Virus record (IMG/VR): IMGVR_UViG_3300031228_000004
Location: 2,320-66,319 of that record
Reading direction: 5' to 3' (one strand)
Length of the DNA: 64,000 bases
Source of the DNA: a virus
The notes below the pieces were generated by a model. That model was not told the origin of the DNA and ran no database searches. It saw nothing but the letters and a program-made list of their open reading frames with translations. Within the stretch, counting starts at the first letter, position 1. Every line of letters begins with the position of its first letter. Shown here piece by piece: positions 1-64,000 of the stretch. The translations under genes were made by a program, and so were the position numbers.

Positions 1-131
1 GGCACGGCTTCTCCAATCTCGACGAAACCCTCGACGTGACCTACCTATTCGAGGTCCCCGTCGAAGCCGTCGAGGCCGCCTTCGGCCTCGCACCCCGTCC
101 CACACCGTCCGCACCGAGCCGCCTGGCCTGA
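1..131 (+). CDS. 3' end of hypothetical phage protein (truncated by window)
   Basis: Open frame HGFSNLDETLDVTYLFEVPVEAVEAAFG...LA* with GC-rich codon usage; stop just before the next RBS. Confidence 0.55.
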   Translation, partial: HGFSNLDETLDVTYLFEVPVEAVEAAFGLAPRPTPSAPSRLA

Positions 132-151
132 ACCTCAAAGGAGACCCCGCC

Positions 152-298
152 ATGATCGACGTGACGATCCACGACGACGACAACCCCGGCGGCCGGCCCG
201 CCACCGCCGAGGAGATCGCGGCCGTGCTCGGCGGGATGTACGCCGCCGACGGCACCAACTACCTCGACATCTACAACGCCACCCGCGAGGACGACTGA
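152..298 (+). CDS. small acidic hypothetical protein (48 aa)
   Basis: AAGGAGA RBS upstream of ATG; MIDVTIHDDDNPGGRPATAEEIAAVLGGMY...; below the ORF-track length cutoff. Confidence 0.6.
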   Translation: MIDVTIHDDDNPGGRPATAEEIAAVLGGMYAADGTNYLDIYNATREDD

Positions 299-379
299 CC
301 GACAGGAGACCGGTGACGGTGTCGTACGCCCGCGAGGGCTGATGTCCTGCCACACTGAAGACGCGCGCAGGCACCCCCA

Positions 380-412
380 GAAGACCCCGCCACCCCCCCC
401 GGCGGGGTCTTC
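380..412 (+). terminator. intrinsic terminator hairpin
   Basis: 12-bp perfect stem GAAGACCCCGCC/GGCGGGGTCTTC with a C-rich loop. Confidence 0.7.
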
Positions 413-482
413 GCCTGTTCTCTCCCGTGTTGTCGGCGCCGGCCGCTACGATCCGGGCCACTGTCACGTCCTTGGGGGGACC

Positions 483-836
483 ATGCGCTGCACCACACTT
501 GCCGCACTCGCCGCTGCCTGCCTCGCGTTGGCCGGCTGTTCCAGCGGTGGCAGCGAGCCGGAGAAGACCGTCACCATCACAGCCACTCCGCCGCCCGCGA
601 CGCCGTCTCTGAGTCAGGCCGAGACTGCGCGCTTGTGCAGCGTCGCCGTCTCTGAGGCCGCACCGGGCTGGGAGGACTGGAACTTCGACGCTGGGGAGTG
701 GCCGGACGATCCGCGGACGCCGGAGGTGTGTCTGGGGCTGGCAGACGAGGAGAACCCTCCCCGGGGGAATCGGGAGTTTATGACGGCGTTGATTGATGGG
801 TTGGAGTTGGCGGATGATCCGCGCGCCGGGTCGTAG
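483..836 (+). CDS. putative lipoprotein
   Basis: Signal peptide with lipobox LAGC, then S/T/P-rich linker (MRCTTLAALAAACLALAGCSSGGSEPEKTVTITATP). Confidence 0.75.
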   Translation: MRCTTLAALAAACLALAGCSSGGSEPEKTVTITATPPPATPSLSQAETARLCSVAVSEAAPGWEDWNFDAGEWPDDPRTPEVCLGLADEENPPRGNREFMTALIDGLELADDPRAGS

Positions 837-853
837 CTGAGGCGGGCGTGCAT

Positions 854-882
854 CGGCCCCGCACCGTTTCCGGGCGGGGCCG
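854..882. terminator. hairpin between convergent genes
   Basis: 9-bp stem CGGCCCCGC/GCGGGGCCG. Confidence 0.55.
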
Positions 883-902
883 TCGTCATGCGGTGCGCGA
901 GA

Positions 903-1022
903 TCAGCGGTCGCCGCGTGGCGCGTAGCAGATGCGGCAGATGAAGCGTCCGCGCCATGTCCAGCCGCAGCCGTACCACCAGGCGTAGCCGAGGTGCCGCA
1001 CTGCTTTCTTACGGCGGATCAT
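903..1022 (-). CDS. very small Cys/Trp-rich hypothetical protein
   Basis: ATG overlaps the stop of the upstream gene (1019-1022); MIRRKKAVRHLGYAWWYGCG...CRIC. Confidence 0.4.
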   Translation of the reverse strand: MIRRKKAVRHLGYAWWYGCGWTWRGRFICRICYAPRGDR

Positions 1023-1315
1023 GCGCTCGTCTCCTCGCTGCTCACCGGGCGCTCCGTGGCTGCGTTGACGGTCGGGTACAGGTCCGGGAGGGCGAGGCAC
1101 TCAGCGGCCACCAGCGCCATGACGCGGGAGTCCTTCGGGCAGCCTTCCGACCGGTCGCGCATGAGGCCCTGCACGTAGCCCATGACGGCAGCGTCGTGGA
1201 ACAGGCCGCGTTCCCGGTCGGTGAGGCTGGCGAGGAAGGCGTTCACCCGGTCCGCGCGCTCGGCGTCCCGCGCCGCCAGGTAGGCGACCAGGGACTCGGG
1301 CAGGGTCTCGCTCAT
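1019..1315 (-). CDS. hypothetical protein
   Basis: ATGA overlap with the upstream gene; plausible helical protein. Confidence 0.7.
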   Translation of the reverse strand: MSETLPESLVAYLAARDAERADRVNAFLASLTDRERGLFHDAAVMGYVQGLMRDRSEGCPKDSRVMALVAAECLALPDLYPTVNAATERPVSSEETSA

Positions 1316-1842
1316 GCGGTCGGCTCCTCGTTCGTGCCGTACACCTCGTCGTGCGTCAGCAGCTCCATCTCGAACGCGGCCTTCAGAACCTCGTCGTTCC
1401 CGTTGCGGCCCAACTGCTCCGCAGTCTTCGCGGTCAGGTTCAGCCGTTCACGCTGGTCGGGCTTCGCGCGGCTCATTGCCCGCGCGACCACCTTGCGGAA
1501 CTCCTTCGGCAACAGCTCGGGCAGCGGCTCTGACGGCACTACCGCCGAGACCTGCACGCGAGGCGCGGCGGCGGCAGGCTGCGGCTCGCCCGTGGCGCTC
1601 AGCTCCCTCACTTTCCGGCGCAGCGCTTCCACCTCGGCGTCGTCGTCGGCTTTCTTCCGGAGGCTGCGCAGGTGTTCGCGGCTCCATCCGGTGATGTTGG
1701 CTGCGGCGGTTTGTGCGCCGCGTTCGCTGGTCTGGCGGAGGAAGGCGATGGCCTCGGTCTGAAGGTCCGCGCGAGCTGCTTCGAAGGCGGCTTCGGCGTC
1801 TCGGTAGCGGCGTGCTGCGTGTTCGAGGTTGGCAGTGTCCAT
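1312..1842 (-). CDS. hypothetical protein, probable N-terminal HTH-like DNA-binding domain
   Basis: LEHAARRYRDAEAAFEAARADL...AAANITGWSREHLRSLRK resembles small actinobacterial HTH proteins; divergent from an operator-bearing promoter. Confidence 0.65.
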   Translation of the reverse strand: MDTANLEHAARRYRDAEAAFEAARADLQTEAIAFLRQTSERGAQTAAANITGWSREHLRSLRKKADDDAEVEALRRKVRELSATGEPQPAAAAPRVQVSAVVPSEPLPELLPKEFRKVVARAMSRAKPDQRERLNLTAKTAEQLGRNGNDEVLKAAFEMELLTHDEVYGTNEEPTA

Positions 1843-1877
1843 GGGGTCATGGTTGCACATGGCCTACGCGTACCGCT

Positions 1878-1919
1878 ATGGCCAACCGTATTGACAATGC
1901 CAACCCAGTTGGCCATCAT
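1878..1919 (+). promoter_or_regulatory. sigma-70/HrdB-type promoter with overlapping inverted-repeat operator
   Basis: TTGACA (1891-96), 17 nt, CATCAT (1914-19); ATGGCCAAC (1878) and GTTGGCCAT (1908) are perfect inverted repeats, plus a partial copy ATGCCAAC at 1897. Confidence 0.65.
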
Positions 1920-1955
1920 GGAGTCATAAGGGACGGCGCACCGAGGGGGAACCAG

Positions 1956-2300
1956 ATGAATGCCGCAGCCACCACCCACCAGCACACCAACTGCCTCCGC
2001 TGCGGCAGGGCTCTCCGGTCCGCCAAGTCGCGTTCTCTGGGATACGGCGCCAAGTGTGCGGCCAAGGTCCGCCACTCGGCCGTCGACCTCACCGACTACA
2101 AGCCCCACCAGATCGCCTCCGCCCGCGAGTTGATCGCCGACGCAGCGATCATCCCCCTCCGCTCCGTCATCTTCATCGCCGTCTCCACCGACGGCACCGA
2201 GACCTACAAGACCGCCCCCACCGCCTGCTCCTGCCCCGCCGGCATCAAGGGCTCGCGCTGCTACCACCAGCTCGCCGCCCGCATGCTGCTCGCCGCCTGA
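1956..2300 (+). CDS. DUF6011-like Zn-binding protein with C-terminal SWIM-type zinc finger
   Basis: CLRCGRALRS...GYGAKC and CSCPAG...RCYHQ (CxC...CxH) motifs. Confidence 0.7.
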   Translation: MNAAATTHQHTNCLRCGRALRSAKSRSLGYGAKCAAKVRHSAVDLTDYKPHQIASARELIADAAIIPLRSVIFIAVSTDGTETYKTAPTACSCPAGIKGSRCYHQLAARMLLAA

Positions 2301-2312
2301 GAGGAGCCCCTC

Positions 2313-2555
2313 ATGATCACCCTCACCAAAGACGCCGTCACCCTCTACGACATCGAAGAGAACAAGACCTGGCGGCAGATGAGCGTCCGCGACGGCGAGT
2401 GCGAAGTCCAGCTCTGCTACGGCCTCGGCGACACCGTCCAGGAGTACGAGACCACCGACCGGGATGGAAACCCGCTCCGGGTTGTCCTCCAGATCGATGC
2501 CCCCTCGGAGTACCGCAAGCCCGACCAGGGCGGCGTCTACGTCTTCACCCGCTGA
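2313..2555 (+). CDS. hypothetical protein
   Basis: GAGAGGAG RBS; typical codon usage. Confidence 0.7.
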   Translation: MITLTKDAVTLYDIEENKTWRQMSVRDGECEVQLCYGLGDTVQEYETTDRDGNPLRVVLQIDAPSEYRKPDQGGVYVFTR

Positions 2556-2638
2556 CCCCGTCGACTGCCCCATCACCACCCGCGTCCAGCTCCTCGCCGA
2601 CGCCGCCTGAACCGCCCCACCAAGAGAAGGAGAACCTC

Positions 2639-2803
2639 ATGAACGGCCCCCAGCCGCAACACCGCCCCGACCTCAACGACAAAACAGACAACGAACTCGT
2701 GAACGAAATGCACGACGCCACCGACCGCGGCGACCACCAGACCGCCCTCGACGCCTTCACCATCCTCGACCGGCGTGAACTGAACGGCACCCAGAAGCAC
2801 TGA
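2639..2803 (+). CDS. small hypothetical protein
   Basis: AAGGAGA RBS; MNGPQPQHRPDLNDKTDNELV... Confidence 0.6.
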   Translation: MNGPQPQHRPDLNDKTDNELVNEMHDATDRGDHQTALDAFTILDRRELNGTQKH

Positions 2804-2843
2804 ACCGCGCTGCCTGACCGCCCGACACGACAGGACCAACCAC

Positions 2844-3047
2844 ATGACCTTCCACATCGGACAACGCGTCCGCACCACCGTCGACGCCCCCGCAGCATTC
2901 CCCGGCGCCTACTCCGCACCCACCGGAACCCTCGGCACCATCACCGGCGTGCCCGGCCAGTACAGCGGATACGGCGTAGTCCTGGACGGCGACCCGGACC
3001 AACTGCCCGCCTCCTTCGACGAGGACGAGCTCGCCCCCGCTGACTGA
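2844..3047 (+). CDS. small SH3/KOW-like beta-barrel hypothetical protein
   Basis: FHIGQRVRT...GTITGV...YGVVLD...FDEDELAP pattern. Confidence 0.65.
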   Translation: MTFHIGQRVRTTVDAPAAFPGAYSAPTGTLGTITGVPGQYSGYGVVLDGDPDQLPASFDEDELAPAD

Positions 3048-3060
3048 CCCCGCGCACGCC

Positions 3061-3095
3061 GAAGGCCCGCCCCCGACCACCGGGAGCGGGCCTTC
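3061..3095 (+). terminator. intrinsic terminator hairpin
   Basis: 10-bp stem GAAGGCCCGC/GCGGGCCTTC. Confidence 0.65.
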
Positions 3096-3130
3096 CCCTG
3101 AACCCCACACAACCGCAGGAGACCCACCCC

Positions 3131-3532
3131 ATGAGCAGCGACCGCATCTCCATCGGCAACGCAGAAGACTTCGGCGCCCCCACCCGAGGCTGGTTCGTCG
3201 GCAACTTCCTCGACACATCAGCCGGACCACGCCTCACCGACGACATCGAAGTCAAATGGAGCATCCACCCCGAAGGCGACCACCGGCCCGACATCGCCCC
3301 CGGCGCCGACACCGTCACCCTCACCATCCTCATCAGCGGCGCATTCGAGCAGATCTTCCCCGGCCAGCAACCCGGCCGCACACGGATGGAACGCCCCGGC
3401 GACTTCGCCCTCTACGGGCCCGACGTCCCGCACACCTGGCGGGCCCTCGCCGACAGCGTGATGCTGACCGTACGCTGGCGCCCGACATCACCTGTGACCG
3501 ACGGCGACAGCGTGCAGATCGGAGCGCCATGA
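3131..3532 (+). CDS. cupin-fold protein
   Basis: GWFVG...EVKWSIHPEG...TLTILISG...RPGDFALYGPDVPHTWRA matches the cupin beta-barrel motifs. Confidence 0.65.
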   Translation: MSSDRISIGNAEDFGAPTRGWFVGNFLDTSAGPRLTDDIEVKWSIHPEGDHRPDIAPGADTVTLTILISGAFEQIFPGQQPGRTRMERPGDFALYGPDVPHTWRALADSVMLTVRWRPTSPVTDGDSVQIGAP

Positions 3533-3738
3533 CAGGCGAGGCATTCAAGCTCATCGTCGTCCACGAACTCGGGGCCGACGCCGAGGAAGCACGTCTGCGG
3601 TGGCAGGAGCACGAACACGGATGCTGGCGCCGCAGGTTCTTCCTCGGCCGGTGCGCGGACTGCCGTGACCTGGAGTCGGCGTTTAACGAGGCGGTGCGCA
3701 GACTTCTGAACGGTGGAATGAATGTCATCCTTGAGTGA
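3529..3738 (+). CDS. hypothetical protein (H/C metal-binding motif)
   Basis: ATGA overlap; HEHGC...CADC. Confidence 0.55.
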   Translation: MTGEAFKLIVVHELGADAEEARLRWQEHEHGCWRRRFFLGRCADCRDLESAFNEAVRRLLNGGMNVILE

Positions 3739-3985
3739 CTCAGTCCGTTTGGAGGTGCCCGTGAGCATTGACCCGGTCCACGACCAGGGAACCCACCACT
3801 GGATCCTCACACTGGACGGCGTGGGCTCCCGCAGCGGTACGTGCACGCCCAGGTCTGGTGAGACGCGGTATGACTTGTATCTGCGGATTCGCGCTCTGGT
3901 GTTGGACGAGGAGGGCTTGGCAGACGGGCCGGTTCCGGTGACGTTGTCGTTCGACCTCCAGCCGAACAGTCTCGCGGCCGCCTGA
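3722..3985 (+). CDS. hypothetical protein
   Basis: Overlaps the previous gene and ends just before a terminator; start uncertain. Confidence 0.55.
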   Translation: MSSLSDSVRLEVPVSIDPVHDQGTHHWILTLDGVGSRSGTCTPRSGETRYDLYLRIRALVLDEEGLADGPVPVTLSFDLQPNSLAAA

Positions 3986-3998
3986 CGCTCGGTAGGCA

Positions 3999-4031
3999 GG
4001 GCCGTTCCCGGATGGGGGCGGCCCCTTTTTC
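3999..4031 (+). terminator. Rho-independent terminator
   Basis: GGGCCGTTCCC/GGGGGCGGCCC stem followed by TTTTTT. Confidence 0.75.
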
Positions 4032-4142
4032 GTCTTCACCGATTCGCTCCAGCCCGGTAACAGAACCACCCCACCCCTTCACACACCGCATACATCCGAT
4101 AACGTCCGCCATCTCACGAAACACCACGCCAAGGGGGGAACC

Positions 4143-4694
4143 ATGCGCCACAACCGCACCGCCACGCTCGCCGCGCTCCTGCTGCTACCACTCGCCGCCT
4201 GCACCACCAACGACACCACCGGCTCCAAACCGTCCGCCGCCGACGTCACCGTCACCCCGTCCGCCGAAGAGCCGGCCGACGAGGCGGAGGAGACCGGGGG
4301 CAGCGACGGGCCCTACGCGCTCACCGACACCGTCGCCTACGAGAACGACGTCGAGGTCAGCCTGTCGAAGTTCACGCGCGCCACGTCGTCGGAGTACGCG
4401 TCGCCGGAGAACACGCCCTACGTGAAGTTCACGATCAAGGTCGTCAACGGCTCGTCCTCCACGGTTGACGCGACCGGGCTCGCGGCGAACTGCTCCTACG
4501 GCGAAGACGGCCAGACGTCCGAGTCCATCTTCGACGAGGGCCTCGACGGAGCACCGACGACGAAGCTGCTCGCCGGCCGGTCCATCAACGTGCCGTGGGG
4601 TTGTGAGCTGCCGAAGGGGGAGCAGGTTTTGCAGATCGAGGTGAGCCCAGACTTCGAGTCGGAGGCCGCGATTTTCACGGGCAGCGTGAAGTAG
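4143..4694 (+). CDS. lipoprotein with Ig-like (DUF4352-like) domain
   Basis: Lipobox LAAC, S/T/P/E-rich linker, beta-rich domain (YVKFTIKVVNGSSSTVD). Confidence 0.75.
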   Translation: MRHNRTATLAALLLLPLAACTTNDTTGSKPSAADVTVTPSAEEPADEAEETGGSDGPYALTDTVAYENDVEVSLSKFTRATSSEYASPENTPYVKFTIKVVNGSSSTVDATGLAANCSYGEDGQTSESIFDEGLDGAPTTKLLAGRSINVPWGCELPKGEQVLQIEVSPDFESEAAIFTGSVK

Positions 4695-4715
4695 GACGCC
4701 CCGCACGTTCCTTCC

Positions 4716-4748
4716 CCGGAAGATCACCCGCCCGCATCGGGTCACAAT
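4716..4748 (+). promoter_or_regulatory. candidate late promoter (leaderless terS)
   Basis: CCGGAAGATC-N17-CACAAT-N6-ATG(4755); variant of a motif repeated upstream of late genes. Confidence 0.6.
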
Positions 4749-4754
4749 CACGTC

Positions 4755-5294
4755 ATGACCGCCTACCCGGCGCGCTGTCCCGGCCGCAACCTCAACGGCC
4801 GCATGTGCGCCAACCCCGCCGGAAGCAACACCCGCCATGAGGGACTGGGTACCTGTAGCTGGCACAAAGGCGGACAGCGACAAGCCGAGGAGGCGTGGGC
4901 CATGGCACAAGAACTCGCCGGCGAACGGAACGTCACTCCGCATGAGGCGCTGCTTGGTCTCGTACGCACGGCCGCCGCGCGCGCGGCATGGACCGACAAC
5001 ATCATCTTTCAGCAGCTTCGCGACCACGTCGACGCCGGCGGGGACCCACTCAAGCCGCCTCCCGAACTGGCGTCATGGCTGAAGCAGTCCCGCGAGGAAC
5101 GCAAACTCGCCGCGACCACCGCCAAGCAAGCTGTCGACGCCGGCGTGATGGCTGCGCTGGAACGGCGTATTGACCTCGATGGCGACCTCGTCGCACACGT
5201 CCTCGGCGGTGTCCTCGACCGACTAGACCTGTCCCACGAACAGCGGATGGACGCACTCGGCACTGCGCAGCAACTGCTGTTGGAAGCGGGTTGA
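4755..5294 (+). CDS. terS: terminase small subunit
   Basis: N-terminal C..C...CSWHKGG zinc motif (HGGxSTG-like) plus helical C-terminus ending LDLSHEQR; upstream of terL. Confidence 0.7.
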   Translation: MTAYPARCPGRNLNGRMCANPAGSNTRHEGLGTCSWHKGGQRQAEEAWAMAQELAGERNVTPHEALLGLVRTAAARAAWTDNIIFQQLRDHVDAGGDPLKPPPELASWLKQSREERKLAATTAKQAVDAGVMAALERRIDLDGDLVAHVLGGVLDRLDLSHEQRMDALGTAQQLLLEAG

Positions 5295-5346
5295 CGGTCC
5301 CTCATGGGAAACTGGAAGCCAATGTTCCGGTCAAAGGAGACCCCCC

Positions 5347-5658
5347 GTGATAAAGGTCTGCACCCAGCTCCCCGACGGCCCCGAGGTCTGCACGACGATC
5401 GACCTCGCCAACGACGCCGCATCCCGCGCCTACACCACCACCCTCGGCAACGGGACTGACAGCACGTTCACCCTCACCCACAACCTCGACAGCCTCGACG
5501 TCCTCCCCATCGTCCGGGGCGTCGCGTCCGGCGACCTGACGGGCACCAGCCCGACCGTGACGGCGGTCGACAAGAACACGGCGCGCGTGAACTTCGCCAG
5601 CGCGCCGACGCGGGGTCAGTTCCAGGTGACGCTCCTCGCCGTCACCCCGTCCGTCTGA
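5347..5658 (+). CDS. small beta-rich, probably virion-associated protein (THNL motif)
   Basis: AAAGGAGA RBS with GTG; LGNG..STFTLTHNL..DV...DKNTARVNFASAP...FQVTL resembles fibre/decoration domains of actinophage structural proteins. Confidence 0.6.
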   Translation: MIKVCTQLPDGPEVCTTIDLANDAASRAYTTTLGNGTDSTFTLTHNLDSLDVLPIVRGVASGDLTGTSPTVTAVDKNTARVNFASAPTRGQFQVTLLAVTPSV

Positions 5659-5788
5659 CAGGCGCCCAGCGCACGCGAGGAGCCCTGCATCCCAACAGGT
5701 TCCTAGGCCACTGAGTTGGGAGGGCTCCTCGCGCGGTGTCCAGCACGCGGACTCCGTAGAACGGAGCGTAGCGCGACCGCCGAAGCGT

Positions 5789-5821
5789 CCGGAATGACCA
5801 TCGCGGATCCGCTGGCACCAT
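5789..5821 (+). promoter_or_regulatory. candidate late promoter (leaderless rmlB-like gene)
   Basis: CCGGAATGACC-N16-CACCAT-N7-ATG(5829); no RBS. Confidence 0.6.
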
Positions 5822-5828
5822 CCCGCGC

Positions 5829-6851
5829 ATGCGCATTCTTCTGAGCGGGGCGTCCGGGTTCGTCGGCTCCCACGTCCTCCACCACCTCCTCGCGCACACG
5901 GACGCAGAGATCATCTGCCCGTGGACGCTGCGCCACCACGGCAACACCCAACGCCTCGCCGCCGCCATCGACGGCTGCCCGCCCGGCACCGCCGACCGCG
6001 TCATCACCGTCATGCACGACCTCGCATGCCCCATGCCCGCGACGCTCGTCGACGAGATCGGCCCGGTCGACGCAATCCTGAACATCGCCTCCGAGTCCGG
6101 CGTCGAACACTCCATCGCCCGACCCGCCGAGTTCGTCCGCAACAACGTCGAGCTGATGACCAACCTCCTCGAATACGCGCGGCTCGTACAACCGCGGGTC
6201 TTCCTGCACATGGACACCGACGAGGTCTACGGCCCAGCCCCCGCCGGATACGCGCACCGCGAGTGGGACCCGATCATCCCGTCGAACCCGTACGCCGCAT
6301 CGAAGGCCGCCCAGTCCGCGCTCGCAACAGCGTGGTGGAGGACATACGGGCTCCCAGTGATCCTCACCCGCACCATGAACCTGATCGGCCCCGGCCAGGG
6401 TCCGGAAAAGCTGGTACCCACCGTGATCCGCAAGGTGATGGCCGGGGAAACCGTCCCGATCTACGCCTCACCAGACGGCGTCCCCGGCTCCCGGCACTGG
6501 ATCGACACCCGCGAGTTCGCCGGCGCGTGGCTGCACCTCCTCAACGGGCCGGCCCCGCAGATGTACCCGGAGTACGACCGGCCGTCGTTGTGGCACATCG
6601 TCGGCGAGGAACGCTCCAACCTCGACGTTGCGCACACCATCGCCGACATCATCGGCAAGCCCCTCAAGTACGAACTCGTCAGCTTTCACGCTTCTCGGCC
6701 TGGGCACGACCTGCGGTACGCCCTCGACGGATCGAAGCTCGCGGCCGCCGGATGGAAGCCGTCCCGCTCCATCGAGGACACCCTCACCGACATCGTCACC
6801 TGGTACAAGGACAACCCGGCCTGGTTGCAGATGCCCGAGGTGCAGGCGTGA
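5829..6851 (+). CDS. rmlB: dTDP-glucose 4,6-dehydratase-like extended SDR
   Basis: GASGFVG Rossmann motif, TDEVYG, YAASK, RPGHDLRYALD. Confidence 0.88.
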   Translation: MRILLSGASGFVGSHVLHHLLAHTDAEIICPWTLRHHGNTQRLAAAIDGCPPGTADRVITVMHDLACPMPATLVDEIGPVDAILNIASESGVEHSIARPAEFVRNNVELMTNLLEYARLVQPRVFLHMDTDEVYGPAPAGYAHREWDPIIPSNPYAASKAAQSALATAWWRTYGLPVILTRTMNLIGPGQGPEKLVPTVIRKVMAGETVPIYASPDGVPGSRHWIDTREFAGAWLHLLNGPAPQMYPEYDRPSLWHIVGEERSNLDVAHTIADIIGKPLKYELVSFHASRPGHDLRYALDGSKLAAAGWKPSRSIEDTLTDIVTWYKDNPAWLQMPEVQA

Positions 6852-7513
6852 AGGGCGTCGTCCTCGCCGGAGGCCGCGGTACACGGCTCGGTGACAGCAC
6901 CCGCGTGGTCAACAAACACCTGCTCCCGGTGTACGACGCGCCGATGATCTACCGGCCCATCCGTACGCTCCGGCAGATGGGATGCACGGACATCCTCATC
7001 GTCACCAGCCCCGAAGCGGTCGGCGACATGGCCCAACTCCTCGGCTCCGCCTTCACGTACCGAGTGCAGGAGAAACCCGACGGGGTAGCCGGCGCCCTGG
7101 CGCTCTCCGAGGGGTACGTGCCCAAGTACCAGACGTTCCCGGTCATCCTCGGCGACCAGTACTACGCCGAGCCGCAGCCGATGCCGAACACGCCCACCGT
7201 GTACGTCACCCCAGTCGATCAGCCGCAGGACTTCGGGGTCTACGACGAGGTAGGCAAGCGCATCGTCGAGAAGCCCACCGAGAACGTCGGGAACACGGGG
7301 GTCACCGGCCTGTACGCCTTCGATGACCGGGTCTTCGACATCATCCGTGATCTCGCTCCGTCCGATCGTGGGGAGTTGGAGATCAGCGACGTGGCGAACT
7401 GGTATCTCGGACACGGCGAACTCACTGTCGTCCCGGTGAGCGGCGCCTGGTGCGATATGGGGACGCCGGACTCGCTGCTGCGCGCGGCCCTCGATGTGAA
7501 AGCCGCGGCGTGA
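6848..7513 (+). CDS. rmlA: glucose-1-phosphate thymidylyltransferase-like nucleotidyltransferase (short, 221 aa)
   Basis: GVVLAGGRGTRL, KHLLPVYDAPMIY, QEKPDGVAGAL, IVEKP, RGELEISD, WCDMGTPDSL; GTG overlaps the rmlB stop. Confidence 0.88.
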   Translation: MKGVVLAGGRGTRLGDSTRVVNKHLLPVYDAPMIYRPIRTLRQMGCTDILIVTSPEAVGDMAQLLGSAFTYRVQEKPDGVAGALALSEGYVPKYQTFPVILGDQYYAEPQPMPNTPTVYVTPVDQPQDFGVYDEVGKRIVEKPTENVGNTGVTGLYAFDDRVFDIIRDLAPSDRGELEISDVANWYLGHGELTVVPVSGAWCDMGTPDSLLRAALDVKAAA

Positions 7514-8181
7514 GCGCCCCGTTCCGAGTGGTCGTGATCCCGACCAGGGACCGGCATGACCTGCTCACCGAGTGCGTCGGCTCCGTGGTGGACCAGGTCG
7601 ATACCGTGTTCGTGATCGACAACCAGTCCGTACCGCCGATCGACGTCGACCAGTGGTACGGCAAGGTTCGTGCCGTGCGGGCCCCGCTGGACCCGCCGAA
7701 CATCAGCACGCTGTGGAACATCGGCCTCGCTCTGGCTGACGCAGCACGGGGCGCCGCCGACCGGTGGGACATCGCCGTACTCAACTCCGATGTGACCGTG
7801 CCGCCCAGCTGGATCGACGGCCTGTCCACGGCGATGCGAGCCGGGCCGGCGGTGCTTGCCTACCCCGACCAGCACGGCGGCCGGCGCCAGATCCTCCACA
7901 CCAAGGCCGAACCGGTGGACCTGCGGACCCGGATCACCGGCTACGCGTACCTGCTGCGGGGCGAGGCAGGGCTGCGCCTCGATGAAGACCTGGCGTGGTG
8001 GTACGGCGACGACGACCTCGACTGGCGCGCCCGTGAGCAGGGCGGCGCGCTCCTGGTACCGGGCATGGCGGTTGAACACCGCTGCCCGAACGTGTCCACG
8101 AACGAGCGCCCCGAACTCCGGCAGCAGGCCGGACGCGACCGCGAAACGTTCCGGGCCAAATGGGGCCGCACCCCACACTGA
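7510..8181 (+). CDS. glycosyltransferase family 2 (GT-A)
   Basis: VVIPTRDR...FVIDN, AVLNSDV (DxD-like), WWYGDDDL...RA. Confidence 0.85.
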   Translation: MSAPFRVVVIPTRDRHDLLTECVGSVVDQVDTVFVIDNQSVPPIDVDQWYGKVRAVRAPLDPPNISTLWNIGLALADAARGAADRWDIAVLNSDVTVPPSWIDGLSTAMRAGPAVLAYPDQHGGRRQILHTKAEPVDLRTRITGYAYLLRGEAGLRLDEDLAWWYGDDDLDWRAREQGGALLVPGMAVEHRCPNVSTNERPELRQQAGRDRETFRAKWGRTPH

Positions 8182-8192
8182 ATGGAGCCACG

Positions 8193-9008
8193 TTGAAGAT
8201 CGCAGTAACAGGTGGTGCCGGGTTCTTTGGCCGCGCCACCATCGAAGCCGCCGAGCAGGCGGGGCATGAGGTGTGGGCGTTCGACCGTACGCAGGGCCTG
8301 GACGTCCTCGGCAGCCTGCACGCCCTCGAAGGCGCCGATGCGGTGATACATCTCGCCGGGGTCCTCGGCACGTCGGAGTTGTTCGACATGGCGGAGACCG
8401 CCATCCACGTCAACGTGATTGGCACGCTGCGCGTGCTGGAGTGGTGCCGCGAGCACGACGCCCGCTACGTCGGCGTCTCGATGCCGGACCCGTTCCCCAG
8501 CGTGTACACCGCGACGAAGGTCGCCGCCCGACGGCTGACCACCGCCTGGCATCACGCGTACGGGCTGCCCGTGTCGACGGTGCGGGCGTTCAACGGGTAC
8601 GGCCCCTACCAGCACTACGGGCCGGGCCACCCGCAGAAGATCGTGCCCACCTTCGCTCGAGCGGCGTGGGAGAACCGGCCGCTGCCGATCTGGGGTGATG
8701 GCGAGCAGGCCATGGACCTCGTGCACGCCGACGACGTCGGGCGGATGCTCGTTGAGGCCACCGGATACGGCGATGACGAGACGTTCGACGCGGGCACCGG
8801 CGTGGCGGTCACCGTGAACGAGCTGGCGGAGTTCGTGCTGAAGGAGACCGGCAGCCGGGCGGGCATCGAGCATCTGCCGATGCGTGCGGGTGAGGTGCCG
8901 GTGCAGATCACCGCGACGGGTGAGGGCTGGGACCGGCTGGACTGGAAGCCGGAGTTGGACTGGGATCGGATTGCTGAGACTGTGAGGTGGTACCGCGATG
9001 GCCGCTGA
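8193..9008 (+). CDS. NAD-dependent sugar epimerase/reductase (extended SDR)
   Basis: KIAVTGGAGFFG, VIHLAG, YTATK, RAFNGYGP, DLVHADDVG; TTG start with GGAG RBS. Confidence 0.85.
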   Translation: MKIAVTGGAGFFGRATIEAAEQAGHEVWAFDRTQGLDVLGSLHALEGADAVIHLAGVLGTSELFDMAETAIHVNVIGTLRVLEWCREHDARYVGVSMPDPFPSVYTATKVAARRLTTAWHHAYGLPVSTVRAFNGYGPYQHYGPGHPQKIVPTFARAAWENRPLPIWGDGEQAMDLVHADDVGRMLVEATGYGDDETFDAGTGVAVTVNELAEFVLKETGSRAGIEHLPMRAGEVPVQITATGEGWDRLDWKPELDWDRIAETVRWYRDGR

Positions 9009-9657
9009 CGTTGCTGTGATCACGGCGGTGTACGACGCCTACGACACGATCAAACCGGTTCTGCCGCAGGACGGTGTCGAGGTGGAGTGGATCCTCGTCA
9101 CCGACACGCCGCCGGACGCTGGCGCGGCGCAGGGGTGGACGGTTGTGCATGAGCCGCGCCCGGATGTGCCTCCAGTGCGGGCGGCGAAGCGGCCGAAGTT
9201 CGAGCCGTGGCGGTACACGGATGCGGCCGCGTCGATCTGGGTGGACGCCTCGTTCCGTGTCGCCTCACCCGACTTCGCGACCGGGGCCATGGAGTACGCG
9301 ACGCCGATCGCGCAGTTCGTGCACCCGTGGCGAGACTGCCTGTACTTGGAGGCCGTCGAGGTGGCTGCGCTCGGTAAGGACCCGGACGGCGCGGCGGCGT
9401 GGCAGACGCGCCGGTATCGGGAGGCGGGGCATCCGGAGCACTGGGGTTTGTGGGCGTCGGGTGTGATCGCGCGGAAGCATACGGCGGCGGTGAAGCGGAT
9501 GGGTGCGGCGTGGGCGCGTGAGGTCGAGTCGGGTTCGGCGCGGGATCAGGTGTCGCAGCCGTTCGTGTTGCGTGCGGCGAAGTTGAAGCCGGTGGCGTTG
9601 CCGGGTACGCATCTGTCGAATCCGTGGCTGAAGTACGAGGGGAGCGGGAGGCACTGA
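8998..9657 (+). CDS. DUF616/TOD1-MUCI70-like glycosyltransferase
   Basis: VITAVYDAYD, ILVTD, KRPKF, IWVDASF, HPWRDCLYLEA, RDQVS. Confidence 0.75.
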   Translation: MAADVAVITAVYDAYDTIKPVLPQDGVEVEWILVTDTPPDAGAAQGWTVVHEPRPDVPPVRAAKRPKFEPWRYTDAAASIWVDASFRVASPDFATGAMEYATPIAQFVHPWRDCLYLEAVEVAALGKDPDGAAAWQTRRYREAGHPEHWGLWASGVIARKHTAAVKRMGAAWAREVESGSARDQVSQPFVLRAAKLKPVALPGTHLSNPWLKYEGSGRH

Positions 9658-9950
9658 TGAGCGAGCAGGTACCGAGCGTTGGTCGAATCGTTCACTACGT
9701 GAGTCACGGGACCCCGGTCCGGGAGGACGGCACGCAAGCGTACGCGCCGAAGTGCCGGGCGGCGATCATCACGGACGTCCCTCAGTACCTTCTGGCGGAG
9801 CCGTTCGATGGCTGCCCGAACGGCACCGGGGGGCAGTGGATCGCGTCGCTCGCCGTCCTCAACCCGACCGGCATGTTCTTCGACCAAGCCCTCTCGCAGG
9901 ACGAGGACACCCGCGAGGGCGGTACGTGGCACTGGCCGGAGCGTGTGTGA
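9657..9950 (+). CDS. conserved phage hypothetical protein
   Basis: PSVGRIVHY...RAAIIT...GTWHWPERV motif recurrent in phage proteins. Confidence 0.75.
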   Translation: MSEQVPSVGRIVHYVSHGTPVREDGTQAYAPKCRAAIITDVPQYLLAEPFDGCPNGTGGQWIASLAVLNPTGMFFDQALSQDEDTREGGTWHWPERV

Positions 9951-10390
9951 TGGCGAGCATCGAGATCGGCGGCGGGAAACTCGCCCAACGCGGCTGGATC
10001 AACCTCGACCCGCAGCACGGCACCGGCCCATGGCAGCGCCTCGCACAAGACACGCCATGGCCCACCGGCGACCACACCATCGAGGGCATACGCGCCTCCC
10101 ACGTGATGGAGCACATCCCCGCCGGAGATCCCCGGATCGCGGTCCTCAACGAAGCCCACCGCGTCCTCCACCCCGGCGGCGTGTTCGAGATCCGCGTACC
10201 CAACGCACTGTCCGGGACCTGGCACGCGTTCGCCGACCCGACGCACGTCAGCTTCTGGTGCGTGGAGTCGTTCCACTACCTCGACGGGACGAAAGCCGCG
10301 CACGCCGACTACGGCCTCCGTCCGTGGAAGACGAGGGAACTGCGGATCCAAGGCGACAACGAGATCCTGTGGATCGGCAGCCCGCGGTGA
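9950..10390 (+). CDS. class I SAM-dependent methyltransferase
   Basis: IEIGGG motif I, INLD, ASHVMEHI, EAHRVLHPGG, DPTHVSFW; type common in glycan loci. Confidence 0.82.
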   Translation: MASIEIGGGKLAQRGWINLDPQHGTGPWQRLAQDTPWPTGDHTIEGIRASHVMEHIPAGDPRIAVLNEAHRVLHPGGVFEIRVPNALSGTWHAFADPTHVSFWCVESFHYLDGTKAAHADYGLRPWKTRELRIQGDNEILWIGSPR

Positions 10391-10632
10391 ATCGTCCCGG
10401 CCGCGGCGAAGAGCCGCTCATCCACTCCGGCATTACCGACGTTCTGGAAGACGCGCACCCCCTCGCGCACGAGACGACGTACTGCGACGGGACCGATTGC
10501 GGCGAGATGCTGCACGCCTGCAACAACGAGAACATGACGACCTGGGTTGAGGCCCACAAGGGAAACTACTGCCTGCCGTGCTTCACGGCATTGGACGAGG
10601 CACACGGCGTCGACGGGTGGTCCGGTGAGTGA
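10387..10632 (+). CDS. small Zn-binding hypothetical protein
   Basis: YCDGTDC...YCLPC; 4-bp overlap upstream and short overlap downstream. Confidence 0.55.
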   Translation: MNRPGRGEEPLIHSGITDVLEDAHPLAHETTYCDGTDCGEMLHACNNENMTTWVEAHKGNYCLPCFTALDEAHGVDGWSGE

Positions 10633-11191
10633 GCCGGTCGTGACGGTCGTGGTCCCGTACCACGCGGCCCGCGTGAAGAACGGCATGCTCAAACGCGCGG
10701 TCGACTCCGTCAACCGGCAGACCGCACCCCACCTGCTGATCACCGTCGAAGACACCCTCGGCCAAGGCGCCGCCAAGACTCGGCAACGCGGCCTCGACCA
10801 AGTCACCACCGAATGGACCGCGTTCCTCGACTCCGACGACGAGATGGACCCCACCCACCTGCAACAACTCCTCGCCTACGCCGAACAGACCGGCGCCGAC
10901 TACGTGTACCCGTGGTTCCGGGTGGTCGGCGGACGCGACCCGTTCCCCATGTTCTTCGGCAAACCGTGGGACGACGCCCACCCGCACTCGACCACCATCA
11001 CCATCCTGGTGCGCACCGAGCTGGCGAAGACAGTCGGGTTCACCGGAGCCGGTGAGGACTTCCGCTTCACCAAAGGCTGCATCACCGCTGGCGCGAAGAT
11101 CGTGCACTACCCGGCGAAGACGTGGACGTGGCACCACGGGCCGCAGAACACGAGCGGCCGACCGAACCGCGGCGACGCCCGACACCGCTGA
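10625..11191 (+). CDS. glycosyltransferase family 2 (GT-A)
   Basis: VTVVVPY, RAVDSV..Q, GAAKTRQRGL, EWTAFLDSDD, GEDFRF. Confidence 0.85.
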   Translation: MSEPVVTVVVPYHAARVKNGMLKRAVDSVNRQTAPHLLITVEDTLGQGAAKTRQRGLDQVTTEWTAFLDSDDEMDPTHLQQLLAYAEQTGADYVYPWFRVVGGRDPFPMFFGKPWDDAHPHSTTITILVRTELAKTVGFTGAGEDFRFTKGCITAGAKIVHYPAKTWTWHHGPQNTSGRPNRGDARHR

Positions 11192-11302
11192 GTGGCGCCC
11201 CTTGTGCGCTTCTTCCCGGGGGCGCCCACGGGTCAATGAGGGCTCACGAGTACAAAAACCCTGGCGCACGGCCAGCGTACGAGGCGGCGACCAGACCCCA
11301 CT

Positions 11303-11335
11303 CCGGACAGCACACGCCCGAACAGCAGCCACAAT
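11303..11335 (+). promoter_or_regulatory. degenerate candidate late promoter (leaderless terL)
   Basis: CCGGACAGCAC-N16-CACAAT-N7-ATG(11343). Confidence 0.45.
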
Positions 11336-11342
11336 CCCAAGC

Positions 11343-12776
11343 ATGACCACCGAGGACTGGGAGCACTTCTTTCTCACCCCGATCGACTGGATCGAGCGTG
11401 AGCGCGCTGCCGCCCCGGACGCCATCCGCCGCCGAGCGGGATCGACCACAGGCGAACAGCTATCCGCTGCCACAAGCCCACGATGGACCCCGCTACCCCA
11501 CCAGATCCCGCCGGAGGGCGACTTCTACGGCTGGCTCTTGCTGGCCGGCCGAATGGCAGGCAAGACCGACGCCTGCGCCGCATACGTCCACGACCACGTC
11601 CACGGGCCGCCCTGCCTGCCCGGCCCCGTCCCGCACTGGATCGCCATCATCGGACCAACCCTCGGCGACGCCGTCACCTCATGCTTCTCCGGTCCATCCG
11701 GCCTGAGCGTCCACAGCCCAGACGCCAAACTTGCCACCGTCAAAGGCAGCACCATCGTTCGATGGCCTAACGGATCCGAAGCGAAGATCTTCGGCACGAA
11801 CGGCCCGAACGAAGTTGACCGTCTGCGTTCCGGCGGCAACCGATGCCTCGCATGGCTCGAAGAGTTGGCGGCGTGGCGGCATCTCGATGCCGCATGGAAC
11901 CACATGCGGTTCGGCCTCCGCGTCGGCCCACGCCCGCACTGGGTCGCATCCACGACACCGAAGCCCAAGCCCCTCATCAAGCAGCTGCACTCCGGCGCGG
12001 TCGCGAACGTCGAGTTGACACACGCCAGCTACCGCGACAACCCGCACATCTCCGAGGACATCAAAGCCTCCCTGGAAGAACGGTATGCGGGCACGCAGCT
12101 TGGCCGTCAGGAACTGTACGGCGAGCTGATCGAAGAAGACGAGAACGCACTCTGGCAGCACACGATGATCGACGACGCGCGCGTACGCCCCGGCGACGTC
12201 CCGGACCTCGTACGAATCACGGTCGGCGTCGACCCGTCCGGCGGGGCCGGAGAGCAGGGCATCGTCGTCGTCGGGAAGTCTGGGCTTGTGCTGCCAGGCG
12301 ATGGCGGCCGGCCGCAGCACCACGGCTACGTCCTCGACGACCGTTCGTGCCAGTTGTCGCCCGATGGGTGGGGCCGGCGCGCGGTGCAGGCCGCGATCGA
12401 CTGGGAAGCCGACGACATCGTGGTGGAGCGAAATTTCGGAGGGGACATGGCTGTGGCAACACTGCGCGCGGCGGCCGATGCTCTCGGCGTGGACATCCCG
12501 ATCCGAACCGTCACCGCGACGCGGGGCAAGGCGGTGCGAGCGGAGCCGGTGGCGGCACTCACTGCACAGAACCGGTGGCATCACGCTGGCGAGTTCCCGA
12601 AGCTGGAGGACCAGATGGCGACCTGGTATCCGGAGGCTGGTTGGTCACCGGATCGCCTCGACGCGGCCGTTTGGGGAGCGTGGCATCTGAAGCTCGTGGG
12701 TACGGCGGCGCGCGGTACGGGTTCGTTGGGTGGGGAGTTGGCCAGAAAGCAGATCGTCGGCGGGCGCGTACGTTGA
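11343..12776 (+). CDS. terL: terminase large subunit
   Basis: Walker A region AGRMAGKT, Walker B AWLEE, GRQELYGE, nuclease VGVDPS, DDIVVERNFGG, SPDRLDA. Confidence 0.92.
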   Translation: MTTEDWEHFFLTPIDWIERERAAAPDAIRRRAGSTTGEQLSAATSPRWTPLPHQIPPEGDFYGWLLLAGRMAGKTDACAAYVHDHVHGPPCLPGPVPHWIAIIGPTLGDAVTSCFSGPSGLSVHSPDAKLATVKGSTIVRWPNGSEAKIFGTNGPNEVDRLRSGGNRCLAWLEELAAWRHLDAAWNHMRFGLRVGPRPHWVASTTPKPKPLIKQLHSGAVANVELTHASYRDNPHISEDIKASLEERYAGTQLGRQELYGELIEEDENALWQHTMIDDARVRPGDVPDLVRITVGVDPSGGAGEQGIVVVGKSGLVLPGDGGRPQHHGYVLDDRSCQLSPDGWGRRAVQAAIDWEADDIVVERNFGGDMAVATLRAAADALGVDIPIRTVTATRGKAVRAEPVAALTAQNRWHHAGEFPKLEDQMATWYPEAGWSPDRLDAAVWGAWHLKLVGTAARGTGSLGGELARKQIVGGRVR

Positions 12777-12780
12777 CGGC

Positions 12781-13215
12781 ATGGAGACTTGGCTGCTGCT
12801 GCTCGTGATGTCGCTCGCGGTGTACCGGCTGACGCGGTTGATCGTGGCCGACACGTTCCCTCCGGTGCTGTGGTTGCGTGACCGGGTCGCGGGCGGTTGG
12901 CGTGAGCCGACGATGAAGGAGCAGCACCATGAGCTGTTTCCGACCGGCGAGGTTGAGGAGCACACGCTCAAGTCGGTACCGGGCCTGGGGATGTTCCGGC
13001 TCGTCGAGGGTGAGTTGTTCATCTACGCCCGTCGGTGGAAGCGGTCGCCGTTCTGGCTGGCCGAGTTGATCTCGTGCCCGTGGTGCTGCTCGGGCTGGGT
13101 CGCGCTCGCGGTGACGGCCGGGACGTGGGCCACGGTCGGGCTGCCGGTGCCGTTGCTGGTGTGGCCTGCGGTGTGGGCGGCCGGGGCGTTGATCGCGGCA
13201 CAGGAATGGGCGTGA
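12781..13215 (+). CDS. DUF1360-like membrane protein with CPWC (CxxC) motif
   Basis: LAVYRLTRLIVAD...LISCPWCCSGW followed by two hydrophobic helices. Confidence 0.75.
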   Translation: METWLLLLVMSLAVYRLTRLIVADTFPPVLWLRDRVAGGWREPTMKEQHHELFPTGEVEEHTLKSVPGLGMFRLVEGELFIYARRWKRSPFWLAELISCPWCCSGWVALAVTAGTWATVGLPVPLLVWPAVWAAGALIAAQEWA

Positions 13216-13334
13216 CGATTCCTGTGGGATCGTCACGCGTGAGGGCCGGTTCCCCCCGGGCTCTTGTGGTGGGGTGGGGAGCCGTCTACGTTCGGGCGTT
13301 CCGCAGGCGGCTCCCCTGGCTCTCCACTCCCCGC

Positions 13335-13367
13335 CCGGAATGATCTTCACCGGCTAGTGCCTACCGT
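13335..13367 (+). promoter_or_regulatory. candidate late promoter upstream of portal
   Basis: CCGGAATGATC-N16-TACCGT. Confidence 0.65.
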
Positions 13368-13408
13368 CACCCGCAGACCCCATCCACGGGAGCAGCGGGA
13401 GCCGACAA

Positions 13409-15208
13409 ATGGCCTGGTACCACGCCTTTACGCGTCGCGGCCCCATGCCCGCGCCCAAGCCGCACACCCCCGACCAACCCAACGCAATCACCGCAGCCGC
13501 AGCCCCCGTCACCAGCCCCAGAACCGAACTCATCCGCAACACCGACACCTGGCAACAAGAAGCCTGGCAGTTCTACAACGACCTCGGCGAACTCCGATAC
13601 GCCGTCGAGTGGATCAGCGCCATGCTCTCCCGCGTACGCGTCTACGCCGCGAAAATCGAACCCGGCGAAGACGAACCCGTACGCGCAACAGCCGGGGCAG
13701 CCGTCGACCTCATGACCACCCTCGGCGGAGGCGTCGCCGCACAAGCACAACTCATGTCAGCCATGGCCACCCAACTCGCCGTCCCCGGCGAAGGCTATTT
13801 GGTCGGCGAGACCATCAACGGCGTCGAGCAATGGGCGGTCCGCTCCACCGACGAAGTCCGCGCCGCCCGCGGCCACTACGAAGTCATCGACGAGAACTCG
13901 GCGAACGGCGGCGCGCAGTGGCGCCCGCTCGGCTCCAACTCGCTGGTGACTCGCGTGTGGCGCCCGCACAAGCGCTACCACTACATGGCCGACTCCCCAG
14001 CCCGCGCGGCCCGCTCCACGATGCGCGAGCTGGAGCTGGTGAACCGGCACATCGTCAGCCAGTACCTCAGCAGGCTCGCCTCCGCAGGCGTGTGGTTCGT
14101 GCCGTCCGAGGTCACCTTCCCCGTGCGGGAGGAGTTCGCCGACGCCCCGGATCCGTTCATGGCCGAGTGGATCGAGATCGCCGCCGAAGCCATCCGCACG
14201 CCGGGCACCGCGGCGGCAACTGTGCCTATCCCGATCAAGGTTCCGGAAGAACTGATCGGCAAGTTCCAGCACCTCGACTTCACGATGAAGCTCGACGAGA
14301 AGATCCTGGAGAAGCGTGACTCCGCGATCAAGCGTCTCGCCACCCAGCTCAACCTTCCTGCCGAAGTCCTCCTCGGTATGGGCGACGTCAACCACTGGGG
14401 CCAGTGGATGTTGGAAGAGTCCGCGGTCAAGACCAACATCGCGCCCGAAGCCGAACTGATCTGCCAGGCCCTCACCACTGGCTACCTCCAGCCCCGGCTG
14501 AAGGCGTCCGGCGTGGAGGACTTCGCGCAGTGGGTCGTCTGGTACGACCTGTCCGAGCTGACGCTGCGCCCGGACCGCTCCGACGACGCCATCCAGCTGT
14601 ACGACCGGCTGGAGATCAACGGCGCAGCACTCCGCCGCGAAACCGGGTTCAACGAGGACGACCGGCCCGAGGGCGACGAGCTCCACGACCAGGGCCTCAA
14701 AGTCATCATCAAGAGCCTGCCGACCGCAGCAGCCAGCGCCCTCTCACAACTCACCGGCCAAGCCAACGAGGTCACCCAAACCACCGACACGACGCCCCGC
14801 GCTCCCGCCGATCCGGAACCTCCACCCGAGGACCGGACACCGCCCGACACCCGCAGCGAACCACCACCAACGAACGAGGCGGCACGGCAGGCAGCGGCCG
14901 ACGCACGCTCCGAACGCATGGCCCAACAGGCGAAAGCCCTCCACGCAGTCAGGTTCGCTGCTGGCCGTCCGCCGGACCTGCTGCACCCGGCGCTGTGTTC
15001 CTCGCACGCCTACTCCTGCCCGTTCACGCACGCGGCGGCCAAGCTGGCGACGCTCCCTCGGCCGGGCACGTCGGGCGTGTACGAGGCGCGGCTGTCCGCG
15101 TTCGGGCAGCTCACGATCGGCCGGCTGTCCCCGCATCTGGACACCACGGGTTTTCTGACCACCGTCTCCCCTCGGAGTTCCAATGGGTTCGCTCACGGCC
15201 GCCGCTGA
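13409..15208 (+). CDS. portal protein
   Basis: Follows terL; WQQEAWQFYNDLGELRYAVEW, RVWRPH, RLASAG, E.LLGMGDVNHW motifs of actinophage portals. Confidence 0.85.
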   Translation: MAWYHAFTRRGPMPAPKPHTPDQPNAITAAAAPVTSPRTELIRNTDTWQQEAWQFYNDLGELRYAVEWISAMLSRVRVYAAKIEPGEDEPVRATAGAAVDLMTTLGGGVAAQAQLMSAMATQLAVPGEGYLVGETINGVEQWAVRSTDEVRAARGHYEVIDENSANGGAQWRPLGSNSLVTRVWRPHKRYHYMADSPARAARSTMRELELVNRHIVSQYLSRLASAGVWFVPSEVTFPVREEFADAPDPFMAEWIEIAAEAIRTPGTAAATVPIPIKVPEELIGKFQHLDFTMKLDEKILEKRDSAIKRLATQLNLPAEVLLGMGDVNHWGQWMLEESAVKTNIAPEAELICQALTTGYLQPRLKASGVEDFAQWVVWYDLSELTLRPDRSDDAIQLYDRLEINGAALRRETGFNEDDRPEGDELHDQGLKVIIKSLPTAAASALSQLTGQANEVTQTTDTTPRAPADPEPPPEDRTPPDTRSEPPPTNEAARQAAADARSERMAQQAKALHAVRFAAGRPPDLLHPALCSSHAYSCPFTHAAAKLATLPRPGTSGVYEARLSAFGQLTIGRLSPHLDTTGFLTTVSPRSSNGFAHGRR

Positions 15209-18068
15209 CGGCTCGCACACGTCGGGCGCGATGATTGCGCTGATGCCCACGCTCGAGGATGCGGAGCGGCTGGCGATCGAGGGCGGCGAGGCCGCGGATC
15301 AGCTGCACTTGACGCTGTACTTCCTCGGCGACGACGGCGCCGACTTCAGCGAAGAGCAGCGGGCTGCGCTCGTCGAGGCCATCAAGCAGGCGACGCACCT
15401 CGCTGGCGGTCCGATCTCTGCTCGGGTCTTCGGTGCCGCTCACTGGAACGCGGGGTCTGACTCGCCGTCGTGGGTGTGGTCGGTCGGCGATGACCGGGAT
15501 GCTGGCCCTGATGCTCCACGGCTGGAGGACGGGCGGACCGTGGCGGCCGAGGGGCTGCTGCAGAGTGGTCTGTTCGCAGACATGCCCGTGCAGCATTCGC
15601 CGTGGCAGCCGCATATCTGTGCCGCGTACTCCGACGAGTTGGATCTCGTCATCGCGTTGGAGGAGCGCCTCGGACCGGTCACCTTCGACCGCATCCGGGT
15701 GGCGTTCGCCGGGGAGCACACGGACATCCCGCTCGGCGAGAGCATGACCGCGGCGGCTGGTCCGCTGCGCCGTCAGCCCACGGAACTCGAACTCGCGAGC
15801 CGCGCCGACTTCGCGCAGATAGACAAGGCCTGGCACGAGGCCGTCGATGCCACGGTCGAGGCGTGGGCCAGCGCGCAGGAGGCGATGCGCGCCGAGGTCA
15901 CCGCCAGCATCCAAGCCGCCGCCGAGGCCGACGACTTGGACCGCCTCGACGGGCTCACCGTGGACACCGACGACGGCTCGCGTCTCCTGATCGCCCGCAT
16001 GATCGCGTACGCGCGGGAGGCAGGCGAGCAGCAGCAGGCGGAGGCCGAAGCGCAGGGCGTCGACGTCCCGGAGTGGTCCCTCGACGACGAGGCGCTGACG
16101 GCTGCGGCGATCCGTGACCGGCTGCGCCAGGTCGGCCGGACGACAGCCCGCTACCTGGGTGTTGGGCTGGTGCAGTCCGCAGTGCGGCAGGCGATGCGGG
16201 TGTGGGGTTCGGGTTCGGCGGAGCAGGTGGCCGCGCAGGTCGACGAGCACCTCGCGGGCCTGTCCGGTGCGGCAGTTGAGGAGCAGGTGGGTGCGGCGAT
16301 GAGTGCCGCGCAGAACGAGGGCCGCATGGCAGTCCTCGCGGTCGCGCCCCCGGCCGAGTACGTAGCCACGGAGATCCTCGACAGCAAGAACACCTGCAAG
16401 CCCTGCCGCGAGATCGACGGCACCCGCTACACCACCCTTCCCGACGCCCGCACCGCATACCCGTCCGGCGGCTACACGGGCTGCCTCGGCGGCTCCCGAT
16501 GCCGGGGCACGCTCGTCACGGTGTGGCCGCAGGCGGACGAGCAGGCAGCAGCCGCCGGAATGATCTTGGCGGCTTCCGCGGACACAATGCCGCCCAACAT
16601 CCATGAAGGAGGCGGCACCGTGCCGTACCGCATCGAGCAGGGGCACCCAGACTGCGGTGCCGACACCCCATGGGCCGTCATCAAGGAAGGCGACGGCGAA
16701 CTCATGGGCTGCCACGAAACCGAAGCCGCAGCCCTGGAACAGCAGGCCGCGCTGTACGCCGAAGACGACGACAAGCCCGACGACGACATGGACTACACGG
16801 GCGACACCGCCCCGTGGGAAGGCGTCCTCGCCGTCGAAGGCATCGTCACCGGCGACGGCCGCGAGTTCGCCGAAGGCGCCCTGCAGTGGGCAGACCTCCC
16901 CATCCCATTGAGGTGGAACAAGGAAGACTCCCACGGCGGGGAACCCCACACCGTCGCCGTCAACGTCGGCCGCATCGACAAGGTGTGGCGCGACGACAAC
17001 AAGATCATGGGCGCCGGAGTTCTCAACCTCGCCGAGGCGGACGGGCAGCGCGTCCACGACATGATCAAAGGCGAGTTCATCCGCGGCGTCAGCATCGACG
17101 CCGACTCCATCGCGGACGCCGACGTCGAGTACGTCTTCCCCGAAGACGTCAACGAGGGCATGGACGACGAGGGCGACCTCTTCGAGATGCTCTTCGCCCA
17201 GCCCGAGAAAGTCATCTTCCACGGCGGACGCATCCGCGCCGCCACGCTGGTGGACATCCCGGCGTTCGCCGAGGCGTACGTCGCGCTCCTCGACGAGGCC
17301 GGCGCGATCGTGGCCGGCGGGCAGCCCGTCGGTGAGGCCGCCATCCAGACCGTGGCCGGTCAGGAGCCGGAGCCGGTCCGTGCGCTGCGCGCGGTTGCTG
17401 CGTCGGGTGGGGTGTGGAAGCCGCCTGCCGCCTGGTTCTCGGATCCGAAGCTGTCGCTGCCCACGCCGATCACGGTCACGGACGACGGCCGGATCTACGG
17501 GCACGCCGCGCAGTGGGGTGTGTGCCACATCGGGTACGACGGGGTATGCGTCCAGGCGCCACACGAGGACGAGCACCCGTACTACCGCACCGGGGAGATC
17601 GTGTGCGCGGACGGTGGCCGTGTGGCGGTCGGTCAGATCACGGTCGGTACTGGCCATGCCGACACGCATCTGGGAGCGAACCCGGCGGCGGAGCACTACG
17701 ACAACACGGGCGCGGCCGTCGCTGATGTGAGTGTGGGCAACGACCAGCATGGCATCTGGGTGGCGGGCGCGGTGCGGCCGGGCGCGGACCCGCTGCGTGT
17801 GTATGAGCTCCAGGCCGCGGGCCAGGTGTCGGGTGACTGGCGGCGGATCGGCGGCCAGTTGCGGCTTGTCGGTCTCCTCGCGGTGAACGTGCCTGGTTTC
17901 CCGGTGCCGAAGATGCGGGCGCGGGTGGCGGGTGGTCAGGTTCAGGCGCTGGTGGCGGCGGGTCGTCCGACGGTGGCGTTCGGTCTGTCGCCGGAGGAGA
18001 CGGAGCGTCATGCGGTGCGGATTGTGATGCGGATGCTGTCGCGTCGTGTCCACCCTGGAAGGGGGTGA
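15183..18068 (+). CDS. fusion: 2H phosphoesterase (LigT-like) + MuF-like minor head domain + capsid maturation protease
   Basis: LHLTLYFLG and WQPHICAAY (2H); ATEILD..TCKPC...GCLGGSRCRG (MuF); EGIVTGDGR...GVSID...ATLVDIPAF (protease); located between portal and capsid. Confidence 0.8.
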   Translation: MGSLTAAADGSHTSGAMIALMPTLEDAERLAIEGGEAADQLHLTLYFLGDDGADFSEEQRAALVEAIKQATHLAGGPISARVFGAAHWNAGSDSPSWVWSVGDDRDAGPDAPRLEDGRTVAAEGLLQSGLFADMPVQHSPWQPHICAAYSDELDLVIALEERLGPVTFDRIRVAFAGEHTDIPLGESMTAAAGPLRRQPTELELASRADFAQIDKAWHEAVDATVEAWASAQEAMRAEVTASIQAAAEADDLDRLDGLTVDTDDGSRLLIARMIAYAREAGEQQQAEAEAQGVDVPEWSLDDEALTAAAIRDRLRQVGRTTARYLGVGLVQSAVRQAMRVWGSGSAEQVAAQVDEHLAGLSGAAVEEQVGAAMSAAQNEGRMAVLAVAPPAEYVATEILDSKNTCKPCREIDGTRYTTLPDARTAYPSGGYTGCLGGSRCRGTLVTVWPQADEQAAAAGMILAASADTMPPNIHEGGGTVPYRIEQGHPDCGADTPWAVIKEGDGELMGCHETEAAALEQQAALYAEDDDKPDDDMDYTGDTAPWEGVLAVEGIVTGDGREFAEGALQWADLPIPLRWNKEDSHGGEPHTVAVNVGRIDKVWRDDNKIMGAGVLNLAEADGQRVHDMIKGEFIRGVSIDADSIADADVEYVFPEDVNEGMDDEGDLFEMLFAQPEKVIFHGGRIRAATLVDIPAFAEAYVALLDEAGAIVAGGQPVGEAAIQTVAGQEPEPVRALRAVAASGGVWKPPAAWFSDPKLSLPTPITVTDDGRIYGHAAQWGVCHIGYDGVCVQAPHEDEHPYYRTGEIVCADGGRVAVGQITVGTGHADTHLGANPAAEHYDNTGAAVADVSVGNDQHGIWVAGAVRPGADPLRVYELQAAGQVSGDWRRIGGQLRLVGLLAVNVPGFPVPKMRARVAGGQVQALVAAGRPTVAFGLSPEETERHAVRIVMRMLSRRVHPGRG
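16555..16622 (+). promoter_or_regulatory. internal late promoter + RBS + in-frame GTG inside the fusion gene
   Basis: CCGGAATGATC-N17-CACAAT, then AAGGAGG, 7 nt, GTG(16620) starting VPYRIEQGHPDC. Confidence 0.6.
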
Positions 18069-18151
18069 ATGGATCGTGTGCAGTTGCAATAAGAGGCGTC
18101 GTCCGGCGCCTCCTCCGCCGCCCCCGCCAAGCTCCTGACCTTTACGTTTAG

Positions 18152-18187
18152 CGCACCGGCAAAGGTAATTGACTCTTTGCCGGTGCG
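18152..18187. promoter_or_regulatory. 13-bp inverted repeat upstream of capsid gene (terminator or operator)
   Basis: CGCACCGGCAAAG/CTTTGCCGGTGCG; the loop contains TTGACT. Confidence 0.5.
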
Positions 18188-18262
18188 TGTGCTATGCGCT
18201 AACCTCCGGCGAAAGGGCGCCAACACGACGGGCGCACAACCCTCTTCGCAACGGAGGACAAC

Positions 18263-20029
18263 GTGGCAGCCGAAGAGCTCTTTAGCGCCCCGTCCGATCT
18301 CACCCTCGCGTCCGACGCCGACCTCACCGAACTCGAAGCCCGAGGCACCGCCGAGTTCGACCGCGTCCACGCCCTCGACGACGTCGACGACCAGGCGCTC
18401 CAGTACGCGCTGCGCGTCACGGAAGATCTCGACCGCATTCGCGCCGAGCTCCGCGTCCGCGAGGTCCGCGCCGAGCAGCAGGCCGCCATGCAGCAGTCCC
18501 GCGTCGCCGACCAGCTCTCCCAGCTCCAGGCCCGCGTCCACGGGGGCACCGCAGCAGTAGCCGCCGAGCAGCCCGCTCCGCAGGTCGACGTCGAGGCGAT
18601 CGCTGCCGCTGCCGCACGCGGCGTCACGGCCGGCATGGCCACCCTCATGATGGACCGCCGCGGCGGCTCCGTCCGCCCCGAGGAAGTCGCCCGCCGCGCC
18701 ACTGCCTCCCTGGCAGAGACCGCGCAGCATGCGCCGAAGCCCAACGTCCCCGAACAGCGCCTCGCCGTCACCGCGAGCGTGGACATCCCCGGCGTCGCCC
18801 GCGGCGAAGGACTCACCAGCCTGGCCGCGCTCGCAGACGTGACGTCCCGCAAGGCCAAGAGCATGCCCGTCACCCAGGGCGCCCCCAGCGAGCAGCTCGT
18901 TGCATCCGTCCGCAACGAGTTCGAGCACGGGCACACCGTGGACAACCGCACCAAGCGCGGCGAGATGAAGGACCTCATCTCGTTCCTGACTAGCCCCGAC
19001 AAGCAGGCCGCGCTCGTCGCCGGTGGAGGTTGGTGCGCCCCCAGCCAGACCAGGTACGACTTCTTCAACATCGCCTGCGAATCCGGCATGATCGACCTGC
19101 CGACCTTCGGCGTCACCCGCGGCGGCATCGAGTTCCCCGTCTCCCCGAGCCTCGCCGACGCCCTGGCCGGAGGCACCGCCTTCGCCGGGTTCGCGGCCAC
19201 CTTCTCCAACGAGAGCACGCCGTTCCTGTGGAGCGAGGCCGACGACATCGCGGCCGCCACCGGTTCACCGACCAAGCCGTGCATCCGGGTGCCCTGCCCG
19301 GACTTCGACGAGGAACGGCTGGAGGCGTACGGATACTGCCTGACCGCGGGCAACCTCACCGACGAGGCCTACCCGGAGGCGACGCAGAACACGCTCCAGT
19401 TGCTGATGTCGGCGCACGCGCGCATCGTGAACGCCCGCCTGATCGCGCTCATGCTGGCCCGCTCCACCGCTGCCATCACCATCACCGGAGGCGCCATCAC
19501 CGACGCGGCCGCACCACGGATCTACAACGCGGTGGGGCTGGCCGCGACGGACTACCGGGCCCGCTACGGCATGTGCATCGACGACGTCCTCGAAGTGGTG
19601 CTCCCGTACTGGGTGCGCGACGTCATCCAGGCCGACCTCGCGTGGAAGGCGGGCGTCGAGCTGGGTGACATTCCGCTGTCGGAGGTCAACCGGTATTTCA
19701 CCGCCCGCAACGTCGCCGTGCAGTGGGTCAACGACTGGCAGGTCCGTGGCGCTGGCCAGTTCGGCAACGCGACACCGATGACGGCGTGGTCGACGACCGC
19801 GGACTTCCTCATCTACGCCGCAGGCACCTTCATCCACGGGCAGGGCATGAGCCTCGACCTCGGTGTCATCCGCGACTCCGTCCTGAACGAAACCAACGAC
19901 CACACCGCCGCGTGGAGCGAGGAAGCCCACCTCATCGCCCGCGTCGGCCACGAGTCCCGCCGGTACACGGTCGGCTTCAACGTCAACGGTGCCACGTCGG
20001 CGCTGCTGTCCGGCACCGTCCGCGTCTGA
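18263..20029 (+). CDS. major capsid protein with N-terminal coiled-coil scaffold domain
   Basis: 588 aa; helical E/A/Q-rich N-terminus, then LVAGGGWCAPSQTRYD, TRGGIEF motifs (recalled as cluster-B-like capsids). Confidence 0.85.
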   Translation: MAAEELFSAPSDLTLASDADLTELEARGTAEFDRVHALDDVDDQALQYALRVTEDLDRIRAELRVREVRAEQQAAMQQSRVADQLSQLQARVHGGTAAVAAEQPAPQVDVEAIAAAAARGVTAGMATLMMDRRGGSVRPEEVARRATASLAETAQHAPKPNVPEQRLAVTASVDIPGVARGEGLTSLAALADVTSRKAKSMPVTQGAPSEQLVASVRNEFEHGHTVDNRTKRGEMKDLISFLTSPDKQAALVAGGGWCAPSQTRYDFFNIACESGMIDLPTFGVTRGGIEFPVSPSLADALAGGTAFAGFAATFSNESTPFLWSEADDIAAATGSPTKPCIRVPCPDFDEERLEAYGYCLTAGNLTDEAYPEATQNTLQLLMSAHARIVNARLIALMLARSTAAITITGGAITDAAAPRIYNAVGLAATDYRARYGMCIDDVLEVVLPYWVRDVIQADLAWKAGVELGDIPLSEVNRYFTARNVAVQWVNDWQVRGAGQFGNATPMTAWSTTADFLIYAAGTFIHGQGMSLDLGVIRDSVLNETNDHTAAWSEEAHLIARVGHESRRYTVGFNVNGATSALLSGTVRV

Positions 20030-20070
20030 CGCTGACCGTGACACAAGCTGAGGAAGGGTGGTGAGCGCTG

Positions 20071-20955
20071 ATGGCCGCGCGCCAACTGATCGACCTGCCA
20101 GCAGTGTTCACCACCCTCCCGTATGGGCTGTGGGACACCATCCAGACCCCCAGCCCCGACGGCGTGCACTGGCAGCAGGGCGTCACCTGGCCCGAGCGCT
20201 GCCCGACCGGCGACACGACGTACGACGAGTGCCTCTCGGTCACCGGCACCGGCGCGCCCCCCGAGCCCGAGCCCGAGCCCAAGACCGCCAACGTCGAGCA
20301 GACCAACCGCGGCGCGCTCCCGTTCACGGTGTACGCCCGCTTCGATTGCTCACCGGTCGGGCTCGGCGACGCACAGTCCTCCGCGCAGGACGCGCTCGCC
20401 CGCGTCGAACAGCAGCAGGTGGAGACCGCGTTCTGGACCGGCGCCGCCGGAGGGCAACCCGTCGTCTTCCCGCACCTCGCCGCCGACACTGAGGTGCTGG
20501 ACGGCGACATCGTTCTCCAGACCGTCGCCTCGCCGGTCGTCACCGGAGCGGACGCCGCGTACGCGCTCGGCGCGCTGGAGCAGGAACTCGCCGGGTGCTA
20601 CGCCGGGCAGGGCCTCATCCACGTGCCACGCACTGCGCTGCCGACGCTGGCCGCCTGGAACCTCGTCGAGGTCCGCGACGGGGTGCTGTACACGCTCGCC
20701 GGGAACCGGATCGTGGCCGGAGGCGGCTACACCGGCAGCGGCCCCGACGGGTCAGCGCCGGCCGCGGGTACGACGTGGATCTACGCCACTGGTGCCGCGT
20801 GGGGTTACCGGTCCGACGTGTACGTCTCCCAGGTCCGCGACTCCCTGAACCGCTCCGCCAACACTCTGCAGATGCTGGCGGAGCGGAACTATCTGATCGG
20901 TTTCGAGTGCTGCCATCTGGCCGCGCACATCGTCCTGGGCGTGCCCACCGAGTAG
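20071..20955 (+). CDS. head-associated structural protein (minor capsid/decoration)
   Basis: Immediately after capsid; HWQQGVTW, PFTVYARFDCSP, LAERNYLIGFECC. Confidence 0.65.
   Translation: MAARQLIDLPAVFTTLPYGLWDTIQTPSPDGVHWQQGVTWPERCPTGDTTYDECLSVTGTGAPPEPEPEPKTANVEQTNRGALPFTVYARFDCSPVGLGDAQSSAQDALARVEQQQVETAFWTGAAGGQPVVFPHLAADTEVLDGDIVLQTVASPVVTGADAAYALGALEQELAGCYAGQGLIHVPRTALPTLAAWNLVEVRDGVLYTLAGNRIVAGGGYTGSGPDGSAPAAGTTWIYATGAAWGYRSDVYVSQVRDSLNRSANTLQMLAERNYLIGFECCHLAAHIVLGVPTE
20260..20280 (+). repeat. (CCCGAG)x3.5 microsatellite encoding PEPEPEP
   Basis: Direct reading of the sequence. Confidence 0.7.
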
Positions 20956-20967
20956 GAGCAGAACACC

Positions 20968-21645
20968 ATGGCCACAGTCTCCACGTGCGCGACTCCTATC
21001 AAGGGCACGCACCTTCGGATCATCGAACTCGACGCGTGTGGTGTCCCGGTGACGGGTGAGGGCGGCATGGTCGTCGTCACCAAGGGTTTCGTGTCGGTCG
21101 AGATGGAGCCCGACTACGAGGACGGCGAAGAGTTCTTCGAGCGGACCGCGGACGGCACGCCGTGCGTGAACCAGAAAGACGACCCAACGCTGAAGAGGTT
21201 CGCGCTGACCATTCAGATGTGCGAGATCAACGTCTCTGGAATGTCGTTCGTCATGAGCGCCCGCGAGCTCATCTCCGGGTCACCCACCACGGGTACTGGG
21301 TTCGCCGTGGCTGAGGGAAACCCGACCAACCGGTTCTCGCTGGAGGTGTGGCAGGAGGTCGCCGGGTCCGGGGCGTGTGACGCGTCGGGGGCCCAGCGGT
21401 ACATCTACAACGCGTTCCCCAACGTGGGCGCCACCCAGATCGGCTCCTATCCGATCGAGAACGGCCGCTCTGCCCTGGAGATCACCTCAGAGACGCGCGG
21501 TGCTGGCGCCACGTGGGACACCCTCGTTGGCGCTGACTGGCTCCCCGCAGGCGAGAGCGTGTTCACCGACGAGCATTGGATCTGGAACGTGACTACGACG
21601 GCGCCGCCGACTGCGGCGTGCGACCCGACGACGCTCGCCGCATAA
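20968..21645 (+). CDS. major tail (tube) protein
   Basis: IKGTHLRIIELDACG...DGEEFFERTADG.PCVN...FSLEVW motifs; position in the tail module. Confidence 0.8.
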   Translation: MATVSTCATPIKGTHLRIIELDACGVPVTGEGGMVVVTKGFVSVEMEPDYEDGEEFFERTADGTPCVNQKDDPTLKRFALTIQMCEINVSGMSFVMSARELISGSPTTGTGFAVAEGNPTNRFSLEVWQEVAGSGACDASGAQRYIYNAFPNVGATQIGSYPIENGRSALEITSETRGAGATWDTLVGADWLPAGESVFTDEHWIWNVTTTAPPTAACDPTTLAA

Positions 21646-21670
21646 CCTGACCCGCCCCGAAGGGGGAGCC

Positions 21671-23170
21671 ATGGCGCTGGCCCAGTACAGCGAGCTCTAC
21701 TGGACACCGTCAGGCACGGTTGCGGCGAACGTTCCGGCGAGGGTGTTCAACTACTCAACGAACACCTTCGCCGTCCTGTGGGCAGACGCCGGCGGCACGG
21801 TGCCGCTGGCGAACCCGCTCAACACCACCACGGCGGGGCGTTTGACGTTCTACGCCGAGGAGGGCCGCTACTGGGTTCACATCGACTCCGAATCGTTCGA
21901 GATCGCAGTGGGCGCGGCAGCGCAGGCGGCAACGCAGGAAGACATCACCACAGCTGTCGCCGCCCACAGCGCTGCGGTTGATCCGCACGGCGACCGGGCG
22001 TACGCAGACGTCGTAGCAGCCGACGAGGCCGCAGCATGGCGCCGCCGCGACATGCCAGACCCCGCCCTCGCCGACACCCTCTACACCGGCACCACACCCA
22101 CCACCAGCACCACCCAGTCAGCCACACCCACCATCAGCGGAGCCATCACCTACGCCCCGGCCACCGGACCGTTCCTGTACCTGGGCGCAGACGACTTCGA
22201 GTTCGGCGCCACCTTTCCGGACACCAACTACTACCTGCCGACGTCCCGGTACCCGAACACCTACAGCAGCGGGCAGTCGAACTGGACTGTTGAATTCTGG
22301 ACCGACGCGGCCGAGTTCGAGGTCGGCTTCAAATACATCAGCGCAGCCACGATGTACCGGCTGTCCATCGACGGACGCCCCGTCACCGACCTGATGCAGT
22401 CCTCCGGCGGAATCACCGCCGGCTCATCCCACATGCTGCTCGTAGACCTCGGCAGCACAGGCCCGCGCCGCATTCGCATCGACTTCACCACCATGCCGTT
22501 CCGCGGCGTATACCTGCCGCCGTCCGCGACGATGTGGCAGCCCACCGGCATCGGCGGGCGCCTGGCCGTCCTCGGAGACTCCCTCACCGACGGCAGCTCC
22601 CAGAACACGGGCTTCGGCCAGGGCACATGGCTCCAGCGCACCGGCCGGCTGCTGGGCTGCACCGACGTGTGGGACCAGGCCCGCGGCGGCACCGGCTACA
22701 TCACCTCCGGGTCGTTCGCGACATTCGGGGACCGGGTGGCTTCCGACATCGTGGCCTATGCCCCGGACCGGGTCATCGTGTGGGGCGGGTTCAACGATTC
22801 CGGCGGGTCGCAGGCTGCGATCGGTACGGCGGCCGATGCTGTGTACGCGGCCATCGACGCAGGACTGCCCGACACGCAGGTGTACGTGATCGGCTGCTGG
22901 TCGCCGTCCGGATCCCCGGGGTCCGGGATCACGAACACCGACGCGACGCTGCGTACCGCCGCCGCGTCTGCCGGGCTGCCGTTCATCTCCCCCGTCACTG
23001 GCAGCATCTACGACGCGAGCGGCACCCTGGTGGCCACGCACGGCCCATGGATCACCGCACAGAACGCCAGCACCTACATCGGCGGGGACAACACCCACCC
23101 GACCGACGCCGGGCACATCTACCTGTCGCGCCGGATCTACGGGGCGCTCCTCGCGCTCATGCCGGGCTGA
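21671..23170 (+). CDS. virion-associated SGNH/GDSL hydrolase
   Basis: N-terminal attachment-like domain, DPHGDRAYAD motif, Thr-rich linker; SGNH blocks GDSLT, GGTGY, GGFND, DNTHP. Confidence 0.8.
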   Translation: MALAQYSELYWTPSGTVAANVPARVFNYSTNTFAVLWADAGGTVPLANPLNTTTAGRLTFYAEEGRYWVHIDSESFEIAVGAAAQAATQEDITTAVAAHSAAVDPHGDRAYADVVAADEAAAWRRRDMPDPALADTLYTGTTPTTSTTQSATPTISGAITYAPATGPFLYLGADDFEFGATFPDTNYYLPTSRYPNTYSSGQSNWTVEFWTDAAEFEVGFKYISAATMYRLSIDGRPVTDLMQSSGGITAGSSHMLLVDLGSTGPRRIRIDFTTMPFRGVYLPPSATMWQPTGIGGRLAVLGDSLTDGSSQNTGFGQGTWLQRTGRLLGCTDVWDQARGGTGYITSGSFATFGDRVASDIVAYAPDRVIVWGGFNDSGGSQAAIGTAADAVYAAIDAGLPDTQVYVIGCWSPSGSPGSGITNTDATLRTAAASAGLPFISPVTGSIYDASGTLVATHGPWITAQNASTYIGGDNTHPTDAGHIYLSRRIYGALLALMPG

Positions 23171-23180
23171 GGAGGCTTCT

Positions 23181-24014
23181 ATGCCGGTCATCAACCCCAT
23201 CTTGAGCACGCCCTCTGGGACAGGCGGGATCAGCGGGCCGTGCGCGGACTGGCCCGTCACCTGGACCTGCGACCTCGACACACTGAATCCAGCCGTCACC
23301 GGCGTCGCCGTCAGCATGGCCACCGAGACGTTGTGGGCTTTGACTGGCATGCGGTTCGGGACGTGCCAGGTCACCCTGCGGCCGTGCCGTCGCGAGTGCC
23401 AGACCGGATCGTTCTACGACGACTTCGGGCCGCCGTGGGCCGCGTCGTACTATCCGCAGCCTGCGCTGATTGGCGGCCTGTGGTTCAACCTGACGTGCGG
23501 GTCGTGTGCGGGGGACTGCTCGTGTACGCCGGTGTCGGAGGTGCGGCTTCCGGCTCCGGTGCACACGATCGTTGAGGTGAAGATCGACGGCACACCTTTG
23601 GTGACGGGCGCGTACCGGGTGGACAACAACCGGCTGCTGGTGCGGACGGATGGCGGTCAGTGGCCGCGCTGCAATGACCTGACCTTGGACGACACTGAGG
23701 TGGGGACATGGTCGGTGACGGCCACGTACGGCGAGAGCCTGCCTGAGGGCGCCTCTTTGGCTGTGGGGCAGTTGGCGTGTGAGATCGCGAAGGCTGCTGC
23801 GGGTGGAGACTGCAAGCTCCCTGCCGGGCTTCAGCAACTCGTCAGGCAGGGCGTGACCATCAGCTATCCCGACGTCGGCGAGCTGTTCCGGCAGGGCCGC
23901 ACCGGTCTGTACCTCGTCGACATGTTCGTGACGACATGGAACCCGTACGGGCTCAGACAGCGGTCGCGGGTGTACTCCGTTGACCGGCCGACCGTTCGAC
24001 GGGCGGGCACCTGA
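23181..24014 (+). CDS. head-to-tail adaptor/connector (Cys-rich)
   Basis: ATETLWALTG.RFG.C..TLRPC, LACEIAKA, RQGVT, TGLYLVD motifs; 12 Cys. Confidence 0.7.
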   Translation: MPVINPILSTPSGTGGISGPCADWPVTWTCDLDTLNPAVTGVAVSMATETLWALTGMRFGTCQVTLRPCRRECQTGSFYDDFGPPWAASYYPQPALIGGLWFNLTCGSCAGDCSCTPVSEVRLPAPVHTIVEVKIDGTPLVTGAYRVDNNRLLVRTDGGQWPRCNDLTLDDTEVGTWSVTATYGESLPEGASLAVGQLACEIAKAAAGGDCKLPAGLQQLVRQGVTISYPDVGELFRQGRTGLYLVDMFVTTWNPYGLRQRSRVYSVDRPTVRRAGT

Positions 24015-24520
24015 TGGCGATGATCTCGGGCCCGTTGAAGTGGTACACGGTCGCGTCCACTTTGGAGCAGGCGGTGTACGCCGAGCTCACCACCAAGCCC
24101 GACCGCCACTCCGTGGTGCCGGGTGCGATCGCGTGGGATGAGTGCGACTGCGGACTGTTGGCCGTGTCCGTCGGCACCATCTACCTCACCGAGACGTTCC
24201 CCGAACCGCTCTCCCGCCGTGTCGGCAACGCCTGCGACGCGCCGTGGGAAGCGGCTGAGGTCGTCATCCAAGTCGTCCGCTGCGCGCCGAACCCGGATGA
24301 TCCGATGACGGCGCCGACCACGGCCGAGCTGGACGCGTCCGCGCAGGAGGTTCTCCGTGACGCGTACGAGATGCTGAAGGCGGTGTCGGTGAAGCTGTGC
24401 CAGATGAACCAGGACCGCGAGATCTCCGACTTCGTCCTGAGGCCGCTCACGCCGCAGGGCCCGTCGGGTGGCTGCGTCGGCAACGAACTCCGCGCCATCG
24501 TCTCGCTGCCGAGGAACTGA
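24014..24520 (+). CDS. tail terminator/completion protein
   Basis: Synteny; AWDECDCG, QVVRCAP, GPSGGCVG. Confidence 0.6.
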   Translation: MAMISGPLKWYTVASTLEQAVYAELTTKPDRHSVVPGAIAWDECDCGLLAVSVGTIYLTETFPEPLSRRVGNACDAPWEAAEVVIQVVRCAPNPDDPMTAPTTAELDASAQEVLRDAYEMLKAVSVKLCQMNQDREISDFVLRPLTPQGPSGGCVGNELRAIVSLPRN

Positions 24521-24522
24521 CC

Positions 24523-24921
24523 ATGTTCACCGTCAGTTCAAGCTTCAACCTCGACCGGGGCCGGATCGAACGCATGCTGCGCCTGCCGGGCGGCATGGTG
24601 CACCGCAACATGGAACGCCGCGTACGCCGCGTGGAAGCCGAAGCCCGCAGGCGCGCACCCGGCAGCATGGGCCAGGGCAGCAACATCACCTCGCAGATCC
24701 AACGCGGACCGGGCGGCGACTTCCGAGGAGTCATCAACTCCCGGCACCCCGCGACCCTTTACGTCCTGTACGGCACGCGCCCGCACCGCATCGAACCGCG
24801 CAGGCGAGGGGGCGTCCTCCGGTTCACGGTGGGCGGCCGGGTCGTGTACGCGAAGTACGCCATGCATCCGGGCACCAAACCTAATAACTGGCTGCGTGAC
24901 GCGTTGCGCGCGGCTCTCTAA
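24523..24921 (+). CDS. neck/tail completion protein (HK97 gp10-like)
   Basis: Basic; ATLYVLYGTRPHRI...VVYAKYAMHPGTKPNNWLRDAL. Confidence 0.7.
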   Translation: MFTVSSSFNLDRGRIERMLRLPGGMVHRNMERRVRRVEAEARRRAPGSMGQGSNITSQIQRGPGGDFRGVINSRHPATLYVLYGTRPHRIEPRRRGGVLRFTVGGRVVYAKYAMHPGTKPNNWLRDALRAAL

Positions 24922-24925
24922 CACT

Positions 24926-24958
24926 CCGGAATGATCATGGCGGGGTGGAACCTACCTT
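24926..24958 (+). promoter_or_regulatory. candidate late promoter (leaderless tail chaperone)
   Basis: CCGGAATGATC-N16-TACCTT-N6-ATG(24965). Confidence 0.65.
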
Positions 24959-24964
24959 CCGACC

Positions 24965-25417
24965 ATGACCGAACTCACCCCCGCCGAAGCCATCCCCGTC
25001 AAGGACTTCAGCCGCAAACGCGAGCGGCACATCTTCCGCATCGACGGCGACACCTTCGAAGCCGCCACCGCCGTCCCCGGCATGGTCCTCGCACGCTTCG
25101 CCGCCCTCTTCAACGACATCGAGAAGAGCGCACCCGACAAAGCCATGCGCGCCATCACCGACGCCCTCGGCATGGTCCTCCTGCCCGAGTCCAACGCACT
25201 GTTCCAAAAGCGCCTCGACGACCTGGAACGCCCGATCGAACTGGAGCAGGCCTCCGACGTCATCACCTGGCTTCTGGAGCAGTACGGGCTACGCCCTACG
25301 GAGCCGTCCTCGCCCTCGTCGCCTGGGCTTCCCAGCCCGGCATCTGGCACGAGCTCGACGGACGCTGCGCAGCCGCAGGCGTCGATCCCGGCGACCTTCC
25401 AGCCGACCGCTTCCTGA
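24965..25417 (+). CDS. tail assembly chaperone (gpG)
   Basis: Directly upstream of tape measure; ends ...EQYGLRPT + low-complexity tail. Confidence 0.75.
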   Translation: MTELTPAEAIPVKDFSRKRERHIFRIDGDTFEAATAVPGMVLARFAALFNDIEKSAPDKAMRAITDALGMVLLPESNALFQKRLDDLERPIELEQASDVITWLLEQYGLRPTEPSSPSSPGLPSPASGTSSTDAAQPQASIPATFQPTAS

Positions 25418-25644
25418 ACCTGATCTACGCCGAAATGGTCCAGCGCCTCAACGTCCGCGAAGGCCAAACCCCGGAAGCCGCCCGGAAGCGGTTCGACGGG
25501 CAACTCGGCGTGCCCGCATGGGAAACCCCAGGCCACGAAGCACACGAGCCCGAACCCGGTACCCCGTGGTCTCCCTGGTGGTGGAGCGGCGCTGAAGACG
25601 CCTCCCAAGACTTCCTCAAGTCCATGGGGGTGAACCTCACATGA
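25294..25644 (+). CDS. tail assembly chaperone gpT portion, reached by -1 frameshift
   Basis: The -1 frame from CGC CCT A (25292-98) reads PYGAVLALVAWASQPGIWHELDGRC...MGVNLT up to the tape measure start, with no own RBS or start. Confidence 0.65.
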   Translation, partial: PYGAVLALVAWASQPGIWHELDGRCAAAGVDPGDLPADRFLNLIYAEMVQRLNVREGQTPEAARKRFDGQLGVPAWETPGHEAHEPEPGTPWSPWWWSGAEDASQDFLKSMGVNLT

Positions 25645-28600
25645 GCACCCCCGCTGGTGACGGCCTCGTCGGCAACGCAACGATCCGGATCGACGGTGAC
25701 ACCGACCCGGCGATGCGGGCGTTGCAGCGGTTCTCCCGCGACGCCAACGGACAACTCCGCGACCTGCGCGGCCGGTTCGTCTCCGAGTCGGCGCTCATCA
25801 ACCGGTCGCTGACCAACGCGGCCGGAGGCAGCAACCGATTCGGGCTCTCCCTGCGCAGCCTCGCCAGCGTCGCAGGCACCGTCGGCGGCGTCCTCGGCCG
25901 CGTCGGCATCGGCGTCGCCGGACTCGGCGCCGCAGCAGGAACCTCCGCACCCCTCCTCGCCGGCATCGTCACCACCCTGCAGAACATTGCCCCCGCCGGC
26001 GCGGTCGCCGTCACCGGAATGCTCGCCATTCAGCAGGCCTCGGCTGTGGTGAAGCTCGGCATGGTCGGCATGGACGACGCGATCAGTGCGGCCCTCGACC
26101 CGAGCAAAGCGGCCGAGTTCTCCGAGGCGTTGGAGAAGCTGGCGCCGAATGCCCGCACGTTCGCGCTGGCGGTACGTGACGCGCAGCCTGCCCTGCAGGC
26201 TCTGCAGCAGGGTGTGCAGAACCGGCTGTTCGCGAACTTCGGCGGCGAGCTGGAGCGCTTGGGCACTGCGGTGCTGCCGGTGCTGCGCACGAACTTGAAC
26301 CAGACCGCGACCACCCTGAACGGGATGGCGCTCGGGGTGTCGGTCGCGGCCCGTCGACTGGCTACGAACGGCACCCTCGGCCAGGCGATGGCGGGCGCGA
26401 ACAAGGGCTTGTTGAATCTTCGGAGGGTTCCCGGTCAGGTCGTCACGGCGCTCGGGCAACTCGCCGCTGCGGGCGCCCCCGCTTTCGACCGGATCACTGC
26501 GGCGGCCGGCCGTGCGGCTTCGGGGATCGGTGAGCGCCTCGGTAAGGCGTTTGAGTCGGGGGCGCTGGAACGCGCGGTGAACACGGCCATCGACGTGCTG
26601 AAGGATCTGGGCACCGTCGGCGCCAACATCTTCGCCACGCTCGGCAACATCATGGCGCCCGTACAGGATGCGGGCGGAGGACTGGTCGGTGTCCTGAAGG
26701 AGATCACCGGCGCCCTGCGGGACGCGACGGGAACGCAAGGCTTCCAGGACGCGATCGGCGCTGTGGCGCAGGTGATGGGCACGCTGGCGCGTACGGTGGG
26801 CCCGCTGCTGGGTCAGGCGCTCGCCGCGATCGGCCCCATTTTCACCGCGCTGGGGCCACCGGTAGAGCGGCTGATCACCAGCCTCGGCACGGCCCTGTCG
26901 CCGATCATCACCGCACTCGGCCCCGTCCTCGGCGCCGCGGCGACCGCCGTCGGCGTCCTCGTCGACGCCTTCTCCCCGCTGCTGCCCGTGATCGGCAACC
27001 TGGTCGCCAGTCTGCTGCCGCCTTTGGTGCCAGTCATTAATGCGATCGCGCAGGCCTGGGCTGGTGCGGCGCCGATCGTGCAGCAGTTGGGTCAGATCCT
27101 GACTGCTGTGCTCGCGCCGATCATCGCCCAGCTACCGACGATCATGGCGCCGTTGATTGCGACGTTCACACAGCTCACCAGCCAGATCCTCCCGGTCGTG
27201 TCCCAGTTGCTGGTGGCGCTGACGCCGGCGCTCACCTCGCTCGGGCAGTCCTTCGGGCAGATCCTCGTCGCGGTCGCCCCGCTGTTGGCGGTCCTCGGCC
27301 AGTTGATCGGGTCGTATCTGCGGGTGATGTTGCCGGTCCTGACGCCGATCATCGCCCTGGTCGGACAGTTGGCGTCGATCCTCGCCGGGCAGCTGGCGAG
27401 CGTCATCAACAACATCGTCGTGCCTGCCCTGCGCGTCGTGACCGCGCTCCTGCGCGGTGATTTCTCCGGCGCCTGGAACGCGCTGAAAGCCCTGTTCACC
27501 GGGGTCGGGCGGCACATTGCCACGACCGTGTCCAACATGGCCGCCGTTGTCCGCAGCATCCTCGGCGCGATCATCGGCGTTTTCCGCGCGCTCCCTGGAC
27601 GTGCTTTCTCCGCGCTGGCCTCTCTGGCGGGAGGCCTGCTCCGCATCGGCGTAATCGCACTGTCCCGTTTCCGGTCGGCCATCGTGTCGGGCGCTGCATC
27701 CGCGGTCAGTTTCGTGCGCGGCGTCCCGGGCCGGATCCGTGGTGCGCTTGCTTCCCTTGGCGGACTGATCGCGGCGCTGGCCAGGTCCGCGTTCGCTCGC
27801 TTCCGGTCCGCAATCTCCAGCGGGGCGGCCAGCGCGGTCGGTGTCGTCCGCGGTATCCCCGGCCGGATCCGGGGCGCGCTCGGCGCTATCGGCGGTCTCC
27901 TTGTCGGCGCAGGCCGCGACCTGATCCGCGGCATGATCAGCGGCATCCGCAGCATGGCAGGATCGCTGGTGTCCGCCGCCAAGGGCGTCGTCGGCAGCGC
28001 CGTCAGCAGCGCGAAGAACCTTCTGGGCATCAGCAGCCCGTCGAAGGTGTTCGCGGAGATCGGCCGCCAGACCGGGCAGGGCCTCATCGACGGGCTGAGG
28101 GCGTCGGGCCCGAAGGTCGCAGCGGCGGCCAAGAAACTCAGCGCGGCGGCGAGCGTGACCGCCGGGGCGGCGTCGCGCGGGCGTCGTTCGAGCGGCAGCA
28201 AGGCGAAGGGCGGGTACGGGGCAGCCGTGTCCGAGCTGCAGAAGCTGGTCGACTCCGGGCGGTGGCGTAAGCGCGGCAGCCAACTGTTCGAGGACGTTTC
28301 CTTCCAGGGCATGTCCCGCAACTTCCAGGCACAGCAGATGAAGGTCGCTGACGGGTTCTGGGATGCGGTCGCCGAGATCAAGAAGGCGGTGAAGTCGGGG
28401 AAGGCCGTCTTCGAGGACATGACGTTCAAGGGCATGTCCGGCAACGTGTCGCGGTTCCACGACATGATCGCGCAAATCTGGAAGGGCAACCCGTACGGCC
28501 GCAACTTCGGCGACTGGGGAAACTTCGGCGCCTACGGCCGCTACGGAAAGTACGCGAGCGGCGGCCTCATCCAAGGACGCGGCACAGGCACCTCAGACTC

Positions 28601-28874
28601 GGTACCCATCCTCGCCTCCAACGGCGAGTACATGATCCGCTCCGCCGCCGTGGACCACTACGGCGTCGGCCTGTTCGACCAACTCAACTCCATGACCGGC
28701 CCACGGCGCTCCGCAGGATCCTCCGGCACAGCGCCAAGCACAGTCGGCGAACTCCACCTGCACCTCCACAACGACGGCGTGATCGGCTCCCAGATGGAGC
28801 TCGACAACTGGCTGGCGAAATCCATGGACCGCCTGAACCGCACCAACCGCCTCCCCGTAGCGAGGGGTGCCTGA
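25641..28874 (+). CDS. tape measure protein
   Basis: 1077 aa, Ala/Gly/Leu-rich amphipathic repeats, LGISSPSKVF, ASGG...GTGTSDSVP..ASNGEY. Confidence 0.92.
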   Translation: MSTPAGDGLVGNATIRIDGDTDPAMRALQRFSRDANGQLRDLRGRFVSESALINRSLTNAAGGSNRFGLSLRSLASVAGTVGGVLGRVGIGVAGLGAAAGTSAPLLAGIVTTLQNIAPAGAVAVTGMLAIQQASAVVKLGMVGMDDAISAALDPSKAAEFSEALEKLAPNARTFALAVRDAQPALQALQQGVQNRLFANFGGELERLGTAVLPVLRTNLNQTATTLNGMALGVSVAARRLATNGTLGQAMAGANKGLLNLRRVPGQVVTALGQLAAAGAPAFDRITAAAGRAASGIGERLGKAFESGALERAVNTAIDVLKDLGTVGANIFATLGNIMAPVQDAGGGLVGVLKEITGALRDATGTQGFQDAIGAVAQVMGTLARTVGPLLGQALAAIGPIFTALGPPVERLITSLGTALSPIITALGPVLGAAATAVGVLVDAFSPLLPVIGNLVASLLPPLVPVINAIAQAWAGAAPIVQQLGQILTAVLAPIIAQLPTIMAPLIATFTQLTSQILPVVSQLLVALTPALTSLGQSFGQILVAVAPLLAVLGQLIGSYLRVMLPVLTPIIALVGQLASILAGQLASVINNIVVPALRVVTALLRGDFSGAWNALKALFTGVGRHIATTVSNMAAVVRSILGAIIGVFRALPGRAFSALASLAGGLLRIGVIALSRFRSAIVSGAASAVSFVRGVPGRIRGALASLGGLIAALARSAFARFRSAISSGAASAVGVVRGIPGRIRGALGAIGGLLVGAGRDLIRGMISGIRSMAGSLVSAAKGVVGSAVSSAKNLLGISSPSKVFAEIGRQTGQGLIDGLRASGPKVAAAAKKLSAAASVTAGAASRGRRSSGSKAKGGYGAAVSELQKLVDSGRWRKRGSQLFEDVSFQGMSRNFQAQQMKVADGFWDAVAEIKKAVKSGKAVFEDMTFKGMSGNVSRFHDMIAQIWKGNPYGRNFGDWGNFGAYGRYGKYASGGLIQGRGTGTSDSVPILASNGEYMIRSAAVDHYGVGLFDQLNSMTGPRRSAGSSGTAPSTVGELHLHLHNDGVIGSQMELDNWLAKSMDRLNRTNRLPVARGA

Positions 28875-28875
28875 C

Positions 28876-31638
28876 ATGGCGTTGATCGGCACGCTGCGGG
28901 ACACCTTCAACGACAACGTCGTAGACCCCACGAAGTGGCCCGACTCGTACGGCACGTTCAGCGAAACCGGCGGACGTGCACGGGTCGCCTGCGACACCGG
29001 GTTCAACGCGTACGCAACCGCCGAGGAGTGGACTCTCGAAGAGTCGGAGGCGCGCTGCCAACTGTTCCCGCCCGCAGCGGGCGGCGCGGCAGCCGAAGCG
29101 TGGGCGCAACTGCTGGTCACCTCCACCACCGCCGGCACCGACGCCATCATCGAAGTGAACGCCGCGACCGGCGTCCTCGGCATGGCGGTACGGACCGGGT
29201 TCTTCGACCCCGGATTCACCAGCCTGCCCTACGACCCGGTCGCGCATGCGTGGCTGCGGATCAGGGAGGCCGGCGGGGACCTGCACTGGGAGACCAGCGC
29301 GGACGGCATCACCTGGACCACCCGCCGTACCGCTTCCTCCCCGGCGTGGGTGGCGGACGTCGACCTGCAAGTTCAGCTGATCGCGCACCGGGACGGCGGT
29401 GTTGATGATGTCGCTGAGTTCGACAACTTCAACATCACCCCGTCGACCGCGGTGTTCGCCGACCTGACCGACGACTTCGACGACAACACGGTCGACGCGG
29501 CGAAGTGGCCGGACAACTACAACACCGGACCCGGCGGCCTCCCGACCGAGACCGGCGGCCGGGCCCGCGTGCCGTGCGATACCGGCTTCGCGGCGTACGC
29601 ATCGGACGCCCTCTACAAACTGGAGGGCTCGCACACCTTTGTGCGAATGTTCCCGCCCGACGGTGGCGGCAACAGCGAGGCGTACTCGCAACTGCTGATC
29701 GTCTCCGATGTCGTCGGCACACAGATCGTCTTCGAAGTCGACGCCGTCACCAACATCCTGCTGATGACCATCCACGTCGATTTCGTCGACGAGGGCGGCC
29801 AGACCATCCCCTACGACCCGGTCGAACACGCGTGGCTGCGGATCCGCGAAGACGCCGGAACCGTGTACTGGGAGACCTCGGCGGACGGCCGCGAATGGGT
29901 AACCCGGCACAGCGACACGGCACCGTCCTGGACCGGCGAGAACGACCTGCAAGTGCAGCTCCTCGCGCACTGCTCACCGATCGTCACCGGCGGCGGCCCG
30001 ACCGGCGAGTTCGCGGAGTTCGACGATTTCAACATCACGCCGACGCTGCCCGACGGGTACACCGTCGCGGTCGACTGGAACAGTGACGGCGACTTCGACG
30101 ACGACCATGATGACGTCACCGCCGATGTCCTGCGCCGCGGCGCGGTCACCTTCCAGTACGGACGCGACCAAGCCCGCCAGCTGTCCCCGCCGATGGTCGG
30201 CAGTATCTCCTTCGGGCTGTGCAACGCCGACCGCATCTACAGCCCGGAGAACCCTGACTCGCCGATCGTCAACGACATCGCACCCGCAGCCCCGGTCAAA
30301 GTCGAAGTCGTCACCGGCGACACCCTGTACCCGCTGATCCGCGGACGCATCGACGATTTCGAAGTACACCCGGACCGCGACAACCGGACGGCGGACATCA
30401 GCGCGCTGGATGACCTGTCGCTGCTGCGCGGCACCACCATCTCCACCGAACTGTACGAGGCGCAGCGCACCGGAACCCTGATCGGGATCATCCTCGACCA
30501 GATCGGCTGGACCGCACCACGGGATCTGGACCTGGGCGGGACGTTCGTGCCGTGGTGGTGGGCGGAGAACCAGGACGCGTTCACCGCGCTCACGGAACTC
30601 CTCGACTCGGAAGGCCCGCCAGCGATCGCGTATGTCGCCCCGGACGGCACCTTCGTGTTCCGGGACCGGCACCACCGGCTGCTGCGGGATGCGTCGATCA
30701 CCTCGCAAGCGGCCTTCGCTGCACGGGAGGTGACATGCGACTCCCCGGCGGTGACGGGCTTCTCTTACCTCCCCCCGTTCGAATACGTCCATGGCTGGCG
30801 CGACATCATCAACAGCGTGGTGTTCGCCGTCGAGGAACGCCGCCCCGCCGCCGGCCTCACTGTGGTGTGGGAGTCCGACGACACCATCAGCCTCGCCCTC
30901 GGCCAGTCCATCACCGTCGACGTCCAAGCATCCGACCCGTTCCGTGACGCCCAAGACCTGCTCGATGGAACCGACATCGTCTACACCGGCAGCGGCGTCC
31001 CCCTCACCCTGCTGTCCCGCCGCTCCGGCCAGGCCCTGACCATCACCATCACCGCGGCAGGCGGCACCCTGAACATCACCCACTTGCAAGTGCGCGGCCG
31101 GTCGGTTCCTGTGGCGCGCACGGTGCAGGTGGCGGCGGACGACTCGGTGAGTATCGCGAGGCACTCCCGCCGTTCGTATCAGGAAGACCCGCCGTGGGTG
31201 AGCGCCAACGATGCTGCCGCGATCACGCAGTTGTTGCTGGCGCACTATGCGGAACGCCGCCCTACGGTGCAGTTGCGGATCGTGTCGTCCGACATGGCGC
31301 ACTGGTTGCAGATCCTCACCCGCACGCTGTCGGACCGGATCACCATCCGCAACGGCGAACTCGGCCTGGACGCGGACTTCTACATTGAGCGGATCGAGCA
31401 GACCCTCACCCGCATGATGGTCGACGAGGACACCTGCGAGGACCCGGTGCACTACGCGGTCTTCGGCTGCGAACGCACGCTGGGGGACCCGGCGGAGAAC
31501 CCGTTCACGTTCGATGTGGCGGGCCTCGGCTTCGACGATGGCGTGTTCGACCCGACCGCGGCCGACAATCCGGAGACGGTGTTCATCTTCGACCACGCGG
31601 TGCAGGGCCAGTTCAACACGGGCCAGTTCGGTACCTGA
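28876..31638 (+). CDS. minor tail protein: two tandem beta-sandwich (lectin-like) repeats + tail hub domain
   Basis: D.F.DN.VD..KWPD.Y...AEFD.FNITP occurs twice; then VAVDW...hub region; C-terminal FTFD..G.GFD motif. Confidence 0.75.
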   Translation: MALIGTLRDTFNDNVVDPTKWPDSYGTFSETGGRARVACDTGFNAYATAEEWTLEESEARCQLFPPAAGGAAAEAWAQLLVTSTTAGTDAIIEVNAATGVLGMAVRTGFFDPGFTSLPYDPVAHAWLRIREAGGDLHWETSADGITWTTRRTASSPAWVADVDLQVQLIAHRDGGVDDVAEFDNFNITPSTAVFADLTDDFDDNTVDAAKWPDNYNTGPGGLPTETGGRARVPCDTGFAAYASDALYKLEGSHTFVRMFPPDGGGNSEAYSQLLIVSDVVGTQIVFEVDAVTNILLMTIHVDFVDEGGQTIPYDPVEHAWLRIREDAGTVYWETSADGREWVTRHSDTAPSWTGENDLQVQLLAHCSPIVTGGGPTGEFAEFDDFNITPTLPDGYTVAVDWNSDGDFDDDHDDVTADVLRRGAVTFQYGRDQARQLSPPMVGSISFGLCNADRIYSPENPDSPIVNDIAPAAPVKVEVVTGDTLYPLIRGRIDDFEVHPDRDNRTADISALDDLSLLRGTTISTELYEAQRTGTLIGIILDQIGWTAPRDLDLGGTFVPWWWAENQDAFTALTELLDSEGPPAIAYVAPDGTFVFRDRHHRLLRDASITSQAAFAAREVTCDSPAVTGFSYLPPFEYVHGWRDIINSVVFAVEERRPAAGLTVVWESDDTISLALGQSITVDVQASDPFRDAQDLLDGTDIVYTGSGVPLTLLSRRSGQALTITITAAGGTLNITHLQVRGRSVPVARTVQVAADDSVSIARHSRRSYQEDPPWVSANDAAAITQLLLAHYAERRPTVQLRIVSSDMAHWLQILTRTLSDRITIRNGELGLDADFYIERIEQTLTRMMVDEDTCEDPVHYAVFGCERTLGDPAENPFTFDVAGLGFDDGVFDPTAADNPETVFIFDHAVQGQFNTGQFGT

Positions 31639-31644
31639 CCACTC

Positions 31645-31677
31645 CCGGAATGATCTTCGGCGGGTGGGTTCTACCGT
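31645..31677 (+). promoter_or_regulatory. candidate late promoter (leaderless 31684)
   Basis: CCGGAATGATC-N16-TACCGT-N6-ATG(31684). Confidence 0.65.
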
Positions 31678-31683
31678 CACCGC

Positions 31684-32061
31684 ATGGTCCACCTGATCGC
31701 GCCCACAGCACGCGCCCGCGTCTACTGCGGCGACTGGATAGCGGACTGCCCACGCCCCGACTGCGGCGGCGCCGAGCACCTCTACGACCTGTCCAACCCC
31801 CGCAACCCCCGCTCACCCCGCGTCGTGCAGAAGGGCGAGTTCTACTGCACCAACTGCCGTCTCACCGCGCCGATCGAATGGCCCTCCAACCTGGCCGACA
31901 TCACCGCCGTCCTCATGCTGCGCCCCGTCCCGCAAACCCGCATCTGGTATCCGGACGGGCACATCGAGGCCGTCAAGTGCAACATCCCGCACGGCCAGAC
32001 AGTGGACGAGCTGCGCGAAGAGAACGCCGAACACGGCGTACCGACCGGGGCGGTGGCCTGA
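31684..32061 (+). CDS. tail-module hypothetical protein (Cys-rich)
   Basis: WIADCPRPDC...FYCTNC...QTVDELREENAEHG. Confidence 0.7.
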   Translation: MVHLIAPTARARVYCGDWIADCPRPDCGGAEHLYDLSNPRNPRSPRVVQKGEFYCTNCRLTAPIEWPSNLADITAVLMLRPVPQTRIWYPDGHIEAVKCNIPHGQTVDELREENAEHGVPTGAVA

Positions 32062-32603
32062 TGGCCTGGTCGGCGCCAATGACAGCGGTAGCAAATACGA
32101 TCTTTTCAGCCGCGCAGTTCAACCAATACGTGAGGGACAACCTCAACGAAACCTCGCCAGCGAAAGCCACCTCGGCCGGTTCCTACTTCGTGGCCGACGG
32201 CGTCAACAGCATCGCCGAACGCACCCCGAACCAGGCGGGCATCCTCACCTCCGAAACCACCATGTCCAGCGCATTCGCGGACCTGGCCACCTTCGGGCCG
32301 TCCGTAACCGTGGACACCGGGCCGTACGCGCTCGTCCTCACCCACTGCCAGGTCGAAAACGACGGCTTCGGATCCGCGTACGCCGGCGTCGAGGTGACCG
32401 GCGCCTCATCGATCGCCCCCGCACTCAACCGGGCCATCAACGTCTTCAACTCCCCAGACACCCGCGTCGGCGCAGGCACGGCGGTGCTGTATGCGGGTGG
32501 CCTGCTCCTCACCCCAGGGTCGAACACGTTCACGATGAAATACCGCGTCTCGTCGGGTGAGGGCACATTCGCTGACCGCCGCATCATCGTGATGCCGCTC
32601 TAA
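32061..32603 (+). CDS. minor tail/fibre protein, paralog 1
   Basis: MAWSAPMTAVA...FNQYVRDNL anchor; S/T/G-rich beta C-terminus. Confidence 0.75.
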   Translation: MAWSAPMTAVANTIFSAAQFNQYVRDNLNETSPAKATSAGSYFVADGVNSIAERTPNQAGILTSETTMSSAFADLATFGPSVTVDTGPYALVLTHCQVENDGFGSAYAGVEVTGASSIAPALNRAINVFNSPDTRVGAGTAVLYAGGLLLTPGSNTFTMKYRVSSGEGTFADRRIIVMPL

Positions 32604-32618
32604 AGGGGGCTGATTCAC

Positions 32619-33167
32619 ATCGCCTGGACAGCACCAATGACAGCGGTAGCCGGAAGCGTCTACACCGCAGCCCAGTTCAACCAATTCGTCAGAGACAATT
32701 TGAACGAAACCGCACCCGCGAAAGCAGCGACCGCCGGCAGCTACTTCGCCGTCGACGGCGCCAACAGCATCATCGAACGCGTCCCCGAAGGCGCCCTCGA
32801 CGTAGCTTCCGGCACCACCACCTCCACCAGTTTCACCGACCTCGACGCGCCCGCCCTCGCCGGCCCGTCCGTCACGGTCACTACCGGGGTTTCCGCCGTG
32901 GTCATCGTGCACTGCACCCTCTCCAACTCCGGCACCGGCTCCGCGCGCATGGGATACGACATTTCGGGGGCCGGTGCCGTAGCTGCGGCCGACAACCGCG
33001 GCATCGGTTTTTTCGGGGCTGCGGGCGCCAGCTTGGTGGCGGGCACCACTGTGCTGCACCAGTCGGGCAGCCTGACGCCTGGTGTCAACACGTTCACGGC
33101 GAAGTACCGGGTCAGCTCGGGCACGGGCACTTTCTCCGCTCGCCGTATCGCCGTCTTGCCCCTCTGA
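32619..33167 (+). CDS. minor tail/fibre protein, paralog 2 (ATC start or downstream ATG 32637)
   Basis: (I)AWTAPMTAVA...FNQFVRDNL; colinear with paralog 1; AGGGGG RBS spaced for ATC at 32619. Confidence 0.75.
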   Translation: MAWTAPMTAVAGSVYTAAQFNQFVRDNLNETAPAKAATAGSYFAVDGANSIIERVPEGALDVASGTTTSTSFTDLDAPALAGPSVTVTTGVSAVVIVHCTLSNSGTGSARMGYDISGAGAVAAADNRGIGFFGAAGASLVAGTTVLHQSGSLTPGVNTFTAKYRVSSGTGTFSARRIAVLPL

Positions 33168-33181
33168 TCGGAGGCCTTGTC

Positions 33182-33670
33182 GTGTCTGCCCGCATCTGCT
33201 CGCTGATCTGCCCTGAATCTCAGACCATCCCAGCCGATGGCAAATACCACCTTCTCCGCTTTCCGTTCGGCGGCGGCGAGTCGTATGACGCGTGGGGCAT
33301 GCACCAGATGCAGCAGCCCGACGGGTACACGATCACAGACTGGCGAACGGATCCCAGGTCGGGGCTGATCTGGCCCGCCGCGGACGGGTGGGGTTCCCTG
33401 ACCGGGGTGATCTATTGGGCGTCTGGAAACTACACCGAGGTCCGTGACCGGTTCGTTCGCGATCCCCTCAACTTGACCACGGGCTACAACTCGACGGCTA
33501 CCGAGGACGAAGAGCCGACGCCGGGCGGCCAGTACCTACACAAATCACACGAGATGTTCGTGCACCCAAACGTACCGATCGGGCTGCTCGTCAAGCACAA
33601 CGCCAGCGGGCCAGTGGACGTCACGCACGCGCAGTTCAAACTCGCGATCCATCCCGTAGAGGAGCCGTGA
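33182..33670 (+). CDS. hypothetical beta-rich protein upstream of endolysin
   Basis: GGAGG RBS with GTG; adjacent to lysin. Confidence 0.7.
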   Translation: MSARICSLICPESQTIPADGKYHLLRFPFGGGESYDAWGMHQMQQPDGYTITDWRTDPRSGLIWPAADGWGSLTGVIYWASGNYTEVRDRFVRDPLNLTTGYNSTATEDEEPTPGGQYLHKSHEMFVHPNVPIGLLVKHNASGPVDVTHAQFKLAIHPVEEP

Positions 33671-33671
33671 C

Positions 33672-34556
33672 ATGGCTTGGTATCCGGGCGCCGTGAAGAT
33701 GGAGTTGCAGCCCGAGAGCGATCAGCAGCCCGCGATCCGGCCGACGCAGCTCATCTTCCACAGCATCGTCGCCCCGTGGACGCCGCGGCGGACGTATGAG
33801 TTCTGGCGGGACAGCTCGGCGCTTGAGTCGCATTTCGGTGTCGGTTATGACGGGGACATCGCCCAGTACATCGGCACCGAGACTCGCGCGGACGCGAACG
33901 CTCAGGCCAACCGGCGCCCGGACGGCACCGGCGCGGTGTCCGTCGAGACCGCCTCCAACACCAGCGCGTCCGACCCGTGGACGGCCGAGCAGATCGAGGA
34001 ACTCGTCAAACTCGGCGTGTGGATACACGAGCGGCACGAGGTCCCGCTGCGGATCTGCCGCAGCCACACCGACCCCGGATACGGCTACCACCGCCTGTTC
34101 CCACAGTGGTCGACCACGGGCACCGTGTGCCCCGGAAACGCGCGCGTACGGCAGTTCAACGAGATCGTTTTCCCGGGCATCGTCTCCCGGGCGACTGGAG
34201 GTGATGACCTCGTGACCATCAACAAGACCGAGTTCCGCCAGGCCCTTGTGGACGCGCTCGGCTACAAGGACGTACGGCAGGCACTGTGCCGCGCCGCGTG
34301 GCTCACAGACGACGTGACCGGGGTCCCTGCCGAGTGGACATCGGAGGGCAACGCGGAGTGGATGCCGTGGTCTGTGGTGGTCACTGACGGCAAGAAGATC
34401 CGCAGTATCGAAGCCGCGGTGAACGCGCTCACCGCAACCGGGCTGACGGACACCCAGATCCAGGCCATCGCCGACAAGGTCGCCGCATCCCCGCAACTGG
34501 CCGACGCCATTGCCTCCAAGGTCGCGGACCTCCTCGCCGCGCGCCTCACCGAATAG
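33672..34556 (+). CDS. endolysin, N-acetylmuramoyl-L-alanine amidase (Amidase_2)
   Basis: LIFHS, SHFGVGYDGDIAQY, SVET, GYHR...T.CPG zinc-amidase motifs. Confidence 0.85.
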   Translation: MAWYPGAVKMELQPESDQQPAIRPTQLIFHSIVAPWTPRRTYEFWRDSSALESHFGVGYDGDIAQYIGTETRADANAQANRRPDGTGAVSVETASNTSASDPWTAEQIEELVKLGVWIHERHEVPLRICRSHTDPGYGYHRLFPQWSTTGTVCPGNARVRQFNEIVFPGIVSRATGGDDLVTINKTEFRQALVDALGYKDVRQALCRAAWLTDDVTGVPAEWTSEGNAEWMPWSVVVTDGKKIRSIEAAVNALTATGLTDTQIQAIADKVAASPQLADAIASKVADLLAARLTE

Positions 34557-34573
34557 AACCAGGAGACCAACCC

Positions 34574-34771
34574 ATGAAGATCTCGCACTACTGGAAGGCC
34601 GTCGTCGCAGCGCTCGCCGCGGGCGCCGCGTCCATATCCGCCGCGCTGGAGGACAACCGCGTCACCGCAGAGGAAGGCTGGACGACGCTGATCGCCGTGC
34701 TGGTCGCGCTCGGCTTCACCTGGGCTGTACCGAACAGCAAGCCCGTCACTGGAGAGGACACCCACGCATGA
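34574..34771 (+). CDS. holin
   Basis: 65 aa, two TM helices, YWKAVVAAL...VWAVPN-like ending, directly after lysin. Confidence 0.75.
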   Translation: MKISHYWKAVVAALAAGAASISAALEDNRVTAEEGWTTLIAVLVALGFTWAVPNSKPVTGEDTHA

Positions 34772-35037
34772 GCAGCCCCTTGGACGGACGTATCCGCAAG
34801 CTCGCCCGCGAGGAGGCCGCCGCCGTCCTCGGCGTCGGACAGCCCAACCATCCGGCGCCCGACACGGCCGAGCTGCAGCAGCAGATCACCGACCTGCACG
34901 AGCACCTCCACCACGCCGCGACCACCATCGCTCGCCTCGAAGCCCGCGTGGACGTGCTGGAGAAGGCAGCCTCCGTCAGCGAGCAGGCCAAGACGGCGAG
35001 CCGCCGCGGCACGGCCCGCAAGGAGACCAGCGAGTGA
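34768..35037 (+). CDS. coiled-coil hypothetical protein
   Basis: ATGA overlap; LQQQITDLHEHL...LEARVDVLE heptads. Confidence 0.7.
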   Translation: MSSPLDGRIRKLAREEAAAVLGVGQPNHPAPDTAELQQQITDLHEHLHHAATTIARLEARVDVLEKAASVSEQAKTASRRGTARKETSE

Positions 35038-36107
35038 GGGTCGCCGCATACGCCGCTGACCGCTGGGGATGCGGCCACTTCCGCATCATCTGGCCTGGCG
35101 ATGCCTGCGCGGCGGCTGGCCACGATGTGACGGTGGTCCGGGGCGGCGAGCGGATGCGGCTGGTGATGGAAGGCGACACCGTCCGCGACGTCCTCGTCGA
35201 GGGTGCGGACGTCGTCGTCTTGCAGCGGGTCACGCACGCCTACATGGCTCAAGCTGTCGCCGTCATGCGGTCGAAGGGTGTCGCGGTGGTGGTGGATGTC
35301 GACGATGACCTGTCGTCGATTCATCCGTCGAATCCGGCGTGGGCGATGCACCATCCGGGGAATGAGGGCAAGCGGCTGGGTGGTCAGGTGCACCGGCATT
35401 CGTGGCGGAACCTGGCGAAGGCATGCCGGGATGCGACGTTGGTGACGGTGTCGACGCCTGCCCTGCTGGATGTGTATGCGCGGCATGGGCGGGGGCATGT
35501 GCTGCCGAACTATCTGCCGGACATGTACTACGGGCTGCCGCGTACGGACTCGGACACGATCGGCTGGCCGGGCTCGTACCACTCCCACCCGAACGATCCG
35601 GAGGTGGTCGGCGGTGCGGTCGCCAGGTTGGTGGATGAGGGCGCGTCGTTCGTGATGCGCGGCGATTCGTCGGGCGCGGGGAAGGCGCTCGGGCTGGCCG
35701 ATGATCCTGCGGGTGGTGCGGTGCCGATTGAGGAGTGGCCGCGGGCGGTCGCCTCGTTGGGGATTGGGATCGCGCCACTGGCTGATACTCGCTTCAACGC
35801 CGCGAAATCGTGGTTGAAGCCGTTGGAGATGAGCGCGGCTGGTGTGCCGTGGGTGGCGTCGCCGAGGGCGGAGTACGCGCGCCTACACAAGATGGGCGCG
35901 GGTGTTCTCGCGGACCGGCCGCGGGTCTGGTACCGCGAGTTGAAGCGGCTCCGCGAATCGGCTGCACTGCGGGCGGAGTTGTCGGAGGCGGGGCGCGCGG
36001 TCGCCGAGCAGCTCCGGTTGCGGGACAACGCCTGGAGATGGCAAGAGGCGTGGCAGAGGGCGTACGAGGTGCAGCAGGCTACGCCGCGCACGGCGGTCCC
36101 GGCCTAG
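35034..36107 (+). CDS. glycosyltransferase (GT-B, GT4-like)
   Basis: GCGHFRIIWP, VVLQR, VDVDDDL, VTVST..L, IGWPGS, GIAPLADTRFNAAKSWLKPLE.SAAGVP. Confidence 0.82.
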   Translation: MRVAAYAADRWGCGHFRIIWPGDACAAAGHDVTVVRGGERMRLVMEGDTVRDVLVEGADVVVLQRVTHAYMAQAVAVMRSKGVAVVVDVDDDLSSIHPSNPAWAMHHPGNEGKRLGGQVHRHSWRNLAKACRDATLVTVSTPALLDVYARHGRGHVLPNYLPDMYYGLPRTDSDTIGWPGSYHSHPNDPEVVGGAVARLVDEGASFVMRGDSSGAGKALGLADDPAGGAVPIEEWPRAVASLGIGIAPLADTRFNAAKSWLKPLEMSAAGVPWVASPRAEYARLHKMGAGVLADRPRVWYRELKRLRESAALRAELSEAGRAVAEQLRLRDNAWRWQEAWQRAYEVQQATPRTAVPA

Positions 36108-36526
36108 TCGGTGTCGAGCACGGTGATGTGGAACCCGTACGCGTAGTAGAACGGATTGCCGCACGACCAGCCGACGGAGAGTTCCAGCACGTCGCCCATG
36201 TCTGCGTAGATGTGCCACGTCGAGTAGCCGTCCGTAGTGCCCACCCCGGTGATCACGTGGTCGATCCGGTCGGCGTGGAGCAAGAAGGACTTCAGCTCCG
36301 TGTAGGCGCAGCAGTCGGATGTGTCGGCGAGTTGGACCTTCCGGCCATCGTCCAGGGTGATCACTGTGCCCGTGACTGTGCCGTAGTAGCGGTCGGGGAC
36401 CTCGACTCCCTTCTCCACGCTGGCGATCCGGCGGCCGACGACGGATTCCTTGAGGGTGTGGAGGGTGCCCGGCATCGTGCCGTCGTCGTCATCTGCGCCG
36501 AGCTGCTCCGCCGGGTACATCTGCAT
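36104..36526 (-). CDS. conserved hypothetical protein
   Basis: GGAGG RBS; DCCAYT...WSCGNPFYYAYGF. Confidence 0.7.
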   Translation of the reverse strand: MQMYPAEQLGADDDDGTMPGTLHTLKESVVGRRIASVEKGVEVPDRYYGTVTGTVITLDDGRKVQLADTSDCCAYTELKSFLLHADRIDHVITGVGTTDGYSTWHIYADMGDVLELSVGWSCGNPFYYAYGFHITVLDTD

Positions 36527-36555
36527 GGGGGCCTCCGTGGTTGGGTGGGTGTCTA

Positions 36556-36966
36556 TCAGAACGCTGCGGCCGTCGGCAAAGGAGTTGCGGCGATTGGTTC
36601 CTCGCGCACGTCACGCACCCACGAGATTCCGCAGGCGAGGCACAGTTCGTGCGGGTCCTGATACACGAGCGCCGTGCCGAGACACAGCGGGCACTTCGCG
36701 CGCGTACGGACGCGGCGGAGCTGGTCGCGCTGGTAGGTGGTTGTGCCGCCCCAATACCCTTCGGCCCGGTTGAGCATCGCCCACGCCAGGCAGCGGGTGC
36801 GTACGTCGCACGTCTGGCACCACTCCTGCGCGGCGGCGAGACCGGCGTCCGTTTCGACGTCGGGGACGAAGTCGTAGCCGACGGTGGCGCAGGGGGCGTC
36901 GGCCTGCCAGGCGACGTCATCGGCGGAGAAGAAGTCGACGATCACGGCGCTCTCCTTCAGGGGCAT
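36556..36966 (-). CDS. whiB: WhiB-family regulator with C-terminal Zn ribbon
   Basis: WQADAPC...WCQTCDVRTRCL...GYWGGTT..QR, plus CPLC...CLAC. Confidence 0.8.
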   Translation of the reverse strand: MPLKESAVIVDFFSADDVAWQADAPCATVGYDFVPDVETDAGLAAAQEWCQTCDVRTRCLAWAMLNRAEGYWGGTTTYQRDQLRRVRTRAKCPLCLGTALVYQDPHELCLACGISWVRDVREEPIAATPLPTAAAF

Positions 36967-37202
36967 GGGGTGTCGTCGGCGACAGACCAGACGATCGCCC
37001 CACGGTCGAGGCACTGCCGAATCCGACCCGCCTTGTGGAGACGCTGGCAGGAGAGGTACACCGCGTCGCGGTCGTAACCGGTGCGGTCGGCGAGTTCACG
37101 ACGGGAACCTATGCCGTCGGCAATCAGTCGGTAGATGGCTTCGTCGCGGGCGATGACGTCGGGGTCGCGGGGGCGTCCTGGCCGTCGTGCGGTCTGCTGC
37201 AT
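36957..37202 (-). CDS. winged-HTH DNA-binding protein
   Basis: RPGRPR N-arm; SRRELADRTGYDRDAVYLSCQRL..AGRI. Confidence 0.65.
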   Translation of the reverse strand: MQQTARRPGRPRDPDVIARDEAIYRLIADGIGSRRELADRTGYDRDAVYLSCQRLHKAGRIRQCLDRGAIVWSVADDTPCP

Positions 37203-37272
37203 GCTGGCCTCGCATTCACTTCGCCGGAGGGCTGAATACCATTATGCAGAGGGGTGCAAGTGACCACCGTTG

Positions 37273-37305
37273 CCGGAATATGCCAGACAGCACGCGTGTG
37301 ACACT
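37273..37305 (+). promoter_or_regulatory. degenerate candidate late promoter
   Basis: CCGGAATATGC-N16-GACACT upstream of 37355. Confidence 0.4.
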
Positions 37306-37354
37306 CCAGTTCGAAAGGCCCGCACCGTGGGCCAGCGTGACCCTGGAGGGACCG

Positions 37355-37645
37355 ATGGATCTACTCATCCTCGTCGGCGGTGGGGCCGCCGCGCTGCTTG
37401 CAATCGGGGCACTCGCTCGAGGGGTATGGCGGATCAACCGCAGGATCGTGACGATCGTGGACGCGGTACAGGAACTGTCACCGAACGGCGGCCGGTCCAT
37501 CAAAGACACGGTGACGCGTACGGAGCAGAAGGTGGACGACGCGGCATCCAAGGTGGACGCCACCGCGGCGAAGGTCGACGACACGGCGCGGGAGTTGTGC
37601 GAGCTGAAGCAGCAGTTCGAGGAGCATCTCAACGGAGGTAGCTGA
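37355..37645 (+). CDS. membrane-anchored coiled-coil protein (lysis-accessory-like)
   Basis: GGAGGG RBS; N-terminal TM helix, PNGGRSIKD motif, coiled coil. Confidence 0.7.
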   Translation: MDLLILVGGGAAALLAIGALARGVWRINRRIVTIVDAVQELSPNGGRSIKDTVTRTEQKVDDAASKVDATAAKVDDTARELCELKQQFEEHLNGGS

Positions 37646-37787
37646 CCACGGGCTGCGGCGTTGGATCCGCAGCGCCGCCAGTACGCGTGAGGAGGTTGCG
37701 TGGCCCGGATGTTGGGGACGTGGTCGCGGCAGTGGCGACGGGAGATCACTCTACGGGGACTCGACTACTGAGACAGCTGCCGGTCTT

Positions 37788-37831
37788 CTATGCACCCCCC
37801 GCGTAGACAAATCTATGCGGGGGGTGCATAG
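37788..37831 (+). promoter_or_regulatory. 20-bp inverted repeat overlapping a sigma-70-like promoter
   Basis: CTATGCACCCCCCGCGTAGA-CAAA-TCTATGCGGGGGGTGCATAG (1 mismatch); TAGACA-N17-CATAGT. Confidence 0.65.
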
Positions 37832-37866
37832 TTGTTCCCAGGTGAACGTCAGCACTGGAGGAACCA

Positions 37867-38463
37867 ATGAACGACACCTTCGCGCGCGAACTGGCCGAAG
37901 AGCAAAACACCGCAACGCGCCAGAAAGCCGAACGCGCACACTCCCGTCTGCGCGAGTACCGCATCGGCAGCCGGGTCACCTGCGGCGACCAAGACGACAC
38001 CGTCTACACGCTCGTAGCCCTCCGCCTCAACACCATGGGCAACATCGACCCGCTCTACTTCTCCGACGCCTACGTCACAGGCGACGACAACCAGTTCGGC
38101 GAGCTGGAGGAAGACGACCTGGAGGACATCCAGCCTGCACCTGACGACCCGGGAAAAGCATCTGCGGCCCGCGCCTGGGCAATCAGGAACCGCGAGACCA
38201 TCACGCGCTATGGCGACGAGGACGTGCTCTTCGACATCCCCGCCACCGCCGACCAGCTGCGTCGTTTCTTGGACTTCTGTGAGGCCGACCGTGAGTGGCG
38301 CGTAGCCGAGCACGCGATGCGGAGGGCGGCCGGGCGTCGCGCCTACACCGTCGCGCAGGTCGCATGGACGGACGGCACCCAGTCCTCGGCCGCTCGGATC
38401 CTCGGTCTGAATCAGTCCAGCGTGTCGCGAGCAGTCGCCGCGTCGGATTCCACCGCTCCATAG
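37867..38463 (+). CDS. hypothetical protein with C-terminal HTH
   Basis: GGAGG RBS; TQSSAARILGLNQSSVSRAV. Confidence 0.75.
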   Translation: MNDTFARELAEEQNTATRQKAERAHSRLREYRIGSRVTCGDQDDTVYTLVALRLNTMGNIDPLYFSDAYVTGDDNQFGELEEDDLEDIQPAPDDPGKASAARAWAIRNRETITRYGDEDVLFDIPATADQLRRFLDFCEADREWRVAEHAMRRAAGRRAYTVAQVAWTDGTQSSAARILGLNQSSVSRAVAASDSTAP

Positions 38464-38477
38464 CCCGACCTCGCGGC

Positions 38478-38499
38478 GCCCCGCTTGATCCGGCGGGGC
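38478..38499. terminator. hairpin between convergent genes
   Basis: GCCCCGC/GCGGGGC stem. Confidence 0.45.
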
Positions 38500-38509
38500 T
38501 TCGGCGCGT

Positions 38510-38701
38510 CTACGCGGCCTTCACGATCTCGGCCTGTACGGCTGCCGCCCACTCCGCGTACAGCTCATCCAGCCGGTCCCGCGCGTCGCCCACCAGCTGC
38601 ACGCGCGGATCCCGCCGCTCGTCTCCCCACAGGGCGCGGATCTCCTCGTTCACGGCGGCAGCAGACCGCACGGAACCAAGGCGCTCACCATCGGGGGACA
38701 T
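38510..38701 (-). CDS. small helical hypothetical protein (leaderless)
   Basis: VRSAAAVNEEIRALW...EWAAAV..AA, recalled as a Streptomyces small-protein pattern; TACGCT-N7-ATG. Confidence 0.65.
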   Translation of the reverse strand: MSPDGERLGSVRSAAAVNEEIRALWGDERRDPRVQLVGDARDRLDELYAEWAAAVQAEIVKAA

Positions 38702-38833
38702 GCAGACAAGCGTACGGGCCCCGACCGACACCCCTACCACAGACCGGTCACGGCCCCGCAGACCCACCACACGAGAAAGGCCCCGCCCCATACCCTGACA
38801 GTGACGAGCTGTACAGAAGTAAGGGGCGAGACC

Positions 38834-40084
38834 GTGCCAACTGATGCTACCCCGGACCCGTACGCCGACCCGATCCGCTTCGGCCAACGAGTGCAAGTCC
38901 TCCGCGAACGCCGCGGCATGACCCAGGCCCAACTCGCCGACCTCGTCGGCATCTCCGAACACACCCTCCGCAAAATCGAGAACGGGCAACGCAAGACACC
39001 CGACCTCGAGCGGGTGATGCGCATCGCAGAGGCCCTACGGGTACGTGACCTCTCCGACCTGACAGGCCGCCCAGACATGCACGTAGACCTCTTCATCGGC
39101 CCCGGCCACCCACGCCTCGCCGCGGTGAAGGCCGCCGTCGATAACTTCGCCCTCGCCTCGAGCGCCGAACCGCCGCCGGTCCCGCACCTCGAGGCCCGCC
39201 TCCACGCCGCGTGGAAGGCCCGGCACGCAGCGAAGAACCACCGCGAAGCAATCGGGAAGCTCCTGCCCGACCTGATCCGCGACGCGCAGACCCTCGTACG
39301 GCACGCCGACACAGGCAACGACCGTCGCCGCGCGCAGGCTCTCCTCGCCGAGACGTACTCGCTGTCCCAGTTCTTCGTCGCCTACCAACCCGACTCGAGT
39401 CTGCTGTGGCGTGTTGCCGAACGCGGCATGGTCGCAGCCCAAGACAGCGGCGACCCCCACGCGATCGGCGTCGCCGCATGGCTCCTCGCACAAGCCCACC
39501 GAGACTCTGGCCCCCGCCACTTCGACGCGGCGGACGCCATCAACCTCGAGGCCGTCCGCTTCCTCGAGCCGCTCCTCCCCGACGCGAGCGACGATGTCCT
39601 GGCGATCGCGGGCGCCCTCGAGTTCGAGCTCGGCTACACCGCGGCCCGCCGGCGGGAGACGGGTACGGCGTGGCGGCACTGGGACAAGGCCAACACCATG
39701 GCGACCCGGCTGCCCGCCCACTACTACCACCCGATCACCTCGTTCTCGCAGGCCATCATGGGCGCCCACGCCGTGACCGTCGCCGTCGAGCTGCACCAGG
39801 GCGGGGAGTCCGTACGGCAGGCCGCTCGAGCAGACGAGGCGTCGATTCCCTCGAGGCCGCGCCGCGCCCGGCACCGGATCGAGGAGGCGCGCGGCTACCA
39901 GCTCGATGCGCAGCCGGACGTCGCGATCGCCACGCTCGAGAAGGCGGCCCAAACTGCACCCGAGACGATCAAGTACAACGGGTACGCGCGCGCCATCATC
40001 CTCGAGGAAGTCGAGTCGACGCAGGCGCCCCGACGGCGGCGCGCGTCGGAACTGGCGATGGAGATCGGGCTGTTGGCCGCCTGA
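38834..40084 (+). CDS. XRE-family HTH regulator with long helical (TPR-like) C-terminus
   Basis: RERRGMTQAQLADLVGIS...RKIENGQR HTH, then ~340 aa of helical repeats. Confidence 0.85.
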   Translation: MPTDATPDPYADPIRFGQRVQVLRERRGMTQAQLADLVGISEHTLRKIENGQRKTPDLERVMRIAEALRVRDLSDLTGRPDMHVDLFIGPGHPRLAAVKAAVDNFALASSAEPPPVPHLEARLHAAWKARHAAKNHREAIGKLLPDLIRDAQTLVRHADTGNDRRRAQALLAETYSLSQFFVAYQPDSSLLWRVAERGMVAAQDSGDPHAIGVAAWLLAQAHRDSGPRHFDAADAINLEAVRFLEPLLPDASDDVLAIAGALEFELGYTAARRRETGTAWRHWDKANTMATRLPAHYYHPITSFSQAIMGAHAVTVAVELHQGGESVRQAARADEASIPSRPRRARHRIEEARGYQLDAQPDVAIATLEKAAQTAPETIKYNGYARAIILEEVESTQAPRRRRASELAMEIGLLAA

Positions 40085-40142
40085 AGGTAACCGACCCAAT
40101 GTGGGTCGGCGGTTGCCGCACCCCGCTTCTACGGTCTCGTGT

Positions 40143-40505
40143 GTGAGACAGATCACCGCGACTGTGGAGGCGTCAGCAGTGGAGAGAACCACCATCGATG
40201 CACTCGCGCTGCTGCCACTGCCCGACCTAACGAACTTGTCCGAGCCGCAGGAACGCGGCAAGACGTGCGTGTGGTGCGGAGCACTCGTCTCCAACGGCAC
40301 GGCCGTAGACCTCCGCCCGAGGCGCATACCACTGGCTGACGGCTTCCGCGCGGTGTTCCCCCGCGCCTGCCGCACCTGCATGGCAGAACACGTCACCCAG
40401 GCAGCAGAGACCCACGCGTCTCACTGCGAACTGTGCGTCGACAACATCGCCGCCTGCGACACCGCCCGCGCCATCCGCCGTCTCGTCCTGGAGCACGGGC
40501 GGTGA
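40143..40505 (+). CDS. Zn-binding hypothetical protein
   Basis: CVWCG...ACRTC...HCELC...C; TACGGT-N7-GTG leaderless start. Confidence 0.7.
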   Translation: MRQITATVEASAVERTTIDALALLPLPDLTNLSEPQERGKTCVWCGALVSNGTAVDLRPRRIPLADGFRAVFPRACRTCMAEHVTQAAETHASHCELCVDNIAACDTARAIRRLVLEHGR

Positions 40506-40723
40506 GCCGACAGCCGACACTGCCCCCCGTCGAGGACCTCACCTACTGGCAGTCCGCTGGATGGGCCTGCGTCTGGTGCAAGGTGCGGCTCACGTCGAAC
40601 GCCGTCAGCGCGGGCATAGCCCGTGGCCGACAGGGCGCCCACGTCCTCGACGTCGAGGTGTTCGCCTGCCCGGACTGCACCACCGCCCCCATCCCGACCC
40701 CTCGTCCAGGAGGAGACCAGTGA
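40502..40723 (+). CDS. Zn-ribbon hypothetical protein
   Basis: CVWC...ACPDC; GTGA overlap. Confidence 0.65.
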   Translation: MSRQPTLPPVEDLTYWQSAGWACVWCKVRLTSNAVSAGIARGRQGAHVLDVEVFACPDCTTAPIPTPRPGGDQ

Positions 40724-40902
40724 AGACGAAGCAGAAGAAGCCCAGCACGTCGAACGGGATCGCCCCGACCGGGCCCCGCGGGCTGGCCGGCTACTGCTGG
40801 CTGGAGGACCCCAAGACGGGCCTGCACTGCACGTGGCCGGTCGGGCATGAGGCGTGGCGCCTGGACCACTGGCACGCGTACAGGAAAGTCAGCTGGACGT
40901 AA
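40720..40902 (+). CDS. small hypothetical protein
   Basis: AGGAGA RBS; YCW...HCTWPVGH. Confidence 0.55.
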   Translation: MKTKQKKPSTSNGIAPTGPRGLAGYCWLEDPKTGLHCTWPVGHEAWRLDHWHAYRKVSWT

Positions 40903-40989
40903 AAGCCCCTGCTGCCTGGTGTCGCGCTCCCGGTAGCAGGACGAGGCCGCCCGAATCCCCCGAGGTGGGCGGCTGGGGGCTCGCCGCGG

Positions 40990-41250
40990 TCACGGAGATG
41001 GCCGCGGCGGGTCACCTCGAACCAGATCGGACAGCGGCACGCCGATCGCGTCAGCGATTCGGATGAGTGTGTCGAGGAGTGGGCTGGACTGCCCCAACTC
41101 GATCTTTACGTATGTGGAGCGGTCCATGGGGATGGCAAGCGCCACTTCTTCCTGCGTCAGGTCAGCGTGCTCCCGAGCGGCGCGAATCTGCTCCCCGATG
41201 GCTCGCCTTCGGGTGACGACCCAGTCGGGCGATTCGGTGGAGCGCGGCAC
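40990..41250 (-). CDS. XRE-family HTH protein
   Basis: IRAAREHADLTQEEVA...STYVKIELG...LIRIADAIGV. Confidence 0.85.
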   Translation of the reverse strand: MPRSTESPDWVVTRRRAIGEQIRAAREHADLTQEEVALAIPMDRSTYVKIELGQSSPLLDTLIRIADAIGVPLSDLVRGDPPRPSP

Positions 41251-41584
41251 GGGCCCACGCTCGCGACTTCAAGATCCAAAGTATGCAGGGTCGACCCTAC
41301 ATTGTGTGATCTTGCAGTGGGCGGGGAACCGGTCAGGGACGCCGCGCGATCACAGACTGGGAGCCACGGTCGAGAAACCTCGCGCGAGGTACTCCTCCGT
41401 CCAGATGGCGGAACCGTGGCTCCCTGCCGCCCCGAGCCCTACAGTGGGCTCGGGGCGGCGCCCGTTTCCAGGGCGTCGGATCCTCGCCAAAATGGGACAG
41501 AAGATAGGCCAAGCGCCCTGCATTAATTCGGCGAAGCGTGACCAGGGGAAACCCCAGGTGAGCACAGCGCTTAGGCCCGTACAC

Positions 41585-41628
41585 CTTCTAAGCGCTTGGC
41601 CGCAGGTTCGAGTCCTGCCGGGGGCGCA
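41585..41628 (+). mobile_element. attP core = 3' half of tRNA-Arg(UCU)
   Basis: CTTCTAA anticodon loop, GCGCT stem, GGTTCGAGTCC T-loop, acceptor 3' strand; the 5' half of the tRNA is absent; ~190 bp upstream of integrase. Confidence 0.85.
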
Positions 41629-41814
41629 AACCACCCTTCACCAGCAACAACAGGTGAGGGGCTCTTTCATGTTCACCCCGCACAGTGCTTTTTCGCCAAG
41701 CGCCTTGCGTCTTTCGCGAATCAGCGTAGCGTCGACCTCATCCCCTCAAGGACCCCACCCGGGAACCGCAGAGACAAAGCCATCCCCATACCCGAACCGG
41801 TACGGAGCACGCCC

Positions 41815-42777
41815 ATGGCCGACGCCCCCCGCCCCTACGACATCGGACCCCTCACCGCCTCCTGGATCCGCTCCCTACGCGCCCGCAACCTCAGTGCCAA
41901 CACCCAGCGGATCTATGCCCGCGCCGTAGGCGAACTCCGCACGTTCCTCCTCAACTACGAACCCGACCCCGCCGTACCCGGAGCCCGCCCCGCACCCACC
42001 GCACTCGACGGCGCCCGCGGCATCCACCGCGAACACATCGAGACCTACATCGACAACCTGATGACACGGACATCGCCGGGCAACGCACACCAGCACTTCC
42101 GGTCGCTCAAGACGTTCTTCAACTGGGCCGTCGACGAAGAGGAGATGGACCGCTCCCCCATGCGCACGATGAAAGCCCCCACCCTGCCCGAGGTCGAAGT
42201 GCCGATCATCCCCGACGACGCCCTGAAGAAACTCCTCGGCGTATGCAAGGGAAAGGGCTTCGAGGAGCGCAGGGACACCGCGATCATCATGATGTTCCTC
42301 GACACCGGGGCCCGCCTGTCCGAACTGACGGAGCGGACCCAGGAGAAGCTCGACCTCGACCTGATGGTGCTGCACGTGCAGGGCAAGGGGAACCGGGAGC
42401 GGCCGGCGCCGTTCGGCCGGGCGACGGCGGTCGCGATGGACCGGTATCTGCGGGTGGCTGGCAAGCACGTGGGGCGGGCGCTGGAGCCGAAGGATCCGCT
42501 GTGGTTCAGCGTCAAGAGGAAGGAGTCGCTGACGATCTGGGGTGTAGGGACGATGATCGAGCGGCGGTGCATCCAGGCCGGGATCCCGCACATTCACCCG
42601 CACCAATTCCGGCACACGTTTGCTCACCTGTGGAAGGTGAACCGGGGAGACGAGGACGCACTCATGCGGATCATGGGGTGGCGGTCACGACAGATGCTGA
42701 ACCGATACGGTGCGTCGGCGGGCGAGGAGCGGGCCCGTGCACAGCATCGGGAGCTGAGCCCCGGCGACCGCCTGTAG
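41815..42777 (+). CDS. int: tyrosine integrase
   Basis: DTGARLSEL (R), VQGKG (K), HPHQFRHTFA (HxxR), GWRSRQMLNRY (W...Y). Confidence 0.93.
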   Translation: MADAPRPYDIGPLTASWIRSLRARNLSANTQRIYARAVGELRTFLLNYEPDPAVPGARPAPTALDGARGIHREHIETYIDNLMTRTSPGNAHQHFRSLKTFFNWAVDEEEMDRSPMRTMKAPTLPEVEVPIIPDDALKKLLGVCKGKGFEERRDTAIIMMFLDTGARLSELTERTQEKLDLDLMVLHVQGKGNRERPAPFGRATAVAMDRYLRVAGKHVGRALEPKDPLWFSVKRKESLTIWGVGTMIERRCIQAGIPHIHPHQFRHTFAHLWKVNRGDEDALMRIMGWRSRQMLNRYGASAGEERARAQHRELSPGDRL

Positions 42778-42793
42778 TCGCCGGGTTCGCTGC

Positions 42794-43018
42794 TCAGTCG
42801 AGGCCGTCCCTTGGGTGGGGCGGCCTCGTGTCGTTGCGGGTCCAGCGTCCGCTGTCCACGCCGTCCTGGAGGAGGGTTTCCAGGCACTCGGCGATAGCGG
42901 CGGGAGGCCATGAGAAGTCGATGACCAGATCGAAACTGTCGAGACTGTCTCTGACCGCTGCGGGCGTCTCCCCTTTCAGGTCGGCAGCCTGAACACGGAC
43001 TGTGGGCGACTTCGTCAC
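42794..43018 (-). CDS. small hypothetical protein
   Basis: GAAGGGGG RBS with GTG; lies between integrase and repressor. Confidence 0.55.
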   Translation of the reverse strand: MTKSPTVRVQAADLKGETPAAVRDSLDSFDLVIDFSWPPAAIAECLETLLQDGVDSGRWTRNDTRPPHPRDGLD

Positions 43019-43164
43019 TCGGCCCCCTTCCCCACATGCGCCTGGACAGCACGAGATAGGCACACGCGTTCGATTCGCGCGAGGTTTGATCACCCTACGC
43101 CCGATACCGCGTAGATGCCGTCACCTAATGGGGTGAAAGTGAAACACTCTGTGAGTACAGGCGG

Positions 43165-43584
43165 CTAGTGCCCTGCCTTGCGCTCCTTGCGAAGACCCTC
43201 AAAAAATGCCTCAACTGCAGGCATATCATCCGGAGTCACGCCAGCCGCACGCGCCACGCGCACGACCGCATCATCAACCTCATCACCAGGCTTGACGGGA
43301 AGAGGCGCGGGAGTCCAACCGGTGTACTGGTGGGCGGCAGCGGCGGCTACTCGCCGGTGATCCATCCCGAGGCCGGCCGCAATGGCGCGAACCAGGCGCT
43401 CGTTGAGTTTGATTTCCTGGCCGCTCGCGATGCGCCACAGAAGGTTCGCGCTGGGCTGGTAGCCGCCCTGCGGGTCGATGCACCGTTCGGCCAGTTGCTC
43501 GAAGGTCAGCTTGCCCTGTCCGTCGCGCCTGCCGGCGTGCTCACTGACGAGCTGCGTCAGGGTCTCGGCGTCCCGAGTTGTCAT
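43165..43584 (-). CDS. immunity repressor (XRE-like)
   Basis: LTFEQLAERCID..GGYQPSANLLWRIASG...LVRAIAAGLG; divergent from the cro-like gene. Confidence 0.75.
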   Translation of the reverse strand: MTTRDAETLTQLVSEHAGRRDGQGKLTFEQLAERCIDPQGGYQPSANLLWRIASGQEIKLNERLVRAIAAGLGMDHRRVAAAAAHQYTGWTPAPLPVKPGDEVDDAVVRVARAAGVTPDDMPAVEAFFEGLRKERKAGH

Positions 43585-43669
43585 TGGTGCGCTCCTGGTC
43601 TGCGGTGCGGTGGGCCCGGATGTGTCGGCCCATCCGGTGGGGGTGCCCCGCTCGCACGGCCATTGTCCA

Positions 43670-43693
43670 CATCCTCATGCGCGAATGGGTAGC
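43670..43693. promoter_or_regulatory. operator copy 1 (degenerate)
   Basis: CATCCTCATGCGCGAATGGGTAGC, 18/24 identical to the 43815 palindrome. Confidence 0.5.
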
Positions 43694-43814
43694 TGACCAG
43701 CAAAGGCGGCTGAAAATCGGGCGCGCATGTGTACACGGATGGGGCAGAAGGGGCGCACAAAAACATCCCGAGCGCTGTACTAGACATGGCGGCAGCGCTG
43801 TGCTTAGGTATAGC

Positions 43815-43838
43815 CATCCCCGTTCGCGAATGGGGATG
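43815..43838. promoter_or_regulatory. 24-bp palindromic operator
   Basis: CATCCCCGTTCGCGAATGGGGATG just upstream of the cro-like start. Confidence 0.7.
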
Positions 43839-43855
43839 GCGCTACCGGAGGCTAA

Positions 43856-44251
43856 GTGTCGGACGACAGATACCGCGTGCACGACGGCGACCTGCTTCAC
43901 CGCCTGATGAAGCAGCCGCTACCGGGGGGCGTGGTCCACACGGTCAGATCCCTGGCCAGCGCGACCGGCGTCTCGTACAGCAAGATCCAGAAACTCGTGA
44001 AAGAAGAACGCCCCACCGTCTCGGAACCGGAAGCCAACGCCATCGCGAGGGCCGTCCAGACCCGACGCAGGGCCCTTTTTTCGCCCGCATCATCCCCATT
44101 CGAGTATGGGAATGACCTTAGGGAGGAGGGACATGAACCCCCAGGACAGGGCACTGCGAGCCAGCCTCGCCGCGCACACCAGCTGGGCGAACACGCTCGA
44201 CCCCGCGAGCCGTACGGCGAAGGCGCGAGCCGCGGCGAACGGCCGCTTTGA
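43856..44251 (+). CDS. Cro-like HTH protein
   Basis: HTVRSLASATGVSYSKIQKLV...ANAIARAV; the C-terminal tail overlaps the next gene. Confidence 0.75.
   Translation: MSDDRYRVHDGDLLHRLMKQPLPGGVVHTVRSLASATGVSYSKIQKLVKEERPTVSEPEANAIARAVQTRRRALFSPASSPFEYGNDLREEGHEPPGQGTASQPRRAHQLGEHARPREPYGEGASRGERPL
44091..44114. promoter_or_regulatory. operator copy 3, inside the cro-like gene
   Basis: CATCCCCATTCGAGTATGGGAATG, 20/24 identical to 43815. Confidence 0.6.
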
Positions 44252-44408
44252 GAAGCAGGCCCGCGAGCTGCACCCCGACGCAAGCGACGAGCAGATCGCC
44301 CGCGTCGCCGAGCACCTGAAGAGCGCCCACTTCAAGCGGCTGGCGCTGGCTTCGGCGAAGGCGCGCCGCGAGAAGACGCAGGCCAAGGCCAAGCCGGCCG
44401 CCGCCTGA
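44133..44408 (+). CDS. conserved basic actinophage early protein
   Basis: GGAGGAGG RBS; AAHTSWANT.D..SRTAKARAA...RFE. Confidence 0.8.
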   Translation: MNPQDRALRASLAAHTSWANTLDPASRTAKARAAANGRFEKQARELHPDASDEQIARVAEHLKSAHFKRLALASAKARREKTQAKAKPAAA

Positions 44409-44488
44409 CCCAAGAAGAACGGGGCCGCCCGGATGCGCGTCCGGAACGACCCCTCGGCACACCCCAACAACCAAGAAGTGAGGTCACC

Positions 44489-44752
44489 GTGACCACAGTT
44501 TCCCAGACCCTGGACTCGGGTCAGATCAGAGTCCTCCCCTTGCACGAGGCGCCGCTCGCGTCCGTGTTCGTTGACCGTGACGGCGACGTGTGGGTGCCCA
44601 GCGGCGAGACGGAGAGCGGCGAGATGCGGCTCGTGTGCCCGGAGCCGGAGGCGCCCGGCGATCAAGGTGAGGGCGCGTCGTTCCCTTGGACTCTGCGGCT
44701 GGTTGAGGCGGCGTTCGGTCCGCTGACGCAGCAGTCGGCGGTGTCGGTATGA
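44489..44752 (+). CDS. phiSA1p31-like hypothetical protein
   Basis: FVDRDGDVW...FGPL motif. Confidence 0.65.
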   Translation: MTTVSQTLDSGQIRVLPLHEAPLASVFVDRDGDVWVPSGETESGEMRLVCPEPEAPGDQGEGASFPWTLRLVEAAFGPLTQQSAVSV

Positions 44753-45258
44753 GCGCCCCGACGTCGCATGACCCGCTGGTGGTGAACACGAAGGACGGCG
44801 CCTGCTGGACGCGTCGCACGGTGACGGAGGGCGGGCTCGCCCTGTACGCGCTGGCCGATGTCTGTAAGTGCCCTGAGTTCGTGATGGTGACGCTGGCTGA
44901 ACTGGCTGAGCGCGGGATCGTCGGTTCGTCGGATGTGTTGCCGGTGCCGGTCGGGCCGGAGCCGCGGTCCGTCGAGGATGAGCTGACGGGCGTGCGGTTG
45001 TCGCTGTACGAGGAGGAGTTGGAGAACGCCCGTCTGCGGTTGGCGTTGGCGTCGGCTCAGCGTGGGCGTCGGGAGTTGCGGGCTCGGGTCGCTGAGCTGG
45101 AGGGCGATGTCCGTCGTCTGAACACGCAGCGCGGTGATGTCGCGCTCCTGGTCGAGAGGGAGCGTGGGCACGGCGAGGAGTGCGTCGACATTGACGACCT
45201 GGTGCCCGCGTTGTGCCTCGGGTCGGACGAGCTGCCCGAGGCGGGTGAGGGCTCGTGA
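44749..45258 (+). CDS. hypothetical coiled-coil protein
   Basis: ATGA overlap chain. Confidence 0.65.
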   Translation: MSAPTSHDPLVVNTKDGACWTRRTVTEGGLALYALADVCKCPEFVMVTLAELAERGIVGSSDVLPVPVGPEPRSVEDELTGVRLSLYEEELENARLRLALASAQRGRRELRARVAELEGDVRRLNTQRGDVALLVERERGHGEECVDIDDLVPALCLGSDELPEAGEGS

Positions 45259-45533
45259 GCCACACCCACGACCTCACCGAGTGGGCGGCGTTCTTGTCGC
45301 TCGGTACCGGTCTCACCGCGACTGGCTGGCTGCTGTGGCTCCTCGTGTTTGAGCCGCTGTTGGAGTGCGACCTCGACCCGCGCCCGCTGCTGGCCCGCGC
45401 GATCCACTCCGAAGCCGCCTACCCGCTGCTCCGCGAGTGGGACACCGCACGGTCCGCGTCCCGTGAAGCGCTCCGGGACACCGCCGCCCTCCTTCTTCTC
45501 CTCACCACCTCCCCGAAGGGAACCCTTCGATGA
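45255..45533 (+). CDS. hypothetical membrane protein
   Basis: GTGA overlap; N-terminal TM helix. Confidence 0.6.
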   Translation: MSHTHDLTEWAAFLSLGTGLTATGWLLWLLVFEPLLECDLDPRPLLARAIHSEAAYPLLREWDTARSASREALRDTAALLLLLTTSPKGTLR

Positions 45534-46003
45534 CCGACAACACCAGGGCTGTACGCGGCCCCATGCATGTGGAAGCCACCCCGCTGATGGTGACCGCGGA
45601 CGTCGAGCCCCTCGTCCACGCCAACGTCGCCGAGTTGCTGGATCTGCTGTCCGGCGAGTTTTACGACGACTTCCGTGAGGTCGCCGACCAGGAGCCGACC
45701 GGCGTACACGACGGGCACGCCCCGGAGCGCCTGGGGTTCGAGCGGCTGGCCGAGCAGTTGGTGGAGCGCATGTCGACGCGGGTCTCGCTGTCTGGGCAGC
45801 AGGCGATGCGTGTGGCCGGGCGGATGGCGCGGCTGGGTCGTCCGTTGGCGGAGGCGGCCGAGGCGCGGGAGGCCGCCATGAAGAAGGCGGAGGCGTTGCT
45901 GACTCGTGGCGCGTCGCTGATCAAGCACCTGACACACAAGGCGACCCGCGAACACCTCCGCGAACACCCGCTGCCCGAGCAGCAGGACCGGAGGACAGCA
46001 TGA
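45530..46003 (+). CDS. hypothetical protein
   Basis: ATGA overlap chain. Confidence 0.65.
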   Translation: MTDNTRAVRGPMHVEATPLMVTADVEPLVHANVAELLDLLSGEFYDDFREVADQEPTGVHDGHAPERLGFERLAEQLVERMSTRVSLSGQQAMRVAGRMARLGRPLAEAAEAREAAMKKAEALLTRGASLIKHLTHKATREHLREHPLPEQQDRRTA

Positions 46004-46287
46004 GCGCCCGCCAGTACCTGATCATCGCGTTCCACAGCTTCCTCGCCGGAGCGGTCGCCGCCGCCGCAGTCAACGCCGTCTGGTTCGCCGCCACCGGCGG
46101 TTTCCCCTCGGTGCTGATCAGCATCGTCGCAGCGGACACCGTCGTCGCCGTCTGGTCGGTCGGCCAGGCGGCCCGGTTCCGTCGGAAGTGGCAGGCCGTC
46201 TTGGACGCGTACGAGCGTCCGGCGCTGGGTGAGGGCATCGACACCCCGCACCGGCCGCCGCTCGACGACGAGGACGGTGCCGCATGA
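46000..46287 (+). CDS. hypothetical membrane protein (2 TM)
   Basis: GGAGG RBS; hydrophobic helices. Confidence 0.65.
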   Translation: MSARQYLIIAFHSFLAGAVAAAAVNAVWFAATGGFPSVLISIVAADTVVAVWSVGQAARFRRKWQAVLDAYERPALGEGIDTPHRPPLDDEDGAA

Positions 46288-46580
46288 GCGCCCGTGCCCA
46301 ATGCCGCACCAACCCCGGCCAGTGGCAGACCGTCGGCGAATACCGCGCAACCACCACCGCTACGGCCACCGCCCGCAACGTCCGCGCGGCCTACGTGAAC
46401 CCGCGCATCCCCCAGCGGTCCGCCTACACCCCGGCCGGGGCGTTCGAGGCGCGCACCGCCCGGACAGAGTTCGGGACCCGCGTCGAGGCCCGCTACGTCA
46501 GCGACCGCAACGCCGCATGGGCCGACGCGGTCGCCGCACTCACCACCACCCACAACACCAGCACGGGGGAACCCACATGA
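46284..46580 (+). CDS. hypothetical protein
   Basis: CRTNPGQW...AYTPAGAFEART...ARY. Confidence 0.65.
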   Translation: MSARAQCRTNPGQWQTVGEYRATTTATATARNVRAAYVNPRIPQRSAYTPAGAFEARTARTEFGTRVEARYVSDRNAAWADAVAALTTTHNTSTGEPT

Positions 46581-47665
46581 GCAACGAAATCGTCAAGCAC
46601 CAAGCAGCCGCCCCCGCCACCCTCGACGGCTCCGTCCGCTTCGCCCAACTCCTCGCCGACGCCGACCTCCTGCCCCGCCAGTTCATCGGCAAGCCCGCCA
46701 ACGTCCTCTACGCCATCGAGTACGGCAGGACGCTCGGCATCACCCCCGTCGCCGCCATCACCGGCATCCACGTCATCGAGGGCAAACCGTCCGCGTCCTC
46801 CGGCCTCATCGGCGGGCTCGTCCGACAGGCCGGCCACAAGCTCCGCGTGAAGAGCGACGGCAAGTCGTGGGCCACCGCGCAGATCGTCCGGGCCGACGAC
46901 CCCGACTTCACCTACGAGTGCACGTGGGATCTGGAGCGCGCGGCGCAGGCCGGCCTGTGCGAGATCAAGAACGGCAAGCCCTTCGCAAGGGACCGCAATG
47001 GGAAGCCCGCGACGTGGGAGAAGTACACGGCCGCGATGCTCAAGGCGCGGGCGATCACAGAGGTTGCCCGCGACGCGTGTGAGGACGTGCTGTTCGGGCT
47101 GCACTACACGCCCGAGGAGTTGGGCGCGGTCGTCAACCAAGACGGTGAGCCTGTCGTGGCTGAGGTGCAGCAGTTGCGCCGTGTCGAGCCGGGCCAGAGC
47201 GACCAGTGGTCCACGCCAGCGCCGGAGCAGGGTGGGGAGTTCGAGCCGCACGCCGAGGCTCAGGCCCTGGCTCAGCGGGCCTCGGAGGCGACGACCCGCG
47301 ACGAGGTCAACGTGATCGCGGCCGAGGCGAAGAACGGGGTGCCGTCGGACGCGCGCATCAAGGCGCTCGACACCGGCAAGCCGGACGCGCTGCGCGACTA
47401 CCTGGCCCGCTGCTGGAAGGCGCTGCCGGAGACGCCCGCCGCGGGCGGTGAGCAGCAGGACGACGACGTGACAGACGCCGAGGTTGTCGCCGAGGGCGAG
47501 ACCGAAGCCGACACCGCCGAGCGGGAGCTCCGCGCCGCCGCCACGAAGGCCGGACTCACCGAACTGGACGCCGAGTTCGAGCGCAGCTTCGGACTGCCCA
47601 TCGCTCAAGCGCCCGTGTCGCAACTGCGAGAGATGCAGCGCATCTTGACCGGCTCCGCTGCCTAA
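46577..47665 (+). CDS. recT: RecT/Red-beta-like ssDNA annealing protein
   Basis: IHVIEGKPS, WDLERAAQAGL, WEKYTAAMLKARA...GLHYTPEELG. Confidence 0.75.
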   Translation: MSNEIVKHQAAAPATLDGSVRFAQLLADADLLPRQFIGKPANVLYAIEYGRTLGITPVAAITGIHVIEGKPSASSGLIGGLVRQAGHKLRVKSDGKSWATAQIVRADDPDFTYECTWDLERAAQAGLCEIKNGKPFARDRNGKPATWEKYTAAMLKARAITEVARDACEDVLFGLHYTPEELGAVVNQDGEPVVAEVQQLRRVEPGQSDQWSTPAPEQGGEFEPHAEAQALAQRASEATTRDEVNVIAAEAKNGVPSDARIKALDTGKPDALRDYLARCWKALPETPAAGGEQQDDDVTDAEVVAEGETEADTAERELRAAATKAGLTELDAEFERSFGLPIAQAPVSQLREMQRILTGSAA

Positions 47666-47683
47666 ACCGACGAACCAGTTTCG

Positions 47684-47714
47684 GGCACCCGCCCGCCTGT
47701 AACAGGCGGGTGCC
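47684..47714 (+). terminator. hairpin before the HNH gene
   Basis: GGCACCCGCC-CGCCTG...CAGGCGGGTGCC; the left arm carries an extra CGCC. Confidence 0.45.
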
Positions 47715-47734
47715 CCCTGAACAGGAGACACCCT

Positions 47735-48238
47735 ATGACGACGCTCGGGCTTCGAACCCCCGTCATCGAGCGCATGCAGCGCCTCACCATCGAGGCGCCC
47801 GCCCCGGAAGGCGCCCCCGTCAAGGGCCCCTGCTGGCTCTGGCAGGGATCTACCAACAGCGGGGGGTACGGACAGGTCCACGTCCGTCACGAGGCTGGCG
47901 GCGGCAGTCGCCCCGGCTTCGCGCACCGCATCGGTTACGAAGCGCTCGTCGGCCCGGTGCCGGATGGCCTCCAGCTCGACCACCTCTGCCGCGTCCGGCA
48001 CTGCTGGAACCCCGGCCACCTCGAAGCCGTCACGCCGCAGATCAACTCACTTCGCGGGGAGGGCCACGCCGCGAAGAACGCCGCGAAGACCCGCTGCCCG
48101 GCCGGTCACGACCTCACCGACCCGGCCAACGTCTACCGGAATCCACGCAATCCCAACCACCGGCAGTGCCGCGAGTGCCGTCGCCGGAACCGCCGTGCGC
48201 ACGCCCTGCGCACCCAGCAGAAGAAGGCGAGTGCCTGA
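47735..48238 (+). CDS. HNH homing endonuclease
   Basis: CWLWQG...GYG...AHRIGY...LDHLCRVRHCWNPGHL...N, then CPAGH...CREC. Confidence 0.9.
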   Translation: MTTLGLRTPVIERMQRLTIEAPAPEGAPVKGPCWLWQGSTNSGGYGQVHVRHEAGGGSRPGFAHRIGYEALVGPVPDGLQLDHLCRVRHCWNPGHLEAVTPQINSLRGEGHAAKNAAKTRCPAGHDLTDPANVYRNPRNPNHRQCRECRRRNRRAHALRTQQKKASA

Positions 48239-48768
48239 TGAGCCTGCGAGAGGCAGCCGCCCGCGAGGCATACCTGAAGACCCTCCTCGACGTCGTCAAC
48301 GATGCGTACAAGGAAGCCCGCGCCGAAACCCAGTCGTTCCTCGACACCGCCGCCGAGGAGACCGGCACACGACAGGTCGCCGTCACGCTGCCCGACGGCC
48401 CCGACATCGCAACCGTCAGCCTCACGGCCGGGGAGGCCGCGGCCAAGGTCGTCGACTCGGAGAAGTTCAAGGCGTGGGTGCTGGAGAACTACGACAGCGA
48501 GATCAAGCGCGAGTTCGTCACTTCGGTGCAGCCCGCCTTCGAGAAGAAGATCCTCGCCGAGCTGACGGCGGCCGGCCGCACGGAATGGGCGGACCCGGAG
48601 AACGGGGTCATCCATGAGGTGCCCGGTGTGGAGATCGCGCCCGCCCGTGCGCGTACGCACGCGGTGCGGTTCAAGAAGGACGGCCGGGACCAGGTCATGA
48701 CGGCCTGGCGTGAGGGCCGTCTCGCCACTGTCGCTCTGCCCCAGCTCACCGCTGGCGGTGCCGAGTGA
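48238..48768 (+). CDS. hypothetical recombination-module protein
   Basis: TGATG overlap; located between recT and exonuclease. Confidence 0.7.
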   Translation: MSLREAAAREAYLKTLLDVVNDAYKEARAETQSFLDTAAEETGTRQVAVTLPDGPDIATVSLTAGEAAAKVVDSEKFKAWVLENYDSEIKREFVTSVQPAFEKKILAELTAAGRTEWADPENGVIHEVPGVEIAPARARTHAVRFKKDGRDQVMTAWREGRLATVALPQLTAGGAE

Positions 48769-49508
48769 ACGCCCCCGTGCAGCCCGATCTGACCGGGCAC
48801 GTTGAACTGCCGTGGCACCGTGGGCCGCTGGCCAGCTTTGATACGGAGACCTCGGGCACGAACCCCGCCGAGGACCGCATCGTGTCCGCAGCACTGATCC
48901 GGCCGAACGGCGAGACGCTGTGCTGGATGTCCGACGTGGACGGTGTCGAGATTCCAGCCGCCGCGACCGCCGTGCATCACATCACGACGGAGCACGCCCG
49001 CGCGCATGGCCGCCCGGCGAAGGAGGTCGTCGAGGAGATCGCCGACGCGCTCGCGGGCGAGCTGCACGCAGGTTCAGCGCTGGTCGTGATGAACGCACCA
49101 TTCGACCTCAGCCTGCTCGACGCCGAGTGCACGCGACACGGAGTGCCTACCGTCGCCAACCGGATCGGCGCCGTGGCCCCCGTCGTGGACCCGCTCGTTC
49201 TCGATCGCGCCATGGACAAGTACCGCAAGGGACGCCGGAACCTGGGGTCCCTCGCCGCGCACTACAGCGTCACGCTCACGGACGCGCACACCGCCGACGC
49301 CGACGCGCAGGCCGCCCTCGACGTGGCGCTGCGGATCGCGGAGCGGGAGGAACGGCTCCACGTCCCGGCGCGGGTGCTGCACGGCTGGCAGGTGCAGTGG
49401 CATGCGAAGTGGGCTGCGGGCTATGAGGCGTTCCTGCGGAAGAGCGGGAAGCCGGACGCGGTCATCGACGGCACGTGGCCGCTGCGCCCGGTGGGCGGTG
49501 AGGCGTGA
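48765..49508 (+). CDS. DnaQ-like 3'-5' exonuclease (DEDDh)
   Basis: SFDTETSG, VMNAPFD, VDPLVLD, AHTADADA. Confidence 0.88.
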   Translation: MNAPVQPDLTGHVELPWHRGPLASFDTETSGTNPAEDRIVSAALIRPNGETLCWMSDVDGVEIPAAATAVHHITTEHARAHGRPAKEVVEEIADALAGELHAGSALVVMNAPFDLSLLDAECTRHGVPTVANRIGAVAPVVDPLVLDRAMDKYRKGRRNLGSLAAHYSVTLTDAHTADADAQAALDVALRIAEREERLHVPARVLHGWQVQWHAKWAAGYEAFLRKSGKPDAVIDGTWPLRPVGGEA

Positions 49509-49954
49509 TGTGGTTCGTCACCCGCCGCCGCCACGAGGCTGAACTCGCCGACGCCAAGGCCGAAGCCGACCGCCTCCGCACCGACCGCGACGCCACCGTC
49601 AGCAAGCTCGCCACCGCCGTCTACAACCGCGAACAAGTCCTGCGGCAGAACGCCGAGAAAGACGCGGCGAACCGGCGCTTGCACGGCCGGAACTTGGAAC
49701 TCGGCCGCCGCCTCAGCCAACTGCGCGAGGCGGACCCCGAGTACGCGGCCCACCTCGAGCAGCGGGTTGCCCGCCTCCGCCAGGTGGGGGAACGCATCCT
49801 CGCCGCGTACGCCGCCGAGAAGAAACGGGCCGACCTGCTTCAGGACCGTCTCGACGACGCGTGCGGCCTCAACCATGTGGCCGTCCTCGAGGGCGGCGCC
49901 TGGCAGGCGCGACGCAAGGACAAGCCGCAGACCCGAAAGGCAGCAACGTCATGA
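49508..49954 (+). CDS. coiled-coil hypothetical protein
   Basis: Overlap chain; heptad repeats. Confidence 0.7.
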   Translation: MWFVTRRRHEAELADAKAEADRLRTDRDATVSKLATAVYNREQVLRQNAEKDAANRRLHGRNLELGRRLSQLREADPEYAAHLEQRVARLRQVGERILAAYAAEKKRADLLQDRLDDACGLNHVAVLEGGAWQARRKDKPQTRKAATS

Positions 49955-50226
49955 CCAGCCCAATGCGTGTCCTGCGGCGTCCTGCCCGTGTCCTGCGGCA
50001 GATCGTCGCCCCCAACGGCAAGCACCGGCCGCGCCGCCGCACGGTCGGACTCGAGGAACTCCTCGGCGCCCCGGCCAGGTTCCCCGTCCCGCCCACCGGG
50101 GGCGTGTTCGCGCAGGCGTGGGACGACTGCGAACCGTGCGGCAAAGCGACCGCAGGGGTGCTCCACAAGGACGGCTGGACGTGCGGCGAATGCCTGAACG
50201 ACACGGACGCGGAGGCCGGCCAGTGA
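49951..50226 (+). CDS. hypothetical protein with Zn ribbon
   Basis: DCEPCG...WTCGEC. Confidence 0.65.
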   Translation: MTSPMRVLRRPARVLRQIVAPNGKHRPRRRTVGLEELLGAPARFPVPPTGGVFAQAWDDCEPCGKATAGVLHKDGWTCGECLNDTDAEAGQ

Positions 50227-50846
50227 CCACCCTTTTCGACCTCACCCCGCAGGTACCGGCCGCCACCCCGGCGGCCGGGCCCCGGCCCCTCGTCATCGCC
50301 CTCGACGCCGCAACCATCGTCACCGGCACCGCAGGCGTCGGCTGGACCGACTACGTCCACGCCCCCGCCAAAAACCTCCACGAACGCTTCGCCCAGCAAC
50401 TCGACGGCTGCGCCACCTTCTACCGCCACGCCGACTACGTCGTCATTGAGGGCGCCGCCTTCTCCAAAAACAACCAAGGTGCCGACGCCCTGGCCGCCAT
50501 GCGGTGGATGATCCGCCAAGACCTGTGGAAGCGCGGCATCCCGTACGCCGTCATCAACCCGCAGTCCCGCAACGTGTACGCCACCGGCAAGAGCCGCCCC
50601 GTCCCTACGACGGTCCCGAAGAACAAGCGGTACGAGGTCGGCAAGGGCATGATCCGCGATGCCGTCCACCAGCGGTACGGGCTGCTGACGGAGGGAAAGC
50701 ACCGCTACGACCAGAGCGACGCGTACATCCTCCTCGCTCTCGGCCTGCACTCTCTCGGCCACGTGTTGGCGGAGGTGCCGGAGGCGTGGGCAGTCCAGGC
50801 GCTGCGCGGGGTGGAGTGGCACAACCTCCCGGCGGTGGCGCGATGA
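50223..50846 (+). CDS. ruvC: RuvC-like Holliday junction resolvase
   Basis: VIALD...TG, VVIEG, INP....YATG...K..I, DQSDAY.L. Confidence 0.8.
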   Translation: MTTLFDLTPQVPAATPAAGPRPLVIALDAATIVTGTAGVGWTDYVHAPAKNLHERFAQQLDGCATFYRHADYVVIEGAAFSKNNQGADALAAMRWMIRQDLWKRGIPYAVINPQSRNVYATGKSRPVPTTVPKNKRYEVGKGMIRDAVHQRYGLLTEGKHRYDQSDAYILLALGLHSLGHVLAEVPEAWAVQALRGVEWHNLPAVAR

Positions 50847-51334
50847 CGCTCGTACAAGCCCACCCCGACACCCTCGAACCCGCAGGCCAGTGGATCAAAC
50901 AAGCCGCCTGCCGCACCAAAGGTGTCGAGCCGGAAACCTTCTTCCCCGACAACAACGCCGACGGCATCGAACAAGCCCGCTCCATCTGCCGGGCCTGCCC
51001 GGTGCGCCTCCTCTGCCTGGAGGACTGCCTCCGCGCTGAAGGCGGGAAGGGCGCGCATGCCCGGCATGGCGTGTTCGCGGGGCTCACCCCACGCCAGCGC
51101 GTCCGGGAAGCCGAACGGCGCCGAGACCGCGCGAAGAAGTCGGCGCCCCCGCAGTCCGCGCCTGATCCCAGGAAGCCCGCACCGAAGGAGCGGGAGCCCG
51201 TCAAGTGCGGCACCCGCGGCGGCTACCAGCGGCACCGCAGGAACGGTGAGGACGCGTGCCCGCCGTGCAGGCAGGCGAACACGGACGCCGACAACCGGCT
51301 CCGCCGCACCGGCTCCACCAAGGCCGCGGCGTAG
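50843..51334 (+). CDS. whiB: WhiB-family regulator with C-terminal His/Cys module
   Basis: WIKQAAC...FFP...ICRACPVR..CL...HGVFAGLTPRQR; KCGTRGGYQRHRRNGEDACPPCR. Confidence 0.88.
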   Translation: MTLVQAHPDTLEPAGQWIKQAACRTKGVEPETFFPDNNADGIEQARSICRACPVRLLCLEDCLRAEGGKGAHARHGVFAGLTPRQRVREAERRRDRAKKSAPPQSAPDPRKPAPKEREPVKCGTRGGYQRHRRNGEDACPPCRQANTDADNRLRRTGSTKAAA

Positions 51335-51525
51335 TGGCCGGCCCGTGGCTCGGCGGTGTTCAGGTCCGCCGCATGGAACGCGGCCAGGTCCCGGTCGCTG
51401 ACTTCCTGTGCGCGCTGTGCCTGCACCACCGCCGAGTCGCGGGCCGCGAACTCGTCACCGACTTCATGAAATCCGATCCGATCACCGCACACACCTGCCT
51501 CACCACCACGAAAGGCACACCGTGA
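51334..51525 (+). CDS. small Zn-binding hypothetical protein
   Basis: CALC...HTC. Confidence 0.55.
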   Translation: MAGPWLGGVQVRRMERGQVPVADFLCALCLHHRRVAGRELVTDFMKSDPITAHTCLTTTKGTP

Positions 51526-51962
51526 CCGACCGCCCGTACACCGACGAAGACCTCCGCCTTGAGGCCGCCCGCCAGCACCAGACCGCCACCGAGGACCCCG
51601 ACTTCCCCGGCATCGCCGAGCAGATGGAAGGCGCGTTCATCGAGTCCACGATCGTCGACCCCGACCCGCAGACCGGCACGCAGCCCGTCACCGGGCGCAC
51701 GTGGGACGAACTCGACGAGGACTCCTACGACAACGCGCAGCGCGCCATCGACGACCTGCTCGGCAAGGCCGCCGACGTGTCCGAGTGGGCCGTCAACCTC
51801 GGCGCCGACGGCCTGGAGCCCAGCGACGAGCACGTCATCACCCTCGACGGCGACGGCAAACCCATCGCCCGCATCCACTTCGCCTTCGAACCCGGCATGG
51901 ACGACGACATGCGGACCGCCCTCGTCCAGGGCATCGGCCAAGCCATCGACGCCCACCTCTGA
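51522..51962 (+). CDS. acidic hypothetical protein
   Basis: GAAAGG RBS with GTG; YTDEDLRLEAARQH. Confidence 0.7.
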   Translation: MTDRPYTDEDLRLEAARQHQTATEDPDFPGIAEQMEGAFIESTIVDPDPQTGTQPVTGRTWDELDEDSYDNAQRAIDDLLGKAADVSEWAVNLGADGLEPSDEHVITLDGDGKPIARIHFAFEPGMDDDMRTALVQGIGQAIDAHL

Positions 51963-51977
51963 CCAGGAGACACACCC

Positions 51978-52301
51978 ATGGGCCTCTACCACTCCGTCGG
52001 CATCGCCTACGGCTTCGAAATCCCCACCGACACGGACACCGCCGCCATCGACCGGGCGTGCTTCGGCCAGCCCGAGAGCCCGGACAGCGTCGGCTACATC
52101 GTCGTCGGCGACCGCGACCGGCTGCTCCTCGTCACCCGCTACACCCCGGCCGAGGAGAACACCATCGTCCGCATCACCGCCGACCTCGCCACGGCCGACG
52201 AACTGACCGCGTGGGACGCGGCGCTGCACGCCGTAGCTGTCCGCCTCGGCGTGGCCGACCGCGAGCCGCCCGGCTGGCTGCTGATCCACAACTACCGCTG
52301 A
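51978..52301 (+). CDS. hypothetical protein
   Basis: AGGAGA RBS; MGLYHSVGIAYGFEI. Confidence 0.7.
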   Translation: MGLYHSVGIAYGFEIPTDTDTAAIDRACFGQPESPDSVGYIVVGDRDRLLLVTRYTPAEENTIVRITADLATADELTAWDAALHAVAVRLGVADREPPGWLLIHNYR

Positions 52302-52346
52302 CCCACCCGAACCGGCGGCCGGCCGACCCCCACGCGCTGACCGCCA

Positions 52347-52382
52347 CCGGGAGCCCGCCACCTCCCCCCGGCGGGCTCCCGG
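52347..52382 (+). terminator. intrinsic terminator hairpin
   Basis: 13-bp perfect stem CCGGGAGCCCGCC/GGCGGGCTCCCGG. Confidence 0.7.
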
Positions 52383-52442
52383 ACCAACAGCACGAAGCCC
52401 CGCACCGGTTGGTGCGGGGCGTACGGAGAGGAGGGCGTAGCA

Positions 52443-53678
52443 GTGCAGAACAACCAGGTCATCATCACCGACGACACCCTGCGCGCCTACGCCCGCAGAA
52501 CCTCAGCCGGAATCGTCGACGCGGTCGAACTCACCGACGACGAGTGGGCCCAACTGTGCGCCCGGAACGTCAACTCCACCCGAGCCCGGATCGTTCAGTG
52601 CGGATTCTGCTGGGTCGACCACAGCGAGATCCAGTGGATGAAGACGTTCAACCGCATGGGGACCCGCGTCGTCAGCCACCAGGCCGGCGAGGCACTGGAC
52701 CACCCATACCAGTCCGTCGAGACACCGGAACACAAGGCCTACAACAACCGCACGTACGACGTCTGGGACAAGGAAGGCTTCGGCCCGCAGAAGGAAGCAC
52801 GAGCGGAGGACGGCAGCAGCGTCGCTGACGTCCTCGCCACCGAGGGCATCGTCAAGACCGCTTACGAGCACCAGCACTCCCTATTCAAGAAGGGACACGG
52901 GCTGACGGAGCGCATGAACTGCGCGGCAGCAGTCGGGCGTATTGCGATGTTCCACACCGACCAATTGAGCGTGGCCAGAGGGCAGAGAGGGCCGATTCTC
53001 CGCACCGACGGCGATGTGCCCTTCGAGTGGATCGAAGACCTCAACCGGCCGCTGACGTTCAGGTCCGGGCTCCGCGAAATCATCGTGTTCACCTGCGACG
53101 TACGGAACGGCGTCTGGTGTCCGCGCCGGAAGATATCCGGCTGCGGCAGGCCTCACGCCCGCACCGAGCCGCTCGGCGGCGTCACCCTCGACGACGTTCT
53201 GAGGGGCGCCCCGATGGGCGAGTACGTGCCCGTGTTCAACGCTCAGGTCACCGAGGCCCCCTACAGCTTCTGGACGACGCGGGAGTCGTACGGCCGATAC
53301 CTGTCCGCGCTGCACGGCGCTGGCAGGACACCCCTTGATGGGGCCCCAGCGGATCGAGAGAAGACCCGCAAGGGCGCTCGGACAGGGCACTCCCGCAGCA
53401 AGGAAGCGGAGCTTGAGGCGATGTACGCGCGAGCGGTCGACCTGTCTGCGCTTGCCGCACCAGCGCCTCAACGGCCCGTTGCGCCCGTCATCCCGCGCCC
53501 CGCGTCAGGCGTGTGCTCGCACTGGATCGGAGCCGAGCACCGGCACTGCGAGATCGCCGACGGGGTCCGCCCGTACATCCCCGGACTCCGCTGCCCCGCT
53601 CACACCCCGCGCGCCCTGCAAGGACTGCCCGAGTTCCCGCCGGGCCCCGGCTGGCCGATCCATCGGGAGGCGCGATGA
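52443..53678 (+). CDS. CoiA-like (Zn finger + PD-(D/E)XK) putative nuclease with fused C-terminal Zn module
   Basis: QCGFC...H; ETPEHK; ADVL...AYEHQHS; C-terminal CSHW...RHC...RCPAH. Confidence 0.6.
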   Translation: MQNNQVIITDDTLRAYARRTSAGIVDAVELTDDEWAQLCARNVNSTRARIVQCGFCWVDHSEIQWMKTFNRMGTRVVSHQAGEALDHPYQSVETPEHKAYNNRTYDVWDKEGFGPQKEARAEDGSSVADVLATEGIVKTAYEHQHSLFKKGHGLTERMNCAAAVGRIAMFHTDQLSVARGQRGPILRTDGDVPFEWIEDLNRPLTFRSGLREIIVFTCDVRNGVWCPRRKISGCGRPHARTEPLGGVTLDDVLRGAPMGEYVPVFNAQVTEAPYSFWTTRESYGRYLSALHGAGRTPLDGAPADREKTRKGARTGHSRSKEAELEAMYARAVDLSALAAPAPQRPVAPVIPRPASGVCSHWIGAEHRHCEIADGVRPYIPGLRCPAHTPRALQGLPEFPPGPGWPIHREAR

Positions 53679-53683
53679 CGGTG

Positions 53684-53884
53684 TCAGGACTCAGCGATGT
53701 TGCGGACGGCAGCCACGTCCCGCGCGTCCTTCTGCCGGCGCTTGTGCGCGGCGATCTGCCGGTGGATGTGGCGGCGGAGGTCGTCGGCGCGCGTCGTGCC
53801 CATGTCCTTGCACGCCTGCTCGTACGCAGTCCACGTCTCGGTGTCCACGCGGATCACGCGACCGGGAGTCCCCTTCGTCGTCAT
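53684..53884 (-). CDS. ribbon-helix-helix DNA-binding protein (leaderless)
   Basis: GRVIRVDTETW..YEQAC..MGTTRADDLRRHI; TACGCT-N6-ATG. Confidence 0.7.
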   Translation of the reverse strand: MTTKGTPGRVIRVDTETWTAYEQACKDMGTTRADDLRRHIHRQIAAHKRRQKDARDVAAVRNIAES

Positions 53885-54076
53885 ATCGACAGCGTAGCTG
53901 ACCGGACAACAGATGGGCACCACCTGATCGATTCACTTCACATAGTGCCCATGCGGTGTAGGGGCACCCGAGGTAGTATGGGACAAGCCGGAAGGGCGAC
54001 CGTCGCCCCGCCGAAGCCGCCATGAGCGCTGCCTGAAACCAAGCCCTGACCAGCAACGACGGCGAGAGAAGAGCAC

Positions 54077-55075
54077 GTGAGTAACGAGGCAGTGACGTGG
54101 GCCATGGACCACGCGCCCATGCCGCGTACCGACAAGGGCAAGCCGGACACCACAGCCCGGCACATCCTCCAGGTGCTCGCCGAGCACGCCAGCAAGACAG
54201 GCGGCAACGCGCACCCCTCCGTGCTCCGCATCCAGTACCGCACCGGCTACGACCGGACCACCGTCCAGCGCGCCCTCCGCCGCCTGGAAAAGGGCGCCCT
54301 GATCAAGCGCGCCGGGACGACGGATGGTCGGGTCCGGTGGCAGCTGGCCATGAACCTGCGCCGGCCGGACACGGATTGGAAGGACCTAGAGCGCGAAGAG
54401 GATGACGGCCGAGCCGCTGCGGCGGAGCGGAAACGGCGCTCCCGAGCAAAGGCTGTCACGCACTCAAAGTCTGTGACCGTCACGGACTTGGAAGGCGTGA
54501 CCGTCACGGACGCAGAGTCTGTGACCGAGTCGATGTCACGCACTCAAAGTCCGGCCGTCACGGACTTTAAGTCCGGCCGTCACGCACTCAACGCCGCCCT
54601 AACCACCAACCAACCGTCAGACAACCAACTACCTAAAGACTCTTCTTCGCCTCCGGCTCAGGAAGACGACGACGCTCCGCATCCCGCATCACCCTCGAAA
54701 ACCTCACCGGGCCGAGCCACAGACGGCCAGCAGAAGGACCACCACCTCGAAGCCTTCGGCGCCTTCTGGAGCAACTACCCCAAGAAGCGCGACCGCGAGG
54801 CAGCCAAGAAGGCCTGGATCGCCGCCATCGAACGCGGCGTAGAGCCCAAGCACATGGTCGACGCCGCCCAGGCCTACGCCCGCGAGCGCCACGGCCAGGA
54901 CCCCCAGTACACGAAGTACCCGGCGACCTGGCTGAACAAGGGCTGTTACGACGACGAGCCCGACCCCGCGCCCGACGCCAACGGCCGCCCCCCGCTGCGC
55001 GCAGTGTCCGGCGACTGGCAGCCCTACCAACAACCCACCCCCGAAGACCGCGCCGCCGACCTCGGCCACTTCTAG
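54077..55075 (+). CDS. replication initiator (N-terminal HTH_36-like)
   Basis: AVTWA...LQVLAEHA...HPSV......TVQRALRRLE; C-terminal FWSNYPKK...AW...YPATWLN. Confidence 0.8.
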   Translation: MSNEAVTWAMDHAPMPRTDKGKPDTTARHILQVLAEHASKTGGNAHPSVLRIQYRTGYDRTTVQRALRRLEKGALIKRAGTTDGRVRWQLAMNLRRPDTDWKDLEREEDDGRAAAAERKRRSRAKAVTHSKSVTVTDLEGVTVTDAESVTESMSRTQSPAVTDFKSGRHALNAALTTNQPSDNQLPKDSSSPPAQEDDDAPHPASPSKTSPGRATDGQQKDHHLEAFGAFWSNYPKKRDREAAKKAWIAAIERGVEPKHMVDAAQAYARERHGQDPQYTKYPATWLNKGCYDDEPDPAPDANGRPPLRAVSGDWQPYQQPTPEDRAADLGHF

Positions 55076-55084
55076 GAGCCCCAC

Positions 55085-55819
55085 ATGCCCGAACCCGAAA
55101 GCCTCGCCGAGAACCGGCCCAGCATGCTCGCCCGCCTCATGGCCGGAATCGCCGAGCACGTCCCCGGCGTGACGGCCGGCCCGATCGCCGACGAGCCCAC
55201 CCCCGACGAGCCCGGCCACCCCGAATACCACCGCCGCCGCCGCGCCGACTTCGCCCTCACTCGTTGGCAGACCGCCGTCCCCTACCGCTACCGGCAAGCC
55301 ACCGCCGAACACCCCGTCATCCAGGCGTGGGCCGACCGCGCCGCCGCCGACATTCGCGACGCCGGAATCCTCGTCCTCCACGGCAACATCGGCACCGGCA
55401 AAACCCACCAGGCCTACGGAGCGCTCCGCCGCATCGCCGAGGCGGGCCCGAAGCGCTTCGAGATGATCGCGACCACCGCCCCCGACCTCTACGGACTCCT
55501 CCGGCCCGGCGGTTCCGACAAGGGCAGCGAGCACGAGCTGAAGCGCCTCTGCCGCGTCCCGCTGCTCCTCCTCGACGACCTCGGCACCGAGAAGCTGTCG
55601 GAGTTCACCGAGGAGACCACCACCCGCATCGTCAACTACCGGTACAACGAGTCCCTGCCGCTGCTGATCACGACGAACCTGCCCATCAAGACCGGCACGC
55701 CCACGCCCGACCTCGTGACCCGACTCGGCGACCGGCTCGCGTCCCGCCTCGCGCAGACCGCGACCATCGTCAGCTTCGACGGCCCCGACCGCCGCCGCGG
55801 ACTGCGGAGCGTCTCGTGA
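55085..55819 (+). CDS. DnaC/IstB-like helicase-loader ATPase
   Basis: HGNIGTGKTH Walker A, LLLLDDLG Walker B, ITTNL, RLASRL. Confidence 0.88.
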   Translation: MPEPESLAENRPSMLARLMAGIAEHVPGVTAGPIADEPTPDEPGHPEYHRRRRADFALTRWQTAVPYRYRQATAEHPVIQAWADRAAADIRDAGILVLHGNIGTGKTHQAYGALRRIAEAGPKRFEMIATTAPDLYGLLRPGGSDKGSEHELKRLCRVPLLLLDDLGTEKLSEFTEETTTRIVNYRYNESLPLLITTNLPIKTGTPTPDLVTRLGDRLASRLAQTATIVSFDGPDRRRGLRSVS

Positions 55820-56511
55820 CCGACGACCCCGAGATCGAAGCGATCCCCACCCCGTACGGCGGCACCACGTTCCGCTCCCGCCTCGAAGCCCGCTGGGCCA
55901 CCTTCCTCGACAGTCACCACATCACCTGGCAGTACGAGCCCGAGACGATCACCCTCCCGTCCGGCACCGTCTACGTCCCCGACTTCTGGCTGCCCGAACT
56001 CGGTACCTGGATCGAGGTCAAGGGCGACGGCGTCCCCCGGACTGAGAAGGCCGTAGAGCTCGGCGAGGCTCGGGCATGCCACTGCGAAGGCGACTGCACC
56101 TGCACGTGGCCCGGCGGCGAACTCGTCCTCATCGGCCGGCCGCCCAAGCGCTACCAGCCCCTACTCGATCCCAAGACCCACAACCTTCCGTACGCCGCGG
56201 TCGCCAACATCTGCCGCCGCCACGGTGGCCACCCCAACTGGTCCACCGCATGCGGCCGTACCGCCTGGCTCGGTGTCTGCCAAAGCTGCTGCCGTACTGG
56301 CTGGTTCCTCGCCCACAGCTCGATCCCGTGCCGGGCCTGCCGCGAGCGGCCAACCTCAGGACGCCTCTACGCCGTCATCGACCTGGCGCTGCCCTTCCCC
56401 AAGGACGTCGGCGCCCTCGTCCCTGGCCTGCCCGACAACCCCGAACGCGAAGCACGGCGCGCCGAGCGCCTGACCGACCTGAACGCCTACGCCGACCCGG
56501 ATTCGGGGTGA
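55816..56511 (+). CDS. PD-(D/E)XK nuclease
   Basis: FRSRLEARWA...WQYEP...YVPDFWLP...IEVKG. Confidence 0.8.
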   Translation: MTDDPEIEAIPTPYGGTTFRSRLEARWATFLDSHHITWQYEPETITLPSGTVYVPDFWLPELGTWIEVKGDGVPRTEKAVELGEARACHCEGDCTCTWPGGELVLIGRPPKRYQPLLDPKTHNLPYAAVANICRRHGGHPNWSTACGRTAWLGVCQSCCRTGWFLAHSSIPCRACRERPTSGRLYAVIDLALPFPKDVGALVPGLPDNPEREARRAERLTDLNAYADPDSG

Positions 56512-56834
56512 CGGAGCCCGAGTGGGCGATCCGCTGCCCCTGGTGCCAGGCCCCGCCCGGCACCCGCTGCACCAGCCCCCGCGGCCGAAAACTCGCCATC
56601 GCCAGCCACGACGCACGCATCACCGCACACGCCGACCAGACAGGAGACCCCGAATGCACCGACGCTGCCGCATCACCAACTGCCCCAAACCAGCCCGCGC
56701 CGGCCGCCGCATCTGCGACCTCCACCGCGTCCGCCTCTACCGCCACCGCAACCCGCACTTCACCACCTGGAGCGTGGCCGACGACACCGACGTCCAGACC
56801 CTCATCCGCGAACAACGCCCCGCCGAAGGACTGA
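56508..56834 (+). CDS. phage Zn-finger protein; C-terminal half likely read-through
   Basis: CPWCQAPPGTRC...SHDAR; the frame continues 180 nt into the next gene. Confidence 0.55.
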   Translation: MTEPEWAIRCPWCQAPPGTRCTSPRGRKLAIASHDARITAHADQTGDPECTDAAASPTAPNQPAPAAASATSTASASTATATRTSPPGAWPTTPTSRPSSANNAPPKD

Positions 56835-56971
56835 CCCGCCTGGAGCGCGTCAAGGTCGCCCAAGGCCTCACCGAACACGGGCTCCCCGCCGAGGAGATCG
56901 CCCGCATCCTCGGCGTCACCCCACGCACTGTCTACCGCTGGCGCTCTGAACGCTTCCGACAAGCCGCCTAA
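56654..56971 (+). CDS. HTH protein (sigma region-4-like) with N-terminal Cys/His motif
   Basis: AGGAGA RBS; CRITNC...CDLH; LPAEEIARILGVTPRTVYRWR. Confidence 0.75.
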   Translation: MHRRCRITNCPKPARAGRRICDLHRVRLYRHRNPHFTTWSVADDTDVQTLIREQRPAEGLTRLERVKVAQGLTEHGLPAEEIARILGVTPRTVYRWRSERFRQAA

Positions 56972-57039
56972 CCCGCTAGCGATCACTACCGCGCGGACCC
57001 CGCCCACCACACCCACCCCATCGCCACGAAGGAACCGAC

Positions 57040-57381
57040 ATGACCACCACACCCGAACCGATCGGCCCCCACCTCCACGCAACCATCGCCGCCTGGACAG
57101 CCGCCAACCGGACCGCAGAACAGATCAACGCAGAGCAGACCACCGCGGCGAACCTGCCCGCCGTCCTCGGCACCCTCGCCGAACGGTGGGAGCAGGAAGC
57201 CGCCACCGCAGAGGCCACCATCGGCCACTTCGAAGGACCGGCCGCCGCGACCCTCAACGCCGAAGTCGGTGAGCGCGCCCGCGTCTACCGCCAGGTGGCT
57301 GCCGATCTGCGTGACGTCCTGCGGACCGGCTTGATCCCGCACGACCTGATGACCCGCACCGAACGCCAGACCCCCGCATGA
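57040..57381 (+). CDS. hypothetical protein
   Basis: GAAGGAA RBS. Confidence 0.65.
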   Translation: MTTTPEPIGPHLHATIAAWTAANRTAEQINAEQTTAANLPAVLGTLAERWEQEAATAEATIGHFEGPAAATLNAEVGERARVYRQVAADLRDVLRTGLIPHDLMTRTERQTPA

Positions 57382-57422
57382 CATCCGGTTCCGTCCGGCC
57401 CGCACACACCCAGGAGCAGCAC

Positions 57423-57722
57423 ATGACCCAGCCCACCGCCAGCCTCGCCCTCACCGAGCAGCGGCTCGCCGACATCGAAACCCGCGCCGCTCACCTCCAC
57501 GAGTACGCGACCCTCACCGACGTCCCGCTCCAGGCGGACGCCGACCAGATGACGGGCGAGGACGTGCCCGCGCTCCTCGCCGAGATCCGCCGCCTCAAGG
57601 GCCAGCGGAAGTACCTGATCACCCAGCTCGCCAAGCGGGACGCGGAGTCCGGCCGCGGCGATGAAGCGCTGAAGGAGTTCCTCGCCGGGGACGCCGAGCC
57701 GGGCGAGACGCCCACCCCGTGA
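57423..57722 (+). CDS. hypothetical protein (Ead/Ea22-like EDVPALLAEIRRL motif)
   Basis: AGGAG RBS; DVPALLAEIRRLK. Confidence 0.65.
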   Translation: MTQPTASLALTEQRLADIETRAAHLHEYATLTDVPLQADADQMTGEDVPALLAEIRRLKGQRKYLITQLAKRDAESGRGDEALKEFLAGDAEPGETPTP

Positions 57723-57805
57723 CCACGCATGAGACCGGCAGCCCCGCGTTGGAGCCGTGGGGCTGCCGGCCCGCCCACCCAACCACACACCCCAGGAGCC
57801 ACACC

Positions 57806-57976
57806 GTGACCACCGACCCGTCTGCTTGTCGCTGGTGCGGCATCAGCAAGCGCGAGCACATGCAGCGCTGGACCCCGCCATCCAAGGGCGGACCCGGCTG
57901 GCACCAGTGGATCCAGCCCACCCAAGACCAGACCAAGGCCCGGATGATCGCCCGCCGCACTGGAGGAACCCGATGA
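57806..57976 (+). CDS. small Zn-binding hypothetical protein
   Basis: AGGAG RBS; CRWCG...HMQRW...WHQW; alternative start at 57719. Confidence 0.55.
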   Translation: MTTDPSACRWCGISKREHMQRWTPPSKGGPGWHQWIQPTQDQTKARMIARRTGGTR

Positions 57977-59343
57977 GCGACACCACCAACAGCCCCCGCC
58001 TCCTCGACTGTGGGCTCTGCTACGAGGAGCAGGGCGAGGAAGTGCATCCGCACCCGGAGTGCCCGATCGGCCGAGTCGCGCCGGTCGCCCGCTACCGCCC
58101 CCGCGCCGCAGAGGTCGAAGCCGTGCAGTGGACCGGCAGCAACGCCGACGTCCTGCGCGCATTCACCCCCGAGCGATTCGCCACTACCGCCCCCGATGAG
58201 CGCATCGACCCGGAGGACGACGCGCTCGTCCTCATTGAGGAGAGCCACTGGGTGGCGATCCGGCCAGGCTGCTGGGTGCTGCGGTATGCCGACCACTTCG
58301 ACGTCGACTCGGATGCGGACTTCCGTGCCGGGTACGTGCCAGCCGGGCCTGCGCCTGCCGCTGAGGCTGTCGCCGAGCGGATCGCCCAACATCTCGCCGC
58401 GAAGGACCACCCCGCCGAGGTGTGGGCCCACCTCACCGAGCCATGTCGTGCCGCGTATCTGGCCGATGCCCGCGAGGTGGTGACGGCTGCCGGGCTGGCG
58501 CCTGCCACCGACCGGGCCGCGCTCCGCGACCGCATCGCCGCCGCCATCGCTGACGCTCTTCAGCCCCGTTACGGCGGCCCGCAGCACAACACCCCCGGCG
58601 GTCTGCCGCTCACCGCGACCGCCGAAGAGGTACGCCTCCACCGCGCGCAGCCGCTCGCCGAGGCGGTGTTGGCCGTGCTGCCCGCGAGCCTCGACCGGGC
58701 CGACGTGCTGCGGGAAGCCGACGAGGCCGGAACGCGCGGCCTGAACCACCCCGACTGTGAGACTCGGGACTACCGCACTTGCACCCTGAGTTGCCCCATC
58801 CACGGGGAGCCAGAGCCCGACGCGGCGAACGTGCTGCGCCGCATGGCCGACGAGCCGCCACAACCCGAGACCGAGCAGGCCGCGATCGCGTCCTGCCCCG
58901 GCTACGAGACCAGCCCGAACCCCTGCCGCTGCCCCTGCTACGGCTGCAAGCACCACTGCGGCGCACACGACCCCGACGCCGTCGAGGCGCAGCAGGCCGA
59001 GGAGCCGTTCGTCCCGCCCGCCCACTACCGACGCGACGACGGCGTCCTGTGCTGCGTCCACACCATCCCCATCGGACCCGACTCCTGCCGCGCATGCCGT
59101 GAACTCGCCGACGGCGAACAGCCCGCCGCAGGGCCCACAGCGGTGGACGAAGTCGTCGCCGCTCTCCAGGCGAAAGCCCAGACGCTGTCCGTGGAAGCCG
59201 AGGAGGAGATGCGCCGGGATCTGGAGGAGCAGGCGCAGGTGTGGCACGAGGCCGCCGAACTGGCGCGCCGTACCGGCCGGAAGGCACAGCGACGCACGAA
59301 GCCCCAGGGCGCCGCCTCGGTGCAGCCTGGCAAGGAGGCCTGA
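57973..59343 (+). CDS. mosaic multidomain hypothetical protein
   Basis: GGAGG RBS; several Cys/His micro-modules and a VEAVQWTGSN domain. Confidence 0.7.
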   Translation: MSDTTNSPRLLDCGLCYEEQGEEVHPHPECPIGRVAPVARYRPRAAEVEAVQWTGSNADVLRAFTPERFATTAPDERIDPEDDALVLIEESHWVAIRPGCWVLRYADHFDVDSDADFRAGYVPAGPAPAAEAVAERIAQHLAAKDHPAEVWAHLTEPCRAAYLADAREVVTAAGLAPATDRAALRDRIAAAIADALQPRYGGPQHNTPGGLPLTATAEEVRLHRAQPLAEAVLAVLPASLDRADVLREADEAGTRGLNHPDCETRDYRTCTLSCPIHGEPEPDAANVLRRMADEPPQPETEQAAIASCPGYETSPNPCRCPCYGCKHHCGAHDPDAVEAQQAEEPFVPPAHYRRDDGVLCCVHTIPIGPDSCRACRELADGEQPAAGPTAVDEVVAALQAKAQTLSVEAEEEMRRDLEEQAQVWHEAAELARRTGRKAQRRTKPQGAASVQPGKEA

Positions 59344-59346
59344 CCC

Positions 59347-59526
59347 ATGGCCAGAAACCCGAACAGCGGCGGCTTCACCGGGATCAGCCTCGCAGGCAGT
59401 TGGGAGTGCGGCAGCTGCGGCGCGACCGGCGACGGCTGGTACGACGAAGACGACGGACTCGTCCTGCACGACGAGAACGGGCAGCCCTTCGCCCCCGACG
59501 AACACGTCTGCGGGGACGACTCGTGA
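59347..59526 (+). CDS. small acidic Zn-binding protein
   Basis: AAGGAGG RBS; WECGSCG...HVC; not in the ORF track (59 aa). Confidence 0.6.
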   Translation: MARNPNSGGFTGISLAGSWECGSCGATGDGWYDEDDGLVLHDENGQPFAPDEHVCGDDS

Positions 59527-59801
59527 CCTGGTTCCTGTACGCCGCGCTCCTGGCCGTGGGTTACGCCCTCGGCCGGGCCCGGCTCGGACACCGCGCCTCC
59601 CAGTGGGCCGCCTGGCAGCTCGTCGGCAAACGCCCGACCGGACCGCGCTGGTGGCTCGGGTACACCGTGCGCTCCGCCGAGAACATCGGCTGGCTGCTCG
59701 CCCACCCCGTGCAGGGCGTCCACGCGTTCAAGCACCGCAACGACCCGCCACCGCAACGCAGTCCGGCTATGAAGATCCGCCGCTACGACGGGGAGGCCTG
59801 A
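59523..59801 (+). CDS. hypothetical membrane protein
   Basis: GTGA overlap; N-terminal TM helix. Confidence 0.6.
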   Translation: MTWFLYAALLAVGYALGRARLGHRASQWAAWQLVGKRPTGPRWWLGYTVRSAENIGWLLAHPVQGVHAFKHRNDPPPQRSPAMKIRRYDGEA

Positions 59802-59803
59802 CC

Positions 59804-59965
59804 GTGGCCGAGCAGCCCGCCGTCGAGGACTTCGGCCACGAGCCCATGAACGTCATCACCAACGGCAAGCTCCGCGCGGTGTGGTGCTACCGCTGCCACA
59901 TCCCGTGGCCGTGTACGAGCGCGGTCGTTCTCGGCCTCGTACCGCGAGAGGAGCCGTCCTCGTGA
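59804..59965 (+). CDS. small hypothetical protein
   Basis: GGAGG RBS; CYRC...WPC. Confidence 0.55.
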   Translation: MAEQPAVEDFGHEPMNVITNGKLRAVWCYRCHIPWPCTSAVVLGLVPREEPSS

Positions 59966-60273
59966 TCGTCGACCTGTACGACGCCATCGACCGGATGCTG
60001 TGGGCGATCGCCGCGTGGATCGCGATAGGTGCCGCGGTCGCGACTCCGGTGGCGCTGGTCGTGGCGTGGGCCGTCGGGCGGGCCGTGAAGCGGGCGTGGC
60101 GGACGGTGCGGGCCGCATTGGGGGCGGGAGAGCCGCTGTGCGCCCGCCTGGAGCCCGAACAGCCCGAGAGCGTCCCTCGCGACCCCGAAGTGGCACAGCG
60201 GCCCTCAGAGGCGCCGTGGGCGCTCGACCACCACGACACCGGAGAACACCCGAAACCCCCAGTGCCCGTCTGA
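59962..60273 (+). CDS. hypothetical membrane protein
   Basis: GTGA overlap; TM helix. Confidence 0.55.
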   Translation: MIVDLYDAIDRMLWAIAAWIAIGAAVATPVALVVAWAVGRAVKRAWRTVRAALGAGEPLCARLEPEQPESVPRDPEVAQRPSEAPWALDHHDTGEHPKPPVPV

Positions 60274-60361
60274 GTCGTCCTTAGCGCTCCCGACGCCCCG
60301 ACCGCCACACAACCCGCCAACGGCCGCCACAGGCCCCGTACAGCCCCGCGAAGGGACCCCG

Positions 60362-60589
60362 ATGACCGACACCGAACCCGCAGACCGCTGGCAACCCACC
60401 CGACGCCCACGCGGACGAGCCCGCACCCTCACCCCCGAACAGCAAGACCTCGCCGACGACTTGCACATCCGCGCCCTCGCCCTCCGCGCCGCCTCCGAAG
60501 ACGGCCTGTCCATCCGCGAAGCCGTGGCGCTGGCCGCCGTACAACTCGGCCTCGAACCGCCCCGCGACACCGCCGAGGAGCGCTCATGA
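60362..60589 (+). CDS. hypothetical protein
   Basis: GAAGGG RBS. Confidence 0.6.
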   Translation: MTDTEPADRWQPTRRPRGRARTLTPEQQDLADDLHIRALALRAASEDGLSIREAVALAAVQLGLEPPRDTAEERS

Positions 60590-60777
60590 ACCTCCCCTGC
60601 CACAACTGCCGCACCCCCCGGCCCCCGCGCATGTACCTCTGCCGCAACTGCTGGTCCTCGTTGTCGAACGCGGCCCGCCGAGCCCTCAACCGGGCCGACA
60701 ACCACGCCCGCCTCCGCGAACTCCACCACCAACTCGACGCAGGCGTACCCCTCACCGACATCCAGGTGACGCCGTGA
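60586..60777 (+). CDS. small Zn-binding hypothetical protein
   Basis: CHNC...LCRNCW. Confidence 0.6.
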   Translation: MNLPCHNCRTPRPPRMYLCRNCWSSLSNAARRALNRADNHARLRELHHQLDAGVPLTDIQVTP

Positions 60778-61103
60778 CAGACACCCGCCGTGACGCGACC
60801 TCCCTCGCCGTCGCCAACAACCTCACCGCCCTTCGCAGAGCCCGCGGATGGGGACTCCGCGACGTCTCCGACCGCACCGCCGCCGCAGGCAAACGCGTCG
60901 GCATCAGCTCGCTGTCCCGCATCGAGAACGCACGCGACGGACACCGCCGAGTCGTCGTATCCGTGGACGATCTCGTCGCCCTGGCGGCCGCGTTCGAAGT
61001 GCGCCCCGAGCAGCTCCTCACCTCGTGGGAGCCGAAGTGCACCGCGTGCCTCGACACCCCGCCGCCCGGGTTCGCCTGCCGATCCTGCGGGGCCGAAGCG
61101 TGA
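60774..61103 (+). CDS. XRE HTH protein with C-terminal Zn ribbon
   Basis: LRRARGWGLRDVS...SLSRIEN; CTAC...CRSC. Confidence 0.75.
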   Translation: MTDTRRDATSLAVANNLTALRRARGWGLRDVSDRTAAAGKRVGISSLSRIENARDGHRRVVVSVDDLVALAAAFEVRPEQLLTSWEPKCTACLDTPPPGFACRSCGAEA

Positions 61104-61231
61104 CCGGCGTCGACCTGCTTGCCTTCACCATCCTCGCCTGGCCCGCCATCTGCGGCCTGCTGTACGCCCTCCGCACGGCAGGCCGCGCCCTCTACCACAC
61201 CGCACGCACCCACACCCGGAGCACCCGATGA
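61100..61231 (+). CDS. small membrane peptide
   Basis: GTGA overlap; one TM helix. Confidence 0.45.
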   Translation: MTGVDLLAFTILAWPAICGLLYALRTAGRALYHTARTHTRSTR

Positions 61232-61629
61232 CCACCCCCGCCGACGAACTCCGCACCGCAGCCGACACGCTCCGCAAGCTGACCGGCGCCCTCCCCGCCA
61301 ACGACTGGGGCAACCGGCCCTGGCACGCCGAGGAGTGCAACGACACCGACGACATGTCGTCGTGCCCATGCATCGTCGCGCAGGGCGAGTACCGCGAATT
61401 CGACCAGCCGCAGATCCCGCTGATCCAGTACGTCGCCGACGCCGAGACGCCGGAGTTCGCCGCGTACATCGCCGCCATGCACCCCGGCGTCGGTCTCGCC
61501 CTCGCCGACTGGCTTGAGCTGTTCGCCAACACGGAGTTCGACCCCGCCGCGACCGTCCAGGAGACAGACCGCAGCCACGAGTGCGCCCTCACCGTCGCCC
61601 GCGCAATCAACGGCGGAGGCCAGCCGTGA
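61228..61629 (+). CDS. hypothetical protein
   Basis: MTTPADELRTAA...AAYIAAMHPGVGLALADWL, a recurrent actinophage motif. Confidence 0.7.
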   Translation: MTTPADELRTAADTLRKLTGALPANDWGNRPWHAEECNDTDDMSSCPCIVAQGEYREFDQPQIPLIQYVADAETPEFAAYIAAMHPGVGLALADWLELFANTEFDPAATVQETDRSHECALTVARAINGGGQP

Positions 61630-61826
61630 TCCCGTACCTGATCCTCGCCATCCCCCTCGTCGGATCCGCCGGCTTCACCATCGGCTACCGCATGAACCGG
61701 CCACCCAGCCGCGTGTGGGCGTGCCAGCGCTGCGACGACACCGCCCTCACCGCCGACGAACAAGCCGCGTTCAAAGCCATCGAGAAGTACTTCGACCCCG
61801 ACGACCCCAGGAGCAGCACCGCGTGA
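61626..61826 (+). CDS. small membrane-anchored protein
   Basis: TM helix + CQRC. Confidence 0.55.
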   Translation: MIPYLILAIPLVGSAGFTIGYRMNRPPSRVWACQRCDDTALTADEQAAFKAIEKYFDPDDPRSSTA

Positions 61827-62398
61827 ACCACGAACCCGACGCCCTCGACCGTCGCGCGGCCGAAGCCCAGCCGCGCACTGCACGCACGTTCCGCGAGCAG
61901 GCCGCGCGCGCCGAGGCCGCCATCGCCCGCGTGTGTGCCCTGCACGCCCCTGCCTCCGACTGGTCATGGAAGCCCCTCGGATGCCAGCACGACGGCCAGC
62001 ACAACGCACCCTGCCGAGGCTGCCGCGGCGAATGCTGGCCCTGCCCGACGATCCGCGCCCTCGACGAGCCCGCGCCCGTGTCCGGCCCGGCAGCGACCCA
62101 AACGACCGAACCCGCCTGGACGCCGCCCCCACCCGGCAGCACCCGCGAACAACTCCCCAACCACATCCTCGACATTGCCCGCCCCGACCTGACCGACTAC
62201 CTGTCCACCGCCTGCCAGACAGCCGACACGGTTGCCTGCGCCGCCTGCTACCCCAGGTCCGGCGTCCCCCGCCCGGAGTACGACGAACTCCGCGCGCACG
62301 CCGAACGGCTCCACAACCGGTGCCGGGAAAACCAGAAGTTCACTGGTCAACTTTGCGTCTGCGGATGCCACCCCGACCAGCCGAAGGAACAGTCTTGA
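61823..62398 (+). CDS. Cys/His-rich hypothetical protein
   Basis: CALH...CRGC...WPCPT; YLSTAC...HNRCRENQKFTGQLCVCGCH. Confidence 0.65.
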   Translation: MNHEPDALDRRAAEAQPRTARTFREQAARAEAAIARVCALHAPASDWSWKPLGCQHDGQHNAPCRGCRGECWPCPTIRALDEPAPVSGPAATQTTEPAWTPPPPGSTREQLPNHILDIARPDLTDYLSTACQTADTVACAACYPRSGVPRPEYDELRAHAERLHNRCRENQKFTGQLCVCGCHPDQPKEQS

Positions 62399-62646
62399 AG
62401 ATCGTCCGCCGCTACGGCACCAGCCCCACCGAACGAGGATCCGCCACAGGCCAAAGCTGCCCAGACATCCTGCAACTCGACACCGGCGACTACCTCATCA
62501 TCGGCCGCGTCGCCACCCTCACCGACATCACCGGACCCGACCTCGCAGCCCACGGCGCCAGCGTCGGCGAAGACGAAGCACCCGTCATCGTGCCCTACGA
62601 CGTCGTCATCGCCGCCGCCCGCGACATCACCGAGGGGAACCTGTGA
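62395..62646 (+). CDS. conserved hypothetical protein
   Basis: GAAGGA RBS with TTG; SCPDILQLDTGDYLIIG. Confidence 0.6.
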   Translation: MKIVRRYGTSPTERGSATGQSCPDILQLDTGDYLIIGRVATLTDITGPDLAAHGASVGEDEAPVIVPYDVVIAAARDITEGNL

Positions 62647-62933
62647 CCACCCACCCCCTCACCCCCGGCGACATCATCCACGGCTTCGCCAACGGAGTCT
62701 TCGGCCGCGACCACTACGACTGCGTCCGCATCGAAGCCGTCGGGCCGGACTGGATCGTTGCCCGTGAAGCGCGCGAGGACTTCGGCCCCGATCCGAGCCT
62801 GTCGTTCGCGTCCGGCCGCCGAGAGTTGCAGTTGTGCCAGCAGGCCCGGGACGAGCCGCGTCACGACGAGGGCCGAGACTGCCCGTTCGCGGACGATGGG
62901 CCACCGTTGACGACGTGGAAACGCCCGGCTTGA
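62643..62933 (+). CDS. hypothetical protein
   Basis: GDIIHGFANGVFGRDHYDCVRIEAVGPDWIVAR. Confidence 0.65.
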   Translation: MTTHPLTPGDIIHGFANGVFGRDHYDCVRIEAVGPDWIVAREAREDFGPDPSLSFASGRRELQLCQQARDEPRHDEGRDCPFADDGPPLTTWKRPA

Positions 62934-63007
62934 CGTGCGTGCCATCCTGGACCACGGCAACACGCGATGCCGGAACCTCGCGGTCAAGGGTCACAGACTC
63001 CGCGTAG

Positions 63008-63039
63008 AACGCCCGCCCTACTCCACCAGGGCGGGCGTT
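63008..63039. terminator. hairpin at convergence of early operons
   Basis: 12-bp perfect stem AACGCCCGCCCT/AGGGCGGGCGTT. Confidence 0.7.
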
Positions 63040-63191
63040 CGCACGTCCAGACAGCAGACGGCCCGCCATCCCGTACCCCTGGGAAAGGCGGGCCGAGTGC
63101 CCCAAGGTGCGCCCCCTTGCGGGGAACCACGACCGTACGCCCACACCACACCCGACGAAAGACCCCCGAACGGGTGAACGCGGACAGCAAC

Positions 63192-63220
63192 AAGCCCCAG
63201 CCGGGACACGACTGGGGCTT
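63192..63220 (-). terminator. terminator for leftward operon
   Basis: AAGCCCCAG/CTGGGGCTT stem just past the 63233 stop. Confidence 0.6.
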
Positions 63221-63232
63221 CGTCACGCGCGG

Positions 63233-63667
63233 CTACTCGCTCGGCTGCCACTCCTCCCGGAAACCGGGCCGATCCTCGTACGGCAGCGCGAGCGCCCGGA
63301 GGATCGGGTTGACCGCGTCCAGAATCTCCCCGAGACACGGATACGGATGCTTCGGCTGGTCGATGGCTTCCTGGTTGAGCTTCTCGTTCCAGTACGCGCA
63401 CTCGTCGAGGACGCGCCGCTTCGCTTCGATCTCGCGCAGGACACGCGCCGGATCATGCGCCGCGATGTGCACGGCGAGGTCCCGCGCCGCAGGCGTCCGC
63501 TCCATACGGGCAATCTTCACGACGGACCAGAAGCTCCGAGCCGTGTCACCCTCTCGATCGTCACCGACCGCATCCCACTCGTCGTATGGCTGGCGGTCAG
63601 TCGTGGCCCGCGCGATCCGTTCGTCCTCGTCGAGCTGGTCGCGTAGCCACTGCACGAGATCATCCAC
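63233..63667 (-). CDS. DUF6221-like protein
   Basis: VQWLRDQLDEDERIARA...HDPARVLREIEAKRR...LALPY.DRPGFREEW.P. Confidence 0.8.
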   Translation of the reverse strand: MDDLVQWLRDQLDEDERIARATTDRQPYDEWDAVGDDREGDTARSFWSVVKIARMERTPAARDLAVHIAAHDPARVLREIEAKRRVLDECAYWNEKLNQEAIDQPKHPYPCLGEILDAVNPILRALALPYEDRPGFREEWQPSE

Positions 63668-63845
63668 GCCGCTCACTCCTCCGCCGCAACTTCGCCCACC
63701 AGCCCGCACGCGCTCGACGCTCCGACCGCCACACATGCCGCCACGCCTCACGCCGGACCATCGCGAAATACGTCTCTCTGTCCAGCTCGCCGCGCATCCA
63801 CGCACGACCAGCAGCCGTCATCTCGTCATCGGCCACCGCGATCAC
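63660..63845 (-). CDS. small basic hypothetical protein
   Basis: Overlap chain on the minus strand. Confidence 0.55.
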   Translation of the reverse strand: MIAVADDEMTAAGRAWMRGELDRETYFAMVRREAWRHVWRSERRARAGWWAKLRRRSERRG

Positions 63846-64000
63846 CCCTCCGGCTCCGGCGATACCTCGTCGGCCTGACGACGGAACCGGTGGGCCAGCG
63901 CCTTGTAGATGTCGCTGTGGCGGCCCGTCGCGTTGGGGTGCGCGTCGATGCCTTCGATCTCGTCGGCCACCTCACGCAGCACGGATGTCCGGTAGGCGTC
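63842..64000 (-). CDS. 3' end of hypothetical protein (truncated by window)
   Basis: DAYRTSVLREVADEIEG...EPEG*; TGA overlaps the next start. Confidence 0.55.
   Translation of the reverse strand, partial: DAYRTSVLREVADEIEGIDAHPNATGRHSDIYKALAHRFRRQADEVSPEPEG

Follow-up and report, generated by a model that had tools for sequence, protein, structure and literature searches.

Stoperators, which occur in cluster A mycobacteriophages and R4-like Streptomyces phages, are asymmetric sites found in a single orientation, mostly between genes; they are present in many copies on both genome arms and co-vary with the immunity repressor. The late or middle promoters of Mu (Mor/C) and P2 (Ogr) have a usable -10 element and no -35 element, and a small phage activator, in the case of Ogr a zinc-finger protein, binds at or near the -35 position. 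The T4 middle promoters carry a MotA box at the -35 place next to a host-type -10 element and are read with an AsiA-remodelled sigma-70, a small sigma-region-4-bound protein thus working with a sequence-specific DNA-binding activator. Streptomyces has many leaderless mRNAs (PMC4681348). One of them comes from the sepX promoter, where WhiB links the HTH protein WhiA to sigma-A region 4 (PMC10243135; PDB 8DY9); WhiA reads a short asymmetric motif near, and upstream of, the -35 position. Mycobacterial WhiB7 (PDB 7KIF), another Wbl protein, is bound to sigma-A region 4 too, and its GRP-type AT-hook touches the DNA just upstream of the -35 element. Phage Wbl proteins also bind sigma-A region 4, and this binding has been likened to that of AsiA (PMC13013590).

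The window analysed here, a stretch of 64,000 nucleotides of viral DNA, contains eight copies of a short box, each followed by a -10-like hexamer. These elements, from a temperate Streptomyces phage, are probably phage-specific late promoters, which would depend on an activator, be transcribed by the host RNA polymerase and often give leaderless messages. The eight box coordinates given in an earlier sequence-only reading, the hexamer spacing of 16-17 nt and the five ATG codons without a ribosome-binding site (RBS) 6-7 nt further on were all confirmed. Four copies are exact (CCGGAATGATC), two are variants and two are half boxes, as follows.

4716..4757, + strand: P(terS); variant box CCGGAA-GATCA with one base missing (4716-4726), 16 nt, CACAAT (4743-4748), 6 nt, predicted leaderless ATG 4755; only 10.3 bits
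5789..5831, + strand: P(sugar operon); variant box CCGGAATGACC, 16 nt, CACCAT (5816-5821), 7 nt, predicted leaderless ATG 5829 of an RmlB-like dehydratase gene; 27.6 bits
11303..11345, + strand: P(terL); half box CCGGACAGCAC, 16 nt, CACAAT (11330-11335), 7 nt, predicted leaderless ATG 11343 of the large terminase gene
13335..13411, + strand: P(portal); exact box, 16 nt, TACCGT (13362-13367); 36.1 bits
16555..16622, + strand: P(internal); exact box within the 961-aa MuF/protease ORF, 17 nt, CACAAT (16583-16588); 32.6 bits
24926..24967, + strand: P(tail chaperone); exact box, 16 nt, TACCTT (24953-24958), 6 nt, predicted leaderless ATG 24965; 32.9 bits
31645..31686, + strand: P(minor tail); exact box, 16 nt, TACCGT (31672-31677), 6 nt, predicted leaderless ATG 31684; 36.1 bits
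37273..37305, + strand: half-box promoter; CCGGAATATGC, 16 nt, GACACT (37300), in the divergent region between a leftward regulator operon and rightward genes

The spacer is 16 nt at seven of the eight sites and 17 nt at 16555, and the hexamer fits nAnnnT (A at position 2, T at position 6) at all eight, as it does at all 42 matrix sites of the ten genomes compared. With a transcription start predicted 6-7 nt past the hexamer, the consensus box CCGGAAYGATC(W)T would span -39 to -27, the place of the usual -35 element, with its CCGGA part at -39 to -35. No TTGACA-like -35 element is present at the box promoters, the best register (ATGATC at 16-nt spacing) matching at 3/6 positions, and a consensus scan from 4 to 24 kb found no canonical sigma-70-type promoter. 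Five of the eight promoters have this predicted start on the A of an ATG, and leaderless messages are therefore predicted for terS, the sugar operon, terL, the tail chaperone and the minor tail gene. The gap between hexamer and ATG leaves no space for an RBS at these five sites, and the same ATGs were picked independently as starts by a codon-usage gene caller. The RmlB-like dehydratase read from ATG 5829 matches Pfam PF01370 and PF16363, and the terL product read from ATG 11343 matches Terminase_6N/6C. The portal and internal protease promoters would instead give leadered messages, each with its own RBS: the predicted start at P(portal) is an A near 13375, with GGGAG in the leader ahead of the portal ATG 13409, and at P(internal) the RBS GAAGGAGG (16605-16612) is followed by an in-frame GTG at 16620. 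The probable start of the gene downstream of the half-box promoter at 37273 is ATG 37355, preceded by a GGAGGG RBS.

The box is found between cistrons in a single long block of co-directional genes and a hairpin is possible at 2/5 sites, as might be expected if it served, at the RNA level, for processing, termination or translation of a long late transcript. We consider this extremely improbable: there is no common fold (z-scores from -1.2 to +0.9), an Rfam search gave no match, the spacer varies without compensation, and the distance from hexamer to ATG equals that from a -10 element to a transcription start.

The motif exceeded its chance expectation, 35 matches to the 11-mer with up to two mismatches being found against 17.5 +/- 4.3 in shuffled sequences. 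Two near-matches, at 19083 and 26014, lie inside coding sequence without a -10 hexamer and were rejected as coincidences. A scan matrix trained on nine relatives only, with the present genome left out, gave six sites in this genome, five of 27-36 bits and one of 10.3 bits, all on the + strand, the - strand having none; 0.8 sites per strand were expected from Markov simulations at the threshold used. The loose half-box composite was found eight times forward, 6/8 of them intergenic, and twice in reverse, compared to 2.4 +/- 1.4 in simulations.

In this phage and its many uncultured relatives the box precedes each block of virion genes. The exact box occurs 53 times on the virion-gene strand and 4 times on the opposite strand of 16 related viral records, the reversed-pattern control giving 0, and with at most one mismatch there are 101 forward and 10 reverse matches in 750 kb of relatives. 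Among the 42 forward sites of at least 15 bits, 39 lie within the virion module, which makes up 42% of the DNA (p = 4e-12), and 21 have an ATG or GTG 6-7 nt past the -10 hexamer (p = 8e-15). The arrangement is also kept promoter by promoter. The variant box, CACAAT and ATGACCGCCTAC of P(terS) precede the orthologous terS gene in G001, G002, G003, G005 and G007; the layout of P(sugar operon) is the same in G001, G007 and G009; and CCGGA(A/C), CACAAT and ATG of P(terL) are retained in G001, G002, G003, G005, G009 and G013. The ATG of P(tail chaperone) is fixed across 16 distinct orthologous sequences, and the arrangement of P(minor tail) is identical in Streptomyces prophages. A natural exchange is seen at the orthologues of the gene at 31684, which have either the box and an ATG without RBS or an RBS without the box. 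P(internal), compared across 26 distinct orthologous sequences, has its motif spelled by four minority codons (GGA, TTG, GCT and ACA). In the most distant relatives, G013 and G014, the boxes are fewer and more degenerate.

The footprint bears on whether these are ordinary constitutive host-sigma promoters, alike by duplication or common descent and without a dedicated reader. Their hexamers fit nAnnnT and ATGATC resembles TTGACA at 3/6 positions at 16-nt spacing, as this explanation would have it, and some activator-independent activity may result from that match. However, identity is 97-98% in the box and 87-92% in the -10 (87-98% for the two together), compared to 69-77% in the spacer and 50% in the intergenic flanks; at P(portal), 23 distinct orthologous sequences gave 98% for the box and 50% for the flank. 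An element of 11-13 nt is thus kept at 97-98% at several non-homologous junctions, even though the portal proteins of these genomes are only 65-87% identical, which indicates a constraint far above the needs of a weak -35 element. Moreover, the best conserved half, CCGGA, lies outside any -35 hexamer, and ordinary promoters are therefore a very unlikely explanation.

Relatives of this phage are found as prophages, and two Streptomyces genomes that carry them were searched with the composite motif. In a 10-Mb genome all five matches (5/5) are inside the related prophage, and with no copy outside it nothing in that genome points to a host regulon. In the second genome, four of seven matches are in the located prophage contig, two are together on another contig and one is isolated. 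This distribution is relevant to a host ECF sigma factor, which would read the GGAAT or GGAAC word in the box and the CGTC in TACCGTC. These words are the usual ECF -35 sequence, found at 16-18 nt from the CGT. Position 7 of the box varies between T and C only, giving exactly GGAAT or GGAAC, and CCGTC is present in the -10 region of many sites, but GGAAY and CGT are 23 nt apart here, the CACAAT/CACCAT class has no CGT at all, and the 10-Mb genome holds no composite motif outside its prophage. Reading by an ECF sigma factor thus appears distinctly unlikely. A host factor with degenerate sites of its own may nevertheless read the box, the host check being one of two genomes. Taken with the positional conservation, the phylogenetic footprint and the exchange of box and RBS in orthologues, the restriction of the motif to prophage strongly supports, at the sequence level, its interpretation as putative promoters, many of them leaderless.

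The phage is temperate, having genes for a tyrosine integrase (41815) and a Cro/C1-type HTH protein (38834), and the box shares with cluster A and R4-like stoperators its short asymmetric sequence, its single orientation (53 copies against 4) and its mostly intergenic location. It might therefore be an operator at which an immunity repressor, over or beside the late promoters, silences the virion genes in the lysogen. An immunity site should, however, co-vary with its repressor, whereas the early regions are mosaic among relatives and the box stays invariant although only 1/9 of them has a homologue of the candidate repressor at 38834 (30% identity). Unlike stoperators, the copies are few (4-8), are all at a fixed spacing to a -10 hexamer, are tied to start codons, and are confined to the virion module with none in the early arm. 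The box also occupies the -35 position where no other -35 is present, and palindromes near 37242 and at 37788-37831 look more like real operators. On these grounds a stoperator function is unlikely. The earlier statement that no copies exist in the early region held for the full boxes, as no matrix site of at least 10 bits lies outside 4.7-31.7 kb. A half box is found at the divergent region around 37273 in six genomes including the present one; in the other five (G001, G002, G003, G005 and G007) the corresponding position has CCGGAA, about 21 nt and CA(C/G)ACT. One Streptomyces prophage has a degenerate copy, GACGGAAC..CAGACT, without the exact CCGGAA.

If the boxes are phage-specific promoters, their reader may be sought among the regulators encoded leftward of this region.

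36556..36966, - strand: WhiB-like protein with a C-terminal basic CxxC..CxxC zinc ribbon; candidate sigma-region-4 adaptor
36957..37202, - strand: 81-aa winged-helix (wHTH) protein, directly upstream of the WhiB-like gene; candidate box reader

The WhiB-like gene more likely starts at GTG 36945, behind GAAGGAG (129 aa), than at ATG 36966. Its product belongs to PF02467 (E 7e-11) and has the marks of the Wbl family, namely four cluster cysteines, a G-x-W-G-G turn and an aromatic patch. It aligns to WhiB1 (E 4e-11), including W3, F17/F18 and W60, and also to S. venezuelae WhiB (8dy9). In its homologues C25, C49, C52, C58, C91, C94, C108, C111, W19, W61 and GYWGG are invariant and F32 nearly so. 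The 81-aa protein has an invariant AT-hook-like N-terminal RRPGRPR, with G8, R9 and R11 invariant, and its predicted structure (pLDDT 85) is a winged helix of the MarR/ArsR type (TM 0.6-0.7); homologues are annotated as wHTH regulators in Streptomyces genomes. For a complex of the two proteins the prediction score was 0.13 (mark 0.32).

Three candidates had been named from the sequence alone, of which the WhiB at 36556, syntenic in 9/9 relatives, was retained; the WhiB at 50843 (6/9) and the HTH protein at 56654 (3/9) are not syntenic and lost ground. The wHTH gene at 36957-37202 had not figured on that list and is as well conserved as the WhiB gene, being found in 8/9 relatives by tblastn and in 10/10 genomes with a profile. 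The two genes are usually adjacent, the wHTH homologue being unlinked to WhiB in G013 and G014. They are the only non-structural genes retained clade-wide, although this co-conservation with the box was counted within one clade, where common descent confounds it. As the only regulators conserved with the box, they are the best candidates for its reader. Replacement of -35 recognition by a phage factor, as suggested in the earlier reading, agrees with the position of the box at -39 to -27 and its match to TTGACA of at most 3/6, and no phage sigma factor was found, none of the 40 proteins scanned having a sigma-factor or RNA-polymerase domain above the Pfam threshold; which protein takes this part is suggested by the co-conservation.

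The proposed arrangement is like that of the T4 middle promoters in its phage box at the -35 place and host-type -10, whereas the two differ in box sequence, in host phylum and in gene class, the genes here being late and those of T4 middle, and many transcripts here are predicted to be leaderless. The candidate sigma binder would be an Fe-S WhiB-like protein, and a general rather than dedicated Pfam scan gave no match to the AsiA or MotA families among the proteins scanned. Like the promoters of Mu Mor/C and P2 Ogr, the proposed late promoters have a -10 and no -35, and a small phage activator is proposed here too; the proteins are unrelated, and the Mu and P2 sites are dyad-symmetric and their hosts proteobacteria. 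The WhiA/WhiB system is from the same host genus and pairs a Wbl protein on sigma-A region 4 with an HTH partner at a leaderless target, as is proposed here, but the candidate partner in the phage is an 81-aa winged helix and not WhiA, the WhiB has an extra zinc ribbon, and the motif overlaps the -35 position. Two features recall WhiB7, the GRPR motif and the position of the conserved CCGGA (-39 to -35); unlike in WhiB7, GRPR is on the separate wHTH protein and the target, instead of an AT tract, is a GC-rich CCGG with AATGATC after it.

In the mechanism that we propose, the box would stand in place of the -35 element, 16-17 nt ahead of a housekeeping-type -10 (nAnnnT, such as TACCGT or CACAAT). 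The polymerase would be that of the host, probably with sigma-HrdB, and since the box is not a host -35 and the 10-Mb genome has no copy outside its prophage, a phage-encoded factor is most likely required. The WhiB and wHTH genes would be expressed leftward from a CATAAT promoter of their own, and their products may act jointly at the late promoters, like WhiA/WhiB in Streptomyces or MotA/AsiA in T4.

The sequence-only reading had placed a repeated 11-mer, CCGGAATGATC (consensus CCGGAAYGATC, hereafter the box), at the -35 position of candidate late promoters, and all its coordinates were correct on re-check. The copies in the window are as follows.

4716, + strand: box with one base missing
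5789, + strand: box with one mismatch
11303, + strand: half box, CCGGA[A/C] only
13335, + strand: exact box
16555, + strand: exact box
24926, + strand: exact box
31645, + strand: exact box
37273, + strand: half box, CCGGA[A/C] only

The box is separated by 16 nt (17 nt at 16555) from a -10-like hexamer, seen as TACCGT, TACCTT, CACAAT, CACCAT or GACACT. Five ATGs (4755, 5829, 11343, 24965 and 31684) start 6-7 nt past the hexamer, and the same five starts were picked by a codon-usage gene caller blind to the motif, in agreement with the leaderless geometry that had been proposed. With the ATG taken as +1, the hexamer falls at -12 to -7 and the box at -39 to -27, so that the hexamer-to-ATG distance is that between a -10 and the transcription start. 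Streptomyces has many leaderless mRNAs (PMC4681348). Among sequencing runs, the matches were DNA runs or contigs with a related protein only. Site 13335 is followed by a leader with a GGGAG ribosome-binding site (RBS) and then by the portal ATG at 13409. Site 16555 lies within a 961-aa ORF, with GAAGGAGG and then an in-frame GTG downstream. Its sequence uses the four minority codons GGA, TTG, GCT and ACA, which account for 6-10% of the codons of their respective amino acids; the amino acids encoded there vary among relatives, and the DNA keeps to permitted box variants. Two near-matches were rejected: CCGGCATGATC (19083-19093) in the capsid gene is a coding look-alike with no -10 hexamer, in which the protein SGMIDLPTFG is conserved in relatives, and the near-match at 26014 was dismissed as a coding coincidence.

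The source record is an IMG/VR virus of 67.7 kb with a G+C content of 68%, of which the window covers bases 2320-66319, and the + strand carries nearly all window genes. The genes named here are the following, with the support for each.

5829, + strand: RmlB-like dehydratase (Pfam)
11343, + strand: large terminase (Pfam)
15183: ORF of 961 aa, MuF/protease fusion (gene order and annotations of distant blastn/tblastn matches)
18263: capsid (gene order and annotations of distant blastn/tblastn matches)
24965: tail chaperone (gene order and annotations of distant blastn/tblastn matches)
31684: minor tail protein (gene order and annotations of distant blastn/tblastn matches)
33672: amidase endolysin (Pfam)
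36556, - strand: WhiB-like protein (Pfam)
38834: Cro/C1-type helix-turn-helix (HTH) protein, 416 aa (Pfam)
41815-42777: tyrosine integrase (Pfam)
50843: WhiB-like protein (Pfam)
56654: HTH_23 protein (Pfam)

The gene map of the earlier reading is thus backed by Pfam in part; the ORFs at 15183, 18263, 24965 and 31684 gave no Pfam match, and their roles stand on the other evidence listed. Megablast of 7 kb against cultured phages gave no match, distant blastn matches to cultured phages covered only 4-7%, and the closest cultured-phage portal was less than 40% identical, so that no annotated relative exists. Homologues of the small regulator of the phage sit in Streptomyces prophages, beside a serine integrase, and the host is therefore Streptomyces. 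The integrase itself differs, being of the tyrosine type here (41815-42777) and of the serine type in the close relatives integrated in Streptomyces (3184-4788 of the prophage locus L096), where it adjoins the same winged-helix and WhiB genes and late module; this is one clade with a swapped integration cassette.

Other features were observed along the window. A strong hairpin that resembles an intrinsic terminator and has a T run (4000-4030), just 5' of gene 4143 and of the first box promoter, is the left boundary of the late region. Five or six iterons GTCACGSACTCAAAGTC (54453-54629) lie within an HTH_36 gene (54077-55075) that is followed by an IstB-like ATPase gene (55085-55819), and they are probably a replication origin inside the initiator gene. 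The 14-mer CCCTCACCGACATC has three + strand copies (6781, 60749 and 62516), all within coding regions; a peptide in common, or chance given GC-rich coding sequence, may account for them.

GC-rich 11-mers with at least four repeats arise in the window genome from coding bias alone, and the raw number of boxes therefore proves little; three other results count for more. A position matrix was trained on nine relatives only and then applied to the window genome. It returned five + strand sites at 27-36 bits and one at 10.3 bits, with none on the - strand, against 0.8 sites expected per strand from Markov simulations. The loose half-box composite (half box, spacer and hexamer) occurred 8 times forward, 6 of them intergenic, and 2 times in reverse, against 2.4 simulated. 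No matrix site of at least 10 bits was found beyond 4.7-31.7 kb of the window, which bears out, for full boxes, the absence from the early region that had been noted by eye.

The relatives were searched as 51 IMG/VR loci recovered with the portal protein (750 kb in all), in which the gene strand has 101 copies of the box with at most one mismatch and the opposite strand has 10. It recurs at the same junctions, namely before the portal, within the MuF/protease ORF, before the tail chaperone and before the dehydratase. Among 16 whole records, exact CCGGAAYGATC is present in 4-6 copies in each of the 11 closer relatives and in 0-3 copies in the five more distant ones; the virion-gene strand carries 53 copies and the opposite one 4, and the reversed pattern gave no match. 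For matrix statistics ten genomes were assembled (the window genome and nine relatives), in which the virion module, 42% of the DNA, holds 39 of the 42 forward matrix sites of at least 15 bits (p = 4e-12). An ATG or GTG lies exactly 6-7 nt past the hexamer in 21 of these 42 sites, compared to about 6% expected (p = 8e-15). Over 16-26 distinct orthologous sequences per site, identity is 97-98% in the box and 87-92% in the -10, compared to 69-77% in the spacer and 50% in the intergenic flanks, and the conserved block is two bases longer than the 11-mer, CCGGAAYGATC(W)T. To judge from these alignments, the pattern is the footprint of a protein-recognised promoter element and not drift. In most relatives the variant box of terS and the half box of terL persist together with CACAAT and the ATG, and these weaker sites, too, are real.

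Gene 31684 exists in two arrangements. Its orthologue has the box and an RBS-less ATG in the window genome (G000), in the related viral genomes G001, G002, G003 and G009 and in Streptomyces prophages, and it has a GGAG-type RBS and no box in the relatives G005, G007, G011, G013 and G014. The stretch 31640-31690 and the orthologous places are a clean case of predicted leaderless and leadered starts interconverting, and this natural experiment backs the reading as a promoter and leaderless message. An RNA-level element, such as a processing, terminator or translation signal, was also considered; it fails, as the five sites folded share no fold and there was no Rfam match.

No canonical sigma-70-type promoter was found in the late region (4-24 kb scanned), and the box, which matches TTGACA in at most three of six positions, does not qualify as a housekeeping -35. 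The motif is real, conserved and phage-specific. The box and hexamer very probably form a class of late promoters, and these promoters probably depend on a phage factor. No paper describing the box was found, and literature searches on the box sequence, actinophage late promoters and the phiC31 promoter boxes gave nothing relevant.

As the box contains GGAAY, the word typical of ECF sigma factors, recognition by such a factor was considered. ECF promoters normally have CGT 16-18 nt from GGAAY; here the distance is 23 nt, and sites of the CACAAT class are without any CGT. The composite (box, 16-17 nt, YAnnnT) occurs five times in one 10-Mb Streptomyces genome, every copy inside a prophage. In a second Streptomyces genome, four of seven are on the contig of the located prophage, two are together on another contig and one is isolated. 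Nothing here thus points to a host regulon, and the ECF reading is rejected on the 23-nt spacing and the lack of host sites. The two composites that lie together (Streptomyces sp. A012304, G018:C89:68484-69910) are 1.4 kb apart and may belong to a second related prophage or remnant. A Pfam scan of 40 phage proteins, covering nearly all non-structural ones of at least 140 aa, gave no sigma-factor or RNA-polymerase domain above threshold.

A further reading makes the box an operator or stoperator of a repressor. The immunity region varies as a mosaic, however, with a homologue of the 416-aa Cro/C1-type HTH protein in one of nine relatives, and such an operator would not stay invariant; this reading was rejected because the immunity genes are not conserved. 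Likely immunity-repressor operators are seen elsewhere, as a palindrome with 20-nt arms CTATGCACCCCCCGCGTAGA / TCTATGCGGGGGGTGCATAG (37788-37831), overlapping a sigma-70-like promoter (TAGACA-17-CATAGT), and a related half-palindrome TATGCAGAGGGGTGCA (~37242-37258). A second regulated switch probably lies in the divergent intergenic region 1827-1956, which has inverted repeats that overlap (ATGGCCAACCGTATTGACA / TGCCAACCCAGTTGGCCAT) and the hexamer TTGACA.

To return to a phage factor acting on late promoters, all window proteins were compared with the nine relatives by tblastn. All nine share the virion module, the early region is patchy, and only two non-structural genes are kept throughout.

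36556-36966, - strand: WhiB gene, in 9/9 relatives, always just past the last late gene
36957-37202, - strand: gene of an 81-aa winged-helix protein (wHTH), immediately upstream of WhiB, in 8/9 relatives by tblastn and in 10/10 genomes by profile search

The two adjoin in 8/10 genomes, the window genome included. Three activators had been put forward by the sequence-only reading; WhiB 36556 is conserved with the motif, whereas WhiB 50843 (6/9 relatives) and HTH 56654 (3/9) are not. A leftward promoter of its own, with CATAAT as the -10, serves the wHTH-WhiB pair, and the half-palindrome TATGCAGAGGGGTGCA lies beside that -10. In the same intergenic region, a rightward half-box promoter (CCGGAA, ~21 nt, CA(C/G)ACT) is found in six genomes including that of the window, so that the degenerate copy at 37273 is positionally conserved, and a Streptomyces prophage has a degenerate copy of it. 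Its place beside the promoter of the candidate regulators would be the usual arrangement for autoregulation.

WhiB 36556 has four cluster cysteines, a GYWGG turn and the aromatics W19, F32 and W61, which align with the aromatic patch by which WhiB1 binds region 4 of sigma-A (PMC13013590). Its C terminus carries an invariant basic stretch and a CxxC-13-CxxC zinc ribbon. The start is most likely GTG 36945 behind a GAAGGAG RBS, giving 129 aa, the length of most homologues, and not that of the longer ORF from 36966 or 37014. With a mean pLDDT of 61, the AlphaFold model was not good enough for a fold search. The 81-aa protein is predicted to be a minimal winged helix of the MarR/ArsR type (pLDDT 85), and its N terminus has an invariant, AT-hook-like RRPGRPR (RRGRPRP in the most distant homologues). 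The predicted complex of the two proteins scored 0.13 against a mark of 0.32, read neither for nor against binding. The pair is a good lead for the phage factor and may be it.

A more tentative proposal is that the GRPR winged helix and the WhiB-zinc-ribbon protein, the latter docked on region 4 of sigma-HrdB of Streptomyces, jointly steer the RNA polymerase of the host to the CCGGAAYGATC box. Both proteins would be made from the CATAAT promoter, in early or derepressed transcription, and the WhiB-zinc-ribbon protein would bind region 4 of sigma-HrdB, such binding being a property of the Wbl family demonstrated for three phage Wbl proteins (PMC13013590). From there on we infer that the winged helix with its GRPR arm, the zinc ribbon or the two in concert would recognise the box at the -35 position. 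RNA polymerase would thereby be recruited to eight promoters, which would partition the late region into terS, sugar-operon, terL, portal, protease-capsid-neck, tail and tail-tip/lysis units. The two nearest precedents are MotA/AsiA of T4 and Streptomyces WhiA/WhiB at the leaderless sepX promoter (PMC10243135). If true, the proposed mechanism would be the actinobacterial counterpart of T4 sigma appropriation, on the WhiA/WhiB principle.

Late transcription of actinophages is poorly understood, and of the regulators encoded by these phages, WhiB-like proteins are the most frequent. We know of no phage WhiB with a known promoter target; if the proposal is true, one of them would for the first time have a defined regulon and DNA target. 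The clade offers a testable system, in that each genome has 5-8 copies of a sharp box, the two candidate regulators are small and conserved, and sequenced Streptomyces strains include lysogens. The compact activator and promoter pair might be of use in the control of gene expression in Streptomyces. If the link holds, it would show a temperate phage re-aiming the primary sigma factor of its host and would explain the many RBS-less virion genes, which matters for start-codon annotation.

What the first reader, a model, noticed from the sequence alone, without database searches (positions are those of the whole stretch)
12781..24520. Cys-rich virion shell plus a membrane CxxC protein in the head module: possible phage-encoded disulfide cross-linking pathway
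Seen (Cys counted by eye): adaptor 12 in 277 aa, tail terminator 6/168, tail tube 6/225, protein 20071 6/294, and capsid 6, all in its C-terminal shell domain. The 1077-aa tape measure, which is ejected, has none. Between terL and portal sits a DUF1360-like membrane protein with CPWCC at the start of a TM helix. Known: DsbB and VKOR use a membrane-helix CxxC to pass electrons to quinones, and poxviruses encode their own disulfide relay for virion proteins. Inference: this protein may oxidise structural proteins into a disulfide-stapled particle. Alternatively, the cysteines bind metal or oxidise spontaneously after lysis.
Basis: partly seen in the sequence, partly recalled or inferred. Interest (0 to 1): 0.7.

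Follow-up and report, generated by a model that had tools for sequence, protein, structure and literature searches.

The report
Disulfide-stapled actinophage virion; unproven DUF1360 oxidase
This is the head-and-tail gene block of a Streptomyces-type phage whose shell proteins carry invariant cysteines matching the virion-wide disulfide network solved in 2026 in the related phage Jabs. The small CxxC membrane protein next to the portal gene is a real, conserved puzzle, but nothing here shows that it makes those bonds.

Summary
Observation confirmed. Every cysteine count is exact and the gene calls hold: DUF1360 protein, portal, two capsid proteins, tube, adaptor, and a lambda gpU-fold tail terminator. 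Abundance is modest, since only the adaptor and terminator are clearly enriched. The stronger signals are these: 36 of 36 shell cysteines are conserved in up to 80 related loci (41% for other residues), cysteines appear and vanish in lock-step pairs, and the tape measure has none.

The phage belongs to the two-capsid-protein actinophage supergroup. A July 2026 preprint on its member Jabs shows about 1,700 disulfides linking capsid, connector and tail. Via PG1 numbering, the window keeps the Jabs inter-capsomer and inter-ring cysteines. A disulfide-stapled particle is therefore well supported, but it is a new member of a known kind.

The oxidase idea is not supported. DUF1360, with an invariant C-x-x-C predicted at the cytoplasmic membrane face, sits at the portal gene in all 11 sampled relatives, whatever their cysteine load. 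Pumpernickel keeps it with a cysteine-free hexon protein, and Milano has disulfides without it. It has a single cysteine pair, no VKOR/DsbB match and no cofactor domain. Earlier first-reader notes of this scan, unchecked, raised similar DUF1360 ideas on other phage DNA.

The parts
11340..12776 (+). Large terminase. The true start is uncertain; the ORF opens at 11052.
   Evidence: Pfam Terminase_6N and Terminase_6C. 5 Cys in 478 aa, whose gains and losses among relatives are unpaired.
12781..13215 (+). DUF1360-family membrane protein, 144 aa. It has three predicted membrane helices, C99-P-W-C102 at the N-terminus of helix 2, and an inserted beta-sheet of about 45 aa (roughly residues 45-88) that most family members lack.
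   Evidence: PF07098 at 27.4 bits and phrog_781 at 3.8e-18. AF2 model with pLDDT 83. CxxC kept in 120/120 close homologues, 36/36 loci and 146/146 aligned sequences (145 intact 50%-cluster representatives plus the window's protein). K+R counts place loop 1 and the CxxC on the cytoplasmic side.
13409..15208 (+). Portal protein.
   Evidence: phrog_776 at 5.6e-128. The conserved N-terminus MAWYHAFT fixes the start. C530 and C537 are invariant in 42/42 sequences.
15183..18068 (+). Fusion protein: 2',5'-RNA-ligase-like domain, MuF-like domain and capsid maturation protease.
   Evidence: phrog_2659, phrog_595, phrog_18402 and phrog_859. The homologue in Xkcd426 and PG1 is annotated as a capsid maturation protease and MuF-like fusion.
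18263..20029 (+). Major capsid protein of the hexons (MCPh), with a Cys-free N-terminal scaffold-like region (residues 1-240). Its Cys are at 258, 272, 340, 345, 359 and 438.
   Evidence: phrog_777 at 6.8e-121. tblastn finds 877 phage records annotated as major capsid hexamer protein. C258 and C345 align with PG1 C263 and C339, which correspond to Jabs C271 and C347, the hexon-hexon disulfide. C272 and C438 are lost together.
20071..20955 (+). Major capsid protein of the pentons (MCPp).
   Evidence: phrog_779. A profile of the clade hits PG1 gp13 and Hashim76 gp18, both annotated as major capsid pentamer protein (E 9e-7 and 4e-10). C93 is universal and aligns with PG1 C99, equivalent to Jabs MCPp C97, the penton-hexon disulfide.
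20968..21645 (+). Major tail (tube) protein.
   Evidence: phrog_792. C24, C66 and C85 align with PG1 C20, C61 and C80, equivalent to Jabs C19, C60 and C79. C137 probably corresponds to Jabs C131, but that region contains an indel.
21671..23170 (+). GDSL esterase-domain protein in a variable slot between the tube and adaptor genes. It is not part of the Cys network (2 Cys in 499 aa).
   Evidence: Pfam Lipase_GDSL_2 at 6e-15. Apart from the window's own copy, only 1 of the related loci carries a full-length copy (the 80%-coverage family had n=2 including the window).
23181..24014 (+). Head-to-tail adaptor with 12 Cys, including C106-x2-C109-x3-C113-x-C115.
   Evidence: phrog_783 at 1.2e-71. All 12 Cys are kept in at least 52 of 56 loci. 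C73 and C164 are lost together in the same 4 loci, at least 3 events. C69, C106, C109, C115 and C211 are shared with PG1, YungMoney and Quhwah.
24014..24520 (+). Tail terminator.
   Evidence: AF2 model with pLDDT 90. Best Foldseek matches are lambda gpU (E 8e-6, prob 1.0) and the terminators of T5, Mu and P74-26. It holds the same position after the adaptor as Jabs ORF79.
25641..28874 (+). Tape measure protein with no Cys.
   Evidence: 0 Cys in 1077 aa, p=3e-6 at background frequency. Relatives have 0-1 Cys in 955-1840 aa.

Best explanation
The region is the structural module of a high-GC siphophage, probably of Streptomyces. It belongs to the large actinophage supergroup that builds its capsid from two HK97-type proteins, one for hexons and one for pentons.

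Its shell proteins (hexon and penton proteins, tube, adaptor, terminator) carry cysteines placed at subunit interfaces. In the finished particle these form a virion-wide disulfide network like the one solved in phage Jabs. The predicted bonds are: hexon C258-C345 between hexons; penton C93 to hexon C258; tube C66-C85 and C24-C137 between rings; and lineage-specific pairs such as hexon C272-C438 and adaptor C73-C164. The ejected tape measure stays Cys-free.

Most of these bonds join different subunits, so they can form only after assembly. They most likely close by uncatalysed oxidation of juxtaposed thiols at or after lysis.

The DUF1360 protein is a separate, ancient component of this head module. 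It has three membrane helices and an invariant CxxC at the cytoplasmic face, and its gene is tied to the portal gene. Its role does not track the cysteine load of the shell. My best guess, which is inference only, is a membrane-bound helper of portal or procapsid assembly that uses the CxxC for a metal site or for its own redox-sensitive pairing.

Shown: the sequences, the conservation, the covariation and the homologies. Inferred: the bonds themselves, their timing, and any role of DUF1360.
For: - The Cys counts are exact.
- 36/36 shell Cys are conserved, against 41% of other residues.
- Pairs change in lock-step. Hexon C272/C438 are absent in the same 4 loci. Two further hexon pairs, one penton pair and one terminator pair are each present in identical sets of loci. 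Adaptor C73/C164 are lost together at least 3 times on the capsid tree. Variable Cys of terL and portal are unpaired.
- The pairs also hold across distant phages. The Jabs pair C281-C563 is present as a pair in PG1, Hashim76 and Quhwah, and both members are absent in the window, Xkcd426 and YungMoney. YungMoney keeps the tube pair equivalent to C19-C131 and lacks both members of C60-C79.
- The Jabs cryo-EM shows two capsid proteins, about 1,700 disulfides, and the bonds listed above. PG1 Cys numbers differ from Jabs by a constant 8 in the hexon protein and 1 in the tube, 4 of 4 in each.
- DUF1360 lies directly before the portal gene in 10 of 11 isolated phages sampled, one small ORF away in Quhwah, and before a portal-sized gene on two metagenomic contigs (followed by a MuF-family gene on one).
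- The five shell proteins hold 65 Cys in TurkishDelight and 6 in Pumpernickel, with DUF1360 and its CxxC intact in both.
- Milano lacks DUF1360.
Against: - No bond was observed for this phage. It is uncertain for tube C137 and for the terminator.
- The adaptor cluster CxxCxxxCxC could bind a metal. Its counterpart is disordered in the Jabs map.
- Spontaneous oxidation is assumed, not shown. The Jabs authors leave open whether an oxidoreductase acts.
- DUF1360 has just the features a thiol-disulfide enzyme would need: an invariant C-P-aromatic-C at a helix N-terminus and a predicted cytoplasmic face. Its presence coincides with the whole Cys-bearing supergroup.
- The counter-examples are few: one lineage (Pumpernickel), which still has 2 Cys in the tube and 3 in the adaptor, and one unrelated Gram-negative phage (Milano).
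- The proposed portal-assembly role rests on gene adjacency alone.
Confidence: 0.6

Rival explanations
1. One reading: the DUF1360 protein is a phage-encoded membrane thiol oxidase. Its cytoplasm-facing CxxC takes electrons from virion-protein thiols, or from a diffusible thiol such as mycothiol, and passes them to a membrane acceptor such as menaquinone. The disulfide network would then be formed or primed before lysis.
For: - The CxxC is invariant in 146/146 aligned sequences (145 intact representatives plus the window's protein), and the other conserved residues (R16, T18, R19, D24, R33, W92, W101) cluster near it.
- The consensus C-P-W-C resembles the glutaredoxin CPYC and DsbA CPHC active sites (established knowledge). 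It sits at the N-terminus of a helix.
- K+R counts put it on the cytoplasmic side, where virions assemble.
- It is present in every sampled member of the supergroup, nearly all of which carry interface Cys.
- No thioredoxin-like candidate was found among nine other Cys-bearing ORFs tested, seven of them with a CxxC.
- The Jabs authors call catalysis an open question.
Against: - Presence does not track Cys load. Pumpernickel keeps it with 0 Cys in the hexon homologue, 1 in the penton homologue and 0 in the terminator-like protein.
- Milano has no DUF1360.
- There is only one conserved Cys pair, no shuttle pair, no fused domain in 10 longer members, and no Pfam hit other than DUF1360.
- Most bonds join subunits inside assembled capsids and tails, where a membrane-embedded site cannot reach (inference).
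- The co-occurrence within the supergroup amounts to a single phylogenetic event.
Confidence: 0.15
2. The conserved cysteines mainly bind metal ions such as zinc, rather than forming disulfides.
For: The adaptor has C106-x2-C109-x3-C113-x-C115. The MuF part has C405-x2-C408...C434-x5-C440. The portal has H-x3-C530-x2-H-x3-C537-x3-H. All of these are invariant. The adaptor loop is disordered in Jabs.
Against: Variable Cys change in pairs, not in threes or fours. In Jabs the homologous positions of capsid, tube and terminator are seen as disulfides in cryo-EM density. C113 of the adaptor cluster is absent in PG1 and YungMoney.
Confidence: 0.07
3. The DUF1360 protein has nothing to do with virion building. 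It would be a membrane factor for lysis timing, superinfection exclusion or ion or metal transport that merely travels with the late operon.
For: It is a small three-helix membrane protein with no virion role known. Phage records annotate it only as a membrane or hypothetical protein. The family also occurs in Bacillus subtilis (control). An earlier unchecked note of this scan saw a CPWC DUF1360-like gene in a lysogeny island.
Against: Exclusion and lysis genes usually vary fast and move about. This one keeps its sequence motifs and its place at the portal gene from Streptomyces to Mycobacterium, Gordonia and Microbacterium phages, often with overlapping stop and start codons.
Confidence: 0.18

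Closest known systems
Mycobacterium abscessus phage Jabs virion (cryo-EM; Cambillau et al., bioRxiv 10.64898/2026.07.24.740622, July 2026)
   Same: Gene set and order match: portal, hexon protein of about 590 aa, penton protein, tube, adaptor, terminator, and no stopper. It uses two capsid proteins. Cys equivalent to Jabs MCPh C271 and C347, MCPp C97 and MTP C19, C60, C79 (and probably C131) are present and invariant in the window's clade.
   Different: The window lacks both members of the Jabs intra-hexon pair C281-C563 (it has F268 and G562) and has its own pair C272-C438. Its adaptor has 12 Cys against 5 in the close Jabs relative PG1. Capsid identity to cluster B phages is only about 32%. 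No structure exists for this lineage. The Jabs sequence could not be fetched.
Pfam DUF1360 (PF07098) / phrog_781, e.g. PG1 gp7, Hashim76 gp12, Xkcd426 gp10
   Same: It scores above the Pfam cut-off and shares the motifs YRxTRL...D in helix 1 and W-L-x-E-L-x-[ST]-C-P-W-C-x-S-x-W in helix 2. It sits at the portal gene in the same way.
   Different: The window's clade has an extra beta-sheet insert of about 45 aa between helices 1 and 2, which most members (95-120 aa) lack. No member has a known function.
DsbB and VKOR (bacterial membrane thiol:quinone oxidoreductases)
   Same: Both are small membrane proteins with a CxxC at the end of a membrane helix.
   Different: DsbB and VKOR have four helices and a second, shuttle Cys pair, and they face the outside of the cell. 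DUF1360 has three predicted helices and one pair, and is predicted to face the cytoplasm. There is no Pfam hit, and neither family appeared among the structure matches shown.
Poxvirus E10R-A2.5L-G4L, and the Erv-type oxidases of other large DNA viruses and baculoviruses
   Same: The concept is shared: a virus supplies its own pathway to put disulfides into virion proteins in the cytoplasm (established knowledge).
   Different: Those enzymes are FAD-binding Erv/ALR four-helix proteins with thioredoxin-like partners. No such domain was found in the DUF1360 protein, in the other eight head- and tail-module proteins plus terL, or in the ten further ORFs scanned. No phage example is known to me.
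Agrobacterium phage Milano (a disulfide network spanning capsid, neck and tail, as cited in the Jabs preprint)
   Same: It is a tailed phage whose virion is covalently stapled by many disulfides.
   Different: It is an unrelated contractile-tailed phage of a Gram-negative host, and its whole genome has no DUF1360 match.

Membership tests
DUF1360 (PF07098) | Profile match above Pfam's gathering score | tested here: met
   27.4 bits against a cut-off of 21, residues 91-136. phrog_781 at 3.8e-18 over residues 1-138.
DUF1360 (PF07098) | Invariant C-x-x-C followed by S/G-x-W at the start of the second hydrophobic helix, and R-x-T-R...D in the first | tested here: met
   C99 and C102 are kept in 146/146 aligned sequences (145 intact representatives plus the window's protein). 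R16, T18, R19, D24 and R33 are each above 80%.
DsbB (PF02600) | Sequence-profile match | tested here: not met
   The Pfam scan at E<=0.01 returned DUF1360 only.
DsbB / VKOR | A second conserved Cys pair that shuttles electrons from the substrate or partner | tested here: not met
   C99 and C102 are the only conserved Cys in the family alignment.
DsbB / VKOR | Four-helix membrane bundle fold | tested here: inconclusive
   The AF2 model has three long helices plus a beta-sheet insert. Neither family was among the Foldseek or VIA-align rows. The best Z was 7.3, for generic helical matches.
DsbB / VKOR | Quinone binding and thiol oxidase activity | not testable with these tools
   This needs biochemistry.
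VKOR (PF07884) | Sequence-profile match | tested here: not met
   No hit in the Pfam scan.
Erv/ALR sulfhydryl oxidase (poxvirus E10R type) | FAD-binding Erv1/Alr domain | tested here: not met
   No such Pfam hit in the DUF1360 protein, in the other eight head- and tail-module proteins plus terL, or in ten further ORFs scanned (nine of them Cys-bearing). Not every ORF of the window was scanned.
Two-capsid-protein, disulfide-linked actinophage virion (Jabs type) | Separate hexon and penton capsid genes, adjacent to each other | tested here: met
   phrog_777 and phrog_779. A profile links 20071-20955 to the annotated pentamer proteins of PG1 and Hashim76.
Two-capsid-protein, disulfide-linked actinophage virion (Jabs type) | Cys at the positions that form inter-capsomer and inter-ring bonds in Jabs | tested here: met
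   Window hexon C258 and C345, penton C93, and tube C24, C66 and C85 align with the PG1 Cys whose numbers differ from Jabs by constant offsets. Tube C137 is probable only.
Two-capsid-protein, disulfide-linked actinophage virion (Jabs type) | Disulfide bonds actually present in the particle | not testable with these tools
   Indirect support comes from lock-step paired gain and loss.
Tail terminator (lambda gpU fold) | gpU-like fold, encoded directly after the adaptor | tested here: met
   AF2 pLDDT 90. Foldseek matches lambda gpU at E 8e-6 (prob 1.0), then the T5, Mu and P74-26 terminators.

The most novel reading that the evidence does not exclude
DUF1360 would be a new class of minimal membrane thiol oxidoreductase with a cytoplasm-facing CxxC. 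In this reading, phages of the two-capsid-protein actinophage supergroup (877 phage records hold a hexon-protein match; DUF1360 was found in 11 of 11 sampled) encode it at the portal gene to drive or prime disulfide formation in their virions, for instance by oxidising a diffusible thiol late in infection. It would be the first phage counterpart of the poxvirus and other large-DNA-virus disulfide pathways, and would answer the question the Jabs structure paper leaves open.
Probability: 0.13. Interest if true: 0.85.

Novelty: new member of a known kind. Interest (0 to 1): 0.45.

Why it matters
Virion-wide disulfide stapling was shown only in 2026, for one mycobacteriophage. This window shows that the same cysteine framework, with extra lineage-specific pairs, extends to a large uncultured Streptomyces-type clade. 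Cys load ranges from 6 to 65 across the supergroup's five shell proteins, which gives a natural series for asking what the bonds are for.

It also singles out DUF1360. This is a family of unknown function with an invariant CxxC, and its gene is fixed at the portal gene in all 11 sampled phages of the supergroup. It is the obvious first gene to knock out when testing whether phage disulfides are catalysed. The tests can be done in laboratory strains. Either answer would be useful: a new oxidase, or a new portal-linked membrane factor.

Tried and rejected
- Megablast of 11000-25000 against the phage collection found no match. tblastn with the window's DUF1360 protein found one phage only. Profiles were needed to see the family in relatives.
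- Sequence search of the PDB with the capsid, adaptor and tube proteins found nothing. The Jabs models are not yet deposited, and its genome PQ001584 is not in the phage collection.
- Foldseek and VIA-align searches with the DUF1360 model gave only weak, generic helical matches. No VKOR or DsbB rows appeared.
- Complex prediction of portal plus DUF1360 gave no verdict (score 0.00). This is no evidence either way.
- Pfam scans of ten longer DUF1360 relatives found no fused domains. NCBIfam gave no names.
- Three look-ups of distant DUF1360 representatives returned contigs too short to show context.
- AF2 coordinates are not exposed, so Cys-Cys distances could not be measured.
- One literature search was mis-specified and useless.
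- I recall that B. subtilis YjcA, a sigma-E sporulation gene, is the DUF1360 member that rang in the control. I could not verify that identity, so it remains only a lead.
- A simple link between the DUF1360 insert and Cys richness was rejected. Short forms occur in both the richest phage (TurkishDelight) and the poorest (Pumpernickel).

Full report
**What the window is.** The window lies in a 67.7-kb IMG/VR virus record with 65-72% GC. It has no near-identical DNA among isolated phages. The closest homologues of its DUF1360 protein (80-89% identity) come from soil metagenome contigs of about 66-78 kb and from Streptomyces chromosomes. It is therefore a Streptomyces-type phage or prophage.

**Genes on the + strand.**
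- terL, about 11340-12776
- a 144-aa DUF1360 protein, 12781-13215
- portal, 13409-15208
- a fusion of RNA-ligase-like, MuF and protease domains, 15183-18068
- hexon capsid protein, 18263-20029
- penton capsid protein, 20071-20955
- tube, 20968-21645
- a GDSL esterase-domain protein, 21671-23170
- adaptor, 23181-24014
- terminator, 24014-24520
- tape measure, 25641-28874

These calls rest. The penton assignment rests on a profile of the clade that hits the annotated 'major capsid pentamer' proteins of PG1 and Hashim76. The terminator assignment rests on an AF2 model with pLDDT 90, whose best structural matches are lambda gpU and other terminators.

**The observation.** Abundance alone is a modest signal. 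Against 1.18% Cys in 65 other crudely called ORFs, only the adaptor (4.3%, p=1e-4) and the terminator (3.6%, p=0.015) stand out. The capsid protein is at 1.0%. A tape measure of 1077 residues without a single Cys is unlikely by chance (p=3e-6).

The strong signals come from relatives. In 80 IMG/VR loci with 59-93% capsid identity, 36 of 36 shell cysteines are kept in at least 90% of sequences. Only 41% of other residues reach that level (Fisher p=2e-14).

**Paired behaviour.**
- Hexon C272 and C438 are missing from exactly the same four loci.
- Two further hexon pairs, one penton pair and one terminator pair are each present in identical sets of loci.
- Adaptor C73 and C164 are lost together in four loci with different replacement residues, which needs at least three events on the capsid tree.
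- One hexon pair changes three times in lock-step.
- Variable Cys in terL and portal show no partners.

The same rule holds across distant phages. Tube C7/C218 and adaptor C30/C62, C73/C164 and C113/C200 are present together in the window and Quhwah, and absent together in PG1 and YungMoney. This is the signature of disulfide partners, not of three- or four-ligand metal sites.

**Link to a solved virion.** The capsid protein has relatives in 877 isolated actinophages, annotated as 'major capsid hexamer protein'. A July 2026 preprint (bioRxiv 10.64898/2026.07.24.740622) reports the cryo-EM structure of one of them, the M. abscessus phage Jabs.

Jabs has a T=9 capsid built from a 594-residue hexon protein and a separate penton protein. 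Its connector consists of portal, adaptor and terminator only. [quoted passage not shown] The bonds reported are:
- MCPh C281-C563 within hexons
- MCPh C271-C347 between hexons
- MCPp C97 to MCPh C271
- MTP C60-C79 and C131-C19 between tube rings
- terminator C93 to MTP C79

However, the Cys of the cluster B phage PG1 differ from the Jabs numbers by constant offsets: hexon 263/273/339/555, offset 8, and tube 20/61/80/132, offset 1. PG1 can therefore serve as a proxy.

In alignment, window hexon C258 and C345, penton C93, and tube C24, C66 and C85 fall on those columns, and they are universal or nearly so among six phages. Tube C137 probably corresponds to Jabs C131, but it lies in an indel region.

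The intra-hexon pair of Jabs is present as a pair in PG1, Hashim76 and Quhwah. Both members are absent from the window, Xkcd426 and YungMoney. YungMoney keeps the tube pair equivalent to C19-C131 and lacks both members of C60-C79.

I therefore regard a disulfide-stapled virion as well supported for this phage, at about 85%. It is no longer a new kind of thing.

**The DUF1360 protein.** It scores above the Pfam cut-off. In 120 close homologues, 36 loci and all 145 intact representatives of 50%-identity clusters (146 aligned sequences with the window's own protein), C99 and C102 are invariant. The third Cys is not conserved.

The family consensus is YRxTRLxxxD in helix 1 and W-L-x-E-L-x-[ST]-C-P-W-C-x-S-x-W at the start of helix 2. 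The AF2 model (pLDDT 83) gives helices at 3-22, 100-119 and 127-139. C99 sits at the N-cap of the second helix. The model also shows a beta-sheet insert of about 45 aa that most relatives lack.

Across the family, lysine plus arginine average 7.6 in the segment between helices 1 and 2, against 0.2 in the N-tail and 0.1 in the short loop between helices 2 and 3. By the positive-inside rule this places the CxxC at the cytoplasmic face. That is an inference, at about 75-80%.

C-P-aromatic-C at a helix N-terminus recalls glutaredoxin and DsbA (textbook knowledge). On the other hand:
- Pfam finds no DsbB, VKOR or Erv domain.
- Structure searches show no such rows.
- Longer relatives carry no fused domain.
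- There is no second Cys pair.

A profile of the family finds a DUF1360 gene with CxxC in 11 of 11 isolated phages sampled across the supergroup: Xkcd426, Hashim76, PG1, YungMoney, Quhwah, TurkishDelight, Pumpernickel, Dexdert, Fosterous, CandC and Nicole72. It also finds one on two metagenomic contigs.

The gene lies directly upstream of the portal gene in 10 of the 11 phages. In Quhwah it is one small ORF away. Stop and start codons often overlap.

Over the same set, the five shell proteins hold the following numbers of Cys:

| Phage | Cys in five shell proteins |
|---|---|
| TurkishDelight | 65 |
| Nicole72 | 40 |
| window | 36 |
| Quhwah | 36 |
| CandC | 30 |
| PG1 | 23 |
| Dexdert | 17 |
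| Fosterous | 15 |
| YungMoney | 14 |
| Pumpernickel | 6 |

The Pumpernickel hexon homologue (E 1e-39 to the window's) has no Cys at all. Conversely, Agrobacterium phage Milano, cited in the Jabs preprint for a virion-wide disulfide network, has no PF07098 match anywhere in its genome.

So DUF1360 is a constant of the head module, not a correlate of Cys richness. Within the supergroup its presence is confounded with descent. The informative cases are few, and Pumpernickel still has a few Cys in its tube and adaptor. This weakens the oxidase model but does not kill it.

**Mechanistic weighing.** Most Jabs bonds join different subunits at interfaces of assembled capsomers and tube rings. They can therefore form only after assembly, in places a membrane-embedded site cannot reach. 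The ordinary explanation is oxidation of pre-positioned thiols on exposure to air at lysis, as the Jabs authors suggest while leaving catalysis open.

An indirect role for DUF1360, oxidising a diffusible thiol, would need a partner or an acceptor for which I found no sign. Pfam scans of nine other Cys-bearing ORFs in the window, seven of them with a CxxC, gave only HNH, zinc-ribbon and HTH hits. That scan was not exhaustive.

The tight, ancient coupling to the portal gene suggests to me a membrane-bound helper of portal or procapsid assembly. This rests on adjacency only. A complex prediction of portal with DUF1360 gave no verdict.

**Verdict.** This is a new member of a known kind, and it carries a conserved, testable orphan membrane CxxC protein. 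Earlier first-reader notes of this scan raised DUF1360-like CxxC proteins on other phage DNA. They are unchecked and were not used as support.

Noticed in passing
window 21671-23170: A GDSL esterase-domain protein lies between the tube and adaptor genes. This slot looks like a swap site. Apart from the window's own copy, only 1 of the related loci has a full-length copy (the 80%-coverage family had n=2 including the window), and other relatives carry a glycosyltransferase (TurkishDelight), a queuine tRNA-ribosyltransferase (PG1) or a phosphoesterase (CandC) there.
   Followed up: partly
window 13409-15208, portal residues 526-541: The portal C-terminal tail has an invariant motif H-P-x-L-C530-S-x-H-A-Y-S-C537-P-F-T-H (both Cys kept in 42/42). 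It could be a metal site or a disulfide inside the head. The corresponding part of the Jabs portal is disordered.
   Followed up: no
window 15183-18068: One 961-aa protein fuses a 2',5'-RNA-ligase-like domain (residues 1-187), a MuF-like part with C405-x2-C408...C434-x5-C440, and the capsid protease. All ten of its Cys are nearly invariant among relatives.
   Followed up: partly
window 31684-32061: A 125-aa ORF with 6 Cys (4.8%, one CxxC) lies just after the 923-aa minor tail protein and has no Pfam hit. It may belong to a disulfide-linked adhesion device, as in Jabs.
   Followed up: no
window 57757-59343: A 528-aa ORF with 19 Cys (3.6%) and three CxxC motifs lies in the non-structural half and has no Pfam hit.
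   Followed up: no
window 13216-13408: There is a 193-nt gap between the DUF1360 and portal genes, with no promoter-like or terminator-like site in the simple scan. In several relatives these two genes overlap or abut instead.
   Followed up: partly
window 8160-11191: Upstream of terL, by eye: a Rossmann-type NAD epimerase/dehydratase-like protein (8160-9008, GGAGFFG) and a family-2 glycosyltransferase-like protein (10547-11191, DSDDE). This suggests sugar-modifying genes placed ahead of the packaging genes.
   Followed up: no
L090 (Microbacterium phage Pumpernickel, NC_073468.1) 20001-39798: This 186-kb phage shares the same head module: DUF1360, portal, and hexon, penton, tube and adaptor homologues. 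Its shell proteins are almost Cys-free, which makes it a natural contrast to the Cys-rich relatives.
   Followed up: partly

Follow-up and report, generated by a model that had tools for sequence, protein, structure and literature searches.

What is an enzymatic domain doing at the start of a phage head-assembly protein? The question is raised by a 64,000-nucleotide stretch of the virus record IMGVR_UViG_3300031228_000004 (positions 2,320 to 66,319 of a record estimated to be about 77% complete), which is referred to here as the window and whose coordinates are used throughout. An ORF of the window (15183..18068; like all features described here, on the + strand) encodes a 961-aa head-assembly polyprotein, as judged from its translation and from PHROG matches along its length, and it is coding over its full length since the third-position GC (GC3) is 0.82-0.94 in each 300-nt block. 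The gene is located between that of the portal protein directly upstream (13409..15208; phrog_776, 5.6e-128, with a weak Pfam Phage_portal match), the end of which it overlaps by 26 nt, and that of the major capsid protein directly downstream (18263..20029; phrog_777, 6.8e-121). Its parts are, in order, a 2H phosphoesterase domain, a MuF-like segment, a prohead protease and a conserved C-terminal domain.

The first ~190 residues are predicted to be a genuine two-histidine (2H) phosphoesterase. The domain itself (aa 15-187; 15225..15743) is of the LigT/2'-5' RNA ligase-like kind and contains two H-x-T/S-type motifs about 100 residues apart, each preceded by a hydrophobic strand, as in the 2H phosphoesterase superfamily. 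Both are conserved; the first, His42-Leu-Thr44 (LHLTLYFLG; 15306..15314), aligns with the LHLTL of the Thermus 2'-5' RNA ligase 1iuh and of LigT, and the second, His144-Ile-Cys146 (PHICAAY; 15612..15620), is an HxC variant of HxT that aligns with PHITLA of 1iuh. Profiles and folding were needed to recognize the domain, because a single-sequence search against the PDB found nothing, no Pfam 2H model (PF13563, PF02834) was matched by the polyprotein's own sequence at E<=0.01, and the NCBIfam match was sub-threshold (13.9 bits versus cut-offs of 65.7 for TIGR02258 and 184 for NF011704). By these means phrog_2659 matches polyprotein residues 4-187 at 1e-27, and a profile of 111 relatives finds the solved structure 1iuh (4e-4), the two His motifs of which fall in register with those of the family. 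The AF2 model (pLDDT 92.7, pTM 0.87) has the bilobed alpha+beta 2H fold and, among the VIA matches listed with Z>=8, 44 of 44 are 2H proteins. The best of them is 1iuh (Z 14.2, rmsd 3.3, 159 aligned), and E. coli LigT (5ldi; Z 12.8 with model residues 14-186, Foldseek E 1e-6), Usb1 (Z 12.5) and Acb1 (7t26/7t27; Z 9.0-9.4) are also matched. An earlier note on this DNA had read the N-terminal ~190 residues as a 2H domain, with histidines at 15306 and 15612 and a Cys in place of Thr/Ser in the second motif, and had pointed to a structural comparison with Acb1 and LigT; the positions are exact and the predicted fold bears out the reading.

The domain is an ordinary member of its family. A search with the domain alone brings up 1,420 representative proteins at E<=1e-3, of which 112 reach E<=1e-30, and the best E-values inside the family reach 1e-66. 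His42 and Thr44 are invariant in the 148 aligned members (40-60% identity) and His144 is present in 147, and this conservation, together with the phrog_2659 match, the number of representatives and the 1iuh profile match, argues that the motifs are not a product of chance. At the third position of motif 2 the family has C in 88 members, T in 53, A in five and S in two, and Cys is, from this alignment, a family-wide alternative to Thr. When the 111 relatives are compared with Pfam, 84 match 2_5_RNA_ligase2 (PF13563; best 3.8e-14) and 36 match LigT_PEase (PF02834), while six have weak Acb1 (PF23474) matches (best 2.4e-4) that are below the 27-bit cut-off where seen; the polyprotein's own sequence does not match PF23474. 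The domain groups with the LigT/2_5_RNA_ligase2 families and not with Acb1, and while it is LigT-like in its predicted fold and working, it is no LigT/ThpR orthologue.

Phage records that match the polyprotein number 1,168, whereas the 2H domain is present in just 401 and is, on these counts, an accessory module of the head polyprotein. The 401 include the large Bxz1-like mycobacteriophage group, and the domain mostly bears the label 'RNA ligase', a database misnomer inherited from LigT. The architectures of the relatives include 2H-MuF'-protease, MuF-2H-protease, 2H-ClpP protease, MuF-2H and MuF-intein-2H, the domain being joined in them to MuF, to proteases of two unrelated types and to further head proteins, and the position of the domain within the protein shifts at least 47 times on the 148-tip tree. 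Stand-alone 2H genes directly follow the portal gene or MuF-ADP-ribosyltransferase genes. Two such stand-alone relatives, P0036 and P0055, adjoin tRNA genes and TROVE/Ro60-like genes. These had been considered as two independent pointers to RNA, an idea that was rejected; the two are nearest neighbours on the 148-tip tree and form one lineage, and this context therefore counts once.

Downstream of the 2H domain lies a divergent MuF-like head-morphogenesis segment (aa 196-455; 15768..16547), which is matched by phrog_595 at 1.8e-7. Its own sequence has no Pfam match, and PF04233 (Phage_Mu_F) is weakly matched by 10 of 17 close homologues (best 1.7e-5). When aligned with Pfam-positive MuF segments by hhalign the segment gives an E of 0.0017 with a probability of only 15%, and the alignment lines up D..T..C...DG and C-R-C/G blocks; the segment also has two Cys pairs, a CxxC at 16395-16406 and a Cx5C at 16482-16502. 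The polyprotein comes directly after the portal gene and is the sole MuF candidate in the record, where no further PF04233 match is seen at E<=1. The MuF assignment of aa 196-455 is put forward as a weak one. A single-sequence search of aa 195-961 against the PDB gave only noise.

The third part (aa 540-715; 16800..17327) is predicted from its model to be a prohead (capsid maturation) serine protease of the assemblin/T4 gp21 fold. Model quality is moderate here (pLDDT 73.5), and a wide VIA search matches the model to the VZV protease at Z 10.0, with the next unrelated row at 6.5, and to T4 gp21 (5jbl) at Z 9.8 (rmsd 2.7, 121 aligned). The top Foldseek matches are herpesvirus proteases (best 3e-4), and there are weak matches to Pfam Peptidase_S77 (1.4e-3) and TIGR01543. 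A candidate dyad is formed by His584 (16932) and Ser637 (17091), which are 53 residues apart, lie in the stretch covered by these two weak matches and are kept in 14 and 17 of 17 relatives, respectively. The conserved beta-rich C-terminal domain that follows (aa 743-902; 17409..17888; model confidence 70-89), with phrog_18402 and phrog_29860 matching aa 737-927, has invariant His, Trp and SGDW residues and travels with the protease, variable inserts of up to ~360 aa separating the two in relatives. The order in which the earlier note had a MuF-like domain and a protease follow the 2H domain is upheld by the PHROG, hhalign, homologue Pfam and VIA matches. At the border between the MuF-like segment and the protease there is a candidate internal start (16606..16622), in which AAGGAGG is followed after 7 nt by an in-frame GTG (codon 480, at 16620). 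AGGAGG occurs at only two sites in the ORF, this border being one of them, and in gp15 of Streptomyces phage TurkishDelight AGGAGG and, after 5 nt, an in-frame ATG are found just upstream of the protease module. The GTG of codon 480 may begin a separate protease product, and we regard it as a candidate from the sequence.

It is plausible that the 2H domain is carried into the capsid, as the earlier note had suggested. The domain recurs on many different head proteins, and proteomic support comes from a homologue, Orf10 of Gordonia phage GMA2, in which the 2H domain spans aa 718-876 (E 2.7e-23). The Orf10 gene follows a phrog_776 portal gene. A published peptide from a GMA2 virion preparation (Orf10 aa 825-846; 12 of 18 published GMA2 peptides were mapped) spans the PHIT (second His) motif of the homologous 2H domain, the particle preparation being one that could include proheads. 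The architecture of Orf10 differs in that its 2H domain is C-terminal, and its N-terminal 700 aa have no detectable relation to the MuF-like segment or the protease of the polyprotein, so that the virion evidence transfers for the 2H domain only.

Taken as a whole, we consider it fairly probable that residues 15-187 are a LigT-clade 2H enzyme, catalytically intact by prediction, and the optional cargo of a head-internal polyprotein. The polyprotein would enter the prohead by means of its MuF and protease parts and would be trimmed in cis by the protease, and the 2H domain would remain in the mature head and exit with the DNA. In the new host it might then counter a defence by phosphodiester chemistry of the 2',3'-cyclic-phosphate type, with a ribose-phosphate as its substrate. 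As to what that substrate is, we tentatively and only slightly favor RNA ends over immune nucleotide signals, which are possible in their turn but doubtful, and what is left falls to further candidates, among them cyclic phosphates derived from ADP-ribose.

Among the more specific readings, the one that survives best is that the enzyme is delivered together with the DNA and acts on RNA, either processing the 2',3'-cyclic phosphate ends left by host ribotoxins or anticodon nucleases or degrading host RNA in the manner of the RNase Usb1. It is possible but still on the doubtful side. The closest solved relatives are RNA 2',3'-cyclic phosphodiesterases and 2'-5' RNA ligases, the relatives match Pfam 2_5_RNA_ligase2 and LigT_PEase, and the neighbors of P0036 and P0055 are tRNA and TROVE/Ro60-like genes, a context that nevertheless comes from a single lineage. 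An RNase role is also the one favored by Iyer et al. for the 2H fusions, by analogy with PBECR-MuF fusions. Against this, the virus record, at ~77% completeness, contains no detected RtcB, RNA ligase (PF09414), Tpt1, TROVE or tRNA gene, and a complete RNA-repair route is therefore not visible in it. A search of the record for ADP-ribosyltransferase likewise drew a blank but carries no weight, as it did so in every genome, those used as controls included. Furthermore, the 2'-phosphate that a LigT-type reaction leaves is not known to be sealed by RtcB-type enzymes, and healing alone would therefore not restore the RNA.

The more specific proposal of the earlier note was an Acb1-like enzyme that is delivered by the virion and destroys CBASS or type III CRISPR cOA signals before phage genes are expressed, and this now appears rather unlikely. 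Acb1 is indeed found among the 2H structural matches, together with the cGAMP phosphodiesterase of poxviruses and the 2',5'-phosphodiesterases of rotaviruses and coronaviruses (Z 8.6-11.6 for all of these), GMA2 Orf10 has an Acb1 Pfam match, albeit at a sub-threshold 19.6 bits, packaging is plausible, and such a role was proposed by Iyer et al. for 2H-MuF/portal fusions. The fold is nevertheless nearer to 1iuh (Z 14.2) and LigT (Z 12.8) than to Acb1 (Z 9.4), and the Acb1 model is touched by only six of the 111 relatives, versus 84 for 2_5_RNA_ligase2 and 36 for LigT_PEase, and not by the polyprotein itself. Known Acb1 proteins are, moreover, reportedly small, stand-alone proteins and not virion fusions. 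That a capsid-loaded 2H domain, released in cis by the protease and then injected as a ready-made enzyme, would within the first seconds after infection destroy an immune nucleotide signal of the host, or a precursor with a 2',3'-cyclic or 2'-5' phosphodiester, is likewise unlikely in our estimation, and marginally more so.

Still less likely, and in our opinion improbable, is that the 2H domain acts only late and in the producing cell, being removed or degraded at maturation and so never reaching the next host. Expression of head genes is late and strong, self-digestion and exit from the capsid are common among prohead proteases, and separate products are suggested by the strong internal ribosome-binding site and in-frame GTG that lie where the MuF-like segment meets the protease. 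However, co-expression alone does not explain the repeated physical fusion of the domain to several capsid-internal proteins, and the 2H domain is represented among the GMA2 virion peptides. Finally, that the domain is without catalytic function and serves as a spacer in structure or scaffolding, or that its motifs are a chance resemblance, is highly improbable, as Cys146 in place of the canonical Thr/Ser and the lack of a Pfam match to the polyprotein's own 2H sequence are outweighed by the confident 2H fold prediction, by two histidines and a Thr44 that are invariant or nearly so across the family, and by the E-values within it.

If the domain is indeed delivered with the DNA, then it would be among the commonest packaged enzymes of actinobacteriophages. 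Its substrate would reveal an RNA-cleaving or nucleotide-signalling defence that is met by phages in their Mycobacterium, Gordonia and Streptomyces hosts, and would matter for the host range of phages and for how therapeutic mycobacteriophages are designed. Should the immune-signal reading prove true, the domain would represent a virion-borne counterpart of Acb1 that is widespread in the phages of these three genera.

How, then, does the polyprotein compare with known systems? Neither the fusion of 2H domains to head proteins nor the idea that they act on RNA or defence nucleotides is new, as both have been in the literature since 2017. Fusions of 2H to MuF/portal proteins were described among polyvalent proteins (PMC5512222, section 20; Iyer, Burroughs, Anand, de Souza, Aravind 2017) and again in a 2022 NAD-ADPr survey (PMC9503650), and both papers predicted that they are injected, with RNA or defence nucleotides as their targets. 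As in the polyprotein, the 2H domain of these fusions is joined to a head-packaged MuF; the papers are computational surveys without reported experiment, and their emphasis is not on cargo at the N-terminus or on a polypeptide that also includes a prohead protease. In surveys of Microbacterium and Rhodococcus phages the name 'RNA ligase' is reserved for RtcB or true ligases and the 2H domain goes unmentioned, as it does in a mycobacteriophage pangenome paper, and a literature search found no paper on the Burkholderia phage BCSR5 phosphodiesterase (9q2y/9q2g), which is a structural match of the domain.

The closest relatives are the actinobacteriophage 'RNA ligase' 2H domains (phrog_2659, phrog_18402), which are of the same family with up to 63% identity. 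Those of the Gordonia phages Mutzi (gp19), Geodirt (gp16) and GMA2 (Orf10) and of Streptomyces phage TurkishDelight (gp15, in which the 2H domain carries no annotation) have the same location in the head module and the same kinds of partners. They differ in arrangement, as the polyprotein has the 2H domain at its extreme N-terminus followed by the MuF-like segment and the protease, whereas the order is MuF-2H-protease in TurkishDelight, a protease-type domain and then 2H in Geodirt, and a separate 2H gene in Mutzi. With LigT/ThpR and the Thermus and Pyrococcus 2'-5' RNA ligase-like proteins (1iuh, 5ldi, 4qak, 1vdx) the domain shares a fold over ~150-160 residues (Z 12.7-14.2) and aligned HxT motifs, but its identity to them is only 18-20%, and it is far under the TIGR02258 equivalog cut-off, has HxC as its second motif and, unlike a stand-alone cellular enzyme, is fused to virion proteins. 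Like Acb1 (T4 gp57B family, PF23474), it has the 2H fold, comes from a phage and may serve in counter-defence, but it is larger (~175 versus ~140-150 aa) and fused to head proteins. A further parallel is MuF-borne cargo, such as T4 Alt-like ADP-ribosyltransferases and the MuF-VIP2 fusions of Microbacterium phages (PMC7302621), in which the enzyme is a predicted virion component, and relatives of the 2H gene adjoin MuF-ADP-ribosyltransferase genes. Like these, the polyprotein has an enzymatic domain on a portal-associated head protein, but its chemistry differs and its cargo is N-terminal, where MuF-borne cargo is usually C-terminal to MuF.

The plus-strand ORF at 15183..18068, which encodes a 961-aa head-assembly polyprotein, is coding over its full length, since third-position GC is 0.82–0.94 across each 300-nt block of the frame. 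The two motifs that the earlier note read in its N-terminal domain (residues 15–187) are present, with His42 of LHLTLYFLG at nt 15306 and His144 of PHICAAY at nt 15612. Neither a single-sequence PDB search nor a Pfam search with the window's own 2H sequence gave a match, and in a PHROGs search phrog_2659 ('RNA ligase') covers polyprotein residues 4–187 at 1e-27. Residues 1–200, searched exhaustively, match 1,420 representatives at E ≤ 1e-3, of which 112 reach E ≤ 1e-30. When 148 of the 1,420 are aligned, His42 and Thr44 are invariant and His144 is found in 147, and two residues past His144, 88 sequences have Cys, 53 Thr, 5 Ala and 2 Ser. This alternation runs through the whole family, so HxC in the window copy is no defect but a variant of HxT.

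The profile of 111 relatives of the domain matches Thermus 2'-5' RNA ligase (1iuh) at 4e-4, the two His motifs lining up, and Pfam matches among these relatives are to 2_5_RNA_ligase2 (84/111), LigT_PEase (36/111) and, weakly, Acb1 (6/111). The AlphaFold2 model built from the same alignment (pLDDT 92.7, pTM 0.87), which Foldseek pairs with LigT at E 1e-6, matches 1iuh (Z 14.2, rmsd 3.3 over 159 residues), Deinococcus CPDase (Z 13.5), E. coli LigT (Z 12.8), Usb1 (Z 12.5), the rotavirus VP3 phosphodiesterase (Z 11.6) and Acb1 (Z 9.0–9.4). The profile, the Pfam tally and the structural matches together assign the modeled domain to the 2H superfamily, as the earlier note had proposed, and identify the LigT/2'-5' RNA ligase clade as the nearest in predicted fold. 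A LigT orthologue is ruled out by a score of 13.9 bits against TIGR02258, below the cut-off of 65.7, and membership of the Acb1 family by the Acb1 Z scores and the few weak Pfam matches.

The IMG/VR record, most of which the window covers, is linear, 67.7 kb, ~77% complete and ~68% GC, with nearly all genes on the plus strand. The polyprotein gene belongs to a standard head module, between those for the portal (13409–15208; phrog_776, 5.6e-128) and the major capsid protein (18263–20029; phrog_777, 6.8e-121), with the large terminase at 11052–12776 (Pfam Terminase_6N/6C). At the position matching 12691–13215, relatives encode a DUF1360 membrane protein (related contig L008) or a 'membrane protein' (Streptomyces phage TurkishDelight). 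Upstream of the terminase, 5772–9008 holds two genes for NAD-dependent sugar epimerases/dehydratases and one for a family-2 glycosyltransferase, which could represent phage-encoded glycosylation, perhaps of the virion. An Amidase_2 lysin (33660–34556), an HTH (Cro/C1-type) protein (38489–40084) and a tyrosine integrase (41575–42777) are also encoded, a set that suggests a temperate actinophage.

The remainder of the polyprotein agrees with the fusion to MuF and protease domains described earlier, the MuF part being probable. Pfam does not match aa 196–455 of the window sequence itself; Phage_Mu_F is matched weakly by 10 of 17 close homologues, and profile-profile comparison with Pfam-positive MuF segments of related polyproteins gives E 0.0017 at a probability of only 15%, aligning the Asp/Thr/Cys...Asp-Gly and Cys-Arg-Cys/Gly blocks characteristic of MuF. 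The segment is the sole MuF candidate in the record and occupies the MuF position following the portal gene. The model puts aa 540–715 among the prohead proteases, with VZV protease at Z 10.0, T4 gp21 at Z 9.8 (rmsd 2.7, 121 aligned) and the next unrelated fold at 6.5, and Ser637 (17/17 relatives) and His584 (14/17) are spaced 53 residues apart. A second conserved domain, the beta-rich aa 743–902 (17409–17888), has an invariant His, Trp and SGDW, is separated from the protease by variable inserts of up to ~360 residues in relatives, and corresponds to Gordonia phage Mutzi gp18, annotated 'capsid maturation protease.'

Exactly at the MuF/protease border, 16606–16622 holds AAGGAGG, followed after a 7-nt spacer by GTG in frame (codon 480); AGGAGG occurs only twice in the 2,886-nt ORF. 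TurkishDelight gp15 has AGGAGG, 5 nt and an in-frame ATG (codon 477) just upstream of its protease module. By analogy with lambda C/Nu3, a separate protease product may be made as well, in which case protease molecules with cargo would be few relative to plain ones.

Among relatives, the order 2H, MuF-like segment, protease recurs (P0005, P0014, P0025, P0027, P0032, P0037), and other arrangements are classical MuF, 2H, protease (P0006 and TurkishDelight gp15, whose 2H domain is 63% identical to the window's), MuF, intein, 2H (P0012), MuF, 2H (P0063), 2H with a ClpP-type protease (P0040, P0044), a protease-type domain followed by 2H (Gordonia phage Geodirt gp16) and stand-alone genes. Of 147 relatives, 49 carry the domain at the N-terminus, 55 internally and 18 at the C-terminus, and in 25 it stands alone, some terminal positions possibly being artefacts of truncated metagenomic ORFs, and this position class switches at least 47 times on a quick tree. 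Stand-alone copies often remain among the head genes: that of Mutzi follows the protease gene, that of contig L007 the portal gene, and those of two further contigs come directly after MuF-ADP-ribosyltransferase genes. Such a MuF-ADP-ribosyltransferase (ADPrib_exo_Tox) fusion gene often precedes the 2H gene or domain (Mutzi gp14, L008, the P0062 contig; L001 3010–5040, L008 3515–6004), suggesting that head modules carry two cargo enzymes and that ADP-ribosylation and 2H chemistry may be functionally linked. The 2H module is optional, since the polyprotein has matches in 1,168 phage records, largely through its protease, and 2H is present in only 401 (Mycobacterium 209, Gordonia 170, Streptomyces 17, Rhodococcus 4); the Microbacterium and Arthrobacter phages among the polyprotein matches all lack it.

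RNA or RNA ends are a possible, if tentative, substrate. The nearest families are RNA 2',3'-cyclic phosphodiesterases, and the stand-alone P0036 and P0055 (47–50% identical) adjoin tRNA and TROVE/Ro60-like genes, a context that represents a single lineage since the two are mutual nearest neighbors. However, no tRNA, RtcB, RNA ligase, Tpt1 or TROVE gene was found in the window's 67.7-kb, ~77% complete record. The tRNA/TROVE loci lie in two metagenomic phage-like contigs (L004 564–4402, L006 3926–12342), L006 also encoding ATPgrasp_Ter and AcrVA2-like proteins nearby. Targets of another kind might equally be envisaged, and the frequent MuF-ADP-ribosyltransferase neighbors suggest ADP-ribose-derived cyclic phosphates as a third candidate. 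Viral 2H enzymes of LigT-like ancestry that degrade immune nucleotides include Acb1, the poxvirus cGAMP phosphodiesterase and the rotavirus and coronavirus 2',5'-phosphodiesterases, and all are among the structural matches; we regard immune nucleotides as a substrate only slightly less likely than RNA, and the Acb1-like function put forward in the earlier note is unsupported, given the weaker match to Acb1 than to 1iuh.

Packaging into the head, also proposed earlier, is probable, whereas the release by the protease and the injection that the earlier note pictured are hypothetical steps. That 2H has repeatedly been joined to several capsid-internal proteins of unrelated kinds is hard to account for by co-expression alone and fits cargo that needs entry into the prohead. 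Mass spectrometry of a Gordonia phage GMA2 virion preparation reported only three GMA2 proteins, Orf9, Orf10 and Orf16 (Dyson et al., 2015; PMC4524720, S5 Table). Orf9 is a portal of phrog_776, to which the window portal also belongs, and the next gene encodes Orf10, an 883-residue founder-type member of phrog_2659 whose residues 718–876 are a 2H domain by our profile (E 2.7e-23; HLTL and PHIT motifs). One published peptide, starting SEVGDY, maps to Orf10 residues 825–846, covering the second catalytic His, and eleven of the other published peptides, placed by their tags, lie within residues 292–639. This is direct but single-peptide evidence for a 2H-family domain in purified particles, from a preparation that could include proheads. 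Orf10 differs in architecture from the window polyprotein, to which its N-terminal 700 residues show no detectable relation.

SEA-PHAGES annotations either name the domain 'RNA ligase' or pass over it within a 'capsid maturation protease and MuF-like fusion protein,' and we found no experimental study of it in the literature. Interest in the window copy is moderate to low; the family as a whole is a worthwhile experimental target. Iyer et al. (2017; PMC5512222, section 20) described 2H domains in polyvalent proteins, as solo phage genes and fused to MuF or portal domains, never with associated RNA ligases, and proposed a Usb1-like RNase or the degradation of nucleotides from nucleotide-activated defense systems. 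A 2022 survey (PMC9503650) took such fusions to suggest head packaging and injection against oligonucleotide immune signaling, and the window protein belongs to a kind already described computationally.
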